Positions 1 through 64,000 of a DNA stretch of 64,000 bases are shown here, in pieces. Each line of letters opens with the position of its first letter. The first letter of the stretch is position 1. The notes below the pieces were generated by a model that did not search any database, was not told the origin of the DNA, and saw nothing but the letters and a program-made list of their open reading frames with translations. Made by a program: the position numbers and the translations under genes. Source of the stretch: an uncultured Anaerolineaceae bacterium (GTDB lineage Bacteria > Chloroflexota > Anaerolineae > Anaerolineales > Anaerolineaceae); NCBI GenBank assembly GCA_964532655.1, contig CAZHMZ010000003.1:8-64007 (forward strand). Reading direction: 5' to 3'.

Positions 1-540
1 AATACGCGAGAAACTGGGCAGATCCCAAAACGCGATGGCGAAGATGACCTGGTTTACGCCAGGCCCCAGCATGGACACCAGCCAGATGGCGAATATGATA
101 CCTGGGAAAGCCAGAATGAGATCCATGAACCGCATGATCAGGCCATCTACAAACCCACCGGTATAACCTGATAACAATCCCAGAGGAACACCGGTAATCA
201 GGCTCAGGAAAACGGCTGCAAGGCCAATCCAAAGGCTTACCTTACCGCCGTACATGATTCTGGTGTAGACGTCTCGCCCCATGGCGTCAGTCCCAAACCA
301 GTGATCGCTGGAAGGACCCTGCAAGCGTGACTTCGCATCCAGTTTGATCGGATCGAAGGTGGTGATTTGCTCTGCAAAAAAGGCGGTCAGAATGATCAAA
401 ATCATCACCGCCAGAGCCACCAGAGCGATCCGGTTATGGCTGAAGCGTGCCATGGCCAGTTGAAAGGGAGTCTTCTCCTTTGGCACGCCGGGGTCTTTGT
501 ACTCGTTAGTTGTATCGGATACGAGGGTCAACGTAAGCAT
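1..540 (-). CDS. ABC transporter permease, DppC/OppC family (N-terminal part; gene runs off window start)
   Basis: Own minus-strand translation from ATG at 540-538: MLTLTLVSDTTNEYKDPGVPKEKTPFQLAMARFSHNRIALVALAVMILIILTAFFAEQITTFDPIKLDAKSRLQGPSSDHWFGTDAMGRDVYTRIMYGGKVSLWIG... This is a typical OppC-type N-terminus. It is missing from the ORF track because the window edge truncates it. It is third in line after the SBP and DppB-like genes. Confidence 0.85.
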   Translation of the reverse strand, partial: MLTLTLVSDTTNEYKDPGVPKEKTPFQLAMARFSHNRIALVALAVMILIILTAFFAEQITTFDPIKLDAKSRLQGPSSDHWFGTDAMGRDVYTRIMYGGKVSLWIGLAAVFLSLITGVPLGLLSGYTGGFVDGLIMRFMDLILAFPGIIFAIWLVSMLGPGVNQVIFAIAFWDLPSFSRI

Positions 541-1432
541 ACATCACATCCACTAGGATATTTACACCGAGGTAGGTAAACGCGGTGAATAGAATGGTCC
601 CTTGAATTACAGGGTAATCGCGGTTATTGATGGCATTGATGATCAATGTTCCCATGCCAGGTAAACCAAAAATATTTTCGGTTACAACGGCTCCACCCAG
701 CAGGCCGCCGATCTGAAAACCGGCAACCGTGATGATGGGAACCAGCGCATTGCGCATGGCGTGTTTCAAAACGACCCCGGTCTCCAATAAACCTTTGGCG
801 CGGGCGGTTCGAATATATTCTGAGTTAAGCACTTCCAGCATGGAAGAGCGGACAAGCCTGGCGAGGGTGGAAGCTGAACCCAGCGAAAGCGTGATAGCCG
901 GGAGAATCCAGCCGGTGGCGGTCTTCATGTTGCCTTGAACCGGCAGAATGTTCAACCAGACGGCGAACATCAAAATCAGCATCAGTCCCAACCAGAAGGT
1001 GGGCAGCGAGGCAAATGTAACGGTCAGAATACGGGTAACGTTATCGATCCATGTATCGTGGAAGTAGGAGGTAATCACCCCCACCGTAACCCCCAGTACC
1101 ATGGATATGATGAAACAGTAAAAGGTCAACCGGATGGTGACGGGATAAGCAGCTACAACACGATCCGTCACAGGTAACCCGGTGAAAATCGAATTTCCCA
1201 AATCGCCTTTCATGGCGTTTTGGAGAAAAATAAAGAACTGCATGTAAAGCGGTTTATCCAGCCCCTGGTTTTTTCGAAGGGCCTCGATGGTCTCCGGCGA
1301 AGCAAAATCACCTGCCAGCGTCTGGATCGGGTCTCCAGGGACGATGGTACGCAGCATCAGGAAGACCACGCCAACCAGTACAACTGCCAGGATGATGGTT
1401 GTAAAAATGCGACGGATCAAAAAATTTATCAT
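506..1432 (-). CDS. ABC transporter permease, DppB/OppB family
   Basis: 308-aa ORF starting MINFLIRRIFTT, with multiple TM segments and the family signature YIRTARAKGL. It lies between the SBP and DppC-like genes. Confidence 0.9.
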   Translation of the reverse strand: MINFLIRRIFTTIILAVVLVGVVFLMLRTIVPGDPIQTLAGDFASPETIEALRKNQGLDKPLYMQFFIFLQNAMKGDLGNSIFTGLPVTDRVVAAYPVTIRLTFYCFIISMVLGVTVGVITSYFHDTWIDNVTRILTVTFASLPTFWLGLMLILMFAVWLNILPVQGNMKTATGWILPAITLSLGSASTLARLVRSSMLEVLNSEYIRTARAKGLLETGVVLKHAMRNALVPIITVAGFQIGGLLGGAVVTENIFGLPGMGTLIINAINNRDYPVIQGTILFTAFTYLGVNILVDVMYAYVDPRIRYN

Positions 1433-1471
1433 TCTTGTTTTACCCGGCCAAACAACTTGATCTACAGGATT

Positions 1472-1501
1472 ACAGGTAGAGGTGTTGCCACCTCTACCTG
1501 T
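1472..1501 (-). promoter_or_regulatory. Intercistronic stem-loop directly after the SBP gene (13-bp perfect stem, 4-nt loop, no U-tract)
   Basis: ACAGGTAGAGGTG-ttgc-CACCTCTACCTGT read directly, between the SBP stop (1514) and the permease start (1432). Confidence 0.6.
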
Positions 1502-1513
1502 TTCTCACAGAAA

Positions 1514-3247
1514 TTACTTAACTGGATACCAGTCGGTCCAATAGCAGCCGCCCTGGATGCTCCACTCGGTGCAGTCCACCATATCCGCGCGGTAGCCGTA
1601 GTAGTACATCGGGCTCAGCAACGGTACAAAGAAGCGGTGATCGATCAAATACTTGCTGATTTCATCGGTAGCCTGCTGGCGCAGTACCGGATCCAACTGC
1701 TGATCCTGAGCATCGAGCAAGGTGTCGAGGAAGGGATCATTCACGTGGTTGCGGTTTGAAGCGCCGATGCGGGATGAACGGAAGATGTAGGTGGTGATAT
1801 CGGGGGTGGTCATGGCATAGCCCCAATAGATCATCTGATGTGAACCTTCAGCGGTCTTCTGGCGCATTAGGGTCGAATCCACGGTCATGATGTGGGTTTC
1901 GATACCAATGGCAGCCAGTTGGGACTGCAGGGTTTCGGCCATGCGCTGATTGGTAGGATCAACGGGGGTCATCAGTTCATAAGACATCTTCTTGCCGGGG
2001 TTCGGGCTGGTAGCAGGTTCTTCCCGGATGCCATCGCCGTCGGTATCGACAAAGCCGAGCTCATCCAGCATAGCCATGGCTTTTGCGGGGTCATCGCTGG
2101 TCAGCTTGCCGTAATCGTCCATCTCGGCTCTCCAACCAATGTTGCCTTTGCCCAGCGGCTGGTACAGTTCGATTGCTGCGCCTTCGAAGGCGATCAGGTT
2201 CAGTTCTTCACGGTTGACAGCGTAAGCAATAGCCTGGCGAACGCCTTCTTCGGTGAAGGGATAATACTGGTTGTTCATGCCCAAATACTGGGTATCGGTG
2301 CCCTCGGCCTCAATGATCTTGACATTGGCGTTGGAGCGGGCCTGCTCGAGGTACTGAGCAGGGATGGGAGCCCACTGGATTTCACCGGTTTCCAGAGCAG
2401 CATAGATCACGGCTTCGTCGTTCATGTACTTGAGAACAAGTTCGTCGAACTGGACGGGGCCGGCATTATGAGCGTATTGTGAGGCATAGGTGTAAGCCGG
2501 GTTCGCTGCATAGGTGATCGAAACATCGGGGATGATTTCTTCCACGGTGTAGGGGCCGGCAGAGGTCAAAGCATTGGCGTATTCCACAGGGCCCATGGCT
2601 TCATAGGCGGTGGGGCTGGCAAGTTCTTTGCCGGCGATCTCATCCATGAACATGGCCCAGGGAGCCTTCAAGTTGACTTTGAAGGTCAGGTCGTCGATGA
2701 TTTCAACGTTGTCGATGAAATCGCGCATGGTTCCGCCACCAGGAGAGGCCAGTTCGGGATCCAGGTATTTGTCGAAGTTCCATTTGATAGCTTCGGCATT
2801 GACCGGGGTACCATCGGTGAAGGTGATGCCATCTTTCAGTTTGATGGTGGCGCTCATGTTGTCCTCAGCGAATTCCCAGCTCTCGGCCAGGACACCACCA
2901 AAGTTCTTCAGATCCAGCGAGTAATCCCACAGGGTGGCGAATACTGCGTAGGCAGGATTGGCGTGCCAGGCATTGGTGAAGGGATCCAGCGAGGTGTAGT
3001 TGCCGCTCTCAACCAGGACCAGTTGGGTCGGGCCGGTTGATTCGGCAGCGGCTTCGGTGGCTGCAGGGGCTTCGGTGGCTGCGGCTTCTTCAGCCGGGGC
3101 CTCGGTGGCTGCGGCTTCTTCAGCCGGGGCTTCGGTGGCTGCCGGTTCTTCAACGGCAGGGGCTTCGGTGGCTGCGGGGGCGCAAGCTGCAAAAAGCATA
3201 CTTGCAACCATCAACAGGCCGAACAGTACAAATAAACCTTTTTTCAT
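1514..3247 (-). CDS. ABC transporter substrate-binding protein, family 5 (peptide/nickel/opine type), probable lipoprotein
   Basis: The ORF extends to 3334. The internal start MKKGLFVLFGLLMVASMLFAAC (ATG at 3247, GGAGAAAGAG just upstream) gives a signal peptide plus lipobox Cys. A long Ala/Glu/Pro/Thr linker is followed by an SBP_bac_5-like body. Confidence 0.9.
   Translation of the reverse strand: MKKGLFVLFGLLMVASMLFAACAPAATEAPAVEEPAATEAPAEEAAATEAPAEEAAATEAPAATEAAAESTGPTQLVLVESGNYTSLDPFTNAWHANPAYAVFATLWDYSLDLKNFGGVLAESWEFAEDNMSATIKLKDGITFTDGTPVNAEAIKWNFDKYLDPELASPGGGTMRDFIDNVEIIDDLTFKVNLKAPWAMFMDEIAGKELASPTAYEAMGPVEYANALTSAGPYTVEEIIPDVSITYAANPAYTYASQYAHNAGPVQFDELVLKYMNDEAVIYAALETGEIQWAPIPAQYLEQARSNANVKIIEAEGTDTQYLGMNNQYYPFTEEGVRQAIAYAVNREELNLIAFEGAAIELYQPLGKGNIGWRAEMDDYGKLTSDDPAKAMAMLDELGFVDTDGDGIREEPATSPNPGKKMSYELMTPVDPTNQRMAETLQSQLAAIGIETHIMTVDSTLMRQKTAEGSHQMIYWGYAMTTPDITTYIFRSSRIGASNRNHVNDPFLDTLLDAQDQQLDPVLRQQATDEISKYLIDHRFFVPLLSPMYYYGYRADMVDCTEWSIQGGCYWTDWYPVK
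3059..3187. repeat. In-frame tandem repeat (30-nt period) encoding the (T)EAPAEEAAA linker of the SBP
   Basis: The core gcttcggtggctgc recurs about 5 times. Two near-identical 30-nt units start at 3075 and 3105. The peptide reads TEAPAEEAAATEAPAEEAAATEAPAATEAAAE. Confidence 0.8.
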
Positions 3248-3360
3248 TTCTCTTTCTCCTAACATAAATTGAACGAATGGTAGTCTACCCGGTAACGATA
3301 AGATATGAAGGTCATGATCTATCCTTGTGGGCACACCTCCTCATGGATACAGACCCTGGC

Positions 3361-4269
3361 CTAACTGTAAGCCTCGTACGCAGCCAGGGCAATTTCGCCC
3401 ATCGCGGTTTCCAACTCAAACACCGATTGACGGGCCAGCTTCGTATCCTCCAGCGGTTCCTTAAGAGCGAACTCGCTCAGGATCACGTGGGAATTGTCGT
3501 TTACATAAATGATTCCGGCATCGTTCCGGGTGGCGCCAATGGTGCCTGTCTTGTGGGCTACCAGAGTGCCGTTGGGCAGGAAGCGGGGAATCCGGTCATT
3601 CAACTGCTGGTGGAAGAGAATATCCAGCGCGTAATCGCTCCACTGGCGGTTGGGTGCTTTCCCGTCATAGATGAGCTGGAGCAGATTGGTCATGTCGATG
3701 GGAGTGCTGACATTGTTTTCAGGAGAGAGTGCGGTAATGCGGCCGGTGCGGGGACCTTCGAACTCGTCGAGTTTTTCACGCATCAGGCGGTAGATCTCTT
3801 TGATGTCTTTGTTGGGATTGGTATCCGGCATGATCTCTGCGAACAGCTCGCGGATGTTCATGGTGATGTGGATATCCTTTAAGCCCAATGAACGCATCCG
3901 GTTGACGATATTCTCTTTCCCAAGCCGGTTGATCAGGATGTCGGTGGCGGTGTTATCAGAAATGATGATCATGAACATCATCAAATCCCGCACGGTGGGG
4001 GTCAGTCCCTCTTCGAAGAACACCAGCACGCCGCTCGGGAAGTTTTTATCCGAATTGAGCAAAGTCCAACGATCAGACGGTTTAATCTGCCCTTCAGACA
4101 GGCGATAGCACATTTCAACCAGTACGGGAATTTTAACTACGCTGGCCAGTGGAAAATACTGATCCGCATTGACCAATACCTCTTCACCACTTTCAATATG
4201 ACGAAGAGCAATCCCAAATTTTGCGCCGCTTTTTTCAATAATTGAGTGAATTTTTTGTTCCAGATTCAT
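3361..4269 (-). CDS. Class A beta-lactamase-fold serine hydrolase (no signal peptide)
   Basis: 302 aa. It has the three class A motifs in order and with expected spacing: S-V-V-K (ASVVKIP), S-D-N (ISDNTATD) and K-T-G (AHKTGT). The N-terminus MNLEQKIHSIIEKSG is not hydrophobic. Confidence 0.8.
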   Translation of the reverse strand: MNLEQKIHSIIEKSGAKFGIALRHIESGEEVLVNADQYFPLASVVKIPVLVEMCYRLSEGQIKPSDRWTLLNSDKNFPSGVLVFFEEGLTPTVRDLMMFMIIISDNTATDILINRLGKENIVNRMRSLGLKDIHITMNIRELFAEIMPDTNPNKDIKEIYRLMREKLDEFEGPRTGRITALSPENNVSTPIDMTNLLQLIYDGKAPNRQWSDYALDILFHQQLNDRIPRFLPNGTLVAHKTGTIGATRNDAGIIYVNDNSHVILSEFALKEPLEDTKLARQSVFELETAMGEIALAAYEAYS

Positions 4270-4541
4270 ACAGGTTCCCTTCCATGCCGATAGTATTGTA
4301 GAACGCTAAAGTGAAGCCAGAAAAATCGATGAATTTGGGTTATTATGAAATCGTTTACAGAACGTGCAGACGTAGTAAATTTACCATGAATCGGGAGAAA
4401 TGCCAACCTTGAATTTAATATTGAATTTTTCCCTGCAAGAAATCTCGTTGAAGGTTGTTTTTCGTCTTTAAATGAAGAAAACGTGTATTATACTTTTGGT
4501 CATCTCTATATCCGAAATTTTGATCGATACAGGTGAATATC

Positions 4542-5588
4542 ATGCGCGCAGCAATCTATGATCAGTTCCAAAAGCCGATTTCCGTGCAAAACGTTCCTGA
4601 CCCTGAACCCACCGAAGATGGTGTGGTATTGCAGGTGATGGCAACCGGGTTGTGTCGTTCTGACTGGCACGGCTGGATGGGTCACGATTCTGATATCCAT
4701 CTGCCACACGTTCCGGGGCACGAACTGGCTGGTATTATCTCTGCCACCGGTAAAAAGGTGACTCGCTGGAAAGTGGGCGATCGGGTAACCCTGCCGTTTG
4801 TGTGCGGCTGTGGTGTATGCCCGCAGTGCATCTCTGGCAACCAGCAGGTCTGTGATCATCAGTTCCAGCCGGGCTTTACACATTGGGGTTCCTTTGCCGA
4901 ATACACCGCCATCCACTATGCCGATACCAATTTGGTCAGACTGCCTGAATCCATTGATTTCACCACCGCGGCCAGCCTGGGCTGCCGATTTGTCACCTCT
5001 TTTCGGGCTGTAGTGGATCAGGGGAAGGTGAAAGCCGGTGAGTGGCTGGCTGTACACGGCTGCGGCGGAGTGGGTCTGTCGGCCATCATGATCGCGGCGG
5101 CAGCCGGCGCCAATGTGATTGCCGTGGATATTGGCGAGGATAAATTACAGCTTGCCCGCGAACTGGGCGCCGGTTGGACCGTGAACGCTCGCGTGAACCC
5201 GGATGTCCCGGCTGCCATCAAAGAAATCAGTCAGGGCGGCGCACATGTGTCGATCGACGCGTTGGGTAGCCTGACCACCTGTTTCAACTCCATCGCCTGT
5301 TTACGCAAGCGCGGACGCCATGTTCAGGTGGGGCTGATGACGGCCGATGAGCACCATCCCCCCATTCCAATGGATAAAGTGGTGGCCCACGAACTGGAAA
5401 TCTACGGCTCACACGGCATCCAGGCATACCGCTATCCCGCCCTGATCGAGATGATTGAGAGCGGAAAGCTGCATCCCGAGAAGATGGTGAAACGCACCGT
5501 CAGTCTGGACGAGGCGGCAGTAGAACTCACCCTCATGGACAAATTTGCCGGAACCGGCGTGACGGTGATCACGCGCTTTTCGGCCTGA
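4542..5588 (+). CDS. Zinc-dependent alcohol dehydrogenase (MDR family)
   Basis: The ORF starts at GTG 4533. ATG 4542 sits 6 nt after AGGTG. Zn-ADH motifs are GLCRSDWH, the GHE catalytic-zinc ligand and the CGCGVCPQC structural-zinc cluster. The nucleotide-fold motif is GCGGVG. Confidence 0.9.
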
Positions 5589-5613
5589 TTTTTCGGCTCA
5601 CACCGGATAAAAC

Positions 5614-5656
5614 CCACGCCCGCAAAAATGACGAAGTTGCGGGTGTGGAAATTTTC
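5614..5656 (+). terminator. Probable rho-independent terminator after the adh-like gene
   Basis: 12-bp stem CCACGCCCGCAA/TTGCGGGTGTGG (one G-U pair), 11-nt loop, followed by AAATTTTC. Confidence 0.5.
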
Positions 5657-5681
5657 ATTTAAAGATGAGGTTCTCTTATAA

Positions 5682-5711
5682 GGGCCCTGCTGACAGGGGC
5701 CCTGCTGACAG
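5682..5711. repeat. Two tandem copies of a 15-mer GGGCCCTGCTGACAG immediately upstream of a -35 box
   Basis: Read directly. Each unit contains the short inverted repeat CCTG..CAGG. Confidence 0.7.
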
Positions 5712-5718
5712 GGGCTCC

Positions 5719-5747
5719 TTGACGTACTCCCCAACCTAATGTAATAT
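5719..5747 (+). promoter_or_regulatory. Sigma70-type promoter candidate TTGACG-17-TAATAT
   Basis: -35 at 5719-5724, 17-nt spacer, -10 at 5742-5747. The predicted transcription start falls about at ATG 5755. Confidence 0.5.
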
Positions 5748-5754
5748 GACGTAG

Positions 5755-7026
5755 ATGTACCTGAAGGGCAGTAAATGGTCAATGTTAAAAAAGCGTCGCC
5801 GTGCCAATCCTTGGCGGGTGATGACGCTTTTATTACTGGTTGGAGCGGCGGTTTATGTAAACCAGATCATCGTTCCGGCCACCCCGCCCCTGTTTGTTCC
5901 CACGCCAACGGCTACACGCTCACCTGAGTCTTTTGTGGCGGATGCGGAAGCTATGCTGGCTGATGGAAAAATCGCTCCCGCTATTGACGCTTATTATGAA
6001 GCCATTCGCGCCGATCCCCGCAACGCATCCAACTACATCGTTCTGTCACGCCTGTTGATCTACAACGCCAGGTATGATGAAGCCATTGAGAATGCGGCCA
6101 ACGCCCTGCTGATCAATCCTAATAACTCAATGGCTCTGGCGCTGCAGGGGTGGGCAATGGGTTTTAATGGCGAGTATTTTGATGCAGCCTCCACGCTGAA
6201 AAAAGCCATTTCGGCGGATCCCAATAACTACGCGGCATTCGCTTACCTGGCCGAAGTGTATGCGCTGCAGATTCAGGCCGGCGAAGATGAACTGAGCACG
6301 CTCGATTATGCAGTGGAAGCCTCGCGCACGGCTCAAACCCTCAATCCCAACGCTCTCGAAACACTGCGCTCCCGTGGCGTGATCCTGGAACTGACCGGTA
6401 ATTATGAAGAAGCAGCCGTTCAATTTGAAGCGGCTGTGAATCAAAACCCCAACATCGCCGATCTTCATCTGGCGCTGGGGAGGAATTACCGCTATCTGAC
6501 CGAATATGATAAATCGGTAGAAGAGTTCAACCGGGCCAATGCGCTAAACCCGTCTGATCCGCTGCCTGATCTGTATATCTCACGTACCTACCTGACCGTG
6601 GGTGAAATTGCCAAGGCCATTCAGTATGCCGAGCAAGCCCTGAAAGATGATCCCATCGATCCCTTCCTGTACGGCAACCTGGGCAGCATGTATTACCGGA
6701 ACGAACAGTACAGTGAGGCCATCAAATACTTCCGGATCGGCATCCAGGGCGGGTTGAGTGAAAATGGCGAGGTGGTTGAAGGTCTGCCGCTCGATGCCGG
6801 TCGGGTCTCGGAATATTACCAGTACTTTGGCCTGTCGCTGGCTCGCAATGCCGAGTGCGGCGATGCCATTCAGATTGCCCAGATCCTGAAAGAAGGGCAA
6901 AAAGACGACGAATACGCGGTTTATAACGCCGATGAAATGATCAACATCTGCCAGGGGTTTGTCGACAACCCACCAACGCCCTCTCCCACCGTACTCGAGG
7001 TTCCCAGTCAAACCCCCACGCCATAA
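5755..7026 (+). CDS. Membrane-anchored TPR-repeat protein
   Basis: 423 aa. It has a basic N-terminus, one TM segment (VMTLLLLVGAAVYV), a PTPTATR motif and then many TPR-like repeats (A..Y...I..DP.N). An alternative start is ATG 5782. Confidence 0.85.
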   Translation: MYLKGSKWSMLKKRRRANPWRVMTLLLLVGAAVYVNQIIVPATPPLFVPTPTATRSPESFVADAEAMLADGKIAPAIDAYYEAIRADPRNASNYIVLSRLLIYNARYDEAIENAANALLINPNNSMALALQGWAMGFNGEYFDAASTLKKAISADPNNYAAFAYLAEVYALQIQAGEDELSTLDYAVEASRTAQTLNPNALETLRSRGVILELTGNYEEAAVQFEAAVNQNPNIADLHLALGRNYRYLTEYDKSVEEFNRANALNPSDPLPDLYISRTYLTVGEIAKAIQYAEQALKDDPIDPFLYGNLGSMYYRNEQYSEAIKYFRIGIQGGLSENGEVVEGLPLDAGRVSEYYQYFGLSLARNAECGDAIQIAQILKEGQKDDEYAVYNADEMINICQGFVDNPPTPSPTVLEVPSQTPTP

Positions 7027-7037
7027 ATGGGTAAGGC

Positions 7038-8393
7038 ATGAATTTATCCGGAAAACAACTTGAGTTTCGTAAAACCGGCGCACGCTCCAATCCGGCCCGT
7101 GTGATGGTTTTGCTCCTGCTGGTGGTGATCAGCATGTTTGCCATCCGCGCCAAACTGGATGAAAAAATCGTCTCACCGTATGCCCCTACTCCCACAGCCA
7201 CGCGCGGTGCTTCATCTTATGTATTGGAAGGGGAGACACATTTTTCGGCGGGCGATCTCGACAAAGCCATTCAATCCTACATTAATGCCATCGCCCTGGA
7301 TGATCAAAACCATCAGTTATGGTATGAACTGGCGCGTATCCGCACCTATTCATCACAACTACTCACCACCGATGAGCAGCAGCTTGCCCGCCTGCAGGAA
7401 GCCCTGGAAGCAGTGGATCGGGCAGTTGAACTGGCTCCCGAAGACAGCTCGGCGCATGCCATTCGCTCTTTTGTTCTGGATTGGCTGTCCAGCTCATCAT
7501 TGATCACAAAAGAAGAAGCCGGCGCGTATCTTACTCAGGCTGAACAGGAAGCCGTGCAGGCTTTGCAGTTGGATAACACCAATACCCTGGCGCTGGCCTA
7601 TTATGCGGAGATTTTGGTCGACCAGCAGAAATGGTCGCAGGCCGAGCAGTACGTCAATCAGGCCTTAGAACGAAACCCCGACTCGATGGATGTGCAGCGT
7701 ATTATGGCGTATACCAAAGAATCGATGGGTGATTATCTGGGCGCGATCGAATCCTATCAAAAGGCCGTCGAAATCATGCCCAACCTGACGTTTCTGTATA
7801 TCCGCATCGGTCTGAACTACCGCGTGCTGGCCTTAAGAGATTCAGAAAGCTCACCTTACTACCCCATCGCCCTGGAATATTTTGCCAAAGCCGCAGCCAT
7901 CAATGAGGGCCTGGGGGTTAACGACCCCATCCCTTATATTGCCCTGGGAAAAACCTATGCGCAATTAGGTGGGTTCTATGCCGCCTCGCTGAACATGCTG
8001 CATGCTGTTCAAATTGACCCCTACAGCCCGGATGTCTACGGGCAACTGGGCATCGTTTACTTCAAGTCACGCAACTATGAAAGCGCCATTGAAGCGCTCA
8101 AATGCGCCATTCGCGGATGCACCGCCGAAGAAAGCTGCACCGTACGCCAGTGCAACGAGGAGACCGACCCGGAGATTGTGATTACCGGTATGCCGCTCAC
8201 CGAAACCACCGAAGTGTATTATTATTCCTATGGTTCTGTGCTGGCAGCCATGCACCGCCCGTATCAGGATTACTGCACCGAAGCGGTGGCCATTTTGGAG
8301 ATGGTGCGGATCGCCTTTCCTGAAGATGTGAATGCCCAGGCGATTGTGCAGGATGGCTTCTCAATCTGCGCCTCTTATAATATCTATCCTTAG
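7038..8393 (+). CDS. Membrane-anchored TPR-repeat protein (paralogue of the preceding gene)
   Basis: 451 aa with the same layout: a basic N-terminus, a TM segment (VMVLLLLVVISMFAI), PTPTATR and TPR repeats. Confidence 0.85.
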   Translation: MNLSGKQLEFRKTGARSNPARVMVLLLLVVISMFAIRAKLDEKIVSPYAPTPTATRGASSYVLEGETHFSAGDLDKAIQSYINAIALDDQNHQLWYELARIRTYSSQLLTTDEQQLARLQEALEAVDRAVELAPEDSSAHAIRSFVLDWLSSSSLITKEEAGAYLTQAEQEAVQALQLDNTNTLALAYYAEILVDQQKWSQAEQYVNQALERNPDSMDVQRIMAYTKESMGDYLGAIESYQKAVEIMPNLTFLYIRIGLNYRVLALRDSESSPYYPIALEYFAKAAAINEGLGVNDPIPYIALGKTYAQLGGFYAASLNMLHAVQIDPYSPDVYGQLGIVYFKSRNYESAIEALKCAIRGCTAEESCTVRQCNEETDPEIVITGMPLTETTEVYYYSYGSVLAAMHRPYQDYCTEAVAILEMVRIAFPEDVNAQAIVQDGFSICASYNIYP

Positions 8394-8447
8394 CCATTAG
8401 ACTGTCTCGTAAAATATCAGAGAATTATTAGATTCCTGACCTTCCTC

Positions 8448-8476
8448 TTGACTTCTCTTTCAAAGGCAGGTATTAT
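8448..8476 (+). promoter_or_regulatory. Sigma70-type promoter TTGACT-17-TATTAT of groES-groEL
   Basis: -35 at 8448-8453, exactly 17-nt spacer, -10 at 8471-8476, immediately upstream of CIRCE. Confidence 0.65.
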
Positions 8477-8484
8477 TCTGGTTG

Positions 8485-8511
8485 TTAGCACTCGGGTTAT
8501 ATGAGTGCTAA
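8485..8511 (+). promoter_or_regulatory. CIRCE operator (HrcA binding site)
   Basis: TTAGCACTC-N9-GAGTGCTAA is a perfect match to the CIRCE consensus. It lies between the promoter and the groES start. Confidence 0.92.
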
Positions 8512-8551
8512 AATGTACAAATTCACAATCTTTCAAGGAGGTTTGATTTCC

Positions 8552-8839
8552 ATGAACTTGAAACCATTAGGAAACCGGGTTGTCGTAGAGCCCATCGAGC
8601 AGGAAGAAGTAACCATTGGCGGTATTGTGCTTCCTGACACCGCAAAAGAAAAACCCCAAAAAGGCAAAGTGCTGTCCATTGGCCCTGGCGATCGCGATGA
8701 AGACGGCGACCGCATCCCGTTGGATGTGGCAGTGGGCGATGTTGTGTTGTTCGCAAAGTATTCCGGAACCGAAATCAAAATCGACGGCAAGAAAATCCTG
8801 ATTCTGCGCGAAAACGATCTGCTCGCAATTGTTCAATAG
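8552..8839 (+). CDS. groES: Co-chaperonin GroES
   Basis: The ORF is over-extended to 8501. The true start [14 protein letters not shown] at ATG 8552 follows AGGAGG, giving 95 aa. Confidence 0.95.
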
Positions 8840-8891
8840 TTCTCAGTAACACAAAGTAAACCAATCATCCAAAACACCAGGAGTAATAAAT

Positions 8892-10526
<1,635 letters not shown>

Positions 10527-10560
10527 ATCGTTTCCGATTACTTCAAGAAATTAGTTTTTA

Positions 10561-10596
10561 AAAGCCGCTCTCTTCAAAGAGAGCGGCTTTTTTGTT
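10561..10596 (+). terminator. Rho-independent terminator after groEL
   Basis: AAAGCCGCTCTCT-tcaa-AGAGAGCGGCTTT followed by a T-run. Confidence 0.8.
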
Positions 10597-10709
10597 CTTT
10601 CAGGACAATTTTTGTCAGTTTTGCGACATACCCTGCACACTTGATTTTTCATTCAATATAATCCAAATATATCCTGTCTGTATTATCAGTAAAATAAAAA
10701 AAGGAGAAC

Positions 10710-12344
10710 ATGATGGTAGACAAAGTCAAGAATGCCGCATCGCGCCGCGACTTCCTGAAAATGACGGCTTTTGCGAGTGCGGGCATGGCTGCCCTGGCAG
10801 CCGGCTGCGCCCCCCGATCTGCTGCCCAAAACAGCGACACCGAGTGGTCAAAGGAAGCGGATATTGTGGTGGTTGGCGCGGGAACCGTGATCGTAGCCGC
10901 GCTGGTAGCGGCCAAAGAAGGCGCCAAAGTCCTCGTGATTGAAAAATCACCCGCGTTCGGCGGAACCACCGCCCTTTCCGGCGGCGGGTTCTGGGTGCCC
11001 AATAACTATGCCATGAAAGAGCAGGGTATCGCAGATAGCCGCGAAGGCGCCATTGCTTATCTTCAGCGCGTGACCGAGGGACAATCAACCGATGAACTGA
11101 TCACAACTTATGTGGATTCTGCTCCCAAAATGGTTGAGTATCTGCGCGATCAGTTTAACTGGAAATTCGTCACCAACACCAGCCGGAATTTTGGCGATTA
11201 TTATGCCGGAGAAGGTTCCGTACCATACGGGCGTACCCTGTACATGGCCAATGAAGACGGCTCGTTGCAATACGGCTTCGGCACCTATCAAACCTTCAAA
11301 GCCGCGCTCGACGAACTGGGCGTTGAAGTGTTGTTCGATACCGCCGCTACCGATTTGATCACCAACGAAACCGGGGAGGTGATCGGTCTTGTCGCGCAAA
11401 GCGGCAACTCCGCCATGAACATCAAAGCCAATAAGGCTGTCATTTTAGGCACCGGTGGCTTTGATCATAATCGCACCTGGGCCAAACATTTCCTGCGTGG
11501 TCCCATTTTCTTCTCCAACGCCGTCTTCACCAATACCGGCGACGGGCAAATGATGGGCATGAAGCTTGGCGCCTCTCTGCGGAATATGAATGAAAGCTGG
11601 GGCCTGCCCGGTTTTCTACTGGATGCCGATAAGTTCCAGGGTGAAGCCGACTGGCAGATGTACCGCGGGAAACCCGGCGCCATCGTGGTCAACAAATATG
11701 GCGAAAGAATCGGGAACGAAGCCTGCCCTTACGAGCAGTTCCAGCGCTCCTTCTGGTACTATGATTCGGGCCTGTTTGAGTACCGAAATACCCCTGCCTT
11801 CTGGATCGCGGACAGCAAGTACGCCGAATATTACCCGTTCCCTGGCTCCAATTACCAGGTGGGTGTGATCCCCGAATGGGTGCAACAGGCCGATACGCTG
11901 GAAGAGCTGTGCAACAAGCTGGGTGTGGATGCCGCCGGTTTGCAGGCCACGCTTGAGGTGTTCAACCCGAATGCGGAAGCAGGCATTGACCCGGTCTGGC
12001 ACCGCGGCGAGAACCCGTTTGACGTGGACACCGCCGGCGACTATATGGGCCGCACCGATCTCAAAAATGTCACCCTCGCACCGATTGCCACCGGCCCGTT
12101 CTACGGCGCGCCGTATTACCCAGGCACCTGCGGCACTAACGGCGGCCTGGAGATCAACACCAACGGTCAGGTGATGCATCTCAACGGGCAGCCCATTCCG
12201 CGTCTGTATGCGGTGGGTAACACTTCCGGCAGTGTGATGGGCGCAGCCTACCCGGGCGGCGGATCCACACTGGGAGCCGGCTTTACATTCTCTTATCTGG
12301 CAGCCCTGCACGCGGTGGCATTAACCCTGGTGGGCGAAGAGTAA
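10710..12344 (+). CDS. Tat-exported FAD-dependent oxidoreductase (FAD_binding_2; fumarate reductase / KstD flavoprotein family), possible lipoprotein
   Basis: The twin-arginine signal is SRRDFLKMTAFASAGMAALAAGC. The dinucleotide fold is DIVVVGAGTVIVAALVAAKEGAKVLVIEK. The C-terminal motif LYAVGNTSGSV..YPGGGSTLG is present. AAGGAG lies upstream; ATG 10713 is an alternative start. Confidence 0.85.
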   Translation: MMVDKVKNAASRRDFLKMTAFASAGMAALAAGCAPRSAAQNSDTEWSKEADIVVVGAGTVIVAALVAAKEGAKVLVIEKSPAFGGTTALSGGGFWVPNNYAMKEQGIADSREGAIAYLQRVTEGQSTDELITTYVDSAPKMVEYLRDQFNWKFVTNTSRNFGDYYAGEGSVPYGRTLYMANEDGSLQYGFGTYQTFKAALDELGVEVLFDTAATDLITNETGEVIGLVAQSGNSAMNIKANKAVILGTGGFDHNRTWAKHFLRGPIFFSNAVFTNTGDGQMMGMKLGASLRNMNESWGLPGFLLDADKFQGEADWQMYRGKPGAIVVNKYGERIGNEACPYEQFQRSFWYYDSGLFEYRNTPAFWIADSKYAEYYPFPGSNYQVGVIPEWVQQADTLEELCNKLGVDAAGLQATLEVFNPNAEAGIDPVWHRGENPFDVDTAGDYMGRTDLKNVTLAPIATGPFYGAPYYPGTCGTNGGLEINTNGQVMHLNGQPIPRLYAVGNTSGSVMGAAYPGGGSTLGAGFTFSYLAALHAVALTLVGEE

Positions 12345-12395
12345 ATCATTCGGCACTCTCCTGTGCATCTTTCAGGAAATAAAAGGAGTATTGGA

Positions 12396-13010
12396 ATGAC
12401 CGAAGAGAATGAGGGCAAGGTAACCCCGCAACCAAAACCGAAAAAACAAAGGAAGCCTGTCAGCCCGCGCATGGCCAGAACCAGCATTGTGGTAAATATT
12501 ATTGTGCTGGCGTTGATCATCGTCGGGGCAGTCAGCGCATTTTTACTGCATCAAAGCGACACAAATCCTAAATTCTGCGCCACCTGCCATAATATGGATG
12601 AGCATGTCGAATCCTATCTGACCAGCGATCACCTGGATAACGTGCATTACCAGGCCGGCGTACAATGCAAGGAATGCCATTTTGAGTACACCGTCACCGA
12701 TGAAGTGGTCAGCGGCGTCAACTTCCTGATCGGGAATTATGATGATCCGATTCAAAAGCGCAAGTATTCAGATGATATGTGTATTGAATGTCATATCAGC
12801 CTGGATTTCCAGGCCGTGAAAACGGATTTCTTAAGCAAAAACCCTCACAAGAGTCACTGGCCCGATCTGAGTTGCTCGAACTGCCACCAGTCACATGCAA
12901 ACCAGGTTGATTACTGCAGCCAGTGCCATGATAACGGTGGGCAGCGTATGGTAGAGGATGATGAGATCATCCCCCGCGCCGAGAACCCGTGGGACGATTC
13001 AGGCCATTAA
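12396..13010 (+). CDS. Membrane-anchored multihaem cytochrome c, NapC/NirT/NrfH-like, five CXXCH motifs
   Basis: The haem motifs are CATCH, CKECH, CIECH, CSNCH and CSQCH. There is one N-terminal TM segment (IVVNIIVLALIIVGAVSAFLL). The start is ATG 12396 after AAGGAG; the ORF track begins at 12363. Confidence 0.85.
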   Translation: MTEENEGKVTPQPKPKKQRKPVSPRMARTSIVVNIIVLALIIVGAVSAFLLHQSDTNPKFCATCHNMDEHVESYLTSDHLDNVHYQAGVQCKECHFEYTVTDEVVSGVNFLIGNYDDPIQKRKYSDDMCIECHISLDFQAVKTDFLSKNPHKSHWPDLSCSNCHQSHANQVDYCSQCHDNGGQRMVEDDEIIPRAENPWDDSGH

Positions 13011-13039
13011 GGCTCGTAATTAATCGCCTCAAGTTTTTC

Positions 13040-13075
13040 AAAAGACTTCCGGTTTGTAACCGGAAGTCTTTTTCC
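13040..13075 (+). terminator. Rho-independent terminator after the cytochrome gene
   Basis: AAAGACTTCCGGTT-tgta-AACCGGAAGTCTTT followed by TTT. Confidence 0.8.
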
Positions 13076-13178
13076 AGGGCTACCGGCGTCCGCTCATCTC
13101 TGCAGAAATGAAAGCTGTCTCACCGGAAATGCAGGCTGGTGATAAAATGTAGCCAATATAAGTTGGTAGAAGGAGTGA

Positions 13179-13394
13179 ATGATTATGCCGTTTCGAATTG
13201 GTTGGCCTGAACTGCTGATTGTCTTATTGATCATGATGGTGCTATTTGGCGGCCGTCTCACGAAATCAGCCGGAGAACTGGCAAAGGGAATCAAAATCTT
13301 CCAGAAAACGATGAAAGAAGATGAAGAGACAAAAGAGAGCAGCAAAACCGCCAGTGTTGCTGAAAAGATCGATACATCGGATAAACCGGAATAA
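13179..13394 (+). CDS. tatA: Twin-arginine translocase subunit TatA/E
   Basis: MPFRIGWPELLIVLLIMMVLFGGRLTKSAGELAKGIKIFQK has the TM segment, the FG hinge and the amphipathic helix typical of TatA. The likely start is ATG 13185, 9 nt after GAAGGAG. Confidence 0.85.
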   Translation: MIMPFRIGWPELLIVLLIMMVLFGGRLTKSAGELAKGIKIFQKTMKEDEETKESSKTASVAEKIDTSDKPE

Positions 13395-13450
13395 TTCGCT
13401 GAAGCTGTACATCGTCGGGTAGATCATTTGGCGAATACTGCCCGCACAGA

Positions 13451-13510
13451 AAAAATCGGGGTTGTTTTAGGCTGTCTGTTCACAACGGACAGGGTGAAAC
13501 CCCGATTTTC
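13451..13510. terminator. Bidirectional terminator between tatA (+) and the thioesterase gene (-)
   Basis: The outer stem is AAAATCGGGG...CCCCGATTTT with an inner hairpin. It has an A-run on the left and a T-run on the right. Confidence 0.7.
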
Positions 13511-13532
13511 TGCATTCTATTATCAGGACGTT

Positions 13533-13922
13533 TTATATAGTTTTCGCCTGAACGCGCGCTAAAAATTTTGCTTCATCAATGATGTACCGTTCGTGAACGG
13601 CCTCACCGATTTGCTCCGCTTCATCCCAGGCCTGCACTTTAAACACCAGCCGCCGACCATCTATCTCAACCAGCTCAGCCAGCGCATGTACTTTCATCCC
13701 CACGGGTGTGGCGGCCATATGTTTTACATCAATTCGCCCGCCCACGGTCGTCTTTCCTTCCGCCAGGTACCCCCGCAGAGCCTGAACCGCGGCGCTTTCC
13801 ATCAAACCCACCAGCGCGGGGGTTGAATAGACCGGTACCAGCCCGCTGCCCCACTTTGCGGCGGTATCCTCATTGCTTACGGTGATTTCAACTTTTCCTG
13901 TTATGCCTGTTGTCAGCTCCAT
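13533..13922 (-). CDS. Hotdog-fold thioesterase, FlK (fluoroacetyl-CoA thioesterase)-like family
   Basis: 129 aa. Blocks VYSTPALVGLMESAAVQAL, HMAATPVGMKV and VEIDGRRLVFKVQAWDE..IGEAVHERYII resemble the FlK family as I recall it. Confidence 0.75.
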   Translation of the reverse strand: MELTTGITGKVEITVSNEDTAAKWGSGLVPVYSTPALVGLMESAAVQALRGYLAEGKTTVGGRIDVKHMAATPVGMKVHALAELVEIDGRRLVFKVQAWDEAEQIGEAVHERYIIDEAKFLARVQAKTI

Positions 13923-13954
13923 GGATCTCCCTCATTTCATGTTCAATAGTACGA

Positions 13955-14683
13955 TTATAAACGCTTCGAAGAGCCGTCTGTATCTTTTGAGAGGATGAGC
14001 GCCTGTTTGATCTCAGCGATGGCGCGGGTGATGTGAATATCACGCGGGCAGGCCTCTGTGCAATTGAATACCGTTCTGCAGCGCCATACCCCGTCCGGCA
14101 GGTTGAGTATCCGCAAACGCTGCTCCGCGGCGGTGTCGCGGCTGTCAAACAGAAAGCGGTGAGCGCTCACCAGAGCAGCCGGGCCTACATAACGGTGGTT
14201 TGACCAGTATGAAGGACAGGATGTGGTGCAGGCCGCGCACAGGATGCACTTGGTGGTATCGTCAAAGCGCTGCCGATCCTCAGGAGATTGCAATCGCTCG
14301 CGCCCTTCCGGAGCCGGTTGATCGTTGATCAGATAGGGCAGAACAGAGCGATACTGTTCGAAGAACGGGTCCATGTCCACCATCAGATCCTTGATCACCC
14401 GCAGACCCAACAACGGTTCCAGGGTGATGTGGTTGGTACCCACATCTTTCACCAGCACCTTGCAGGCCAGCCGGTTTCGCCCATTGATGCGCATGGCGCA
14501 TGAACCGCACACCGCGTGCCCGCAGGAGCGACGGTACGCCAGGCTGCCATCAACACGATCCCGCACCTGTTCCAGCACATCCATGATCCGTTCGTTCGGG
14601 TCCACCTCCAGCGGATAAGACTCAAAATGCGGGCGGTTATCGAACTCGGGATGAAAACGTTTTACTTTCAGTTCAATTTGCAT
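13955..14683 (-). CDS. sdhB: Succinate dehydrogenase/fumarate reductase iron-sulfur subunit
   Basis: 242 aa with three Cys clusters: CGSCAMRINGRNRLAC, CILCAACTTSCP and CRTVFNCTEACP. Confidence 0.95.
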   Translation of the reverse strand: MQIELKVKRFHPEFDNRPHFESYPLEVDPNERIMDVLEQVRDRVDGSLAYRRSCGHAVCGSCAMRINGRNRLACKVLVKDVGTNHITLEPLLGLRVIKDLMVDMDPFFEQYRSVLPYLINDQPAPEGRERLQSPEDRQRFDDTTKCILCAACTTSCPSYWSNHRYVGPAALVSAHRFLFDSRDTAAEQRLRILNLPDGVWRCRTVFNCTEACPRDIHITRAIAEIKQALILSKDTDGSSKRL

Positions 14684-14695
14684 ACCGGCATCCCC

Positions 14696-16486
14696 TTAAT
14701 AAGTGCGTTCTTTCAGCTCAAAGTGGGTCATCCTGACGGGTTTGTAGGCCAACCGCACCGTGCTTTCCTCCAGCCAAGCCAGCGTATGTTTCAGCCAATC
14801 CTGATCATCGCGGCGCGGATAATCCTCGCGGGAATGGGCCCCACGGCTCTCGTGGCGTGCCAGCGCAGAGCGGCTGGTCACCAGCGCCAGATCCAGTAGA
14901 TTGCCCAGTTCCCACACCCCCATCAGTTCCATGTTGTAGCGGCTGCCGGGGTCTGATATCTTCACGTGGCGATAACGCTGGCGTAATTCTTCAATCCTCT
15001 GCACGGCTTCCTGTAGACCATCTTCGGTGCGAAAAACACCCACATCACGGCTCATCACTTCACGCATCTCATTACGAAGATCGGCGGCTTTCTCCGGCCC
15101 ATCGGCTGTGCGCAGGCGGTTGAGCCTGTCCAGCACGGGTTCAGCGGCGTCTTTGGGCAACGGCTGCAGTCCGGCTCTGGCCGCGTAGGCGGCCGCATCC
15201 AGACCCGCATGTTTGCCAAACACAATCAGATCCAGCAGCGAATTGGTGCCCAGGCGGTTTGCCCCGTGCACCGACACACAGGCAGTCTCGCCGGCGGCGT
15301 ACAATCCCGGCAGGACGGTATTGTTTTCATCGATCACCACCTGCCCGAAGTGGTTGGTGGGGATGCCGCCCATGGCGTAATGCGCGGTGGGCTGCACCGG
15401 GATGGGCTGCCTGAGGGGGTCGACGCCCAGGTAGGTCTCGCAAAAATCTACGATATCCGGGATTTTCGACAAAATTTCCTTGCCGTCCACCTGGTATGGC
15501 GAGCCGTCCGGCCGCGTACGCCCGTCGAGCTGCGCGTAATGGTTGACCGTTTCCGGGCGCACATCCAGGTGCAGATAATTTTTTCCCTCAATCCCCCTGC
15601 CCTCTCGCATCTCCAGGTACATAGCCCGGCTGACCACATCACGGGAGGCCAGATCTTTCACATGGGGAGCGTACTTGGGCATGAAGCGCTCCCCTGATCC
15701 GTTCAGGAGGATACCTCCCTCACCGCGAACCGCTTCGGTGATCAGAATGCCCAGCTTCAGGATGCCGGTGGGATGGAACTGATAAAACTCCATATCCTCC
15801 GCCGGTATGCCGCGTCGCAGGGTGACGGCCACGCCGTCGCCGGTATAGGCAAATGCGTTGGAGGTCACCTGCCACATCCGGCCGTGCCCGCCGGTGGCAA
15901 AAATAACCGCTTTGGTGTGAAACAGATATAACTCTCCGCTCGAGATCTCCAGCGCGATCACCCCGGCCGCCGCGCCGCCCTCGATGAGCACATCCACCAC
16001 CAAAAATTCGTTGTAGAACTCGATCTGGTTCTTAATGCAGTGTTGATACAGGGTTTGCAGGATCATGTGGCCGGTGCGATCCGCCGCGTAACAGGCACGC
16101 CGCACGGCTTTACCCGTTTGATTGTTGGTGTGACCCCCAAAAGGCCGCTGGGCAATCCGCCCATCCGGTGTGCGCGAGAACGGCAGACCCATGTGCTCCA
16201 GTTCATACACAGCCGCGACCGCCTCGGAACACATGAACTCAATCGCATCCTGATCGCCCAGGTAATCACTGCCCTTCACTGTATCGAAGGCGTGCCAATC
16301 CGGATGATCTTCTTCCAGGTTTCCCAGCGCCGCCCCCACCCCGCCCTGAGCCGCACCGGTGTGTGATCGGGAGGGATACAGTTTACTGATCACAGCCGTT
16401 TTGGCTGTTTTTGAGGCATGCAGCGCAGCCATCAATCCGGCTCCGCCCGCACCCACAACCACCACATCAAAAGTTCTGGTTTGCAT
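14696..16486 (-). CDS. sdhA: Succinate dehydrogenase/fumarate reductase flavoprotein subunit
   Basis: 596 aa, with [13 protein letters not shown], the covalent-FAD region [11 protein letters not shown] and HPTG. Confidence 0.95.
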
Positions 16487-16499
16487 TGATCCCCCCTGT

Positions 16500-16898
16500 T
16501 TATGGCCGACCTACGCCGCCCACAATAGCCATGGCTCCAATCACACTGATCACCAGCCAGGCGGCCAGCAGCAGGCGTGAAATTGTCACGCGGACGCGAT
16601 CTCCGCGCAGATAATCCATCAACACCTGCCGGAAACCGTTCATGCCGTGGGTGAAAGCCAGTACCAGCAGGAAGGCGTCATAAACCCTCCAGCCTAAATT
16701 GGCCCACCGCGCGGCCACATAATCCACATCGATATTCTGTACACCTATCAAAATATCCTGGATGAGCACATGGATAAAGACAAGCGGGATCACCAGAACA
16801 CCGCTGAAACGCATCCACATCCAGGCCTTGCGTTCAAAGTCACTCAGTGGCGGATTGGAGGTGTTTTTCTTTCCGGAAACGGGTAATGATTGATCCAT
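16500..16898 (-). CDS. sdhD: Succinate dehydrogenase hydrophobic membrane subunit
   Basis: 132 aa with three hydrophobic helices, located between sdhC and sdhA. Confidence 0.75.
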
Positions 16899-16907
16899 GC
16901 ATACCTC

Positions 16908-17327
16908 CTAGCCGCCCAGCAGGCCAAAATTGTGAATGAGGATGCTGCGCAGCATCACCAGCATGGCCGGGATCCACAGGATCAGCGCGACCGTGAGGGT
17001 AAACCGGACCGAGTACCTTTGCATGGGGATGTTCCAGAACCGCGGCACCAGCACATCAAACACCGCCAACCGCAGCCCGTTGACCCCGTGATAAATAACG
17101 GCAAAAATCAACAGGATTTCGCCAAAACCAAACAGGGCGCTGCGGTAAAAACCCATTACCTCGTCATACAAATTGGGAGCAAAATAAACCAGCGCGGTGT
17201 CCAGGATATGGATGGATAAAAACAAAAGCGTTCCCAACCCTGTGATACGGTGCAGTAAAAAACCAATATGGCCTTCGCGTCCGCGATAGGTAGCATACCC
17301 TCGCAAGGCTGTGAGAAAATTTGCCAC
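16908..17327 (-). CDS. sdhC: Succinate dehydrogenase cytochrome b subunit
   Basis: Polytopic membrane protein and first gene of the sdh cluster. The ORF track starts at TTG 17345. GTG 17327 lies 5 nt after AGGGAGG and is preferred. Confidence 0.75.
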   Translation of the reverse strand: MANFLTALRGYATYRGREGHIGFLLHRITGLGTLLFLSIHILDTALVYFAPNLYDEVMGFYRSALFGFGEILLIFAVIYHGVNGLRLAVFDVLVPRFWNIPMQRYSVRFTLTVALILWIPAMLVMLRSILIHNFGLLGG

Positions 17328-17388
17328 TAGCACCTCCCTAAGCAAATCGATTCAATTATTTAATGTTGCGCTGTTTCATTTTAACATG

Positions 17389-17424
17389 AAAAAACACCCG
17401 ATTCTCTGGAATCAGAAAATCGGG
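17389..17424 (-). terminator. Rho-independent terminator after the CBS-domain gene
   Basis: Minus strand reads GCCCGATTTTCTGATTCCAGAGAATCGGGTG followed by TTTTTT. Confidence 0.7.
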
Positions 17425-17469
17425 CATGATTAATAAATATCGCTGTAGCGGAAAGTCGTTTACAGCCTG

Positions 17470-17910
17470 TTACACGAGATTAGCCCACAGGATATTCTCC
17501 AGATCCTCAATGGTGTAATCGCGCTCAAACATTTCCTGTTTGATAATATCGCCGATGGAGACCACGCCGATGAGTTTTTTGTCTCTCAGTACAGGCAGAT
17601 GGCGGAAATGCATGGTGCCCATCACTGCCATGCCTTCATCGATGGTCTGGTCTGCCTTAATGAAATAGACCGGCGAAACCATCACCTCTTTGATAGGTGT
17701 ATCGAGCGGGAGATCTTCGCGAACTGCCATTAAACGGGCAAAATCCCGTTCAGAGTACAGCCCGACGATTTTTTCACCATCCATGACCGGAACAAATCCG
17801 ATGCGCTTTTCAGCCATCATCCGAAGTGCGTCGAGCAGGGTTGCATCAACCTGTACGGAATACACCTCAGAGTTCTTTTGATTAAGAAGATCCATTATGG
17901 TTTCACTCAT
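17470..17910 (-). CDS. CBS-domain pair protein
   Basis: 146 aa with two CBS-like repeats (GFVPVMDGEKIVGLYSERD; RHLPVLRDKKLIGVVSIGD). Confidence 0.85.
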   Translation of the reverse strand: MSETIMDLLNQKNSEVYSVQVDATLLDALRMMAEKRIGFVPVMDGEKIVGLYSERDFARLMAVREDLPLDTPIKEVMVSPVYFIKADQTIDEGMAVMGTMHFRHLPVLRDKKLIGVVSIGDIIKQEMFERDYTIEDLENILWANLV

Positions 17911-18171
17911 GACATCCTCCCGTACGATCCAGACGCTGGATTTATGATGATTATCGTAAAACTGGAGCCGTTTGTCAAGCTATTTTTGTGATTTTCTTCC
18001 CAATCAGTATGACATTTCGCGTAATCCAAAATCTGCGCACATCCACGAGTCGCATCCTAAGGAATAACCCGGCTGAAAATCCCCTGTGATACGCGGTGTC
18101 GATTTCGGCTATAATGATTCCATCTTCATCGTCTTAACAATTCCACATCATCAGATTACAGCGAGGTCCTG

Positions 18172-20322
18172 ATGCTCCCCGAGGACGAAATACTTCTGCG
18201 AGATCGGTACAAGATTCTTGGCCTGTTGGGCCACGGCGGTATGGGATCGGTTCACCTGGCGTATGATACCGCGCTGGATATCCAGGTAGCGGTCAAGAGC
18301 AACCGAAATTCTGAGGCCAGCAGTCAGGAGCAGTTTCTGCGCGAAGCCCGGCTTCTGGCAACTTTGCGTCATACCAACCTTCCACGCGTGATCGATCATT
18401 TTATTGTGGGCGATACGCAGTATCTGGTGATGGACTTTATCCCCGGCCGCGATCTGGAGACCATTCTTAAGGAAGAAGGTATTCCCCCTGTGGATCGCAT
18501 CCTGGATTGGTCGCGCCAGCTCGTTTCGGCCATCACTTACCTGCACACCCAGAACCCGCCGGTCATCCACCGCGATATTAAGCCGGCCAATGTGAAGATC
18601 ACCCCGGATGGACAGGCGATTCTGGTGGATTTCGGCCTGGCCAAAGCCGCCGACCCCACCCAGGCTACCGCCGCCGGAGCGACCGGCTATACCCCAGGTT
18701 ACGCTCCTCCTGAGCAGTACGGCGGATCGCACACCAGCCCCCGCTCCGATCAATACTCGCTGGCGGCAACCCTGTACAAGCTGTTCACCAATCAAAAACC
18801 GGTAGAGAGCATCAAACGCCTGCTGGGCGAGGCTGTGCTCACCCCCATGCAGGGTCTCAACTCTGCCGTACCGGCCCACATTCAGGCAGCCATTGAAAAA
18901 GCCATGTCGCTGCAACCACAGGACCGGTTTCCGTCGATGCAGGCGTTTTTACAGGCCCTCAGCAACCCTGCCAGCCAGACTGTCTCAACACCCACCATCG
19001 CCCTGGGAGAGCAGACGGTTATCAAACCTCCTGCCACCGTTCAGCCCACCACGCCCCAGATGGATACCGGTAACACCGTTGCATCAAAAGACGGATTAAC
19101 AAAAAATGTTCCGGTCAAAAAAGGTACCAAACTGTTGGCGACCTGCGGAATCATCGCCGCGGCCGGGTTGGTACTGACGCTGATTGGCGTGGGGGTCTGG
19201 TTCGCCTTTCTGCGCGATATAATCCCGCAAATCCTGTCAAACCCCTCCACCCCCACGCAGGAGATGCTGGTGGGAGAGGTTTTGGAAACCCCACAGATCA
19301 CCTCCACGGATGAGCCGGTTGTTGAACCCACCATCACCGAAACCCAGCCACCAGCGCCATCATCCACCGACACGATACAGGCAACCGTCGCAGCGGATAC
19401 CGCTACACCCACCAGAGAGCCTGCCCCGGCCTTCCTGGTGAATGAAAATCGGGTGGTCTTCGTCAGCGATCGCGCGGATGGGTCCACCTGGCAGTTATGG
19501 ACCATGCAGATCGGGCAGACCCATACCAATGAGATCGTGGCTATGAATCTGCAGCAGATCACCTTTGATGCCGGTGACAAAAGCCAGCCGGAATGGTCGC
19601 CGGACGGCAGCAAACTCATCTACTGCGCACCGGCCTCTGAAGGGGCAAAAAACCAAATCTGGCTGCTTGACCTTTCTGTTAAAAACTCACAGCCGGTCAT
19701 GCTCACCGATCTGGCAGGTTCCAACTTTGATCCGGCCTGGTCGCCGGATGGCAAGCGGATTGCCTTTGCCAACTATGGCCGGTACACCGATGTGTACGCG
19801 CTGTATGTGATGGATGCGGACGGCAAAAATTTGAAACGCCTCAGCATTGATTATCAGGAGACCGACCCTGAATTTACCCCCGATATGGAGTGGCTGCTGT
19901 ATGTTCTGCATGGAAACGGCCACCAGTACTTCTACTGGCGCAACCAGATCGAAGACTATGCCACCCCGGCCCCGTTTGATCCCACCTCACACTTCGGGCG
20001 CATGGGTGAGGTGGATGAACCGGCCATTTCGCCGGATGGAAGCTACCTGGTGTATACCCGCCAGGATGGCCCTGACCGGCAAATCTGGTCTGTTGATTTC
20101 AGTTCACGCGGAGCCAGTACCCTGCTGCTGACCGACGGTTACTTGGCCGAGTACGAACCGGCCTGGTCGCCGGATGGGCAGTGGGTGGTGTTCACCTCCG
20201 AGCGTGATGGCAACCAGGAGATCTATGTGATGACCTCGGTGGGTTTGCTTCAAACTAATCTGACGAATGATCCGGGTGTTGACCTGCAGGCGGATTGGTT
20301 CACCGGCCTTCCTCAGCAGTAA
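18172..20322 (+). CDS. Ser/Thr protein kinase with a TM segment and an extracytoplasmic TolB-like (PD40/WD40-like) beta-propeller
   Basis: Hanks kinase motifs are GHGGMGSVH, VAVK, HRDIKPANV, DFGLAK and GYAPPEQ. The TM segment is LLATCGIIAAAGLVLTLIGVGVWFAFL. Five repeats of the P(A/E)WSPDG type follow. Confidence 0.9.
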   Translation: MLPEDEILLRDRYKILGLLGHGGMGSVHLAYDTALDIQVAVKSNRNSEASSQEQFLREARLLATLRHTNLPRVIDHFIVGDTQYLVMDFIPGRDLETILKEEGIPPVDRILDWSRQLVSAITYLHTQNPPVIHRDIKPANVKITPDGQAILVDFGLAKAADPTQATAAGATGYTPGYAPPEQYGGSHTSPRSDQYSLAATLYKLFTNQKPVESIKRLLGEAVLTPMQGLNSAVPAHIQAAIEKAMSLQPQDRFPSMQAFLQALSNPASQTVSTPTIALGEQTVIKPPATVQPTTPQMDTGNTVASKDGLTKNVPVKKGTKLLATCGIIAAAGLVLTLIGVGVWFAFLRDIIPQILSNPSTPTQEMLVGEVLETPQITSTDEPVVEPTITETQPPAPSSTDTIQATVAADTATPTREPAPAFLVNENRVVFVSDRADGSTWQLWTMQIGQTHTNEIVAMNLQQITFDAGDKSQPEWSPDGSKLIYCAPASEGAKNQIWLLDLSVKNSQPVMLTDLAGSNFDPAWSPDGKRIAFANYGRYTDVYALYVMDADGKNLKRLSIDYQETDPEFTPDMEWLLYVLHGNGHQYFYWRNQIEDYATPAPFDPTSHFGRMGEVDEPAISPDGSYLVYTRQDGPDRQIWSVDFSSRGASTLLLTDGYLAEYEPAWSPDGQWVVFTSERDGNQEIYVMTSVGLLQTNLTNDPGVDLQADWFTGLPQQ

Positions 20323-20340
20323 AACGCGGCAGATGCTTAC

Positions 20341-20372
20341 AAAAAACCCGCTGCTTGAAGCAGCGGGTTTTA
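20341..20372. terminator. Bidirectional rho-independent terminator
   Basis: AAAAAACCCGCTGC-ttgaa-GCAGCGGGTTTT between the convergent kinase (+) and zinc-finger (-) genes. Confidence 0.8.
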
Positions 20373-20378
20373 CTTTTG

Positions 20379-20669
20379 TTATTCTGGCCGGGTTGCCTGC
20401 GGTTTCTTCACCCGGGCGGTCTTGACCATCGACGCCGCCGGACGCAGGGTGGGTCGCCCTGCATTAGGGCTGAGCAGGAGGCTGAGACGGTTCAATGCAT
20501 GCCCATCATAAATACGCGTTCCGCAAATATCGCAAATCCAGGCCGGGAAGTCAGGTACGGTGATCATTTCATCACCCAACCAGGTAATATACGTCACAAA
20601 GCGCCGGTTTAACCGACCCATCTGACATTCCTTACATGTTAATACTGGAGTCCCCTCATTAGCCTGCAT
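20379..20669 (-). CDS. YgiT-type zinc-finger protein with a basic C-terminal tail
   Basis: 96 aa: C-x2-C (CKECQ), a beta segment (FVTYITWLGDEMITVPDFPAWIC), then C-x2-C (CDICG). This is the YgiT/MqsA N-terminal zinc-ribbon pattern. No HTH domain follows. Confidence 0.65.
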   Translation of the reverse strand: MQANEGTPVLTCKECQMGRLNRRFVTYITWLGDEMITVPDFPAWICDICGTRIYDGHALNRLSLLLSPNAGRPTLRPAASMVKTARVKKPQATRPE

Positions 20670-20679
20670 GGTTTCACCT

Positions 20680-21339
20680 TTATTCTTCTACAGCCGCCTG
20701 AACTACTTGGGGTTGTGTTAATAATTTTATCTCATTTATTGGCCAGTATACGCAAATTGCCCGACCAATCATGTTTTCCATGGGGACAAATCCCCATTCA
20801 TGTGAATCGTAAGACGGATTACGGTTATCACCCAGTACAAACAGCGAGTCTGCCGGCACCACCCACTCGCCTTCGTAATCAATGGTGGTAGCCAGGTATG
20901 GTTCAATCAATCTGTGATCGTTGACATACACTTCGCCGCCTTCGATCCGTACAGTATCACCTTCAATCCCGATTACGCGCTTGATGTAATCTTCCGTGGG
21001 GTTCTGCGGGAAGTGAAACACCACCACATCACCGGTTTCAAGACCGGTAAACTTGTAGATTACCCGATCCACCAGCAGAAATTCGCCTGCGACCAGAGTG
21101 GGTTGCATGCTGATGTTATCCACCCGCACCCGTCCCACCACGGCATCGATCAGGAAGTACAGAATGAGAGCCAGAACCACCGTTTGCAGCGTTTCCAGTA
21201 CAATCGCTTTGGTTCCCCATTCTTTTTCCTTTGGAGAGTCCTGCGGCGCAGGGATTTGTGTAAGGCCGTTTTCGTTATTTAACTGATCAGACAGACCGTT
21301 CCGGTCTGTGCTGGTATCGTCATCGAATCGATTATCCAA
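20680..21339 (-). CDS. lepB: Signal peptidase I
   Basis: 219 aa with S26 motifs SMQPTL, the catalytic Lys region (YIKRVIG) and GDNRNPSYDSH. Confidence 0.9.
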   Translation of the reverse strand: MDNRFDDDTSTDRNGLSDQLNNENGLTQIPAPQDSPKEKEWGTKAIVLETLQTVVLALILYFLIDAVVGRVRVDNISMQPTLVAGEFLLVDRVIYKFTGLETGDVVVFHFPQNPTEDYIKRVIGIEGDTVRIEGGEVYVNDHRLIEPYLATTIDYEGEWVVPADSLFVLGDNRNPSYDSHEWGFVPMENMIGRAICVYWPINEIKLLTQPQVVQAAVEE

Positions 21340-21423
21340 TATTGCTCCAATTCATCATATTATCGTCACAATTATAATCTTCTTTCAACGTGATTCAAGA
21401 TTGTTAGAATTGTAAGGTATACG

Positions 21424-21455
21424 CAAAAGGTGCTGCCCTTTTACCTGACAGCACC
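21424..21455 (-). terminator. Rho-independent terminator after der
   Basis: Minus strand reads GGTGCTG-loop-CAGCACC followed by TTTTG. Confidence 0.6.
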
Positions 21456-21477
21456 CTCTTGAGCAAGACCGTTTCCG

Positions 21478-22839
21478 TTATCTGCGTGCTTTAAGCACCA
21501 GGCGGATGGGTGTCCCCAAAAATTCAAATTCCTTGCGGATGCTGTTTTCAAGATAACGAATATACGAAAAATGCGCCAGCTTGGGGTCATTCACATGGAT
21601 TAGGAAAGTAGGCGGATTGCTGCGCACCTGGTTGGCATAGTAAATCTTGAGCTGCTGGTTGCCGCGGCTCGGGGAGGCGTGCCGCTCCTGGGCGTTTTGC
21701 AGAATGCGATTGAGCTGCCCGGTGGTGATACGGGCTATCCGCTCTTCCTGCACGCGCAGCGCCATGGGCAGCACCTGCTCCACCCGTTGGCCGGTTTTGG
21801 CCGATATATACAGGATGGGCACATAGCTCATGAAGTTCAAATCCCGCCGGATCGTCTCATTGAACTGGTTCATGGTGTGATTGTCTTTGACAATCAAATC
21901 CCACTTGTTCACCACTACCACGGTACTTTTCCACTCCTGCAGAATATATCCGGCAATGTGAGCGTCCTGGGCTGAGATACCGCTTTTCGCATCGATCACC
22001 AACAGGGCTACGTCACAGCGTTCGATGGCCTGCATGGCGCGGATCACGCTGAACTTTTCAACGCCCACCTCAATTTTTCCCCGTCGGCGGATACCGGCAG
22101 TGTCAATCAAAGTGATGGGAATATCCTGAAAGGTGATTTTGGTATCCACCGCATCACGGGTTGTGCCGGCAATCGGGCTGACAATGGAACGATCTTCGCC
22201 GATCATACGGTTCAGCAGGCTTGATTTGCCCACGTTTGGCTTTCCAACAATGGCAACCTTGACCGAATCATCATCTTCCTCTTCTACGTCCGGGAAGACG
22301 GCCACCAGATCATCCAATAAATCACCGGTTTCGGTGCCGTGCAGGGCTGAAATGGAGTACGGATCACCCAGGCCCATCTCATAGAACTGCGGGGTCATCT
22401 TTCTCAGCCGTTCATTATCCGTTTTATTCACCACCAGAAAAATGGGTGGAAACGGCTTCCCCTCTTCATCAATAAGCTGATTCTTTCTCAGGATATTGGC
22501 CACTTCAGTATCAGCCGGGGTGACTCCCGCGTCGGCATCCACCAGAAACAGGATCACATCCGCTTCCTGAATGGCAATCAACGCCTGGCTGCGGATCTGG
22601 CTGATGAAGTCGGAGGAACCAATCGACAGCGGTTTATCGCCCCCCATGGAGGGATCAATACCACCGGTATCCACTACGTTGAACAATCGTCCATTCCATT
22701 CAGCCTCCGCCATCAACCGGTCACGCGTTGTACCGGGCACATCATCCACAATCGCCATCCGCTCCCCTACCAGACGGTTGAAGAGAGTGCTTTTTCCTAC
22801 ATTAGGTCTACCAACAAGAGCAACAACAGGTTTTTTCAT
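21478..22839 (-). CDS. der: Ribosome-associated GTPase Der/EngA
   Basis: 453 aa with two G-domains (GRPNVGKSTLFNRL; GKPNVGKSSLLNRM) and a KH-like C-terminus. Confidence 0.95.
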   Translation of the reverse strand: MKKPVVALVGRPNVGKSTLFNRLVGERMAIVDDVPGTTRDRLMAEAEWNGRLFNVVDTGGIDPSMGGDKPLSIGSSDFISQIRSQALIAIQEADVILFLVDADAGVTPADTEVANILRKNQLIDEEGKPFPPIFLVVNKTDNERLRKMTPQFYEMGLGDPYSISALHGTETGDLLDDLVAVFPDVEEEDDDSVKVAIVGKPNVGKSSLLNRMIGEDRSIVSPIAGTTRDAVDTKITFQDIPITLIDTAGIRRRGKIEVGVEKFSVIRAMQAIERCDVALLVIDAKSGISAQDAHIAGYILQEWKSTVVVVNKWDLIVKDNHTMNQFNETIRRDLNFMSYVPILYISAKTGQRVEQVLPMALRVQEERIARITTGQLNRILQNAQERHASPSRGNQQLKIYYANQVRSNPPTFLIHVNDPKLAHFSYIRYLENSIRKEFEFLGTPIRLVLKARR

Positions 22840-22851
22840 ATCTTTCTACTT

Positions 22852-24138
22852 TTATGGGAGCGGAGTTGATGCCCCGCTGGTACCGGTTGGCGGCGGGGTG
22901 ATGGTTGCACGCCCGGGAGCGATGCTCACCTCGATCGAACCGGGTAAGATGGATTGGACCACAATATCTTCCAGATTAATCTCAATAATCGGGGTACGCT
23001 GATACACACCTGCGCTCAGCCCTTCCAGGTTGATGGTCACCCGGATGTCGGTGGTGCGCAGGGCATCCAATACCGGCAGCGGACCGGAAAGGATCACATC
23101 GACTGTCTGCGGTGAAAATTCGGCGATCAGACCTGGCCCCAGATCCTCAGAAATAACCCGCATATCTTCCAGGGTGATACTGCCTTCAATAGCAGCCACG
23201 CCCACCTGCACTTCAACCTGTTGATACCCTACCGCCGATACATCCGCCGGCAAATTGAGCGACAGAGAAATATCTCGGTCGTCTTTTAATCCGTTCAGAT
23301 CCAGCGGCAGCGTTTCCACATACCCGGGCAAGCTGTCCACCAGACCTGGATCGTTAGAAAATACCGTCACCGCTGCCGGGAACACCGAAATATTGGTGAC
23401 GCGGTAACCGCTGGCAACCTGCCCGGTGGTGACCACTTTGACCACCACATTGCGATACCCACCCAACTGTGTGACATCCTGATTCACCTGAACAGTTTGA
23501 GGATTGATGTTCACACCTTCGATGGTCTGCGCGTTGTTATTGACTGCCTGAAGTTCGATCACCCGGCTGATGTTTTCCGCGGCTCCATCCACATCCAGAA
23601 CAGCGCGTAGCTCGTTGATCTGATCCACCAGCACGGCCGGGCCGGATACGGTTGCCTCGGAAATATCGGCCTGAGCGGTGTCAGCCCGGAACCCGATAGC
23701 TGGGGTTCCACGTACCACCACGCGCACCGGCAGCGCTTTGCTCACAACCCGGTCCAGGTTGATGGTGATGGTAGACGGTGTATAACTGACCACTTTGACA
23801 GGGATGATACCGATCTGTATGCGGGTTTCCACTTCATGCTCACCCGGTCCCAGATCAGACAGATCCACCAGGGCTCTGACCAGAGAGGGATTGTTCTCCA
23901 GTTGGTTCCAGATGGACTGCGGCGCGCTCAACGTCATGGTGAGTTGTTCGGCCGAGCGGTCTACAATCACCAAACTGGCATCCTTACCGATAAATTCAAT
24001 CGGAACAGGACGCGCATACTCCTGCTCAACGGTGGGATCAGAATCGGAAACGGCGAAAATCCATACCGCAATGGAAAGGACTAACGCCAGGATCAGGTTG
24101 GGAATATTCTTCACAATCACAGCCAGCAGATTCTTCAC
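22852..24138 (-). CDS. cdaR: YbbR-domain protein (CdaR-like regulator of diadenylate cyclase)
   Basis: 428 aa with an N-terminal TM segment and repeated YbbR-like beta modules. Its start directly abuts the cdaA stop. Confidence 0.8.
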   Translation of the reverse strand: MKNLLAVIVKNIPNLILALVLSIAVWIFAVSDSDPTVEQEYARPVPIEFIGKDASLVIVDRSAEQLTMTLSAPQSIWNQLENNPSLVRALVDLSDLGPGEHEVETRIQIGIIPVKVVSYTPSTITINLDRVVSKALPVRVVVRGTPAIGFRADTAQADISEATVSGPAVLVDQINELRAVLDVDGAAENISRVIELQAVNNNAQTIEGVNINPQTVQVNQDVTQLGGYRNVVVKVVTTGQVASGYRVTNISVFPAAVTVFSNDPGLVDSLPGYVETLPLDLNGLKDDRDISLSLNLPADVSAVGYQQVEVQVGVAAIEGSITLEDMRVISEDLGPGLIAEFSPQTVDVILSGPLPVLDALRTTDIRVTINLEGLSAGVYQRTPIIEINLEDIVVQSILPGSIEVSIAPGRATITPPPTGTSGASTPLP

Positions 24139-25044
24139 CTAACCATCCCCCTTCTTTTTTGGATCCGGCAGACCGATAAACTCACGGATGGCTTTCACAG
24201 CACTGGGCGGGCCTTCAGGGTTGCGGTAGAAAGCAAACAGGATGTTTTCCAGGCGTTCGCTGTCCAGCCGCCGTATCATCCGCCCGCCATGTGCGATGGA
24301 GATGGAACCGGTCTCTTCAGAAACCACCACCACAATGGCATCACTGGCCTCCGAAATACCCAGGGCGGCACGGTGACGCAAACCCATTTGCCGCTCGGGT
24401 GAGCGATTGAGAATACCGCTGGCGGAAAGTGGCATCACACAGGCTGCCGCGGTAATTTTTCCATCAATGATCACCACTGCCCCATCGTGCAGCGGGGTGT
24501 TGGGATAGAAAATTTGCAGCAATGTTTCGGGGGTCACCACCGCGTTGAGGATCACGCCTGTTTGGGTGTAATCTTTTAGGCTGTCTTTCCGTTGTAGCAC
24601 AATCAACGCGCCGTGGCGCCGGGCCGATAAACGCGCGCTGGCTGTGATGATGGCTTCAAGCGAGGATTCCATTACCTTCATCTGATTGCGTTGGCTGCTC
24701 CAGAAGAAATCGGTGGAACCGGCCCGCCCCAGGCGCTCAAGTGCGCGGCGAATTTCCGGCGCAAAGATAACCGGGATGGCCAGCAGCAACGCGGGCAGGG
24801 TGGTTCGCAGCAGCCAGGAAAACGCCGGCAGGTTGATCAGCGTGGTAAGCAGTGAAAGGATCAGTATCACCAGAAATACGCCGCGCAGCAGTACCACGGC
24901 TTGGGTATCGCGTACCATGATTAGAACCACAAAAATGACCAACGCTACCAGAACAATATCCAGCACACTGTTCCAGGTTAAGCGTTGGAACAGAAAGAGC
25001 AGGTCATTGAAGAGATCGGTTAAGAAGGTTTCCATGATACCCAA
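24139..25044 (-). CDS. cdaA: Membrane-bound diadenylate cyclase (c-di-AMP synthase)
   Basis: 301 aa with three N-terminal TM helices and a DAC domain (HDGAVVI, RHRAALGISEASDAIVVVVSEETG). Confidence 0.9.
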   Translation of the reverse strand: MGIMETFLTDLFNDLLFLFQRLTWNSVLDIVLVALVIFVVLIMVRDTQAVVLLRGVFLVILILSLLTTLINLPAFSWLLRTTLPALLLAIPVIFAPEIRRALERLGRAGSTDFFWSSQRNQMKVMESSLEAIITASARLSARRHGALIVLQRKDSLKDYTQTGVILNAVVTPETLLQIFYPNTPLHDGAVVIIDGKITAAACVMPLSASGILNRSPERQMGLRHRAALGISEASDAIVVVVSEETGSISIAHGGRMIRRLDSERLENILFAFYRNPEGPPSAVKAIREFIGLPDPKKKGDG

Positions 25045-25204
25045 TTACCGGCAAAGAATAATTCATGCGACTGGCGGTCTTGCGGTATGTTACCGCCTGC
25101 TGCCAAAAGGATTCCCTTTTGGGTAGAAAATGAACTGGTGCAAGATGCAGTCCACGTGACTGCTGCCGCGAACTTTGACTTATTGCGGCAGATCGTTGAC
25201 AGGT

Positions 25205-25921
25205 TTACCCCTCATGTTTTGTGATCGCGTCGATCGCAGTGTCCTGAAAAGCGGCGCATAATTCCTTTTCAGGAAGCAATTTCTGCCAGGCCTGTTTCAC
25301 CTGCTGCCAGGTTTCATCCAACGTGCCGTGGTTGTCGATCACCACGTCAGCGTACCTGAGCTTCTCTTCCTGCGGAGGCTGAGCCTGAATTCGCTGCAAG
25401 GCATCCGACTCGGTCATTTTTCGCTGCACCACCAGACGGTTCAATTGCGTTTGCTGATCCGCGGTCACCACCCAGATGCTGTCACAGTCCCGGCCCAGAT
25501 ACCCTTCGATCAGTTTGATCGCCTCGATCACCACCACAGGCCTGGATGAGCAGTTGATCAGCAAATCGACGGCTTCGGAGACCCTCGGATGAATAATCTT
25601 CTCCAGCACCTGCAGCGCTTCCGTGTTGGAAAAGACAATTTTCCCCAACTCCCTGCGGTCAATATCGCCGGCCGGTGTCAGAATCGCGTAGCCAAAGTAT
25701 TCTACCACCGGAAGATAACCGCTGGAGCCTTTCTCGATGATGCCATGCGAAACCGCATCGGCGTCGATCCCAAGCGCACCCAGATGTTCCAGCATCAGGC
25801 GGACAACACTTTTTCCGGTTCCAATATTCCCGGTTAATCCGATGACGGTTTTTCCAGCCCAGCGTTTTACATTGTTTTTCAAGGCGATCCTGTCTTTTTG
25901 CGAACCAGTCTTTCCTTTCAA
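25205..25921 (-). CDS. coaE: Dephospho-CoA kinase
   Basis: P-loop IGLTGNIGTGKSVV. The ORF-track start is a TTG, so the true start is uncertain and may be downstream. Confidence 0.8.
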   Translation of the reverse strand: MKGKTGSQKDRIALKNNVKRWAGKTVIGLTGNIGTGKSVVRLMLEHLGALGIDADAVSHGIIEKGSSGYLPVVEYFGYAILTPAGDIDRRELGKIVFSNTEALQVLEKIIHPRVSEAVDLLINCSSRPVVVIEAIKLIEGYLGRDCDSIWVVTADQQTQLNRLVVQRKMTESDALQRIQAQPPQEEKLRYADVVIDNHGTLDETWQQVKQAWQKLLPEKELCAAFQDTAIDAITKHEG

Positions 25922-26000
25922 TTTTATTCTCCGCCTGTGAGAATGTCAAACCCGAGGCGAAAACGGGGAGCATATTTTCCTTTCGAAATGGCGATAGGGG

Positions 26001-26030
26001 AAAAAACTCCCCATCCGTATGGATGGGGAG
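26001..26030 (-). terminator. Rho-independent terminator after the SBP gene (first copy of a duplicated hairpin)
   Basis: Minus strand reads CTCCCCATCC-atac-GGATGGGGAG followed by TTTTTT. Confidence 0.7.
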
Positions 26031-26067
26031 CAATGGGACTCCTGTTTTGGCCTTGAGAGGGCCACGT

Positions 26068-26096
26068 CCTCCCACCCGTTTGGATGGGGAGCAATG
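26068..26096 (-). repeat. Second, imperfect copy of the hairpin repeat (CATTGCTCCCCATCCAAACGGGTGGGAGG), no U-tract
   Basis: It shares CATTGCTCCCCATCCA.ACGG.TGGG with the copy at 26007-26035, about 62 bp away. Confidence 0.7.
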
Positions 26097-26126
26097 ATTT
26101 TCGTATTGCTGATTTTTCTGTACAGA

Positions 26127-27776
26127 TTACTGCGACAGCCAGACGTTGTTCACTGAGGTAACCACCTTCAACCACCACATTGTGATCGACCAGTCGTTCA
26201 CTTTTGAGGAGGTAATTTCATACCCCACCGCGAAGCCCATCGGGATATCAGAATAATCTTCATAAATCTTGCGTGTGGCGCTTTGCAGGGTAGTCTGGCG
26301 CTCGTCCTTGTCGACGATGGTGTTGGCCGAATCCAGTAGATCAAACACTTCCTGGTTCGCGAAACCCCAGGCGGGGGCCATGCCGGTCGACCCGTAGAAG
26401 CTGTTCAAGCCGCCCTCACCGCAGAAGCCGGACCACATCATGAGCGGTTTCTGGGTATCGGCGCCCATGGCATCTTCAATCCAGGTACCGAATTCCACTT
26501 CCATCATGTTGATATCAAAACCGGCCTGCTCAAGCTGGGTGGTGGCCGCGGTCGCCAAACTGGGAGCAGGTGTCAGGTTCCACACCTCGAAATCAAGCAC
26601 CAGCGGGGTGCCGTCTTTTTCCCAGATGCCATCGGCATTCTTAGCCCAACCGGCTTCCGTCATCAACTGATCCGTCTTGGCGGTGTCAAAAGCGTACAGT
26701 TCGCACAGGGTCGAATCGTATCCGGGCACACCGGGGCCAGCGATGCCGCAGCCTTCCACATACATGCCGCCAAACTCATTGTGCATAATGGCCGTTCCAT
26801 CCACAGCACGAGAGATGGCCTCACGCACCTTTACATCCTGCAGCAGCGGGTTCTTCTGGTCAAACTGGATATGATAGGAGTACGGGCAGTTCCCCGGATA
26901 GATCTTATAGTCAGGGTTATCCTGGAAACGCGCAAACTCGGCAGCCGGTAGGTACATATGGTGAATGTCGCCCGCTTCCAGCGAGATCAACTGTGTGGCT
27001 TCATCCGGGATGATCTTGAACCGGACTTCATCCAGATTCGGCTCGTACACGTAGTCTTCATTCTTCCGCAGGGTCACATGATCATCGGCCACATACTCCA
27101 CAAACTCAAATGGGCCGCCCCCGATGGGGTTCAAACCCCAGGTATCGCCGCGTGCATCCACGGCTTCTTTGGGCAGAATAGCCGCCGAGCTAAGACCGCG
27201 CCCTGCAGCGAACAGAATGGCATCCGGCTGGCTGAGGGTGAGTTTGACCGTGTAAGGATCGACTGCCTCGACCGATTCATATGTATTCAGCAGGTCAACA
27301 GAAATGCTGCTGCCCTCAATATTCACCATGCGGTCGATGGAGTAGGCCACATCTTCGGCGGTGATTTCACGTCCCTCGCCCTCGGCGAAGATATCATTGC
27401 CGTCATGGAAGGTCCAACCCTTGTTAAGATGGAAGATAACCACCTTACCATCTTCCTGCAGTTCCCAGGAAGAAGCCAGTTCAGGGATGGGTGTCTCATT
27501 TCCTTCACTATCCTGGGCAACACGGAACAAGAATACATGCACCAGCGAAGCGACGTGGAAAGAAGCATCGTCATTGATAAACGGCGGATCAAACTGCACA
27601 ATGGCCGCTTCCACCAGGTTCAACGTGCCGCCTTTTTGTACCGCGGCTTCGGTCGGCGCTTCGGTGCTTTCAGCCGCCGGTGCTTCTTCAGCGGGAGCTT
27701 CAGCAGGCTGGCAGGCGCTGAGCACAAAAATGAACACCAGCACCAGGCTCAACAAGACAAATCCTTTTTTATTCAT
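26127..27776 (-). CDS. ABC transporter substrate-binding protein, family 5, probable lipoprotein
   Basis: The start MNKKGFVLLSLVLVFIFVLSAC (ATG 27776 after GGAGGA) gives a lipobox, then an AEAPAEEAP linker and an SBP_bac_5-like body. Confidence 0.9.
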   Translation of the reverse strand: MNKKGFVLLSLVLVFIFVLSACQPAEAPAEEAPAAESTEAPTEAAVQKGGTLNLVEAAIVQFDPPFINDDASFHVASLVHVFLFRVAQDSEGNETPIPELASSWELQEDGKVVIFHLNKGWTFHDGNDIFAEGEGREITAEDVAYSIDRMVNIEGSSISVDLLNTYESVEAVDPYTVKLTLSQPDAILFAAGRGLSSAAILPKEAVDARGDTWGLNPIGGGPFEFVEYVADDHVTLRKNEDYVYEPNLDEVRFKIIPDEATQLISLEAGDIHHMYLPAAEFARFQDNPDYKIYPGNCPYSYHIQFDQKNPLLQDVKVREAISRAVDGTAIMHNEFGGMYVEGCGIAGPGVPGYDSTLCELYAFDTAKTDQLMTEAGWAKNADGIWEKDGTPLVLDFEVWNLTPAPSLATAATTQLEQAGFDINMMEVEFGTWIEDAMGADTQKPLMMWSGFCGEGGLNSFYGSTGMAPAWGFANQEVFDLLDSANTIVDKDERQTTLQSATRKIYEDYSDIPMGFAVGYEITSSKVNDWSITMWWLKVVTSVNNVWLSQ

Positions 27777-28071
27777 TATTTCCTCCATAAACAATACTTT
27801 TCAGGCGGACAACACACAACGGTGTCACACACGATATAGCAACACATTTTTCTATTTGTCCTGTGCTCCCTCCTTGTTGATTCCAGCGCTCAGGTCGGCT
27901 CTCACCCCGGCAAACCTGAACACTTAACGCCAATTCAGACCTTATTCACAGGGTTCGCGCCTCCCATACGCAGCTCGCAGACAGCACATGGGAAGGCCTT
28001 CACCCGTGAGGATGGATCGATTGTTAAGATGAAACGGATATCGTTGTACGCTGACAGGTTTCAGCGTAGGG

Positions 28072-28959
28072 CTAAACCTTCAGTACACGCGGGTCAAATG
28101 CATCACGCAGGGCGTCACCCACAAAATTAATGGCCAGTACGGTGATCATGATGGCCAGCCCGGGGGCAAAGGTCATCATGGGTAGGGTGCGCATGTAGGT
28201 GCGCGCCTCTGACAGCATGGCACCCCATTCGGGTGTGGGAGGTTGCGCGCCCATTCCCAAAAAACTGAGAGACGATGCCGCCAGTATGGCCGCCGCGATA
28301 CCAAAGGTGGTTTGAACAATAATGACTCCCAGGGTACTGGGGAGTACATGCCGGAATATGATGCGCCGGTCTTTGCAGCCGATCACGCGGGCGGCCACCA
28401 CAAATTCCTCCTCCTTCAGGGAGAGGAACATACCGCGGATCACGCGCGCATAATCGATCCACACCACCCCGCCCAAAACCAGCATCATGTTGGTGAGGCT
28501 GGGGCCTACAATCGCCACAATCGCGATGGCGAGGATCAGGAAAGGAAAGGCGATCACCACATCGACGACACGCATGATGATGTTATCGACCACTCCCCCA
28601 AAATACCCGGAGATGGCCCCCAGGGTCACTCCCAGCAGCAGGGCAATCCCCTCTACAATAAAGCCCACCGTCAATGATATACGGCTGCCGTAGATCAACC
28701 GGCTGAGCACATCACGGCCCAGCTTGTCGGTGCCCAGCAGGTGTTCGGCAGATGGTGGCTGCAGCGAATTGGTTAAATCCAGTGCGATCGGATCAAAGGG
28801 TGCAAAAAAAGGTGCAAAGATGGCCACAATGACCAGTATGGCTAGAAGTGACATCCCCACCAGCGCGAACTTGTTGTGCACCATCTGGCGCAGTTTGTCC
28901 ACCATGGGGTTGACTGGTTTTAATTCTCTGCCTCTCGTTAATTCTTCCAGGGTTGTCAT
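28072..28959 (-). CDS. ABC transporter permease, DppC/OppC family
   Basis: 295 aa with the pattern LLGTDKLGRDVLSRLIYG and polytopic TM segments. Confidence 0.9.
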   Translation of the reverse strand: MTTLEELTRGRELKPVNPMVDKLRQMVHNKFALVGMSLLAILVIVAIFAPFFAPFDPIALDLTNSLQPPSAEHLLGTDKLGRDVLSRLIYGSRISLTVGFIVEGIALLLGVTLGAISGYFGGVVDNIIMRVVDVVIAFPFLILAIAIVAIVGPSLTNMMLVLGGVVWIDYARVIRGMFLSLKEEEFVVAARVIGCKDRRIIFRHVLPSTLGVIIVQTTFGIAAAILAASSLSFLGMGAQPPTPEWGAMLSEARTYMRTLPMMTFAPGLAIMITVLAINFVGDALRDAFDPRVLKV

Positions 28960-28968
28960 GGGGCTCCT

Positions 28969-29916
28969 TTAGGTATACCGGATGCGCGGATCGAGAACGG
29001 TGTAAAGAATATCCACCAGCAGATTTGCCAGGATGAAGGTGAACGAAAAGATCAGCACCGTTCCCATGATCACCGGATAATCACGACGCCAGATGGCATT
29101 CACCGCCAGGCGCCCAATTCCAGGCCAGGCAAAAATGGTTTCAATGATGATCGCTCCGCCCAGCAGCCCGGCGAACTGCAGCCCCATGATGGTGATGACC
29201 GGGATGAGCGCATTACGGATGGCATGTCGCACCAGTACCGTGCGTGACTTCAACCCTTTGGCGCGCGCCGTGCGGATGTAATCAAGACCCAGCACCTCAA
29301 TCACCGACGAGCGTACCATGCGTGAAACGATACCCATCAAGCCAATAGCCAGTGTCAGCGATGGCAATACCAGATATTCCAGGCGCTGATAAATGGGGCC
29401 GTCCCCTCGGCCTGAGATAGGCAGCCAGCCCAACCACAGGCCAAACACCAGAATGACCATCACCCCAAACCAGAAACTGGGAATGGATACCCCAAACAAC
29501 GCGCCTGCCATTAAAACGTTGTCAAACAATGACCCGCGTTTGATCGCGGCGAAAACCCCCAGTGGCACCGCCACCAATACCGTCATCAGCATGCCCAAGG
29601 CCGCCAGTTCAAGTGTGGCCGGAAAACGCGCCGCTATTTCGTTTAAAACCGGCGTGCGTGAGGTGATGCTTTGGCCCATATTGCCCTGTAAAAGATTGCC
29701 AAGATAGCGTCCATACTGCACCAGAACGGGGTCATTCAAACCCAGTTCCTCACGCAGGCGTTCCACGGTGGCGATATCCATCTCGGAAAGCTTCAGGCCA
29801 TATTGTGAGGTGATTGGATCTCCCGGCGCAAGCTGGATCAGGATGAATACGATCAGACTGATCCCAAGCATTAACAGCGGCAATATCAGCAGCCTACGAA
29901 TGATATAAGTGGTCAT
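28969..29916 (-). CDS. ABC transporter permease, DppB/OppB family
   Basis: 315 aa, MTTYIIRRLLILP..., YIRTARAKGL. Confidence 0.9.
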   Translation of the reverse strand: MTTYIIRRLLILPLLMLGISLIVFILIQLAPGDPITSQYGLKLSEMDIATVERLREELGLNDPVLVQYGRYLGNLLQGNMGQSITSRTPVLNEIAARFPATLELAALGMLMTVLVAVPLGVFAAIKRGSLFDNVLMAGALFGVSIPSFWFGVMVILVFGLWLGWLPISGRGDGPIYQRLEYLVLPSLTLAIGLMGIVSRMVRSSVIEVLGLDYIRTARAKGLKSRTVLVRHAIRNALIPVITIMGLQFAGLLGGAIIIETIFAWPGIGRLAVNAIWRRDYPVIMGTVLIFSFTFILANLLVDILYTVLDPRIRYT

Positions 29917-30057
29917 TCAGTCTCCTACGTATCAGGTCACACAAGCATTGGCTAAACCCCCGTTGCCAATCTCTTCAGATGGATGGAATTATGCGATTAC
30001 CCAATTATATACGATCAATCACGGGTATCCAAGAAAGTTTTAACTGTCAGTTTTGGC

Positions 30058-30088
30058 AAGCCGGAGGAAACACATTCCGGCTTTTTTC
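30058..30088 (+). terminator. Plus-strand-oriented intrinsic terminator with no annotated plus-strand gene upstream
   Basis: AAGCCGGA-ggaaacacat-TCCGGCTT followed by TTTTT on the plus strand. On the minus strand the hairpin is not followed by a U-tract. Confidence 0.5.
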
Positions 30089-30135
30089 TTAACATTTATT
30101 CCTTTACGGCTGGTTTCAGGCCTGGCCGCAGTACA

Positions 30136-31503
30136 TTAATCAACGAATTGAGAAGCCAGCAGTAAAGCACAACCCAGTTGCACACTGGCCAGTTTTTTGA
30201 TCGGGATCACTTCGTATGCCAGCGCCTTCTCCAGCATGGCGGCTTTTTCAACAAAATATTCGCTTAAGGCCTCGTGTGCCTTGATCAACGTCGGATCATC
30301 GCCACTGACAGTCATCTGGGATTTGAGCATCCGCACCGCGGTTCCCAACCCCAGTAATTCGTAAAAACGTGCGCCCAGTTCATTGTCAAACTTTTCCGCA
30401 ACGCTCGCGCAGGCATCCAAAGAGGGATCGCTTTTGGCCCAGTTTTCCTGAGCGGTGTAGTGCGCCTCCGCAGTTTCCAAAAAGTTCTTCGTGGTTTCAC
30501 GGAAGGCGGTATTCAATGTGAGCATGGGCCAGACAGGGTCCAGGATTTCCTTCATTTTTTGAAGGTGTTTACGGTCTTGCTGAACACTCGCCAGAATCAA
30601 AGTGCGCTTGATTTCTGAGGTGAGGGCAGTAGCGTTAATGGCCGGATTGTAGAAATACGGCATCTCGCACACCAGGAACAGCGGGTCGGTAAACCGGCGG
30701 GCATATTCGTAGCTGCTTGAACCGCTTTTAATGATTTCAGCCGGGTCCTCTTTGGAATTCTTCTCCAAAAAGTCATAACCGTCCGCGGCGCCAATCATCC
30801 CAAACACAGCATCGCTAAACTTGCGAGCATACGGCACTTCAGGTTCACCCAGATGCAGCGGCAGATCCTGGCTTTTCACGAGCCTGAAAAAGTCGGGGTA
30901 AAAATTGGGGATATCGTTTGACAGATACATGTACACCCCGCCAAACCCGGAGTTGTGCAGCGAGAACATGAAATCCGGTTTCACATCCTCAATCAACTTC
31001 ATCAAGGCGCGAGTCTCGGGCAGGGGCTGGTCAAACTTGAGCGTCTTGTACTCAATCGGAAAACTCCACTCCACCTGTTCATAACCGGGCGGGCGGTAAT
31101 AATGCTGAGCATAGTTGGTCACCGTAAAAGGCCCCTTGAACCAGCCTTCATTCAGGCGGGTGCCATCCACATCAATACACTTGACCACGTACCAGGTGTA
31201 ATCCAGCTCATTACGGAAGGCGTCGTCGCTGGCCAGTTTCTCGGTCAGGAACTCCAGCATCATGGAACCGATGGGTTCGTTGGGATGTGGCATGGCGAAC
31301 AGTAAAGCGGTCCGCTTGCCGGACCCAATCTTGAGTGCGTAAATGGGGTCATCCGCGCGTGAACGCCCGATTTCCATACACGTGACCACATCCGGATACT
31401 GCTCCGACAGCCGGTGAGCGCTCTGGTTGAGTTCATCGACAGTCAAAAATACCTTGTAGTCGGGGACTTCATTGAGTATGCTGAGCACACGATCCAACTG
31501 CAT
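30136..31503 (-). CDS. M14-family zinc carboxypeptidase-like protein
   Basis: 455 aa with an HxxE zinc motif (MPHPNEPIG) and a later SLHNSGFGG that could supply the third ligand. The assignment rests on motifs only. Confidence 0.6.
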   Translation of the reverse strand: MQLDRVLSILNEVPDYKVFLTVDELNQSAHRLSEQYPDVVTCMEIGRSRADDPIYALKIGSGKRTALLFAMPHPNEPIGSMMLEFLTEKLASDDAFRNELDYTWYVVKCIDVDGTRLNEGWFKGPFTVTNYAQHYYRPPGYEQVEWSFPIEYKTLKFDQPLPETRALMKLIEDVKPDFMFSLHNSGFGGVYMYLSNDIPNFYPDFFRLVKSQDLPLHLGEPEVPYARKFSDAVFGMIGAADGYDFLEKNSKEDPAEIIKSGSSSYEYARRFTDPLFLVCEMPYFYNPAINATALTSEIKRTLILASVQQDRKHLQKMKEILDPVWPMLTLNTAFRETTKNFLETAEAHYTAQENWAKSDPSLDACASVAEKFDNELGARFYELLGLGTAVRMLKSQMTVSGDDPTLIKAHEALSEYFVEKAAMLEKALAYEVIPIKKLASVQLGCALLLASQFVD

Positions 31504-31634
31504 GGGTTCACCTCCGAATTGTTCAGTTATGAATTGTTGATATCAGGGAAAGACGGCTTGAGAAGCATAACACAAATGAGGTAACGGTTCAACCAATAGC
31601 CAGGGAGCAGAGTAAATCGACTTTCATGATCTTC

Positions 31635-31663
31635 TTGACAATCATCCATCCTGCATGTACAAT
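31635..31663 (+). promoter_or_regulatory. Sigma70-type promoter TTGACA-17-TACAAT upstream of tRNA-Phe
   Basis: -35 at 31635-31640, 17-nt spacer, -10 at 31658-31663, about 27 nt before the tRNA 5' end. Confidence 0.6.
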
Positions 31664-31689
31664 ACTGCCACATTCAATCGTGGATGTAC

Positions 31690-31762
31690 GCCGAGATAGC
31701 TCAGTTGGTAGAGCACACGACTGAAAATTGTGGTGTCGTCAGTTCAATTCTGTCTCTCGGCA
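31690..31762 (+). tRNA. tRNA-Phe (anticodon GAA)
   Basis: Hand-folded cloverleaf. The acceptor stem is GCCGAGA/TCTCGGC, the D-arm GCTC-AGTTGGTA-GAGC, the anticodon arm CACGA-CTGAAAA-TTGTG (GAA at 31723-31725) and the T-loop TTCAATT. There is one U-U mismatch in the T stem, and CCA is not encoded. Confidence 0.9.
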
Positions 31763-31776
31763 CACGTAGGATGTAA

Positions 31777-31822
31777 AAAAGTCAACTCCTTTGTCCTTCG
31801 GGATGAAGGAGTTGACTTTTTA
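31777..31822. terminator. Bidirectional terminator (15-bp stem) after tRNA-Phe and the convergent TIM-barrel gene
   Basis: AAAAGTCAACTCCTT...AAGGAGTTGACTTTT with flanking A- and T-runs. Confidence 0.85.
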
Positions 31823-31843
31823 ATCCGTCAATTCTTATGAGGC

Positions 31844-32695
31844 TCAAGAGACCTGCAGCAGATCCTGCAGAAAACGAACCGACTGGCTCACATCCTGGGT
31901 GCTGGCGCGTGTTAGTTCCAGCGTGATGCAGCGTAGACGGTACAACCGTTCAAACAATGGCGCCACCTCACTCCATGAGATGCTCCCCTCCCCCATCGGC
32001 AACCGTTCCATGACCGGCGCAAAATCGGCCAGGTGCAGGTTGACAATCTGATCGCTCAGTTCCGAGAGCATGTCGAACACCCATCCGCAGCACTGCGCGT
32101 GCACCACATCCAGGGTGATGCCAAAAGCCGGATGGTTGATCTCTTTGGTCAGCCTGCCCAGACTGGCGGGATGATTGAAGAAATCACTCTCATCGTCTTC
32201 CCACATCTTGATGTTTTCCAGTGCAATGATCAGCCCCATCTCCTTTGCATGGTCCAGCAGATCCTGAAATCCGGGCAGCGGGGCATCCGCCAAGCGGGTT
32301 TCTCCACGCAGATAAGCCTCAGCACCTTCATGGGTGCCAAACATATGATGCGGATGAATATCGATCACCTCGGCTTCCAGTGAGGCTGCCACATCCATCG
32401 TCTGCACCAGGTAATCCAGCCGCGAACGCAGGCTATACCCGTTACCCGTATCCATATTGGGCGCGTGAACCGAATGAACGACCGCGCGCCCGCTTTCCAC
32501 CCGACTGATCAGATCGAGCAGAATCGGGATATCAAAAGAGCGGTCGAAATGCAGCCTGAATTCATTAGCTTGCAGGTTCAATTCACAATCGGTGATACCA
32601 ATTTTGTTCAGCAGATCAAGGCTGCGAAGAGTACCTTCCGGCCAGAATGAACCGGTTGCAACAGATATGGGCAGGCGTTGAGAAAAATGAGGCAT
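31844..32695 (-). CDS. Sugar phosphate isomerase/epimerase (xylose isomerase-like TIM barrel)
   Basis: AP_endonuc_2-like pattern (SVHAP, IDIHPH, ALEN, LHLAD). The ORF track extends to 32758; MPHFSQRLPISV at ATG 32695 is the preferred start. Confidence 0.75.
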   Translation of the reverse strand: MPHFSQRLPISVATGSFWPEGTLRSLDLLNKIGITDCELNLQANEFRLHFDRSFDIPILLDLISRVESGRAVVHSVHAPNMDTGNGYSLRSRLDYLVQTMDVAASLEAEVIDIHPHHMFGTHEGAEAYLRGETRLADAPLPGFQDLLDHAKEMGLIIALENIKMWEDDESDFFNHPASLGRLTKEINHPAFGITLDVVHAQCCGWVFDMLSELSDQIVNLHLADFAPVMERLPMGEGSISWSEVAPLFERLYRLRCITLELTRASTQDVSQSVRFLQDLLQVS

Positions 32696-32835
32696 GATAA
32701 CGTCTCCGGGGCGATGGGTATCAGGTACACAGGAAAGGTGAAAACAAACGTAATGCATTGCTTATGGTACTACAAAGCGCTGGGCAACAGGTGAGGTATC
32801 CGTCCTGATTTTCAATCTGTTACAATTGACCCATC

Positions 32836-34218
32836 ATGAAAAAAGGCTTTTACATCGCCATCCTGCTGATCCTGTCTGGAGTGGTGGCCCTGTGGGTTGG
32901 GCTGCAGCGCCCCATTACGGTGATCACCTCCGCCGGTTCTCACACCGTGGTGACACGCACTCGTGATGTGGGCAAGGTACTCACCCAGGCGGGCTACAGC
33001 CTGGCAGCAGATGACGCGGTGAGCCCGGCGCTCGATGAAAGCACCGGCTGGCAAAATCCCATTTACATCAATCGGGCTGCACGGGTACGGGTGGTGGATC
33101 TTTCACAGGCGCTGGATGTGACCCTCACCAGTCGGGAACGTATCCCGGCCAATCTGCTGCTCCAGGCGGGGCTGGTTCTTTACCCCGGCGACCAGGTTCT
33201 GCTGAACGGACAGCCAATCCCGGCAGAGAAGTCTCTACCCTATCAACCCGCCTTTACACTGCAGGTCAATCCGACCCATCCGCTGTGGGTCGACGTCAAC
33301 GATACAACCGTGAAGCTTACCTCAAACCTGCCCTCACTCGGGCAGGCACTGTGGGCAGCCGGCATCACCTTACGAAGCGCGGATCAGATCACGCACAGCC
33401 TTGCCCTGCCCATTGACTCTCTTGCTAGTGGGGTGAACATCCTGACCGCCAACCCGCTCAAGGTGATCACCTCCGCAGGTCAAATCAACACGCTGGCGGC
33501 CGCTCGGACAGCCGGGCAAACTCTGAGCCTGGCCGAAATTCCGCTGCAGGGTCTGGATTACAGCCTCCCTGCGGAGAACCTGCCCGTTCCTGCCAGCGGA
33601 CGCATCCAGATCGTTCGCGTCCAGGAGGACATGGCTCTGACCCAGACGGTCATCCCCTATGAGAGCGACTCGGTGCAGGACAGCAATACCGAGGTGGGTC
33701 AGGTGAGTGTGATTAAAGCCGGCCAGTTTGGTCTGCAGGTGAGCCGTGAACGCATCCGCTATGAAGACGGGCTGGAAGTGAGCCGTGTGCTGGAGGACGA
33801 GTGGGTGGCCGCCGAACCTCAAAACGAGTTGCTGGGCATTGGCACCAAAATCGTTTTGAAAACGCTGGATACTCCATCGGGCACATTGGAGTACTGGCGG
33901 GCTATCACAGCGGTGGTGACATCGTACTCTCCCTGCCGGCTGGGCAACGATACCTGTAACAGCGTGACCGCCAGCGGGATGACCCTGCAGAAAGGCGTAG
34001 TCGCGGTGGATTGTGACTGGTACAGCCAGTTAGCCGGTCTGCAGGTTTACGTACCGGGTTACGGCAAAGCCGTCATCGCGGATTGCGGGGGCGGAATTTC
34101 CAGCGGTTTCTGGCTGGATCTGGGTTTTTCCGACGATAATTATGAAAGCTGGGGTGGCTCGGTGATGCTGTATTTTCTGGCTCCAGCACCGGCCTACATC
34201 CCCTACGTATTGCAATGA
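32836..34218 (+). CDS. Cell-wall-associated protein with N-terminal anchor, DUF348-like repeats, G5 domain and C-terminal 3D (RlpA-like) domain (YabE/RpfB architecture)
   Basis: The N-terminal TM segment is followed by a G5-like block (VIPYESDSVQDSNTEVGQVSVIKAGQFGLQVSRERIRYEDG). The 3D-like C-terminus is TASGMTLQKGVVAVDCDW...GKAVIADCGG. It overlaps rsmA by 4 nt. Confidence 0.75.
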   Translation: MKKGFYIAILLILSGVVALWVGLQRPITVITSAGSHTVVTRTRDVGKVLTQAGYSLAADDAVSPALDESTGWQNPIYINRAARVRVVDLSQALDVTLTSRERIPANLLLQAGLVLYPGDQVLLNGQPIPAEKSLPYQPAFTLQVNPTHPLWVDVNDTTVKLTSNLPSLGQALWAAGITLRSADQITHSLALPIDSLASGVNILTANPLKVITSAGQINTLAAARTAGQTLSLAEIPLQGLDYSLPAENLPVPASGRIQIVRVQEDMALTQTVIPYESDSVQDSNTEVGQVSVIKAGQFGLQVSRERIRYEDGLEVSRVLEDEWVAAEPQNELLGIGTKIVLKTLDTPSGTLEYWRAITAVVTSYSPCRLGNDTCNSVTASGMTLQKGVVAVDCDWYSQLAGLQVYVPGYGKAVIADCGGGISSGFWLDLGFSDDNYESWGGSVMLYFLAPAPAYIPYVLQ

Positions 34219-35060
34219 CACCTTCCAAACTTGATCTCCCCTCCCTGCTGAACAGGCACCATATCCGGCCGAAAAAAAGTCTCGGACAAAACTTCCTGTG
34301 GGACCCAAACATTTTAAACCGAATTGTGGATTCGGCGCACCTGCCGCAAGGCGCCCAGGTGCTCGAGATCGGTCCCGGCGTGGGCACGCTCACCCGTCAC
34401 CTGGCTGAAGCGGCAGCCTTTGTCAAAACAGTCGAGATCGACCGCACGCTCAAACCCGCTCTTGATGAAGTACTTTCACCGTATTCCAACGTGGAATTGA
34501 TCATTGGCGATATTCTTAAAGTGGCGCCCATGGATGTGATGCCCTCCGGCGGGTATTATGTGATCGCCAATATTCCGTTCTATATCACCTCGGCGCTCAT
34601 CCGGCACCTGCTGGAAACGCCCAAAAAGCCCGCCCGCATGGTGCTCACCATTCAGTATGAAGTTGCCAAGCGGGTCTGCGCTCAACCCGGCGATTTATCG
34701 CTGCTGGCGCTGAGTGTGCAGGTATACGGCAAGCCGAGCCTGGAATACAAAATCCCGGCCGGGGCTTTCTACCCGGTACCGGATGTGGATTCAGCCGTCT
34801 TGCGCATTGATTTATACGACCAGCCGCTCATCCCGGATGATCAGCTTGAGTTGTTCTTCCGGTTGGCCAAAGCCGGTTTTCATCAGAAAAGAAAAAAGAT
34901 CCGTAATGCCCTGGCGGAGGGTCTGCGGATCCCGGTAGATAAAGTGGAAAACACGCTGATTCTGGCCGGCATCGACCCTGCCTCGCGCGCCCAGATGTTG
35001 GACCTGGATGAATGGGCCAGTTTGTTGAAGATCTGGCCGGCTCAGTTCCCTGCTTTATAA
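34215..35060 (+). CDS. rsmA: 16S rRNA (adenine1518/1519-N6)-dimethyltransferase
   Basis: 281 aa with KSLGQNFL, VLEIGPGVGTLT and NIPFYITS. Confidence 0.95.
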   Translation: MTPSKLDLPSLLNRHHIRPKKSLGQNFLWDPNILNRIVDSAHLPQGAQVLEIGPGVGTLTRHLAEAAAFVKTVEIDRTLKPALDEVLSPYSNVELIIGDILKVAPMDVMPSGGYYVIANIPFYITSALIRHLLETPKKPARMVLTIQYEVAKRVCAQPGDLSLLALSVQVYGKPSLEYKIPAGAFYPVPDVDSAVLRIDLYDQPLIPDDQLELFFRLAKAGFHQKRKKIRNALAEGLRIPVDKVENTLILAGIDPASRAQMLDLDEWASLLKIWPAQFPAL

Positions 35061-35789
35061 ATTTTTCAAAGGTTTGATCCCACGGTGGATCCATTTCACC
35101 TGCCATACACGCAGGGCGGCTTCCACCTGGATACGAAACGACATCTTCGAAGTGCCAAAACGGCGCTCTGAAAAGTATATAGGGACCTCTATAAACTTGA
35201 AACCCAGCCGGTGGGCTACATACGCCATTTCTACCTGAAACACATACCCGTTGGAGCAAATATCATCCAGCGGCATCGCTTCCAGCACTCGCCGGCTCCA
35301 CAGCCTGAAACCACCCGTTCCATCCTTAATCGGCAGGTTGAGGATGCTGCGTGCATACAGATTTCCAAACGACGAAAGTCCCTTTCGCCAGGCAGGCCAG
35401 TTTTCATCCAACCCGCCGCCGGTAATGTAGCGTGATCCCACCGCGATATCGGTTCGGTTCAGCGCGGCCGCCATCTCCAGGATTTTCGCAGGCGGATGTG
35501 AAAAATCAGCATCCATCTGCCCGATGGTATCTGGGAGGGTCCCGTTGATCCCGTTTTTCAGCAAAAATTGGATGCCCTGGATGTAAGCGGTTCCCAAACC
35601 CAGTTTCCCGGCCCGGTGCATCACGGCGATCCGACCGGGGTACTGCAAAGCCAGCTCTTCGGCTTTCTGACCGGTGCCGTCCGGGCTGTTATCATCGACA
35701 ATCAGCAGGCTGACCGGGGCAGGCAAATCCAGTACCGCGGCGCAAATTTTGGGCAGATTCTCCACCTCGTTATAGGTGGGCATGATCAT
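35055..35789 (-). CDS. GT2 glycosyltransferase, polyprenol/dolichol-phosphate mannose synthase-like
   Basis: MIMPTYNEVENLP..., IVDDNSPDGT, MDADFSHPP. The ORF track extends to 35999; the internal ATG 35789 gives a typical ~245-aa enzyme. Confidence 0.85.
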   Translation of the reverse strand: MIMPTYNEVENLPKICAAVLDLPAPVSLLIVDDNSPDGTGQKAEELALQYPGRIAVMHRAGKLGLGTAYIQGIQFLLKNGINGTLPDTIGQMDADFSHPPAKILEMAAALNRTDIAVGSRYITGGGLDENWPAWRKGLSSFGNLYARSILNLPIKDGTGGFRLWSRRVLEAMPLDDICSNGYVFQVEMAYVAHRLGFKFIEVPIYFSERRFGTSKMSFRIQVEAALRVWQVKWIHRGIKPLKNL

Positions 35790-36090
35790 GGTGATGTTCA
35801 AAGGGCTGCTCGTTTCTCTTAATCGGTTTACAAATCTAAAAAGCAAAGTGCACAATTGATACCACATCGACCGCGGGATGGGTAGAGCAGGATGTAATGG
35901 AAAAGATGAAGATTTCCTCTCTGGATGAAATCCAGCCATATTGTTGAATGCCGTGACAATCCGCGGGCAAGATATCCAGGAAATAAGCGGCGCTTTCAAT
36001 TGATCTATGGTAAATTAGGGTTTGCTCACCGAAGGATCATCAATCCAGTCTGGAAACGGTGAAAGCCATTATCACTTACAGGATGTGGAA

Positions 36091-36819
36091 ATGTCAAAAC
36101 CTTATATTGGTGTCACGGCAAACAGGTTGATTGAAACGAATTCCAACACAAGGATCGCGGTGAATAGCGCATACCTTCAGGCTGTGCTGTTGGCCGGAGG
36201 TACCCCCGTTGCCATTCCGTATCCGCTCTCGGCGCAGCGGTTGTTAGATTTTTATGACCAACTGGATGGGATATTGTTTACAGGTGGGGTGGAAGACATT
36301 GATCCGGCGCTGTATGGGCACCCGAAGCACCCTTCCATCACGGAGATCGACAGGGAGAGGGATCAACTGGAAATCACATTGATCAAGCGGCTGGCAGCAG
36401 AGGGTAAGTCATTCCTGGGCATTTGCCGGGGCATCGAAATCATCAATGTGGCGCTTGGAGGTACTTTATATACCGATATCGAGGAGCAGCGCCCTGGCTC
36501 AATCCCCCATTCGTATCCATATGATCCACCGCTCAACAGCCTGGTGCATACCGTCAAGACTGAACCCTCCAGCATTCTCAGTAAAATATTAGGGGATGAG
36601 GACGTGTGGGTCAACAGTTTTCACCACCAGGGAATCCGCGATGTTGCCCCTGTGCTGAAGGCCACGGCTCACGCAAGCGACGGTCTGGTAGAGGGTTTGG
36701 AGCTCCCAGGGCATCCATTTGGACTGGCTGTGCAATGGCATCCGGAAGAGTTCACCGACTTAGAACCCATGCTAAATCTGTTCCGTGCGCTGGTGAACAG
36801 TTCAGCGCAATCAAAATAA
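36091..36819 (+). CDS. Class I glutamine amidotransferase / gamma-glutamyl hydrolase-like peptidase C26 (PuuD family)
   Basis: Nucleophile elbow GICRGIEIINVALGG, then NSFHHQG and QWHPE. ATG 36091 is preferred over the TTG at 36022. Confidence 0.85.
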   Translation: MSKPYIGVTANRLIETNSNTRIAVNSAYLQAVLLAGGTPVAIPYPLSAQRLLDFYDQLDGILFTGGVEDIDPALYGHPKHPSITEIDRERDQLEITLIKRLAAEGKSFLGICRGIEIINVALGGTLYTDIEEQRPGSIPHSYPYDPPLNSLVHTVKTEPSSILSKILGDEDVWVNSFHHQGIRDVAPVLKATAHASDGLVEGLELPGHPFGLAVQWHPEEFTDLEPMLNLFRALVNSSAQSK

Positions 36820-36846
36820 CGGGGTTTCACTTGTACTCGAAATATC

Positions 36847-36876
36847 AGGGCTGTCCTATCTGACAGCCCTTGATTT
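36847..36876 (+). terminator. Rho-independent terminator; last element before the compositional drop
   Basis: AGGGCTGTC-ctatct-GACAGCCCT followed by TGATTT. Confidence 0.65.
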
Positions 36877-37065
36877 ACGTGCTGGATTTTTAGAAATTAT
36901 GCGGGATTTTCAGTGTCGGTATGCAGTTCAGCCGGGTTCATCTACCCAATGGGGTGAGTCTGATAATTTAAAGTTTGGTGAGCCAGGATTTTTTCGATTC
37001 TGCAACCAATAAGATTCACCTGACTCACCATCGATATAAGCAAAGATTTAGCGCAATTTATTACA

Positions 37066-38556
37066 TTAATTGCCCTTGCTGGAATTTGAAAAACTGTACA
37101 GCAGATCAGCCAGTGATTCTTCAAATTCCAGTAAACCACCCACCTTGTCGTTTCCTTCAATGACCATATATTCATCCGGTCCGGAATGCCCGGTTGCATA
37201 GCTTAACCCGGTCGAATTCAGGGCCTTCAACCCCAGCATCTTGGAGAAGAACCCGGTCGGTCCTCCTGCGCCTTTTCTGGGCCAGATCAGAGGACTGATA
37301 TTCCACTCCTCAAAAACCTTAAGGGATGATTGAAGCAAAGCATCGGAGACGTTGAGTGGAATTTCAGCCGAAGAGGTTTCCAGCGGTGTCAACGTGATAT
37401 CGCTATATCCATTCTTATCCAGATGCTTGCGAATCTTATTGAGAATATCGATCGGATCCATATTATAGGGTAATCGAATATCGATTGTGCAGTAAGCTTC
37501 GTGGGGAAGAGTCCATAAAAGAGTCCCTGGGCCGGTGTAACCACCACGGATACCATTGATATTCATTGTCGGCGAATAAGAATACCGTGAAATAACTTCT
37601 GCACCTTTCTCATTGTTGATAAAGTGCTTAACCCGGTCTTTGCCGCCTAAAGCCGTGATCGCATCGCATTCTCTGCCTTTGTATTTGTCGGCCAGAATTT
37701 GAATTAATTCCTTTTCGTCTTCAGGGGGCACTTCAACATCATCATAAAAACCGTCAACCAGGACTTTGTTTGTTTCATGATCGTACATGGAATTCAGGGC
37801 TGAAACCAACCGCCAGACTGGCTGATCGACTATACATTGAACTGATGAATGAACAGAAGCTCCAATGGGACCCTTACCCCACATTTCTCCCGAGCATTTC
37901 ATTTCAAAATGCAAACAGCCTTTATTCCCCAGGTAAAGGGTCACATCGCCATCCATCGTCTGGCAGGCTTTGGGGAAAAGCAGAGCATCAGAATTTTTCA
38001 ACTGATCCTTGAAGCGATTAATCAGATAAGGGATCTGGTTACTACCCAGGAATTCATCTCCTTCGATGATGAAATTCAAGTTAACCGGCAATTCTCCTTC
38101 AACTTTCAGTATCGCTTCGATAACATTCAGGAATGCGATTAACCCACCTTTGTTCGATGCGCCTCTGCCAAACAAAACCTTTTTAAAAGGTTCATGTTGC
38201 TCAACTACTGCTTCGTAAGGTGGTTTACTCCAGTTTGCGCCAACCACATTTGTATCGTAGTAATCATATACAGTAATGGTTTTGTTCGACTTCCCTTTAT
38301 AACTGGCCCATAATGCAGGGAAACCAGGCGTCTCAATGATTTCAACATCAGTCAGCCCAACCTCCAAAAAAATCGATTTCAAAAGTTCGGCACATTCTCT
38401 GACGCCATTATTTTCAAGTGCCACACTTGGCTGCGAAATGAATTTTCGAAGACGTTGGATATGATCATTCTGAAGAAGATCAAGCTTTTCGTGTACTTTC
38501 TTTTTACCTGTTTCGTTTTTCATTTGAGTTTTCCTGTCAGTTTTCTTCGCTATCAT
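37066..38556 (-). CDS. M20-family metallopeptidase (dipeptidase/deacylase type)
   Basis: 496 aa with an M20-like layout: a catalytic domain with GRGASNKGG and EGDEF(L)GS motifs and a dimerisation-domain insert. An alternative start is M12 at 38523. Confidence 0.8.
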   Translation of the reverse strand: MIAKKTDRKTQMKNETGKKKVHEKLDLLQNDHIQRLRKFISQPSVALENNGVRECAELLKSIFLEVGLTDVEIIETPGFPALWASYKGKSNKTITVYDYYDTNVVGANWSKPPYEAVVEQHEPFKKVLFGRGASNKGGLIAFLNVIEAILKVEGELPVNLNFIIEGDEFLGSNQIPYLINRFKDQLKNSDALLFPKACQTMDGDVTLYLGNKGCLHFEMKCSGEMWGKGPIGASVHSSVQCIVDQPVWRLVSALNSMYDHETNKVLVDGFYDDVEVPPEDEKELIQILADKYKGRECDAITALGGKDRVKHFINNEKGAEVISRYSYSPTMNINGIRGGYTGPGTLLWTLPHEAYCTIDIRLPYNMDPIDILNKIRKHLDKNGYSDITLTPLETSSAEIPLNVSDALLQSSLKVFEEWNISPLIWPRKGAGGPTGFFSKMLGLKALNSTGLSYATGHSGPDEYMVIEGNDKVGGLLEFEESLADLLYSFSNSSKGN

Positions 38557-38647
38557 TTTTACAAAACCTGGATCAGATCAAAGTATTCCAGGAATTTCGT
38601 TTTCAATCTCTCTTTTTCTATAAATACCTTTCTCACTGGTATTGAGA

Positions 38648-39925
38648 TTAAGGCAAAAACACGGCCATATCTTTTCCAAATACGGGTGAGGAAACAAGAT
38701 CATCAAATCTTTTGTCGACTACAACGTCCCCATCTAAAATAACCGCCCTTACCCTCCCAAATGCATCAATGTCCTCAAGGGGGTTGCCATCCAAAAAGAT
38801 CATATCCGCTTTCTTGCCTGGAATAATCTGCCCGACATCCTCTGCATCAATCGCGTTGGCTGCGTCTCGGGTGGCTGCAAAAACCAGTTCCATGGGAGAT
38901 AAACCCGCCCGGCTTAATAACTTGAGGCCGATCGCATAATTACCAAATTCACGGATCGCATCTGTACCCATCACAATTCGGATGCCAAGCTCCTTAAATC
39001 GTCTGGTAAAGTCCAGTTTTGTTTCGAGCTTGTATTTTGCAGCCTGCAATTGTTGCTCTTCTGCATTGCTCAAACCAACAGTGGCTTTCTTATTTTCCAG
39101 CTGTTCAATCACGTTGTAACCTGTCTGGATGGTAGGGCTGATCGTCAAATTCTTCTTTGCGATCTTCTCCGCCGTGCTTTGAGAGAATTCCCTGACCCCA
39201 TTGGGCAAAAGGAAATTGAAATGCTCGATTTGATCGACGCCTGCATCAGCAGCCCGCTCAACAGAATCTGCCGAAATACAATGGGCAGTAGCTTTTTTCC
39301 CAAATTCGTGTATCTGATCTACGGCAGCTTTCATTTCTTTTGTAGTAAATGTTGGGCGGGTCGCATCGGTTCCCTTTGTTCCGCCCCCACTTGCCATAAT
39401 TTTCAGAAAATCTGCTCCGTCTTTAACCAACTGCCGGACCGCTTTTACAACTCCGACTTCACCATCTGCCTCCTGTCCACACCACCAGAAATGTCCACCG
39501 GTAGTAGTCAAAGGTCGGCCGCAGGCAAGAATTCGAGGGGATAGGAATAACTTCGCATCCCTTGCCTGTTTGATTGCGAACCCAACATTATTTCTCGCAC
39601 CGCAATCGCGTAATGTCGTAACGCCGGCTCGTAAATGTTTATACGCGTTCTTAGGGCCTCTCAGAATCATCAATTCATCACTATCGTTATGAATTACATC
39701 TTCATACGACCTTGGCGTGCCAAACATTAAGTGGGAATGGACATCAACAAATCCGGGCATCAGGGTCATCCCCTTCTGCTCGTACACCTTAATTCCTTCG
39801 GGCCAATTCTTACTTCCTGTTGGAACAATTTCGATGATCCTACCATTTTCAACACTGACATCAACAAATTTCTTCGGTTCCCGCCCAAATCCATCAATCA
39901 ATAAATCCGTTCGATATACCAGCAT
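38648..39925 (-). CDS. Amidohydrolase-superfamily metallohydrolase (COG1228-like; imidazolonepropionase / Xaa-Pro dipeptidase relatives)
   Basis: 425 aa with ligand pattern DVHSHL (HxH), FLKIMASGG (Lys), TAHC and MGTDA. AGGAGA precedes the ATG. Confidence 0.85.
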   Translation of the reverse strand: MLVYRTDLLIDGFGREPKKFVDVSVENGRIIEIVPTGSKNWPEGIKVYEQKGMTLMPGFVDVHSHLMFGTPRSYEDVIHNDSDELMILRGPKNAYKHLRAGVTTLRDCGARNNVGFAIKQARDAKLFLSPRILACGRPLTTTGGHFWWCGQEADGEVGVVKAVRQLVKDGADFLKIMASGGGTKGTDATRPTFTTKEMKAAVDQIHEFGKKATAHCISADSVERAADAGVDQIEHFNFLLPNGVREFSQSTAEKIAKKNLTISPTIQTGYNVIEQLENKKATVGLSNAEEQQLQAAKYKLETKLDFTRRFKELGIRIVMGTDAIREFGNYAIGLKLLSRAGLSPMELVFAATRDAANAIDAEDVGQIIPGKKADMIFLDGNPLEDIDAFGRVRAVILDGDVVVDKRFDDLVSSPVFGKDMAVFLP

Positions 39926-39949
39926 TTTTGTCTCCTGATTCTTGTCCTG

Positions 39950-40897
39950 CTAAAAAATTTCAGATAGATCGATATGCAATTCATTTTTAATAAAACTGAG
40001 TGGCATTTCCATTCGGCAGGTCATGGCAGGGTCTACCATCTGACAGATACGAATATCCCCAACAAGGCTGACCAGGATACCCATATCCACAATTGACTCA
40101 CCGGTCAATTCTGAAAGAAACATCACCATTTTTTCGACAGCCATCTTCGCAGCCAGATCAAGTGATTCTGCGGTCGCAATGACTGAAATACTTTGGGGAG
40201 TGATCAGAAATGGAAGAGGGAGTTTTTTCTCTCGTAAAAGAGTGATTTTCACCCGAACTTTTCCGCCTGTTTCAATCCCAGAACAACCCACTTCACCATC
40301 CCCCTGGGCCGAATGGAGGTCGCCCAGTGCCAGATTGCCGCCATCAATATAAACAGGCAGGAACAGTATTGAACCTTCTTTGATTTCTTTACAATCCAGG
40401 TTTCCTCCATGATCACCCGGCCAGCCTGCATTGATTTTTTGCTCCGGTGCTGTACCAATACATCCGATCATTGGATTGATGGGATATTTATACTTCTCTT
40501 CGTATACAAAATAATTTTCCACAACCGGAATAATGCGGCTTTCTGCTCCGGTTACGATGTCTCGGATGGCACCTTTTCCTTTTGCAGCCATAGCCCATCC
40601 CTGTTCATCGACTTTTAATTCGAGAATTTCAATCTTCAATATGTCCCCCTTGCGCGCACCTTTTACTGCGATGGGGCCGCCTAGGGCCATACCTGGTGAG
40701 TAATTCCCAAATGCTTCCCTGAATTTATCTGCTTGAGTTGCTACTCTCCTGTTTACATGGCCTCTCGAACTGCATAGGACATCTACGTCAACTATGTCTC
40801 CAGAATTTATCTCGAGAAGAGATTTTTTTTCTGGATCAAATTCAATTACATATTGATCTCTAGTGATGCTATAAATTTCTGGATTTTTGGTTTGCAT
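39950..40897 (-). CDS. Acetamidase/formamidase-family amidase (FmdA_AmdA)
   Basis: 315 aa with blocks GGPIAVKGARKGD, GGNLDCKEI and LGDLHSAQGDGEV, which I recognise as characteristic of this family. Confidence 0.75.
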   Translation of the reverse strand: MQTKNPEIYSITRDQYVIEFDPEKKSLLEINSGDIVDVDVLCSSRGHVNRRVATQADKFREAFGNYSPGMALGGPIAVKGARKGDILKIEILELKVDEQGWAMAAKGKGAIRDIVTGAESRIIPVVENYFVYEEKYKYPINPMIGCIGTAPEQKINAGWPGDHGGNLDCKEIKEGSILFLPVYIDGGNLALGDLHSAQGDGEVGCSGIETGGKVRVKITLLREKKLPLPFLITPQSISVIATAESLDLAAKMAVEKMVMFLSELTGESIVDMGILVSLVGDIRICQMVDPAMTCRMEMPLSFIKNELHIDLSEIF

Positions 40898-40923
40898 ACG
40901 AAGCCTTTAAACTTTCCTCATTT

Positions 40924-42171
40924 TTAATGGAAAGACAATTCTCTCTCGACAGCTTTCTCTACAACAATATCGCCATTAAGCACTACTGTTGAAATCTGAT
41001 TTACATTTGAAATATCGACCAGTGGATCTTGATCAAGGTAAATAAAATCCGCTGCATAACCGGGCTTTATGAGGCCAATTGTTGAACCCTGTCCGATTCC
41101 CGCAGCAGCTAGGCTCGTTGAGGCATTGATCGTTTCGAGTACTGATAACCCTGCATCATTGAATAATTTGAGCCCGATTGAATAATCACCAAATTGACTG
41201 GTTGCATCAGTACCGGCAATTATTTTTGCCCCCATTTTATGTAATTCACTCACGCAAAATAGTTTGGCCTCAAGTTTGTAGGATAATTCATCGAGTAGGT
41301 GTTTTTCAGTTTCCGATAAATATCCAATTCTTGACCTTAATTCTTCCAATTTACGATAACCAGTTTGTATGGTAGGGCAGACAAATAATTGATTTTTTAT
41401 AATCTGCTCGGCTACTTTATAATCGAACTCTCGTTTCCCATCTGGTTTTAGAAAGTTGATATGATCAATGACGTCCACTTTCGCCAGGGCAGCACGGCGA
41501 ATGCTTTCTGTGCAGAGACAATGAGCCTCGGTGGTTTTTCCTTGTGTATGAGCTTCATTAACAATTGCTATCATTTCATCAACCGAAAAGGTCGGTCGGA
41601 GCATATCAGAATTGGGTGTTCCACCTCCACCGCTTGCCATAATCTTGATAAAATCCGCGCCTTCTTTAATCAGCTTCCTGACTGATTTGACAACTTCGTC
41701 ATTTCCATCGGATTCTTCACCGCAAAAATAAAAATGCCCCCCAGTCATGGTAATGGGCCGTCCACAGACGTGAATCTTCGGCGAAAGATAAATAGCATGC
41801 TCTATGGCTTCTTTTATCGCAAAGCCAATTCCGGCAACAGAACCACTATCCCGAACAAATGTAACTCCAGAACGCAAGTGTTGATAGGCATTCCTGAAGA
41901 ATCGGATAAGGATTTCACCTGTTGAGTCATTGTTGATGACACCCAGATAATCACCGGATCCAGAACCAAACATTAGATGAGTATGGACATCGATCATTCC
42001 CGGGATGACCACACTCCCTGGTTTAGAGTAAACTCGATCGGTATCCAGTGAATAATCAGACTCACAGATATCAACGATTTTCTGGTTTTCCACAACAATA
42101 TCAATATCTTTTCTGGGCAACTGACCACTGCCATCGATCAATTTCTCGGTCCTGAAGATTTTTACTGTCAT
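40924..42171 (-). CDS. Amidohydrolase-superfamily metallohydrolase, paralogue of 38648-39925
   Basis: 415 aa with DVHTHL, FIKIMASGG, EAHC and AGTDA. It aligns by eye over its full length with the other copy. Confidence 0.85.
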   Translation of the reverse strand: MTVKIFRTEKLIDGSGQLPRKDIDIVVENQKIVDICESDYSLDTDRVYSKPGSVVIPGMIDVHTHLMFGSGSGDYLGVINNDSTGEILIRFFRNAYQHLRSGVTFVRDSGSVAGIGFAIKEAIEHAIYLSPKIHVCGRPITMTGGHFYFCGEESDGNDEVVKSVRKLIKEGADFIKIMASGGGGTPNSDMLRPTFSVDEMIAIVNEAHTQGKTTEAHCLCTESIRRAALAKVDVIDHINFLKPDGKREFDYKVAEQIIKNQLFVCPTIQTGYRKLEELRSRIGYLSETEKHLLDELSYKLEAKLFCVSELHKMGAKIIAGTDATSQFGDYSIGLKLFNDAGLSVLETINASTSLAAAGIGQGSTIGLIKPGYAADFIYLDQDPLVDISNVNQISTVVLNGDIVVEKAVERELSFH

Positions 42172-42187
42172 GAATTCATACTCACTT

Positions 42188-42225
42188 TGGAGATTACCTT
42201 ACGAAAAACTGTAAGGTAATCTCCA
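42188..42225 (-). promoter_or_regulatory. 15-bp perfect stem-loop directly after an SBP gene
   Basis: TGGAGATTACCTTAC-gaaaaact-GTAAGGTAATCTCCA, 19 nt past the SBP stop (42244), with no U-tract. Confidence 0.65.
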
Positions 42226-42243
42226 CATAACATCTATACTAAA

Positions 42244-43962
42244 TTACTGTGCCCACACCCATTCTTGAGGGTTCCAGTAGAAGTTCGCAAACGGATGCAG
42301 AACAAAGTTCTGCAAATCGGCGGTTACTGCATAAACCTGAACATTTTTGAAAAGATGAATGGTGTATGCATCATCGTTGATGATAGACTGCACCTGGAAA
42401 AGCATCTCAGTTCTCTTTTCTGAATCCAGTTCAACTGATTGTGCATTGAGCAATTCATCAACCTCGGAATTACAGTATCGATACCACTGTGCACCACTGG
42501 GGCGTTCGTCAGAGGCAACTTCACTGCATAAGAACCGGCTGGAAATTTCCGGATCAGGAACGCGGATACCGTGGCTCCAACCGCCCATTTCGTAATCACC
42601 AGTGGACCATGTTCCACCCTGATCATAAGTACCGAACAGATCTGTCGAAGGTTTGTTTTCGATAACCATTTCGACGCCGCATTCTTTGAACATCTGTTGC
42701 GCGATCAGTTGAATGTTTTCTCTCTGGAGATTCCCTGAGGTGGTTGCATGAGTAAAGCTTAATCTCTCTCCGTCTTTTTCCCGAATACCATCTCCGTCCT
42801 CATCTACCCACCCGGCATCTTCCAGGGTGCTTTTGCAATATTCGAGATCATATTCATAAGCAACCATTTCGGTGTTTTCCCAGGGTGTGTTATCCCACTC
42901 AGATGTTCCCGGTTCAGATAATCCGTAGAGAACTTCATCGATGATTTTCTCTTTATCCAGAGCGGCCTGAAGCGCTAAACGGATTTGCTTGTCCTGGAAT
43001 AACGGAGCATCAGGATTCATATGATAACGTTCTGTTCCTGAGCTGGGTGCGGTGATCAACTGGATGCCATCAGCTTCCATCACCTGAATTTGAGGAATAG
43101 ATGAGATCGGCATCGACCAGGCGATATCAATTTCTTTAGCCTGCAGAGCCTGCAACAGGGTATCCACACTGGGATAAGTCTTAATGATCAGACGTTTAAT
43201 ACTGGGGGCTCCTCTGAAGTAATCTTCAAATGCCTCATACTCGATATAATCACCGGTCGCCCATTCTACGATCTTATAGGGACCAAACCCGATCGGAGTT
43301 CGCATTGCTTCTGATTGATCGAGACCAGGGGTGTTTTCTTCGATGACATGTTGTGGAATGATGGCATCAAATAAAATCTGCCATGAAGCAAAGACCTCAG
43401 AGAAATTCATGATTACTGTGTAATCATCCGGTGTCTCCATACTGACGATTTTGTCATAACCGTAGCGAGTGATAGGTGTATTATCCGGGCTCATGATTGC
43501 TTCCCATGTTGCTTTCACATCTGAAGCAGTAACAGGTTTGCCATCATGCCAGGTGATACCTTCACGCAGATGGAAAGTGATTGTTTTTCCATCATTCGTA
43601 ATTCCACCATTATCGATGGTAGGAACTTCTTCGGCTAACTCACCAATCCAATTTGAGGTCTCATCCAGAAACAACAGACCTCTTTGAGCCAATTTTGCTG
43701 CCGAGATGCTGTTTCCACCCTGTGTATACAGGATATTCAGAAATTCAACTGCCTGGTGCATCCCAACAATTACGACATCGCCATGGCTGCTTTCAACTAC
43801 CTGCTCATTTGAAACCTCAGACTCGGTCTGACTGGTTTCCTGGACATTCGCAACTTCTGTTTCCTCTGTTTCCTGTGCAATCTCCCCGGTTGCAGGAGAA
43901 CAAGAAACAACCATCACCGCGATTACCAGGAAAGTAATCAACTTGCCAAAATACTTCATCAT
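42244..43962 (-). CDS. ABC transporter substrate-binding protein, family 5, probable lipoprotein (copy 2)
   Basis: The ORF track starts at GTG 44004. MMKYFGKLITFLVIAVMVVSCS at ATG 43962 follows AAGGAG and gives a signal peptide with a Cys. Confidence 0.9.
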   Translation of the reverse strand: MMKYFGKLITFLVIAVMVVSCSPATGEIAQETEETEVANVQETSQTESEVSNEQVVESSHGDVVIVGMHQAVEFLNILYTQGGNSISAAKLAQRGLLFLDETSNWIGELAEEVPTIDNGGITNDGKTITFHLREGITWHDGKPVTASDVKATWEAIMSPDNTPITRYGYDKIVSMETPDDYTVIMNFSEVFASWQILFDAIIPQHVIEENTPGLDQSEAMRTPIGFGPYKIVEWATGDYIEYEAFEDYFRGAPSIKRLIIKTYPSVDTLLQALQAKEIDIAWSMPISSIPQIQVMEADGIQLITAPSSGTERYHMNPDAPLFQDKQIRLALQAALDKEKIIDEVLYGLSEPGTSEWDNTPWENTEMVAYEYDLEYCKSTLEDAGWVDEDGDGIREKDGERLSFTHATTSGNLQRENIQLIAQQMFKECGVEMVIENKPSTDLFGTYDQGGTWSTGDYEMGGWSHGIRVPDPEISSRFLCSEVASDERPSGAQWYRYCNSEVDELLNAQSVELDSEKRTEMLFQVQSIINDDAYTIHLFKNVQVYAVTADLQNFVLHPFANFYWNPQEWVWAQ

Positions 43963-44156
43963 ATTTCTCCTTTGAATCAATATCTCATGCACAAAATCGT
44001 TCACTTTTCAAATCAACTAACTAAGGTCGTTTCACTTCTGTCTTACAAATCCATTTCGATAATTTTTCTCAAACCAACAATCGCAAGTATTTGTTTTTGA
44101 TTCAGAGATCTTTACCGAGATCCGTCCTCCTTTCAGTGATTTCAAAAAATAACGAC

Positions 44157-45107
44157 CTACCTTACAGAATATGGATCGAGGGCATCTCTCAGTCCATCTC
44201 CAATAAAGTTGATACACAACACCGTAATCAGGATCAATAAGCCCGGAAAAACGGCTATCCAGGGAGCTTCAATCAAGAAACTCTGAGCCCGATTAAGCAT
44301 ATTTCCCCATGTAGCTGTTGGCGGCTGAACACCAAGTCCAAGAAAGCTTAACTGTGCTTCATAGAGAATCGCCTGCCCAACACCCAAAGTTAAGGCAACA
44401 ACAATTGGCGCGATTGTATTTGGAATGATATGGGTGAAAAGAATCTCGCCCGCCGGAGTTCCAATAGATCTGGCAGCAAGCACAAAGTCCTGTTCTTTTA
44501 ACGATAAAACACTGGCACGAACAATTCGACTGACTCCCATCCATGCCAATGCACCAATCACAATGGTAATGATCCCAATACTTTGTCCAACCACTTTCGA
44601 TAAAATGATAAGGATAAATAATCTTGGAATGCTTAGCAATGCTTCAGTAAAACGCATTAAGATACTGTCAATCCAACCACCCTTATAACCGGAAAGCGCG
44701 CCGATTGTCACACCGATGAAAATACTGATGACTGCTGCCAGAATCCCAATCCTGAGTGAAACTCGCCCACCATAGATCGCACGCATGAACAGATCTCTAC
44801 CCAGGTCATCTGTCCCAAAGGGATGCTGCAGAGATGGGGCAGCTTTTAATGCCTTGAAATCTATGAAATTGGCTTCTTCTTCAGGAATAAACAACGGCAC
44901 CAAAAAACATATTGCGATCAGCAACAGCAATATGATGCTGCCACTCATTGCCAATTTATGACGTCTGAATCGACGTAGTATGAGATGAATCATTGATTCA
45001 GATTCACGCTCGATATCTCCAGAAGAAAGTAAATCTATAGCGGTATTCTCCGAATTTCCATTGATTTCATCTTGATTCAACTTACTGATACGACTGTCTT
45101 GTGCCAT
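44157..45107 (-). CDS. ABC transporter permease, DppC/OppC family
   Basis: 316 aa with FGTDDLGRDLFMRAIYGG and polytopic TM segments. Confidence 0.9.
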   Translation of the reverse strand: MAQDSRISKLNQDEINGNSENTAIDLLSSGDIERESESMIHLILRRFRRHKLAMSGSIILLLLIAICFLVPLFIPEEEANFIDFKALKAAPSLQHPFGTDDLGRDLFMRAIYGGRVSLRIGILAAVISIFIGVTIGALSGYKGGWIDSILMRFTEALLSIPRLFILIILSKVVGQSIGIITIVIGALAWMGVSRIVRASVLSLKEQDFVLAARSIGTPAGEILFTHIIPNTIAPIVVALTLGVGQAILYEAQLSFLGLGVQPPTATWGNMLNRAQSFLIEAPWIAVFPGLLILITVLCINFIGDGLRDALDPYSVR

Positions 45108-45118
45108 AATTCATCCTA

Positions 45119-46084
45119 TTATTGATATTTAATTCTTGGATCGACAACAGCATACAAAATATCGGAAATAATGGTAGAGAATACTGTGAGTACTGCTACA
45201 AACATGAGCAATGCCATGCATACAGGGATATCCGTTTTTTGAGCCGAAGTCCAAAATAACCGACCCATACCTGGCCAGGCAAAAATGGATTCGATGACGA
45301 TCGTTCCAGAGAGCAACCCGGGAATATCAATACCAATTATGGTAATCACCGGTAATAACACGTTTTTAAAGGCATGCCCTACCATGATGTTAGGTTCAGA
45401 TAAGCCTTTAGACCGTGCTGTTCTGATGTAGTCCTGAGAAATCTGATCAAGCATGGATGAACGAATATATCGAATGTATTTTCCGATCATCACAAAGGAT
45501 AGAGTTAATGTAGGCAAAATGGCATGCCAGATCAATTGTGAAAATGAGGGTCCGGCCCTGAAATCGAACATGCCTCCAACGGGCAGGTAAGGTAAACCTG
45601 CATTTTTGAAGCGGACCGAAAAAATCACAATCAGCATTAACCCCATCCAAAAACTCGGCATGGATATACCAATAAAACTGATAGCCGTCATCAGGTTATC
45701 AAATACCGAATATTGTTTCAGCGCTGTAAAGATACCGATGAATACTGAAATAGTCAGGGTCAAAACGTACGAGAACAACACAAGGACTAATGTATTGGGA
45801 ATGGTGTTGATGACCATATCCCTGACTGCTTCACGTGTGTAGTACGAATATCCCCAATCTCCTTTGAATAAGTTCTTTACCCAATTGAGATACTGGATGG
45901 GGACTGGCTTATCAAGGCCATATTGAGCTCTTAAGCGAGCGATATCATCTCCAGTTAATGAGGCATCAACTGTATAAGCTGCTAAAGGGTCACCTGTTGC
46001 CTGAATGATCATAAAACCAATCAGCGAAATTATCGCTAGTAACGGGATCACCTGAATCAAGCGTCGAACGATATATCTGGTCAA
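45119..46084 (-). CDS. ABC transporter permease, DppB/OppB family
   Basis: 321 aa, MTRYIVRRLIQVIP..., YIRTARSKGL. Confidence 0.9.
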   Translation of the reverse strand: MTRYIVRRLIQVIPLLAIISLIGFMIIQATGDPLAAYTVDASLTGDDIARLRAQYGLDKPVPIQYLNWVKNLFKGDWGYSYYTREAVRDMVINTIPNTLVLVLFSYVLTLTISVFIGIFTALKQYSVFDNLMTAISFIGISMPSFWMGLMLIVIFSVRFKNAGLPYLPVGGMFDFRAGPSFSQLIWHAILPTLTLSFVMIGKYIRYIRSSMLDQISQDYIRTARSKGLSEPNIMVGHAFKNVLLPVITIIGIDIPGLLSGTIVIESIFAWPGMGRLFWTSAQKTDIPVCMALLMFVAVLTVFSTIISDILYAVVDPRIKYQ

Positions 46085-46144
46085 ATTGCCCTCACTTAAG
46101 TAAAAATCGATTCAAGAAAGCATGTGTTTTTGCCGTATCTTGTA

Positions 46145-46194
46145 TTCCGAAGCTATTACATGCAGTGTTGGTTTTCAATGTAATAGCTTCGGAA
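46145..46194 (-). promoter_or_regulatory. 17-bp perfect stem-loop directly after an SBP gene
   Basis: TTCCGAAGCTATTACAT-16 nt-ATGTAATAGCTTCGGAA, 23 nt past the SBP stop (46217). Confidence 0.65.
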
Positions 46195-46216
46195 AATTTT
46201 CCCAACTAGCCTTGTA

Positions 46217-47956
46217 TTACCATTCCCATTCTTCAGGATTGAAATAGAAGTTTGCGTATGGGTGTAATACGAAGTTCTTTAAATCCGCATTTACTGCATA
46301 GTTGCTGTTACCCAGGAAAAGGTAGATGTGATATGCGTCCTCATGAAGGATCTCCTGGATCTCAAACAATATTTCTTTACGCTTTTCAGTATCCAGTTCC
46401 GAGGCCTGAGCATTCAGTAAAGCGTCGACTTCCGGATTACAATAGCGCATCCATTGAGAACCTGCGGGATTTTCCTCGGAAGCAATTTCGCTGCACAAGA
46501 ACCGATTAGAGATTTCAGGATCCGGTTTCCTTAATGAATGTGACCAACCACCCATCTGGTAATCGCCATGTGACCAAACCCCGTTTTGAGTCCAACCACC
46601 AAACAGCTCTGAGGATGGTTTCTGAGCCGGTACCATTTCAATGCCGCATTCTTTTAACATTTGCTGGACGATCAGTTGGGTATTTTCACGCTGCAGGTTT
46701 CCGGACCATGTTAAGTGTGTGAAGCTGAAACGCACACCATCTTTTACCCTGATCCCATCTTCGCCCATTACCCAACCTGCGGATTCCATTAATTCATTGC
46801 ATTTCGCAACATCATATTCATAGGGTTCAATATTTGTGTTTTCCCAGGCGGTTCCTCCCCACTCGCTATTGGTCACAGAACCATATCCGTAAAGCTGTTC
46901 ATCAATTAATGCCTGTCGATCAATTGCATGGTGGATAGCTCTTCGGACATTGACATCCTGGAACAGCGGTTCGCTCGGATTCATAATGTATCGATCTGAT
47001 CCGGACGTAATGGAAGACACCAGTACGACACCTTTATCTTCCATTGCCTGAACCTGTGGAATGTAGGTTACAGGAATTGACCAGGCGATATCAATTTCTT
47101 TCGCCTCAATTGCCTGCATTTGAGCATCCACACTTGGATACGTCTTGATAATCAGGTAATCAATTTTGGGGCGGCCGTTCCAGTAATTGTCAAATGCCTC
47201 ATATTTGATGTAATCGCCGGTGACCCATTCAACAAGTTTATAAGGGCCAAATCCGACCGGCACTCTCATTGCTTCACTTTTATCCAGGTTATCCTGGTTT
47301 TCCTCAATCACGTGCTTGGGGACAATTGCATCAAACAGAGTCTGCCACGACATAAATGGCTGATCGAAATTCAATACCACGGTATAGTCGTCAGGGGTAT
47401 CAATTGAGGTGATTTTGTCATAACCAAACCGGGTGATCACTGCATTTTTCGGATTCATGATCATTTCCCAGGTCGCTTTGACATCGGCTGAGGTTACCGG
47501 GGTATCATCGTGGAAGGTCATTCCCTCGCGTAAATGAAAAGTGATTGTCTTCCCATCCTGAGAAACCCCCCCGTTATCCAGACTGGGTACCTCTACTGCC
47601 AGTTCACCGATCCAGTTTGATTCTTCATCAAGAAACAGTAAGCCACGCTGCGCAAGTTTGGCCGCTGAAAGGGCATTACCACCCTGTGTGTAGATTACAT
47701 TCAGAAATTCAACGGCTTCACTCATACCAATAATTACAGTACTTGGCTCTTCATCAGGGGACTCAGTGACAACTGAGTCAGCATTTTCGGTTGCCTCTGG
47801 TTCACTCTGATCAACGGATTCAGTCACCTGGGCAGAATCTGCGACTGGCTGATCAGAAACATCGGTATTTGTTGGCGTGGCTGACGGAGCACAGGCTCCT
47901 GCCAAAATAGAAATGAACAACACACAACCCAGCAAAAAATAAAATCGTTTCATCAT
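46217..47956 (-). CDS. ABC transporter substrate-binding protein, family 5, probable lipoprotein (copy 1)
   Basis: MMKRFYFLLGCVLFISILAGAC at ATG 47956 follows GGGAGAAA. It is highly similar by eye to 42244-43962 (for example LSAAKLAQRGLLFLDE.SNWIGELA.EVP). Confidence 0.9.
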   Translation of the reverse strand: MMKRFYFLLGCVLFISILAGACAPSATPTNTDVSDQPVADSAQVTESVDQSEPEATENADSVVTESPDEEPSTVIIGMSEAVEFLNVIYTQGGNALSAAKLAQRGLLFLDEESNWIGELAVEVPSLDNGGVSQDGKTITFHLREGMTFHDDTPVTSADVKATWEMIMNPKNAVITRFGYDKITSIDTPDDYTVVLNFDQPFMSWQTLFDAIVPKHVIEENQDNLDKSEAMRVPVGFGPYKLVEWVTGDYIKYEAFDNYWNGRPKIDYLIIKTYPSVDAQMQAIEAKEIDIAWSIPVTYIPQVQAMEDKGVVLVSSITSGSDRYIMNPSEPLFQDVNVRRAIHHAIDRQALIDEQLYGYGSVTNSEWGGTAWENTNIEPYEYDVAKCNELMESAGWVMGEDGIRVKDGVRFSFTHLTWSGNLQRENTQLIVQQMLKECGIEMVPAQKPSSELFGGWTQNGVWSHGDYQMGGWSHSLRKPDPEISNRFLCSEIASEENPAGSQWMRYCNPEVDALLNAQASELDTEKRKEILFEIQEILHEDAYHIYLFLGNSNYAVNADLKNFVLHPYANFYFNPEEWEW

Positions 47957-48119
47957 TTTCTCCCATATTTCCAATTGCTTTCAGATCAAACCATTAACAG
48001 TACAAAAATTTTCCGGTTCACCTCCTGGTATGCAATAAATGCTTTGAGTAATTTGGTAGAACATATTTCATACGGAGTCTCGCGCCTGGTAAAGTGTTCT
48101 TTTTATCTCGAAAGCATTT

Positions 48120-49100
48120 CTATACTTGGTGGCATGCGCAATAATGGCCAGGCGCTACCTCTACCAGCTCTGGTTTTTCGTGGAAACAGCGATCGATTGC
48201 TCGATAACACCGAGGGCTGAAGTTACAGCCTTTCGGAGGATTTGCTGGAGATGGAACGTCACCCTCCAGAATAATCTGGGTTCGCTGTCTTTCAATTTTT
48301 GGATCAGGAATCGGAACAGCAGATAATAATGCAACCGTGTATGGATGGAGAGGTGTTTTGTATAACGAATTTCTATCTGTGATTTCTACGATTTTTCCAA
48401 GATACATTACTGCTATTCGATCAGATATGTGACGAACCATACTCAGGTCATGCGCAATAAAAAGGTACGTAAGGTTGAATTCCTGCTGAATATCTTCGAG
48501 CAAATTGACGACCTGAGCCTGGATCGATACGTCGAGGGCCGAAATTGGCTCATCACAAACAATGAATGAAGGATACAAAGCCAATGCTCTGGCGATACCA
48601 ACTCTCTGTCTTTGACCTCCAGAGAATTCAAAAGGATACCGGTTAATGAAACTGGGATTTAACCCAACCAATTTCATTAAATCCTTTACTTTCTCGGATC
48701 TTTCTTTTGCTTCACCAACATGGTGTACCCGTAAAGGTTCGCCGATGATAGAACCAATTGTCATGCGTGGATTCAGTGACGCATAAGGATCCTGAAAAAT
48801 CATTTGCATCTGTCTTCGAACAGGCCTGAGTTCTTCTTCTGTTAAAGTGGTAAGCTCCTGGTTTTTAAACTTTACACTTCCCGAAGTTGGATGATAAAGT
48901 TGCAGTATCGCCCTTCCCGTTGTTGATTTTCCACAGCCACTTTCTCCAACCAGACCCAGGGTTTCCCCTTTTTGAATATCTACAGTTATTCCATCGACTG
49001 CCTTGATGGAGCCAATCTGTTTTTGGATAATCACTCCACGGGTAATTGGAAAATGCATCACCAGATTATTGATTTGAACTAACGTTTCGTTATCACTCAT
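48120..49100 (-). CDS. ABC transporter ATP-binding protein, OppF/DppF type
   Basis: Walker [10 protein letters not shown], signature FSGGQRQR, Walker B FIVCDEP, and a C-terminal oligopeptide-ABC extension. Confidence 0.92.
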
Positions 49101-49113
49101 TTAGCCCTCACTA

Positions 49114-50082
49114 TTAATCGATCGCCCAACAAGCAACCTCATGGTTTTCAGATACTCTCTCTAGTACTGGATTGCTTGACTGACATTTTTCCATCCGAGA
49201 TTCACAACGTTTATAAAATGGGCAACCAGCAGGGGGTTTTAACAGATCTGGAGGTGTACCTGGAATGGATTTCAGCCGTTTACGATTTTCGTCATCGACT
49301 CTTGGTAAAGAACCCAATAATCCTTTTGTGTATGGATGTTTCGGCTCATCATAGATATGATCAACCAAACCCTTTTCAACGATATATCCGCCATACATTA
49401 CATTTACTTTTTGAGCAAAACCTGCCACAACACCAAGATCATGAGTAATCCAAATGACAGACATTCCCAGGTTCTCACTTAACTTTTTTACCAATTGGAC
49501 GATCTGTGCCTGGATAGTAACGTCCAGAGCTGTGGTAGGTTCATCTGCGATTAATATTTCCGGATTGCAGGACAAGCCCATTGCAATCATCACGCGTTGG
49601 CGCATTCCTCCTGAAAATTGGAACGGGTAATCATTGATTCGATCTTTCGCTTTGGGAATTCCTACCATTTCAAGCAATTCGATTGCTCGATTGATCGCCA
49701 AACCTTGTGATAGACCTAAGTGCAGTTTAAGGGATTCTGTAATTTGGGTTTTTATCGTCAAAACCGGATTGAGGGAGGTCATTGGATCCTGGAAGATCAT
49801 CGAAATTTTATTTCCACGGATTTTCCGAATATCCTCTTTGGATATTTTTAGAATATCCTGGCCGTTATAAATGACCTCTCCTTCAGTAATTTTCCCGGGC
49901 GGTTCAGGTATGAGTCGTAAAATGGAAAGAACTCCGACGCTCTTTCCACAACCGCTTTCTCCTACGATCGCTAAAGTCTCACCTTGATCAAGGGTATAAG
50001 ATATCCCATTCACGGCATGTACAATTCCATCGTGAGTATGAAATTGTGTTTTCAGGTTTTTTACTTCAAGAAGATGAGCCAT
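49114..50082 (-). CDS. ABC transporter ATP-binding protein, OppD/DppD type
   Basis: Walker [10 protein letters not shown], signature FSGGMRQR, Walker [12 protein letters not shown]. The start [10 protein letters not shown] at ATG 50082 follows AGGAAG; the ORF track extends to 50106. Confidence 0.92.
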
Positions 50083-50177
50083 ATAACTTCCTATCCCATG
50101 CAACATAACTTACACGAATTGTTTACCAAAATTTCTAAATCACCTGTTTTGCTATTTTTAGAGGTATATTCTTCAAG

Positions 50178-50420
50178 TTACGCATATTCCGTATCTTTGA
50201 ATACCTCTCGGGCTACTTCACTCTTTTCGATAAAAATGGCCAGATCAGGGCAGCCGAATTCGCATAACCTGCATTGAATACAGTTTTCAGCCTGATATAC
50301 CTCTGCCGCTCTGTATCCGCGCACATTCATGTGTTCTGAAAGGCGCAATACATCTTTGGGGCAATAAAAGAGACACAATCCACAACCTTTACAAACCTGC
50401 TCATCGATATGGATCGCCAT
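50178..50420 (-). CDS. 2x[4Fe-4S] ferredoxin-type delta subunit of 2-oxoacid:ferredoxin oxidoreductase
   Basis: 80 aa with CKGCGLCLFYCP and CIQCRLCEFGCP. Its start codon abuts the sucD-like stop. Confidence 0.8.
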   Translation of the reverse strand: MAIHIDEQVCKGCGLCLFYCPKDVLRLSEHMNVRGYRAAEVYQAENCIQCRLCEFGCPDLAIFIEKSEVAREVFKDTEYA

Positions 50421-51293
50421 TTAACTCACTCCCAGCTTATTGATGATCCTGACAATATCTGAAGGGCTGTAAGCAATCTTCACTCCGGCTGCCTCCAGTG
50501 CGTCAATTTTGCTTTGTGCTGTACCCACCTTACCCTCCACAATCGCTCCGGCGTGACCCATTTGAGTACCCTCCGGGGCGTATCTTCCAACGATCAGGCT
50601 GATAACGGGCTTGCTGACATGTTCGCGGATATAGTCTGCCGCATCAATTTCCATACGGCCCCCAACCTCACCCAGCATCACAATTACCTTCGTTTCCGGA
50701 TCCGCCTCGAAACGCTTCAGCACTTCGATTTGTGATAATCCCCAGTACGGCCCACCGCCAATTCCAACCACCGTCGTTTGTCCGATGCCGTTTTCGGTTA
50801 ATTCTTTTCCGACTTCGTACGACAGTGCCCCGCTCTTGGATAGAATCCCCACAAAGCCTTCTTTGTAGAATTTATGCGGATGAACACCCAGTTTGCATTT
50901 CCCTGGAGAAATCAGGCCTGCGGTATCCGGACCGACGACAACCGAATTCTTTTCTCGGGCATAATTGATGATGGTCAGCATGTCACGATCAGGGATGCCT
51001 TCAGAGGTAATGACCTGAAGTCCGATCCCTGCATCAATCACTTCCAACGCCGCATCTTTTGCGAAACGGGCAGGCACAAACCCGAAGGCAGCGTCGATTT
51101 TATGTTCTGCCACAGCTTCTTTGACAAAATCATAGACCGGGATCCCAAATATTTCTGTTCCGCCTTTTCCCGGGGTAATACCTGCCACGATCCTGGTTCC
51201 GTATTCCTGCATGATCCTGGTCTGGAATGATCCAACATTACCGGTAATTCCCTGGATCAGCACATTTGTGTTTTGATCAATTAAGATAGCCAT
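50421..51293 (-). CDS. sucD: Succinyl-CoA synthetase alpha-subunit-type protein (CoA-binding, phosphohistidine)
   Basis: 290 aa with VLIQGITGNVGSF and the phosphohistidine loop MGHAGAIV. Confidence 0.88.
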   Translation of the reverse strand: MAILIDQNTNVLIQGITGNVGSFQTRIMQEYGTRIVAGITPGKGGTEIFGIPVYDFVKEAVAEHKIDAAFGFVPARFAKDAALEVIDAGIGLQVITSEGIPDRDMLTIINYAREKNSVVVGPDTAGLISPGKCKLGVHPHKFYKEGFVGILSKSGALSYEVGKELTENGIGQTTVVGIGGGPYWGLSQIEVLKRFEADPETKVIVMLGEVGGRMEIDAADYIREHVSKPVISLIVGRYAPEGTQMGHAGAIVEGKVGTAQSKIDALEAAGVKIAYSPSDIVRIINKLGVS

Positions 51294-51298
51294 CTTCT

Positions 51299-52432
51299 CT
51301 ATTTCCCTGCCAGCGAAACAGCTTCTTTTACTGCACTGGTCAAGCTGTAGAATGTTGAGAGTCCGACCTGTTGTAAAATGCTCCGGCCTTCATCTTCTTT
51401 GGTCCCGCACATACGAACAACAAAAGGAACCGTCATGCCTTTCTCCCTGACGTACATCGCAATTCCGTCAGCCATTTCATCCATACGTGTCATTCCACCA
51501 ATCAGGGAGATCAATAACACTTTCACCGACGGATTTGCCAGTACAACCTTAATTGCCTTACAGACCGATTCCGGGTTTGCCAGGCCACCCAGTTCACAGA
51601 AGTTCGCTGGCCGCCCGCCTTCATCATTCACCAGATCGAGCGTCAGCATGCCGGTGCCGGCCCCATCCGTCAACATACCCACATTACCATCCAGTTGAAC
51701 GAATTTCACCCCATTTTCCTTCGCCATTTTTTCGGCAGTACTGGTAACCTTGTTTAAACGATATTTTTGTTGTGTTCTGATTTGTTGATAAAATTCAGGG
51801 TTCTGAGATTCTGCCTTATTGTCAATCTCGATTTTTCCATCCAGCGCCAGCAATCCTTTTTCGGTCATTGCCAGCGGATTGATCTCTACCAGAGTCGCGT
51901 TTTTTTCAACGAGGATCTCAAACAATCCCTGGATCGCCTTCTTCAGTTCTTTTGTACCGGCCAGCCCGAGATACTTCGCCAGATAACGCACCATGAAATC
52001 CTGGACACCCAGGAAATAATCCAGTTGGATTTTGATGATCTTCTCAGGATTATTTTTCGCTACCTGCTCAATATCCATACCGCCCATCGGGCTGGCGACA
52101 ATGATTGAATTATTTGTTTGTTTGTCAAACAGCAGTGACAGATAGATTTCCTGGCTGGTCTTAACAGGTTCTTCCACCAGCACAGTCTGTGTGTTGTATC
52201 CGCGGATGTCTGAATTTTGATACTTTTCAAAAATCTCGACCGCTTCATTTCCATGGTTCGCTAATTTAATGCCTCCTGCCTTGCCTCTTCCTCCAATCGG
52301 GATCTGGGCTTTAATCATGGCAGGATACTGGCACTTCTGGAGCTCTTCCTTTGTCGAGACTACCATCGACTCCGGTACCGGAATGCCATGTTCTTTAAAC
52401 AACTGTTTTGCTTGCCATTCGAGTAGTCGCAT
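51299..52432 (-). CDS. sucC: Succinyl-CoA synthetase beta-subunit-type protein (ATP-grasp)
   Basis: 377 aa: MRLLEWQAKQLFKEHGIPVP, IKAQIPIGGRGKAGGIK and a C-terminal ligase-CoA domain. Confidence 0.88.
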   Translation of the reverse strand: MRLLEWQAKQLFKEHGIPVPESMVVSTKEELQKCQYPAMIKAQIPIGGRGKAGGIKLANHGNEAVEIFEKYQNSDIRGYNTQTVLVEEPVKTSQEIYLSLLFDKQTNNSIIVASPMGGMDIEQVAKNNPEKIIKIQLDYFLGVQDFMVRYLAKYLGLAGTKELKKAIQGLFEILVEKNATLVEINPLAMTEKGLLALDGKIEIDNKAESQNPEFYQQIRTQQKYRLNKVTSTAEKMAKENGVKFVQLDGNVGMLTDGAGTGMLTLDLVNDEGGRPANFCELGGLANPESVCKAIKVVLANPSVKVLLISLIGGMTRMDEMADGIAMYVREKGMTVPFVVRMCGTKEDEGRSILQQVGLSTFYSLTSAVKEAVSLAGK

Positions 52433-52435
52433 TCT

Positions 52436-53011
52436 CTACCTTCCTGTACTGCCAATCAATTCTTTCGCAAATTCAATACCCTTACCGGCAGCTTCTAAAT
52501 TTGTGGAAAGAAATTTTGCGGGCACATTTTCCGAAATGATCGCAAATAAATCTTCCTGCGAAACCAGTCCGGTATACTGTTGTAAAAATCCCATCACAAC
52601 CATGTTTGCAGCAATGCGTAAACCCAACTCAGAGGCAATTTCAGTAGCCGGTAATTCATAAATCGTGATATCATCGCGTTGCGGCCTGGTCACCAGTCCG
52701 GGATCCATGATTAAAACTTTTCCGGGTCCCAGGTGGCGAATATAGGTATTCAAAGCCTGCTGTGACATGGAGATCAATATGTCGACTTCGTCCGATGTCG
52801 GAGACAGGATTTCTGCTTTCGAAAGAATCAGTTCGGCCTGACACTGACCGCCACGAGCTTCCGATCCATACGAAGATGTCTGAACGGCGTTGAATCCAGC
52901 CTTAAGGACTGCTGCGGTGCCAAAAATTACGGATGACAGAACGATCCCTTGCCCGCCAAATCCGGTGAAATGGATGGTGGTACGTTGCGATAATGACATC
53001 ATATCTGTCAC
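52436..53011 (-). CDS. 2-oxoacid:ferredoxin oxidoreductase gamma subunit
   Basis: 191 aa with FTGFGGQGIVLSS typical of POR/KGOR gamma. It has a 4-nt overlap with beta. Confidence 0.85.
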   Translation of the reverse strand: MTDMMSLSQRTTIHFTGFGGQGIVLSSVIFGTAAVLKAGFNAVQTSSYGSEARGGQCQAELILSKAEILSPTSDEVDILISMSQQALNTYIRHLGPGKVLIMDPGLVTRPQRDDITIYELPATEIASELGLRIAANMVVMGFLQQYTGLVSQEDLFAIISENVPAKFLSTNLEAAGKGIEFAKELIGSTGR

Positions 53012-53850
53012 CTGTTCTTCCTCTCAACACCAATTACTGAGCTACCCTCAAAGATGGGTTTTTCAATATCTCTGAATATTCCTAAAGCAAAACTGTTTTC
53101 CGCATCAGTTTCCGGTTTCTCGTATGCTTTATCATCGTTAATCGAGTGGTCTTTGATCCATTTGATTGTCTCGGTTGGCACATCAGTACCGATGGCCCGC
53201 CGGCCAAAATTGGTGGGGCATTGTGTGATGATCTCGACAAAAGAAAAACCCTTATGCTGCAAAGCCTTCTTGATGATATTTGTCGCGCTCACCGGCTTGA
53301 CGGTAGTGGTACGGGCAACAAAAGTTGCTCCTGCTGCCATTGTCAGCCTGCACAGATCAAAACTGGGCTCTTCATTTCCATAAGGGGTGGTCGTCGTGAT
53401 AATCCTGGGCAGCGTCGTTGGAGCTACCTGGCCACCGGTCATGGCAAAATTGAGATTGTTCGAGACAATCATGGTCACATCCAGATTACGTCTCGCCGCC
53501 TGGATCAGGTGATTTCCGCCAATGGCTGCCGCATCACCATCCCCTGAAAAAATGACCACTTTCAAGTCCGGGTTGGTTAATTTGATGCCGGTCGCCCAGG
53601 CCAGGGTACGACCGTGTACCCCATGCAACGTCTCGGTGCGCATGTAAACCGGTATGCGGGCGGTACAGCCCACACCGCCAATGGTCACCAGTTGATCAAA
53701 ATCCAGGTGTAAGTCATCTGCAGCTTTGAGAAAGAAATTCAACACCTGCGCTGATCCGCAGCCGGAACAAAAAAAGTGAGGCAGGCTTCCTTCTCTGAGG
53801 TATTTCTTTAAGGGATGTGTCATTTCAGGGATCATGGGTTGAGTTGTCAT
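53008..53850 (-). CDS. 2-oxoacid:ferredoxin oxidoreductase beta subunit (TPP-binding)
   Basis: 280 aa with FCSGCGS and the TPP motif SGDGDAAAIGGNH. It has a 4-nt overlap with alpha. Confidence 0.9.
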   Translation of the reverse strand: MTTQPMIPEMTHPLKKYLREGSLPHFFCSGCGSAQVLNFFLKAADDLHLDFDQLVTIGGVGCTARIPVYMRTETLHGVHGRTLAWATGIKLTNPDLKVVIFSGDGDAAAIGGNHLIQAARRNLDVTMIVSNNLNFAMTGGQVAPTTLPRIITTTTPYGNEEPSFDLCRLTMAAGATFVARTTTVKPVSATNIIKKALQHKGFSFVEIITQCPTNFGRRAIGTDVPTETIKWIKDHSINDDKAYEKPETDAENSFALGIFRDIEKPIFEGSSVIGVERKNR

Positions 53851-54995
53851 AGAGCTGCCTCAATTTCTGACTGGATCTCCTTCGGGGTATGAATGATGCC
53901 GCGATTCTTGGTTATTCGCTGCACTTCACACTGTCCATTGCAGGCTCTTTCGATTTCCATGGAATACTTGCCGATATTCATTTCCACAGAAAAAATCTTT
54001 CTACACTGGCGTGCTAAAGTCGAAATTTCTCGTTCAGGAACCGGCCACACATTTTCCAGCTTCAGCAAACCAATCTTGTGGCCTTTTGCGCGTAAAGTGT
54101 TGACCACCTCTAATGCCGGCCGGCTTTCGCTTCCATATGCAATCACCCCGTAATCGGCATCGTCAAGGTAGAAAGCCTTCGTTCGAACGATATCATCGTA
54201 ATGAGCCTGTACCTTACCGGTGATCCGTGAATACAACCTTTCAAATACATCAGGATCCCAGTGAATACCCCCGGCTTCATCATGCGGGTTAAGGGAGTGT
54301 AAAATTGCGTAACCTTCTCCAAAATCCGGCAGCGGAGGAACGCCATTTTTCTCAGCCTTGAAGGGGAGAAACTGATCTGGAGATACTTCCGGTTTCTTCC
54401 GGTGCACAATTTCGATTTCTTCTTCAGCAGGGATTACCAGTTTTTCACGCATGAGTGCAATGGTGGTTTCTGACATGACCGATACCGGCATACGGTATTT
54501 TTCAGCCAGGTTGAATGCGCGAATGGTGAAGTCAAAAAGTTCCTGCACTGAAGACGGTGCCAGAACGATCATTTCATGATCGCCGCTTGGGCCCCAACGG
54601 AATTGCATCACATCGGCCTGAGTGGCATAATTTTCTCCCCGGCAGCGCATAACATTGACGATGACGGCCGGGATCTCGCTGGCAATCATGTAACCAATGC
54701 CTTCCTGCATATAGTTATATCCGGCGCTGGCTGTTGCAGTCATTGCCCGGGCGCCGGCAAGAGAAGCACCGCTCAAAGCATAAATCGAGCATAGTTCATC
54801 TTCGCCCTGCAAAAATCGCCCACCCACTTCGGGCAGCCGGCGAGACATATGTTCGGAGATTTCATTGGCCGGGGTAATAGGGTATCCTGCAAAAAAGTCA
54901 CACCCGGCAGCCAGGGCGCCTTCCACCACGGCGAAATTCCCCAGCATAAAATGGGTACCGGTCATCACGCGTTGATTCGTATCTTGTTTTCTCAT
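53847..54995 (-). CDS. 2-oxoacid:ferredoxin oxidoreductase alpha subunit
   Basis: 382 aa with GNFAVVEGALAAGCDFFAGYPITPANEI, typical of KorA/PorA. Confidence 0.9.
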   Translation of the reverse strand: MRKQDTNQRVMTGTHFMLGNFAVVEGALAAGCDFFAGYPITPANEISEHMSRRLPEVGGRFLQGEDELCSIYALSGASLAGARAMTATASAGYNYMQEGIGYMIASEIPAVIVNVMRCRGENYATQADVMQFRWGPSGDHEMIVLAPSSVQELFDFTIRAFNLAEKYRMPVSVMSETTIALMREKLVIPAEEEIEIVHRKKPEVSPDQFLPFKAEKNGVPPLPDFGEGYAILHSLNPHDEAGGIHWDPDVFERLYSRITGKVQAHYDDIVRTKAFYLDDADYGVIAYGSESRPALEVVNTLRAKGHKIGLLKLENVWPVPEREISTLARQCRKIFSVEMNIGKYSMEIERACNGQCEVQRITKNRGIIHTPKEIQSEIEAAL

Positions 54996-55008
54996 CCCGG
55001 TTCACCAC

Positions 55009-56175
55009 TTATATTCGATCGAGAGTTTCGTTGATGCGCTTGATACCTTCGACAATATTTTCTTTTGATGTCGAATAACAAAGTCTCAGATACCCCTCGC
55101 CGCATGCTCCAAAGGCCGAACCGGGTACGGTGGCTACATGGGCTTTTGCTAACAGCAAATTAGCCAGATCCACACCCGGGATATTCACCTTATAGGATGG
55201 GAAGGTATAGAATGCGCCTTCGGGGACAAAACAATCAAAGTGTTTTGATTCCTGCAGCAACCTGACCATCAGATCTCTGCGTTCCCGATATCCCTTTGCC
55301 ATGGCCTGTGAGGCACGTTTTGATTCATCATTTTTCAATGCCTCGATGGCGCCAGCCTGAGCGAATGCTGTAACACACGTGGCTGAATGCTGGTAAACCT
55401 TAACCATTCCCTCCAATATTGCTTTGGGACCGGTTACATAACCCAGACGCCAGCCGGTCATCGCATGACTCTTGGAGAAGGCATTGACTGTGATGACATT
55501 GTCAAATTCGGATGCAGCACTGTAATGCTGGCCTTCATACAGCAGATATTCGTAAACTTCGTCGCATAAAACCAGGCTGCCATTTGAGCGGGCTAATTCG
55601 ACGATTTCACGAATGGTAGATCGGTCATACACCGCGCCAGTTGGGTTACATGGTGTGTTGATCACCACGACCTTGACGCGGGGTGTCAGCGTACGTTTGA
55701 TCAAATCAATATCCGGGCGAAATCCATTCTCTGCGGTGGATGGGATATGGATTGTGGTCCCGCCAGCCATCTGAACCATTGACTGATAGGATACCCATGC
55801 AGGATCCAGAACCATTACTTGATCACCCTGTGAAAGAAGCGCCTGAAATACCAAATAAATGGCAAATTTGCCACCCGGGGTAACAATGATATCTTCTGAG
55901 GAAACCTGAATACCGTTTTCTTTTTGGAACTTTTTCGCAATCAAATCTCGAAGCTCAGGATCTCCGTTGGTCGGTTCATATTTCGTCTTGCCTCGTTCCA
56001 ATGCAAGCTGGGCTGCCCGAACAATATTCTCTGGCGTGTTAAAACAAGGTTCACCACCCCCAAACGGGATGATGTCTGTTACACCTTCCTGTTTCATTCG
56101 TTTTACGATATTGTCCACTTCATCGGTTGCGGATAATTCGAGCCTTTCAACCTTGTCTGCTAAATGCAATTCCAT
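55009..56175 (-). CDS. PLP-dependent aminotransferase class I/II (aspartate/aromatic aminotransferase type)
   Basis: 388 aa with NPCNPTG, the SKSHAMTGWRLGY Lys-PLP region and a terminal R..YS motif. Confidence 0.9.
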   Translation of the reverse strand: MELHLADKVERLELSATDEVDNIVKRMKQEGVTDIIPFGGGEPCFNTPENIVRAAQLALERGKTKYEPTNGDPELRDLIAKKFQKENGIQVSSEDIIVTPGGKFAIYLVFQALLSQGDQVMVLDPAWVSYQSMVQMAGGTTIHIPSTAENGFRPDIDLIKRTLTPRVKVVVINTPCNPTGAVYDRSTIREIVELARSNGSLVLCDEVYEYLLYEGQHYSAASEFDNVITVNAFSKSHAMTGWRLGYVTGPKAILEGMVKVYQHSATCVTAFAQAGAIEALKNDESKRASQAMAKGYRERRDLMVRLLQESKHFDCFVPEGAFYTFPSYKVNIPGVDLANLLLAKAHVATVPGSAFGACGEGYLRLCYSTSKENIVEGIKRINETLDRI

Positions 56176-56236
56176 TGAGACTCCTCACGTAAAAGCTGAT
56201 ATATCGATAATTCCTGGATACAAAATCGTATCATTT

Positions 56237-56285
56237 ATATCCTATAGGATATTTGTATTATCGATGCTCCCGCCAGATGAGTCAA
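56237..56285 (-). promoter_or_regulatory. Promoter TTGACT-17-GATAAT plus 16-bp perfect palindromic operator ATATCCTATAGGATAT
   Basis: On the minus strand the -35 is at 56285-56280 and the -10 at 56262-56257. The palindrome at 56252-56237 starts 4 nt after the -10, over the predicted transcription start and 62 bp upstream of the aminotransferase ATG. Confidence 0.6.
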
Positions 56286-56470
56286 ATAACATTTGTCATC
56301 ATCTTTTGTGACTAATTTATAAGGGGGGATTGTTATTGGTTTACCGGTCTGAATTGTGTAAATTATCAGCTTTTTGATAATGCTTTTCGATTTAAATTAA
56401 GAATTTGATCGAGAGAATTACACAAATCTCAACCAATTATTTTGAGTACGGTGAGTGTGAACCCGGATAT

Positions 56471-56503
56471 AAAAAACAGCCGGAGATGTGTCCTCAGGCT
56501 GTT
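56471..56503 (-). terminator. Rho-independent terminator after the GntR gene
   Basis: Minus strand reads AACAGCC-loop-GGCTGTT followed by TTTTTT. Confidence 0.65.
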
Positions 56504-56570
56504 TTGAATGGCGATGGATCAGGGTCAATCAAAGGCCGTTAATTGTTCAGAAAAATGGAAGATGGTCCTG

Positions 56571-57317
56571 CTATTCCTCTGCTTTTGGAAGGCGCTTCAG
56601 TGCAGCCAAAGTACGGACTTTCCCATCCACCAGATGTTTGTTCAGATATTGTGAGGCCAGTGAATGATCCTGCTGTTTCATGGCCGCAACAATCTGGAAA
56701 TGCTCCTCAATAATCCGCAAGATTTCCTGGGCATCTCCCGTCACCTCAACGAGTGACCGAATGCGAATTGAACGATCGTGCACTCGGCTGGCCAGTTGCC
56801 AGAAAAACGCATTCCCAGTGGACGAAAGAATCATCCTGTGCAAACGAATATCCGATTCCAGATGAGGAGCGAAATTTTTATTTGCAGCTTCGGAATAAGC
56901 AGTTTGGAGGCTCTTTTCCACTTCCTCGATTTGCTCGATGGAAATGTGATCAATTGAATGTTGAATCGCCCAGGGTTCAACAAGCAAGCGCATATCATAG
57001 AGCTCTTCTACATCTTTGGTTTCAATGTTGACAACCCTCGGGTTTCGATACTGGCTGGTACTGACCAGTCCATCCAACTCCAACATCCCCAAGGCTTCCC
57101 GGATGGGGGTCTGGCTGACGCCCAACACCTCTGCCAAACGGTCGATCACAATCACCTGCCCCGGGAACAATTTGTTCTGGAGGATCAGATTCTTGATTGA
57201 ATCGTAAACCCGTTCGCGCAGCGGGATATCTAAAATTTTTGGTATATCACCTGCTGGCAGTTTTTCTTTCACTTCATACACATCCTGTTCAAAGTTTTTC
57301 CATAAAAACTCGATCAA
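56571..57317 (-). CDS. GntR-family transcriptional regulator, FadR subfamily (FCD C-terminal domain)
   Basis: The winged HTH is LAEVLGVSQTPIREALGMLELDGLV. An all-helical C-terminal domain carries conserved His residues. The ORF-track start is a TTG, so the start is uncertain and may be one of the downstream GTG codons. Confidence 0.85.
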   Translation of the reverse strand: MIEFLWKNFEQDVYEVKEKLPAGDIPKILDIPLRERVYDSIKNLILQNKLFPGQVIVIDRLAEVLGVSQTPIREALGMLELDGLVSTSQYRNPRVVNIETKDVEELYDMRLLVEPWAIQHSIDHISIEQIEEVEKSLQTAYSEAANKNFAPHLESDIRLHRMILSSTGNAFFWQLASRVHDRSIRIRSLVEVTGDAQEILRIIEEHFQIVAAMKQQDHSLASQYLNKHLVDGKVRTLAALKRLPKAEE

Positions 57318-57398
57318 ACCAATAACAGCGCGCGATTAGGTGCGCCGGTAAATTTCAACTTTATAAAATATCAAATGAGCCCCCCGGATGACATGTGC

Positions 57399-57439
57399 AT
57401 TATACCAACGAAAGTCATAAAACATAAGAAATAGGATAT
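57399..57439 (-). promoter_or_regulatory. Extended -10 promoter (TGGTATAAT) of the GntR gene with an upstream operator-like site ATATCCTATTTCTTAT
   Basis: The -10 is at 57404-57399 with TG two nt upstream. The site at 57439-57424 matches the left half of the palindrome 9/9 and the whole palindrome 12/16. Confidence 0.45.
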
Positions 57440-57443
57440 ATGA

Positions 57444-57476
57444 GTTTCCGGCAGGAAAGGTTTTCCTGCCGGAAAC
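57444..57476 (-). terminator. 15-bp perfect hairpin after the aminopeptidase gene (no clear U-tract)
   Basis: GTTTCCGGCAGGAAA-ggt-TTTCCTGCCGGAAAC, 8 nt past the stop at 57484. Confidence 0.55.
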
Positions 57477-57483
57477 TGTTACA

Positions 57484-58998
57484 CTAATTCACCCAGTTAA
57501 CAAGAAACTGGGTCAACAAACGCGAACCAATCCCTGTCGCATATCCCTGGCGATAAAAAGATCCCTTCTCCAGAGATACAAGACCTGCAATATCAAGATG
57601 AGCCCATTCGTATTCGTTCACGAACTCTTCAAGGAATTTTGCGGCCACAATAGCCCCGCCGGCTTTTCCGCCTGTGTTTTTCATATCCGCGATATGGCTG
57701 TTCAGCGCATCGCGATATTCTGAAAACAGCGGCATACGCCAGGCTCGCTCATAGGTAATTTCACCAGCCCGGGTAATCTTGCCGGCCAGTTGGTCACTGT
57801 TGCTGAAAAGACCGATCGCATGATCCCCCAGACCGACCGTGCGTGCGCCGGTTAGCGTGGCAATATCAATCACAGCTTTGGCCTGATATCGATCCGCATA
57901 ACAAAGTGCATCCCCCAGGATCAGCCTGCCTTCAGAATCGGTATTGATCACTTCAACGGTTTTCCCATTCATCAGCCGGATGACATCCGAAGGCCGGAAT
58001 GAGTTCCCGCCGGGCATATTTTCGGTTGTTGGGATGAGAACTACAAGATGAATCGGAAGATCCATGAGTGCAGCCGATTTCATGGCACCCATCACAGCCG
58101 CAGCGCCAGACATGTCGGTTTTCATCCGTTCCATTCCATCGGCGGGTTTGATGGAGATGCCACCGCTGTCAAAAGTAACGCCTTTACCAATCAAAACAAT
58201 CGTATCCAAATCAGGCTTATCGCTGTTATGCTCCAAAACGATAAATTTCGCCGGTTCGGTTGATCCCGCTGATACTGCCAGCACACCACCCATGCCCAAT
58301 TTTCGCATATCCTCTTCCTCAAGAATCTGACACTTGAGATTCAATTCCTGAGCGAGCTGCGTTGCCTGTAATGCTAAAAATCCGGGGGTAGCACAATTAG
58401 CCGGGTAATTCACCAGATCCCTTGCCAGGTATACACCCGCTGAAAATTTTCTGGCCATGGAGATGGCATTCTGGTTATGAGGTGAATCTAGAGAATCATC
58501 CACTACAAGATTCAGCGAGAGATCTGCTCTCTTCTCGAAATGAGATTTATATTCAGCAAACTGATAAAGGAACAATTCCACACCAATCAGGAATTCTTTC
58601 ACGATATCTGATCGACTGAGAACTCCATTGTCGAGGGTGTGCACCATGACTGAAGCATTTTGGATTCTCAGATTACTGATTTTCTCTGCAACGGTAGAAC
58701 CAATTTTGCGAATGGTTTCCAGACTCATTTTTTCGGAAGCACCGCAGCCAAGCAGAAATACCCTTGTCGAATGCCCATCCTTTCCAGCATAAAACATTTG
58801 AGTTTCAAACAGTTTTCCCTGAAAATCTTTTTTCGTCAAAGCAGTAAAAATTTGTCCGGATGCCAGGGCATCCAGATCCATTTCAATGGTTGAAAGGCCT
58901 TCCTGATTGAGGTTGCGAAAACAGAAAATTGCTTCTGTTTCATGTTCAAGCACAGAACCATTTGTTACTGTTATTTCTTTTAAACTGGAGATAGACAC
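57484..58998 (-). CDS. pepA: Leucyl aminopeptidase (M17)
   Basis: M17 signature NTDSEGRLILGDAL, plus VLIGKGVTFDSGG and MKTDMSGAA. The ORF track starts at TTG 59031. GTG 58998 lies 5 nt after AAGGAAG and is preferred. Confidence 0.9.
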   Translation of the reverse strand: MSISSLKEITVTNGSVLEHETEAIFCFRNLNQEGLSTIEMDLDALASGQIFTALTKKDFQGKLFETQMFYAGKDGHSTRVFLLGCGASEKMSLETIRKIGSTVAEKISNLRIQNASVMVHTLDNGVLSRSDIVKEFLIGVELFLYQFAEYKSHFEKRADLSLNLVVDDSLDSPHNQNAISMARKFSAGVYLARDLVNYPANCATPGFLALQATQLAQELNLKCQILEEEDMRKLGMGGVLAVSAGSTEPAKFIVLEHNSDKPDLDTIVLIGKGVTFDSGGISIKPADGMERMKTDMSGAAAVMGAMKSAALMDLPIHLVVLIPTTENMPGGNSFRPSDVIRLMNGKTVEVINTDSEGRLILGDALCYADRYQAKAVIDIATLTGARTVGLGDHAIGLFSNSDQLAGKITRAGEITYERAWRMPLFSEYRDALNSHIADMKNTGGKAGGAIVAAKFLEEFVNEYEWAHLDIAGLVSLEKGSFYRQGYATGIGSRLLTQFLVNWVN

Positions 58999-59108
58999 AA
59001 TTACTTCCTTTTGCTGCCAGAGATCTGGCAATGTAACACTTCAAGTTATCCTGACGGCAGTCTCCATTGTTGTATGAAGATCAAGCCTGGTTCAACCCGG
59101 CCCAATAT

Positions 59109-59480
59109 TTACAGTGCAGCCATCAAATCAATTTCTACAATGAAAACGGGGTTTGAGAGCTCTTTAACACCCACGGTGGTGCGGGAAGGAGCGTTATCAG
59201 GGAAGAATTCTTTGTAAACTTCATTCATTCCGCTGAAATCGCTGATATTGGTCAGATAGATATTGACTTTGACAACATCTTCAAAGGACGAACCAGAGTC
59301 TTCAACCAGCTTCTTTAAATTATTGAGCACCAGTCTGGTCTGTTCTTTAATTCCGCCTTCGCCTTTTGCCCCGGTTACAGGATCGACTGCCACATTTCCG
59401 GAAACAAATAAAAATCCATTCGCTTTAACTGCTTTTGAATAAGGTGCACCCGGTTTGTAAAATAATGATTCTTTTTTCAT
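59109..59480 (-). CDS. ridA: RidA/YjgF/L-PSP-family enamine/imine deaminase
   Basis: 123 aa: PYSKAVKANGFLFVSGNVAVDP..., PSRTTVGVKELSNPVFIVEIDLMA. Confidence 0.9.
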   Translation of the reverse strand: MKKESLFYKPGAPYSKAVKANGFLFVSGNVAVDPVTGAKGEGGIKEQTRLVLNNLKKLVEDSGSSFEDVVKVNIYLTNISDFSGMNEVYKEFFPDNAPSRTTVGVKELSNPVFIVEIDLMAAL

Positions 59481-59564
59481 TTTTCCCTTTCCATATTATT
59501 CAGTTTTCTTCATTAATATCTATACGAAAATCTGTCGGGTGATGCAAATCGACAGACAATCTTC

Positions 59565-60434
59565 TCAATTATTGCTGGATGACATCTTCCTTCGTGCGTT
59601 CGCCAAATTTTGAACAGAAAGCGGCTGAACATCTACATCGTCCATTTTCAAAAACCGTTTCGTGAAAGAGGTGAAGTTATCAATATCTTCCCCGGTCACT
59701 AAAAAGGTAGTATGTCCTCTTTTCGTTTTGCACGACTCTAATTGATCTTTCCCGTTAAGGTTTTGTATCAAATCCTTCACCACCGCTTCAGCCGGATCAA
59801 TTACCTGAACAGAGGCAGGTAAAACACTGTCGATGATATTTCGTACACAGGGAAAGTCAGTACAACCGAGAATCAGGCAATCAGGGTTCAACTCAACCAG
59901 CGGTTGCCAGGCTTCCTGGGCAAGTCTGGTCAAATGCGGAATGTTATCAATTTTTCCTTTTTCAGCCAGACGAAGCAATTCTGAAGGCGCCACCCCAACA
60001 GCCTGTGCAGTCGGATCCATCTTCTGTAATAATTCGCAATGCGCATTACTGCTAATGGTAATTTCTGTTCCCCATACACCGATATGATGATTTTTTGTTG
60101 ACTCAACTGCTGCTTTTACACCTGCATCCACCATACCAAAAATCGGCGTATCCGGAAAAGCTTTCTGCGCCGCTGCAAGACCCGCAATACTAGCCGTATT
60201 ACAAGCGATAATGATCGCTTTTGCATGGTTGTCGATTAAATATGAACAGATTTCAAGAACATATTCCCTTACGGCTTCGATCGTCTGAGGGCCATAAGGC
60301 TGCCGTTCGGTATCACCCACAAACAGGACATCTTCATTGGGGATATGCCGGTAAACCTCTACCAGAACCGACAAACCACCCAGTCCTGAATCGAAAATCC
60401 CGATGGGCATTGAATTGGTTGCAAATGGTTTCAT
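59565..60434 (-). CDS. murI: Glutamate racemase
   Basis: 289 aa with IGIFDSGLGGLSV and the two catalytic Cys motifs ACNTAS and GCTDFP. Confidence 0.88.
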   Translation of the reverse strand: MKPFATNSMPIGIFDSGLGGLSVLVEVYRHIPNEDVLFVGDTERQPYGPQTIEAVREYVLEICSYLIDNHAKAIIIACNTASIAGLAAAQKAFPDTPIFGMVDAGVKAAVESTKNHHIGVWGTEITISSNAHCELLQKMDPTAQAVGVAPSELLRLAEKGKIDNIPHLTRLAQEAWQPLVELNPDCLILGCTDFPCVRNIIDSVLPASVQVIDPAEAVVKDLIQNLNGKDQLESCKTKRGHTTFLVTGEDIDNFTSFTKRFLKMDDVDVQPLSVQNLANARRKMSSSNN

Positions 60435-60518
60435 TGACGTTTCCTTGGAAAGATTGAACTGCAGGATCTGCAGTGAGACAGGTCGAACTCAGAAGAAACA
60501 GAAGAAAAAGAAATAACA

Positions 60519-60562
60519 TAATCATATAGGATATATTGTATGGCATTTTCGCGAATCTTCAA
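60519..60562 (-). promoter_or_regulatory. Promoter TTGAAG-16-TACAAT of the racemase operon with an abutting operator-like site ATATCCTATATGATTA
   Basis: On the minus strand the -35 is at 60562-60557 and the -10 at 60540-60535. The site at 60534-60519 matches the palindrome 13/16 and lies just downstream of the -10, a similar position to the site at 56237-56252. Confidence 0.5.
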
Positions 60563-60943
60563 GTAGGTCGAGCATGATAAATTCATGCGTTTAGGATGAC
60601 AAAACTCCTCCTGACAATTTTCCTGACAGGTTGCGGATTCGCGATATTTTCAATAATTCGAATATGCTCCTGAAAAAGCCCCAATGAAATGATATTCCGA
60701 GTTGGATATTTGACCTGTTTGTTTTCACAGGTTCAGCCGCGAAAAGAGAACCTGGCAAGAATTCACGTACCCTGCTTATTTACAAAAATGTGATTAATTC
60801 GATCTGTCAAATAAATTTTCAGTCTATAATGTCAATCAGATCCAACGAATGCCAAGAACAGTTCAATAGTGATCCAGGCCTGATCCACAGGATGGATGTA
60901 GCTTTATTGGATTCGGCTGCTTCATTTACGAAATGGTGATGAA

Positions 60944-61726
60944 ATGACCCAAAATCTCCAGGTAATATTCAGATGGGTATATACCCCTCAGGACTTTTTC
61001 GAAGAAAAGGAAACCGTTTTGCTGCCCGATTGCGAGCCTATCATCGAAAACGGTCATGTGGCTGTCATGATGAATCTCGACGAAAGCTCAAACCTTCCTG
61101 AAATTCAGAAAGAAATTGAAGGTCACCTGAAAAGCTTCTTTGAGGGATCATCATTATTTATCAGAAAAAAGTTTCACTTACAACACAACAGAAATGAAAC
61201 GATCTACCCTGATGGCCATAAGAATTTTTCTATACTTCTCGAGGGCTCCTTTACTCCAACGGGCAAACTCAGGGGCATAATGGATCGAGATGGTCGCATC
61301 ATCGCGGATACAAAGCAGGAAATATTAGCTCAACAAAGGGAACTGGCATCCCTTGCAGTCAAATATCGGCAAGATCCTGTAGCTGATAGACTCCTGACCA
61401 GTCATCAAAAAGCCCTGTCCAACCCGGGTACTGAGCTTGTCCATCTATATGAAATTCGGGATGCCCTGTGCAAAAAATTCTCAGGCAAAATATCTGCCTG
61501 CGATTTACTTGGGTTATCAGGAGATAGGTGGGATAGACTTGGAAAGCTGGCCAATTCTTTATCGATTCGTCAGGGCCGGCATACCGGTCAGCATGTTGGC
61601 CAGTTACGCGATGCAACCGACAGCGAACTCGGGGAAGCGAGAGATATTGCAGTTAAGATGGTGGTGGCTTACCTGATGTATCTGGAAAGAACATCAACTC
61701 AGGCGGCGCAAGCCCAAACACCATAA
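60944..61726 (+). CDS. Hypothetical protein, 260 aa (mixed N-terminal part; helical C-terminal part containing RHTGQH)
   Basis: This is a long ORF in a moderately AT-rich region. GGTGA lies 4-5 nt upstream of the ATG. I see no signal peptide, TM segment, P-loop or HTH. Confidence 0.65.
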   Translation: MTQNLQVIFRWVYTPQDFFEEKETVLLPDCEPIIENGHVAVMMNLDESSNLPEIQKEIEGHLKSFFEGSSLFIRKKFHLQHNRNETIYPDGHKNFSILLEGSFTPTGKLRGIMDRDGRIIADTKQEILAQQRELASLAVKYRQDPVADRLLTSHQKALSNPGTELVHLYEIRDALCKKFSGKISACDLLGLSGDRWDRLGKLANSLSIRQGRHTGQHVGQLRDATDSELGEARDIAVKMVVAYLMYLERTSTQAAQAQTP

Positions 61727-61809
61727 CAACTCAGCAGTAGAAATTGAGCACGAGGGTCAGGTCATCAAGCTGATCCGCCAGAAAAATACAAAGGTCAGGT
61801 ATGTGATAC

Positions 61810-62226
61810 ATGTCAATAGAACAAGTCAGCATCAGACAATTCAGAGACGCCATCAAACGTCTACCCGCAGATGAAACAATAGTTGACTCAACCGTCTGGT
61901 ACAGGACCCAGAAAGAACACTGGCTGGGCTGGCTGGCGGGTTATCACACTCCAGGCGGGTATGGTCGAAAAGTATTTACTCGCGATGCGAAATTCGCGTA
62001 TAACCATGTGGTTAACCCTCAATTGCTCATCTATTTGATCCGTGCTATTCCCTTACGACAGGAACTGGTGAAGGCAGCGGAGGAAGCATATGAGAAGGGA
62101 TCATCAATGATGCAACAATCCGGCGCAATTCGAAAAATTGCCCCCTGGGAAGAAATCTATCGGGCGCTGTGGGGAACTGGAAATCCGCCTTTGATCAACC
62201 GATTTTTCAGGAAATCGGCTAAATAA
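61810..62226 (+). CDS. Hypothetical protein, 138 aa
   Basis: ORF with an ATG start and a weak ribosome-binding site. It is Trp/Tyr-rich (WYRTQKEHWLGWLAGYHTPGGYGRK). No family was recognised. Confidence 0.55.
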   Translation: MSIEQVSIRQFRDAIKRLPADETIVDSTVWYRTQKEHWLGWLAGYHTPGGYGRKVFTRDAKFAYNHVVNPQLLIYLIRAIPLRQELVKAAEEAYEKGSSMMQQSGAIRKIAPWEEIYRALWGTGNPPLINRFFRKSAK

Positions 62227-62362
62227 TAAATCTTTCCGGTTTACCGGCACATCCAACTCCAAACCGTTTGCAGGAGCATGGGGTGTGCTGCCATCCACCA
62301 TAATAAATGGAAGGTATCGATGCTCTGTCGTTTTCGATTTTCATATATAAAGGAGAGGAAAA

Positions 62363-62626
62363 GTGGATGAGTTTACTGATGTTGTTGATTCAATCTTAAG
62401 CACTTATAAGGGAAAATGGCCCGGAAACATTATTGACCTGGTTTTCCTGGCCATCGAGAAAAATCCGGTATATCTCAAGCGTTATCACGAGTTTGCAGAC
62501 GGTGACTATTCAACGGTCAATTCAATGATCGGACGATACGTCAAGGATTCCACCGGCATGAGGACTATCAAAGAAGTGGGGAAGGCCCAAAGTAAATTGA
62601 TCAAGAACTATACTCAGCTTGCCTAA
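62363..62626 (+). CDS. Hypothetical protein, 87 aa
   Basis: GTG start 4 nt after a strong AGGAGAGG. No family was recognised. Confidence 0.55.
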   Translation: MDEFTDVVDSILSTYKGKWPGNIIDLVFLAIEKNPVYLKRYHEFADGDYSTVNSMIGRYVKDSTGMRTIKEVGKAQSKLIKNYTQLA

Positions 62627-62673
62627 GTTTCGTGGAAATGCAGTGATTATCCCACTCGCGTGATATAAAGGAA

Positions 62674-63036
62674 ATGATGATGATGGCGTTTCAGCATGCC
62701 AGAGATGTTCTATCAGAGAACCAGGAAGCTATTGTGGTCTTTACTCATGGGCGTCAACTTTCATTTGATTCTCTGGGTAATGGATATACAGGTAACTGGG
62801 TGATTGACCCGGAAATGGCGGAGGAAGTAGACAAAGTCATCATCTATTTACGAATGGAGGATACGAAGAACCACGTTTTCCTCGGCAATTTTGCCGGGAC
62901 TCGATTGTCCAAAGAAGCGGGCCGTCATGTCATTCGATTTACCCGTCTCAAAGAGGTGGGTACAACCCCATCAAACTGGTTGGAGTTTGCCGGTGGCGGA
63001 CAAAATCCGGTCAGTTATGTCATTAGAAAATTCTAA
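62674..63036 (+). CDS. Hypothetical protein, 120 aa
   Basis: An ATG run (MMMM) follows AAGGA, 47 nt after the preceding stop. The predicted protein looks beta-rich. No family was recognised. Confidence 0.6.
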   Translation: MMMMAFQHARDVLSENQEAIVVFTHGRQLSFDSLGNGYTGNWVIDPEMAEEVDKVIIYLRMEDTKNHVFLGNFAGTRLSKEAGRHVIRFTRLKEVGTTPSNWLEFAGGGQNPVSYVIRKF

Positions 63037-63130
63037 TTGGATATTCCGTATAAGCTTTTTCTGTGTGGTTTTGAACGGAAAAATAATCCAATAATGTCAC
63101 AATAAGCTTCGTCTCGAATTTTTTGCCAAA

Positions 63131-63991
63131 TCAATCCGCCAGACGAACAAATTCAAAAGGTGTCTGACAGGGGATTCCATTGGCTACGTACAAGCTGGCC
63201 TGCCCTGGCAGCAGGATCACACATGAGGTTGTGACCGATTGCGCATCAATCTCAGCATGACGGCACACCGCGCTGAGTGGGTCACCATGTGTGCTCATAA
63301 ATTTCTGGCTCCAGGGAATATCCACTTTTCCTTTTGCAGACAGGAGAGACTCTTCTATCATTTTCAGGCGGCCTTGCGTATTTCCCCGTAAATGTGCCGG
63401 TTCCCTGTCTAACCAAAGTTCTTTGGTTTCCGGGGCAGTGAAATGATTGGTACACGCTACAAAACCCTGTGATGATTGTCGCACAGCCTGTACTGAATGG
63501 GCAATCTCAAAGACCGCCATATCTCCCTGTGCATCAACGACCGTAACTGATCCATCTCCAAAATGCGGCCTGCTGGGAAGGTAAGTGACTGCTTCCTTTA
63601 CAGTGGAAAAATTTTGTAAAATGTCCATCATCAGAGAATAACGAGCGATCCCGGGACCGGTATCAGTGGATGAAATGTAAGTATCCACAACGGCCAAACC
63701 AGTATTGTTTATTCCCGAACTAAACACTCCCGGACTTCCTGCACTGGTCAGGCACATGAACGAGTTGCCATGATCCGGATGGATTCGAGCCAGGCATTGC
63801 AGGGGCTGATGATCAGGATGATAATCCCGGTTTTTGACGAGCATGGGTTCGCCATCACGGCTGATCTGCCCATTGACACCCCATGTCGAACATCCTTCCA
63901 CCCCCCTCGCATTATTGAGGCTGCTGGTAAGGTATGATGCAATGGTGTATGTGAGATACTCATCCCACTGTAGATGAAGGGCTTCAGACAT
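63131..63991 (-). CDS. Ntn-hydrolase, peptidase C45 (acyl-CoA:6-APA acyltransferase-like) family candidate
   Basis: 286 aa with a Gly-Cys candidate autoprocessing/nucleophile site (VEGCSTWGV) followed by VKNRDY. This pattern is typical of C45/choloylglycine-type Ntn hydrolases. The assignment rests on motifs only. Confidence 0.55.
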   Translation of the reverse strand: MSEALHLQWDEYLTYTIASYLTSSLNNARGVEGCSTWGVNGQISRDGEPMLVKNRDYHPDHQPLQCLARIHPDHGNSFMCLTSAGSPGVFSSGINNTGLAVVDTYISSTDTGPGIARYSLMMDILQNFSTVKEAVTYLPSRPHFGDGSVTVVDAQGDMAVFEIAHSVQAVRQSSQGFVACTNHFTAPETKELWLDREPAHLRGNTQGRLKMIEESLLSAKGKVDIPWSQKFMSTHGDPLSAVCRHAEIDAQSVTTSCVILLPGQASLYVANGIPCQTPFEFVRLAD

Positions 63992-64000
63992 CCCTGCTAA

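Follow-up and report, generated by a model that had tools for sequence, protein, structure and literature searches.

A putative glutamate-to-succinate cassette joined to an Opp-type importer and amide hydrolases in a low-GC island of an Anaerolineae-type bacterium

Does a long co-directional run of genes for uptake, amide-bond hydrolysis, and 2-oxoacid oxidation make up one catabolic pathway, and what would that pathway consume? We asked this of a window of 64,000 nucleotides (the whole stretch of DNA analyzed) from an uncultured Anaerolineaceae bacterium. The original prediction described 17 genes behind one regulated promoter that would import a peptide or amide, release an amino acid, and convert it via a 2-oxoacid to an acyl-CoA and ATP.

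Results

Our ORF check recovered 17 ORFs at 37066-56175, all on the minus strand, and Pfam and NCBIfam assigned the predicted families to them in the predicted order. In transcription order, they are as follows:

55009..56175, minus strand, class-I aminotransferase (AT), AspAT subgroup Ib-like (PF00155)
53847..54995, minus strand, 2-oxoacid:ferredoxin oxidoreductase (OFOR) alpha, KorA
53008..53850, minus strand, OFOR beta, KorB
52436..53011, minus strand, OFOR gamma, KorC
51299..52432, minus strand, SucC-like
50421..51293, minus strand, SucD-like, with a GHAGA phosphohistidine motif
50178..50420, minus strand, OFOR delta 2x[4Fe-4S] ferredoxin, KorD, with two CxxCxxCxxxCP motifs
49114..50106, minus strand, OppD-like ABC ATPase, Opp/Dpp-type, oligo_HPY C-terminal domain
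48120..49100, minus strand, OppF-like ABC ATPase, Opp/Dpp-type, oligo_HPY C-terminal domain
46217..47974, minus strand, SBP1, SBP_bac_5 lipoprotein
45119..46084, minus strand, OppB-like permease
44157..45107, minus strand, OppC-like permease
42244..44004, minus strand, SBP2, SBP_bac_5 lipoprotein
40924..42171, minus strand, AH1, COG1228-type amidohydrolase (Amidohydro_1)
39950..40897, minus strand, short FmdA_AmdA amidase
38648..39925, minus strand, AH2, amidohydrolase (Amidohydro_1)
37066..38556, minus strand, M20 peptidase

The intergenic gaps, in the same order, are 13, -4, -4, 3, 5, 0, 71, 13, 145, 132, 11, 152, 72, 26, 24, and 91 bp (range, -4 to 152 bp). ORFs, families, and gaps thus agree with the description of 17 one-strand genes with short gaps. 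The overlapping start and stop codons of KorA, KorB, and KorC suggest translational coupling. The earlier extent needed correction, as the co-directional run continues upstream of the train:

56571..57317, minus strand, GntR/FadR-type regulator with wHTH and FCD domains (PF00392 and PF07729)
57484..59031, minus strand, M17 leucyl aminopeptidase (PF00883; NF002074, 487 bits against a cut-off of 415)
59109..59480, minus strand, RidA-family enamine/imine deaminase (PF01042, and TIGR00004, both above cut-off)
59565..60434, minus strand, glutamate-racemase-like enzyme (TIGR00067, 188.6 bits against a cut-off of 146.65)

The train, gntR, and the murI-like/ridA/M17 operon belong to an island with a GC content of 43-48% (53% for the genome) that extends to the contig end. 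At the other end, past the M20 gene, the island boundary lies at 36820-37065, where terminator hairpins converge between M20 and native C26, and across it GC3 drops from 0.57-0.69 to 0.35-0.54; independent contigs span this junction, and depth is even on both sides. GC3 differs somewhat between blocks, the transport and hydrolase genes being lower than the core. The host is an Anaerolineae-type bacterium of anaerobic bioreactors and digesters in which the island looks foreign. On our reading, the island is catabolic, came in by horizontal transfer, and is under GntR control, with the train as its main operon.

Comparison with other loci revealed a recurrent core, (GntR)-(MurI-like)-AT-KorABC-SucCD-KorD, in which the SucCD genes are nested between KorC and KorD. 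We found the cassette with this gene order in 22 metagenome contigs (SucC at 46-50% identity) and three genomes (G009, L001, and L002). KorABC-SucC-SucD-KorD is present in 22/22 metagenome loci, as far as each contig extends; AT precedes KorA in all nine loci reaching that far, the racemase precedes AT in 5/8, and GntR precedes the racemase in four. AT-Kor-SucCD synteny is conserved in more than 25 loci. None of 58 plain SucCD loci had Kor adjoining. Our tree groups the nested SucC sequences in a single clade with an SH-aLRT support of 98, to which neither plain SucC nor the C22 paralogue of the genome belongs; G000 holds two further SucCD paralogues besides the nested one. Nested SucC was found in 1/60 relatives, 0/3 congeners, and 0/400 genomes of the phylum. 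The core cassette is apparently accessory, not housekeeping, and it is widely conserved but undescribed. Because both the AT-KorABC-SucCD-KorD order and the hydrolase quartet recur elsewhere, the arrangement of the train evidently exceeds chance.

The enzyme assignments narrow down what this core might do. The best PDB match of AT is the Thermus AspAT (1.6e-93), and SucD scores above the NCBIfam cut-off for the succinyl-CoA ligase alpha subunit; SucC falls below its equivalog cut-off. KorB and KorD are each matched best by a model of a 2-oxoglutarate enzyme, with scores below the equivalog cut-offs. KorA passes the generic 2-oxoacid model only and best matches a Pyrococcus 2-keto acid:ferredoxin oxidoreductase alpha subunit; its PDB relatives with a named substrate are 2-oxoglutarate synthases. 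By these matches, the OFOR most resembles enzymes that act on 2-oxoglutarate. This resemblance, the SucD model, the AspAT-like AT, and the racemase in the cassette together make a funnel from D/L-glutamate through 2-oxoglutarate and succinyl-CoA to succinate the most likely route, and a generic 2-oxoacid route is probably not the one encoded. The predicted sequence of import, hydrolysis, transamination, ferredoxin-linked oxidative decarboxylation, and substrate-level phosphorylation fits the family assignments and the AT-Kor-SucCD synteny.

The racemase of the cassette differs from housekeeping MurI. It passes TIGR00067 and keeps both catalytic cysteines, but it is just 31-39% identical to the MurI of relatives, accompanies the Kor-SucCD cassette in every case, and reads GCTD[F/L][T/P]C where relatives' MurI reads GCTH[Y/F][P/A]F. 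Next to its second catalytic Cys, it thus has Asp at a position where His is conserved, so it may act on something other than free glutamate. Besides the cassette racemase, a canonical MurI is encoded separately in both G062 and G009. Canonical MurI is absent from 4/4 genomes of the genus, so the island racemase is not the ancestral housekeeping gene.

The feeder part is less constant than the core. Both binding proteins (SBP2 is 59% identical to SBP1) have lipoprotein signals, and no signal peptide is present on any of the hydrolases; for the AH, M20, and Fmd proteins, the matches are at family level only. The hydrolase quartet is kept at 68-77% identity in two MAGs (L001 and L002), where quartet and core are divergent and no transporter lies in between. 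Importers adjoining the core in other genomes are of Liv, CUT1, or Opp type, and the neighboring hydrolases are M20, M20D, Amidohydro_3, creatininase-family, M29-like, DUF885, or COG1228 proteins. This variation suggests a funnel with an exchangeable feeder and, with the L001/L002 arrangement, that core, transporter, and hydrolases are three blocks able to function apart. In G009, a still longer train has an Opp importer in the same position after the core, so the packaging is not a one-off. It had been called unusual, which holds for the exact 17-gene combination, found in no other locus compared, and not for a core followed by transporter and hydrolases, which recurs in G009, L056, and L045. 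The genome carries about 25 SBP_bac_5 systems, indicating that the host is a general peptide scavenger.

Finally, we assessed the control elements of the island:

56257..56285, minus strand, head promoter-like TTGACT-17-GATAAT, followed by the perfect 16-bp palindrome ATATCCTATAGGATAT (56237-56252)
60519..60534, minus strand, operator-like site, 13/16 match with the exact half-site ATATCCTAT
57444..57476, minus strand, hairpin with a 16-bp stem after the M17 stop codon (-29 kcal/mol)
56467..56505, minus strand, intrinsic terminator after gntR (stem and T6), parting gntR from the train

The upstream operator-like site abuts the -10 of the murI-like/ridA/M17 promoter, and a further half-site lies behind the M17 hairpin (57431-57439), so that one motif marks three island promoter regions; these hold four of the seven copies of the exact half-site in 3.98 Mb. 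The palindrome core is identical in the distant relative G009, where it sits behind a consensus promoter, and L061/L062 have a 12/16 match behind a promoter upstream of gntR. GntR orthologues (37-47% identity) lie upstream of the cassette in G009, L053, L060, L061, and L062. We presume that the GntR/FCD protein is the repressor of the island, which would hold the three promoters shut via the operator until an effector appears. Within the train, hairpins follow SBP1 (19-bp stem, about 46144-46197) and SBP2 (14-bp stem, about 42188-42225), and our hairpin scan of the train found no T-tract terminator. The single regulated promoter of the original prediction therefore stands in part: the head promoter, its perfect palindromic operator, and the terminator just upstream agree with it, but operators mark three promoter regions of the island, and both SBP genes are followed by strong hairpins. 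Co-transcription and repression are predictions.

Discussion

We consider it probable that the island makes succinate and ATP from imported peptides or amides that yield glutamate, with hydrolysis in the cytoplasm and D/L-glutamate passing via 2-oxoglutarate. The Opp-type ABC importer, with its two lipoprotein binding proteins, would bring in a small peptide or amide, and four cytoplasmic amide-bond hydrolases (two carboxypeptidase-type amidohydrolases, the short FmdA-like amidase, and the M20 peptidase) would release glutamate and other residues together with the upstream M17 aminopeptidase. The MurI-like racemase of the neighboring operon would equilibrate D- and L-glutamate, AT would convert L-glutamate to 2-oxoglutarate, the four-subunit Kor would form succinyl-CoA and reduce ferredoxin, and the nested SucCD would yield succinate and ATP. 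The substrates (glutamate, 2-oxoglutarate, and succinyl-CoA) and the catabolic direction are those that we infer from the gene set. No exit route for the amino group is encoded within the island; a GDH-family gene is present elsewhere in the genome. Cell-wall peptides containing D-Glu or D-isoglutamine are an attractive guess for the imported substrate.

The modules might instead be mere neighbors in an accessory island, possibly under shared regulation, with a general glutamate/2-oxoglutarate energy module beside generic Opp and hydrolase peptide scavenging and no single dedicated substrate. The separate or different combination of the blocks elsewhere, the roughly 25 SBP_bac_5 systems of a general scavenger, the hairpins at the SBP borders, and the lower GC3 of the transport and hydrolase genes would suit such a neighborhood. 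We still hold it unlikely, given the tight gaps, the single operator-bearing head promoter with no T-tract terminator within the train, the same operator on the murI-like/ridA/M17 unit, the adjoining core and quartet in two other MAGs, and the return of core then Opp, in the same order, in G009.

Kor and SucCD are reversible enzymes, and reductive-branch glutamate synthesis is known from some anaerobes, so the set could also be anabolic: SucCD would activate succinate, Kor would reductively carboxylate succinyl-CoA to 2-oxoglutarate, AT would make L-glutamate, and the racemase would make D-glutamate for the cell wall, in line with the island MurI-like gene being the only one in G000. This direction appears quite improbable for a patchily distributed cassette (1/60, 0/3, and 0/400, as above) that sits in a low-GC island, has importers and amide hydrolases linked with it, and comes with GntR/FadR-type regulators; moreover, G062 and G009 retain a separate canonical MurI, and the congeners, otherwise similar, lack any MurI. 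Least probable to us is that racemase, AT, OFOR, and ligase act on another dicarboxylic amino acid, such as 2-aminoadipate, converted through 2-oxoadipate and glutaryl-CoA to glutarate. The separate, sub-cut-off SucC clade, the changed active-site residue of the racemase, and the generic match of KorA would allow for such an analogue, but SucD and the racemase pass the succinyl-CoA ligase model and TIGR00067, respectively, and the named enzymes nearest to Kor act on 2-oxoglutarate.

Parts of the island resemble systems already described. AH1 and AH2 find their best PDB and NCBIfam matches among COG1228 carboxypeptidases and prolidases (Cc2672 L-Arg carboxypeptidase 3MTW, Sgx9260 Xaa-Pro dipeptidases, and ochratoxin-degrading amidohydrolases) and have the same fold family and HxH metal motif, although scores of 172-206 against an equivalog cut-off of 500 bits make this a family-level assignment. 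The proteobacterial, ANTAR-linked SBP_bac_5 ABC systems associated with FmdA_AmdA include MeAmi_SBP (PDB 8UPI), which serves L-amino acid amide uptake (bioRxiv 10.1101/2024.02.22.581678). The island likewise has SBP_bac_5, ABC transporter, and FmdA_AmdA genes in one string; those systems, in contrast, lack amidohydrolases, M20, and the Kor/SucCD core, and SBP1 matches 8UPI distantly (E 5e-22), behind AppA and many others.

Murein-peptide operons (Bacillus subtilis dpp-ykf; Escherichia coli mppA/mpaA/ycjG/pepD) also couple an Opp/Dpp-type importer to peptidases, there for D-Glu stem peptides, and involve an M20 dipeptidase. They use L-Ala-D/L-Glu epimerase and M14 or NlpC/P60 enzymes, families of which the island has none, and they lack a Kor/SucCD module; a link of the island to murein-peptide utilization is a hypothesis only. 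In Thermococcales and other anaerobes, an aminotransferase or GDH, 2-oxoglutarate:ferredoxin oxidoreductase (KGOR), and an ADP-forming succinyl-/acyl-CoA synthetase act in turn during peptide and glutamate fermentation. The three-step energy logic and enzyme families are the same, whereas the island has a bacterial-type SucCD as its CoA ligase, encoded between KorC and KorD, and its cassette includes the AspAT-like AT, the MurI-like racemase, and GntR and is joined to importers and hydrolases. We know of no archaeal genes of this pathway packaged in such a cassette. The train is, in this light, a variant of known peptide-fermentation logic.

Gene content and composition of the island

Seventeen genes had been proposed to run as one co-directional train, and all 17 minus-strand ORFs were present in the families and the order claimed, with each assignment matched by both Pfam and NCBIfam. 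The train begins with a class I aminotransferase (AT), followed by the OFOR alpha, beta, and gamma subunits (KorA, KorB, and KorC), SucC-like and SucD-like proteins, and an 80-residue two-cluster ferredoxin (KorD). Two Opp/Dpp ATPases with an oligo_HPY tail, an SBP_bac_5 protein (SBP1), two permeases, and a second SBP_bac_5 protein (SBP2) come next, and the 3' part consists, in order, of an Amidohydro_1 protein (AH1), a 315-residue FmdA_AmdA amidase (Fmd), a second Amidohydro_1 protein (AH2), and an M20 peptidase. The genes are spaced by -4 to 152 bp, with 4-bp overlaps at KorA/KorB and KorB/KorC and no gap between SucD and KorD. The catalytic motifs are whole: the phosphohistidine loop GHAGA at residue 246 of SucD, two CxxCxxCxxxCP motifs in KorD, GDG (as GDGD) with the conserved Cys ligands in KorB, and HxH in both AH1 and AH2. 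Upstream on the same strand lie four further genes, encoding a GntR/FCD regulator, an M17 aminopeptidase, RidA, and a racemase-like protein that passes TIGR00067.

37066-56175, minus strand: train of 17 genes
56571-57317, minus strand: GntR/FCD regulator
59565-60434, minus strand: MurI-like racemase

The genome has a GC content of 53.2%, but between about 36.85 kb and the end of the contig it is 43-48%, which ranks among the lowest 1-10% of 5-kb windows. GC3 is 0.57-0.69 in native genes and 0.35-0.54 in island genes. On composition, the block stands out as an island, and the extended unit looks foreign. In four bioreactor and biogas-fermenter metagenome runs, depth is even (3-6x) to either side of the GC step, and two independent contigs span 36287-37327 without mismatch, which rules out a chimeric assembly as the source of the step. 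No tRNA was found at the island border. The host MAG is an Anaerolineae-type member of the Chloroflexota (297 contigs, 91% complete, 5.4% contamination).

Several further features lie in or next to this island, or next to the hydrolase block of the MAG L001.

36022-36819, plus strand: PuuD-like C26 gamma-glutamyl hydrolase in native-GC DNA, directly outside the island border
60944-63036, plus strand: four small same-strand ORFs, flanked by the murI-like operon and the C45 gene
63131-63991, minus strand: C45-family autoproteolytic acyltransferase/hydrolase, scoring above the NF040521 cut-off, in the low-GC island at its far end
L001 14971-16644: gamma-glutamyltranspeptidase directly outside the low-GC hydrolase block

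The C26 hydrolase and the L001 transpeptidase may be a coincidence or may reflect a gamma-glutamyl theme. The C45 protein, another amide-bond enzyme, may be part of the same island, and the three small ORFs that were checked (260, 138, and 120 residues) gave no Pfam match.

A Kor-SucCD cassette with conserved gene order

Scanning metagenomes with the SucC query, we obtained 22 loci at 46-50% identity, in which the order KorA-KorB-KorC-SucC-SucD-KorD is kept wherever the contig extends. AT precedes KorA in all nine loci reaching that far, the MurI-like racemase precedes AT in five of eight, and GntR precedes the racemase in four. Kor genes adjoin SucC in none of 58 ordinary SucC loci (≤40% identity). 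The 23 nested SucC sequences grouped on one branch (SH-aLRT 98) of a quick maximum-likelihood tree, apart from the 58 plain SucC and the host genome's own C22 paralogue; the closest SucC (74% identity) is on a 38-kb contig. The same cassette occurs in G009, a genome from another genus of the same family, and in two MAGs, L001 and L002. Only L001, not L002, has KorA and AT genes that look frameshifted or fused (4817-7179); indel errors in the long reads of this MAG are the probable cause.

The search for nested SucC hit one of 60 relatives but none of three congeners and none of 400 phylum genomes; the host has two other SucCD pairs. The cassette is accessory. Our literature searches found no description of a cassette in which SucCD is nested among Kor genes and joined by a MurI-like racemase.

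The four-subunit Kor/KGOR architecture is complete by Pfam, with POR_N and PFOR_II in alpha, a TPP-binding beta, a POR domain in gamma, and a small delta ferredoxin. KorA scored 437.6 bits on NF006412 (cut-off 411), and its PDB relatives with a named substrate are 2-oxoglutarate synthases. The top model of KorB is a 2-oxoglutarate enzyme (NF007207), but at 245 bits it stays below the cut-off of 364; likewise, the top models of KorD are of the 2-oxoglutarate type (OorD/OGOR_delta), but its 58 bits are below the cut-offs of 93 and 125. The SucCD and racemase context supports the predicted 2-oxoglutarate specificity of Kor. SucD contains CoA-binding and ligase domains and passed both NF004230 (356.4 bits versus 336) and TIGR01019 (354.7 versus 353.2). 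The SucC-like beta subunit misses the canonical SucC equivalog (NF001913, 344.5 bits, cut-off 370) and retains the ATP-grasp_2 and Ligase_CoA domains. The nearest structure to AT is the Thermus AspAT (1.6e-93), and the lysine of the GGK motif is conserved; this residue, Lys109 in the Thermus enzyme, may be the acidic-substrate determinant.

Cassette-linked racemases carry a distinct motif

The MurI-like racemase scored 188.6 bits on TIGR00067 (cut-off 146.65) and has both catalytic cysteines, in ACNTAS and GCT motifs. Its second motif reads GCTDFPC, without the conserved His that follows the second catalytic Cys in MurI (GCTH[Y/F]P). All 10 cassette-linked racemases have Asp in place of His (GCTD[F/L][T/P]C), whereas all 22 stand-alone MurI with a readable motif, including the second copies of G062 and G009, have GCTH[Y/F][P/A]F. 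Judged by this motif, the cassette-linked racemases are a distinct subfamily. The cassette-linked proteins (the window, L001, L002, L053, L056, L060-L062, and the G009 locus L125) also share an additional conserved Cys four positions further along.

The four genomes of the host's genus (G000-G003, 89-92% complete) gave no canonical glutamate racemase (TIGR00067, E ≤ 1e-30). Because it is missing from all four, the island racemase is not the inherited housekeeping gene. Both G062 and G009 retain a canonical MurI elsewhere in the genome. Nearly all other relatives outside this genus have exactly one canonical glutamate racemase.

Regulator, predicted operator, and transcription signals

The regulator is of the GntR/FadR type, with an N-terminal GntR wHTH and a C-terminal FCD domain. 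At the train head, the perfect palindrome ATATCCTATAGGATAT lies 4 nt downstream of TTGACT-17-GATAAT. The exact half-site, ATATCCTAT, has seven copies in the 3.98-Mb genome, four of them in three island promoter regions. In G009, a consensus TTGACA-17-TATAAT promoter precedes TATATCCTATAGGATATA, which contains the entire 16-mer, and the train under this site carries a GntR orthologue (47% identity). In the loci L061/L062, CCTATAGGATAT follows TTGATA-17-TATAAT upstream of a GntR with 41% identity. Because the palindrome recurs beside GntR orthologues in G009 and L061/L062, the regulator-operator pairing is conserved, and we infer that GntR would bind the predicted palindromic operator. The operator was not found in L002, which is also without a GntR gene. 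In G009, an NRPS module whose last domain is a thioesterase (C-A-T-TE; L125 24-3158) ends just 5' of the promoter that bears the operator.

The gntR gene is followed by a canonical terminator (stem plus T6), and the M17 gene by a hairpin with a 16-bp stem. Strong hairpins also follow both SBP genes, as is typical of ABC operons with differential mRNA stability. No T-tract terminator was found inside the train; promoter-like and terminator-like sites within it were not above shuffled expectation and are uninformative either way on internal promoters. An Rfam scan of 36-64 kb found no riboswitch or leader. Run X1 is labeled RNA-Seq, yet behaves like DNA contigs.

Importers and hydrolases vary around the core

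All parts of an Opp/Dpp importer are present: two oligo_HPY ATPases, two BPD_transp_1 permeases, and SBP_bac_5 with an export signal. SBP1 and SBP2 have lipoprotein signal peptides with acidic linkers; none of the four hydrolases has a signal peptide, and therefore hydrolysis would follow import. The best PDB relatives of the SBPs bind peptides, nickel, opines, or amino-acid amides, and their identity to the SBPs of related islands is at most 33%. The nearest structures to AH1 and AH2 are carboxypeptidase- or prolidase-type amidohydrolases (Cc2672, Sgx9260, and ochratoxinases), and those to the M20 protein are carboxypeptidases and dipeptidases. The PDB relatives of Fmd are without assigned function; in 5.8 billion proteins, it has one close cluster (77%), the next relatives being at 41-46%. 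The AH1-Fmd-AH2-M20 quartet is kept at 68-77% identity only in L001/L002, where it is divergent to MurI-AT-Kor-Suc without a transporter in between.

Elsewhere in the genome, which has about 25 SBP_bac_5 genes in total, we noted the following.

26127-29916, minus strand: second Opp-type system, in the native-GC part of the window
Contig C115 4402-5082: second short FmdA-like gene, 43% identical

Table. Neighbors of the cassette in other loci
L045: Liv-type importer and M29-like protein
L053: M20, Amidohydro_3, and creatininase-family protein
L054: MtmB-like protein, corrinoid protein, and CUT1-type importer
L056: M20D-type amidohydrolase; SBP_bac_5 directly 3' of KorD
L061: SBP_bac_8 and MalK-type ATPase

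PRK09061, formerly titled D-glutamate deacylase, is the top model for the Amidohydro_3 protein of L053. In L054 (972-3033), the MtmB-like protein, corrinoid protein, and ABC importer lie 5' of the core cassette, suggesting a methylated-amine feeder into the same funnel. The co-directional train of G009 comprises about 28 genes and starts with GFO and DUF885, followed by GntR-MurI-AT-Kor-Suc-KorD, then GFO, a ThrC-like PALP enzyme, and OppD-OppF-SBP-OppB-OppC; DUF885, GFO, and SDR genes come next, and the last gene encodes a COG1228 amidohydrolase. The original prediction called the packaging of all steps with a transporter unusual. The exact gene combination is unique to the window, but a core followed by transporter and hydrolases recurs in G009 and others. 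Because variable feeders adjoin the core in these loci and in G009, this layout is a recurring design.

Proposed pathway and alternatives

The simplest reading of the AT, Kor, SucD, and racemase matches would be a pathway from an imported peptide or amide through glutamate to succinate and ATP. Hydrolysis of the imported compound would release D/L-glutamate and other residues, the racemase would convert D-glutamate to L-glutamate, and AT would convert L-glutamate to 2-oxoglutarate. Kor would then yield succinyl-CoA, CO2, and reduced ferredoxin, and SucCD would form succinate and ATP from succinyl-CoA. No amino-group acceptor is encoded in the island; a GDH-family gene is present elsewhere in the genome.

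A more specific version is attractive but doubtful: the cassette, including GntR and its ATATCCTATAGGATAT operator, would be a dedicated, mobile, strictly anaerobic pathway from D-glutamate to ATP, fed here by poly-gamma-glutamate fragments or by wall or necromass peptides that contain D-Glu or amidated D-isoglutamine. The alpha-amide would be taken off by the FmdA-like amidase and the neighboring residues by M17, M20, and the carboxypeptidase-type amidohydrolases, with the racemase running in the catabolic direction. Such a pathway would be an undescribed route of D-amino-acid and peptidoglycan turnover in anoxic systems. The genes could instead form a loose neighborhood of independent modules, which we consider unlikely. 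Operation in the reverse, anabolic direction is improbable, as the cassette is accessory, island-borne, and hydrolase-linked. That a glutamate analogue such as 2-aminoadipate is the substrate seems very improbable.

Anaerolineae scavenge in anaerobic digesters and sediments, where they are abundant but poorly understood. A portable cassette from glutamate to succinate and ATP, with exchangeable importer and hydrolase sets, would explain energy gain from varied nitrogen-rich debris. If the racemase does act catabolically on D-glutamate, the cassette would provide a missing anaerobic sink for the D-glutamate of peptidoglycan or poly-gamma-glutamate. The conserved cassette, the racemase subfamily, and the operator are worth follow-up: the regulator-operator pair is well defined and readily testable, and the nested SucC clade, the GCTD racemase, and the operator palindrome offer three metagenome markers.

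Comparison with known systems

The pairing of an SBP_bac_5 protein with FmdA_AmdA is already known from L-amino-acid-amide uptake (bioRxiv 10.1101/2024.02.22.581678). We rejected identity with the MeAmi_SBP amino-acid-amide system, from which SBP1 is too distant (8UPI match at E 5.2e-22, ranking 24th). A hydantoinase/carbamoylase pathway was likewise rejected: the racemase passes the MurI model, the matches of AH1 and AH2 to D-hydantoinase go no further than E 1e-4 to 1e-5, and the M20 peptidase resembles dipeptidases and carboxypeptidases. The same holds for a Hut-like route (imidazolonepropionase, deiminase, and formyl-glutamate amidase), as HutH and HutU are absent and the amidohydrolases match carboxypeptidase-type proteins at 1e-50/1e-60 versus 1e-13 for HutI. 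With the COG1228 carboxypeptidases/prolidases, AH1 and AH2 share a family-level likeness only (NF051886, 171.5 and 205.6 bits versus a cut-off of 500). The peptide fermentation of Thermococcales and other anaerobes follows the same energy logic as the genes in the window.
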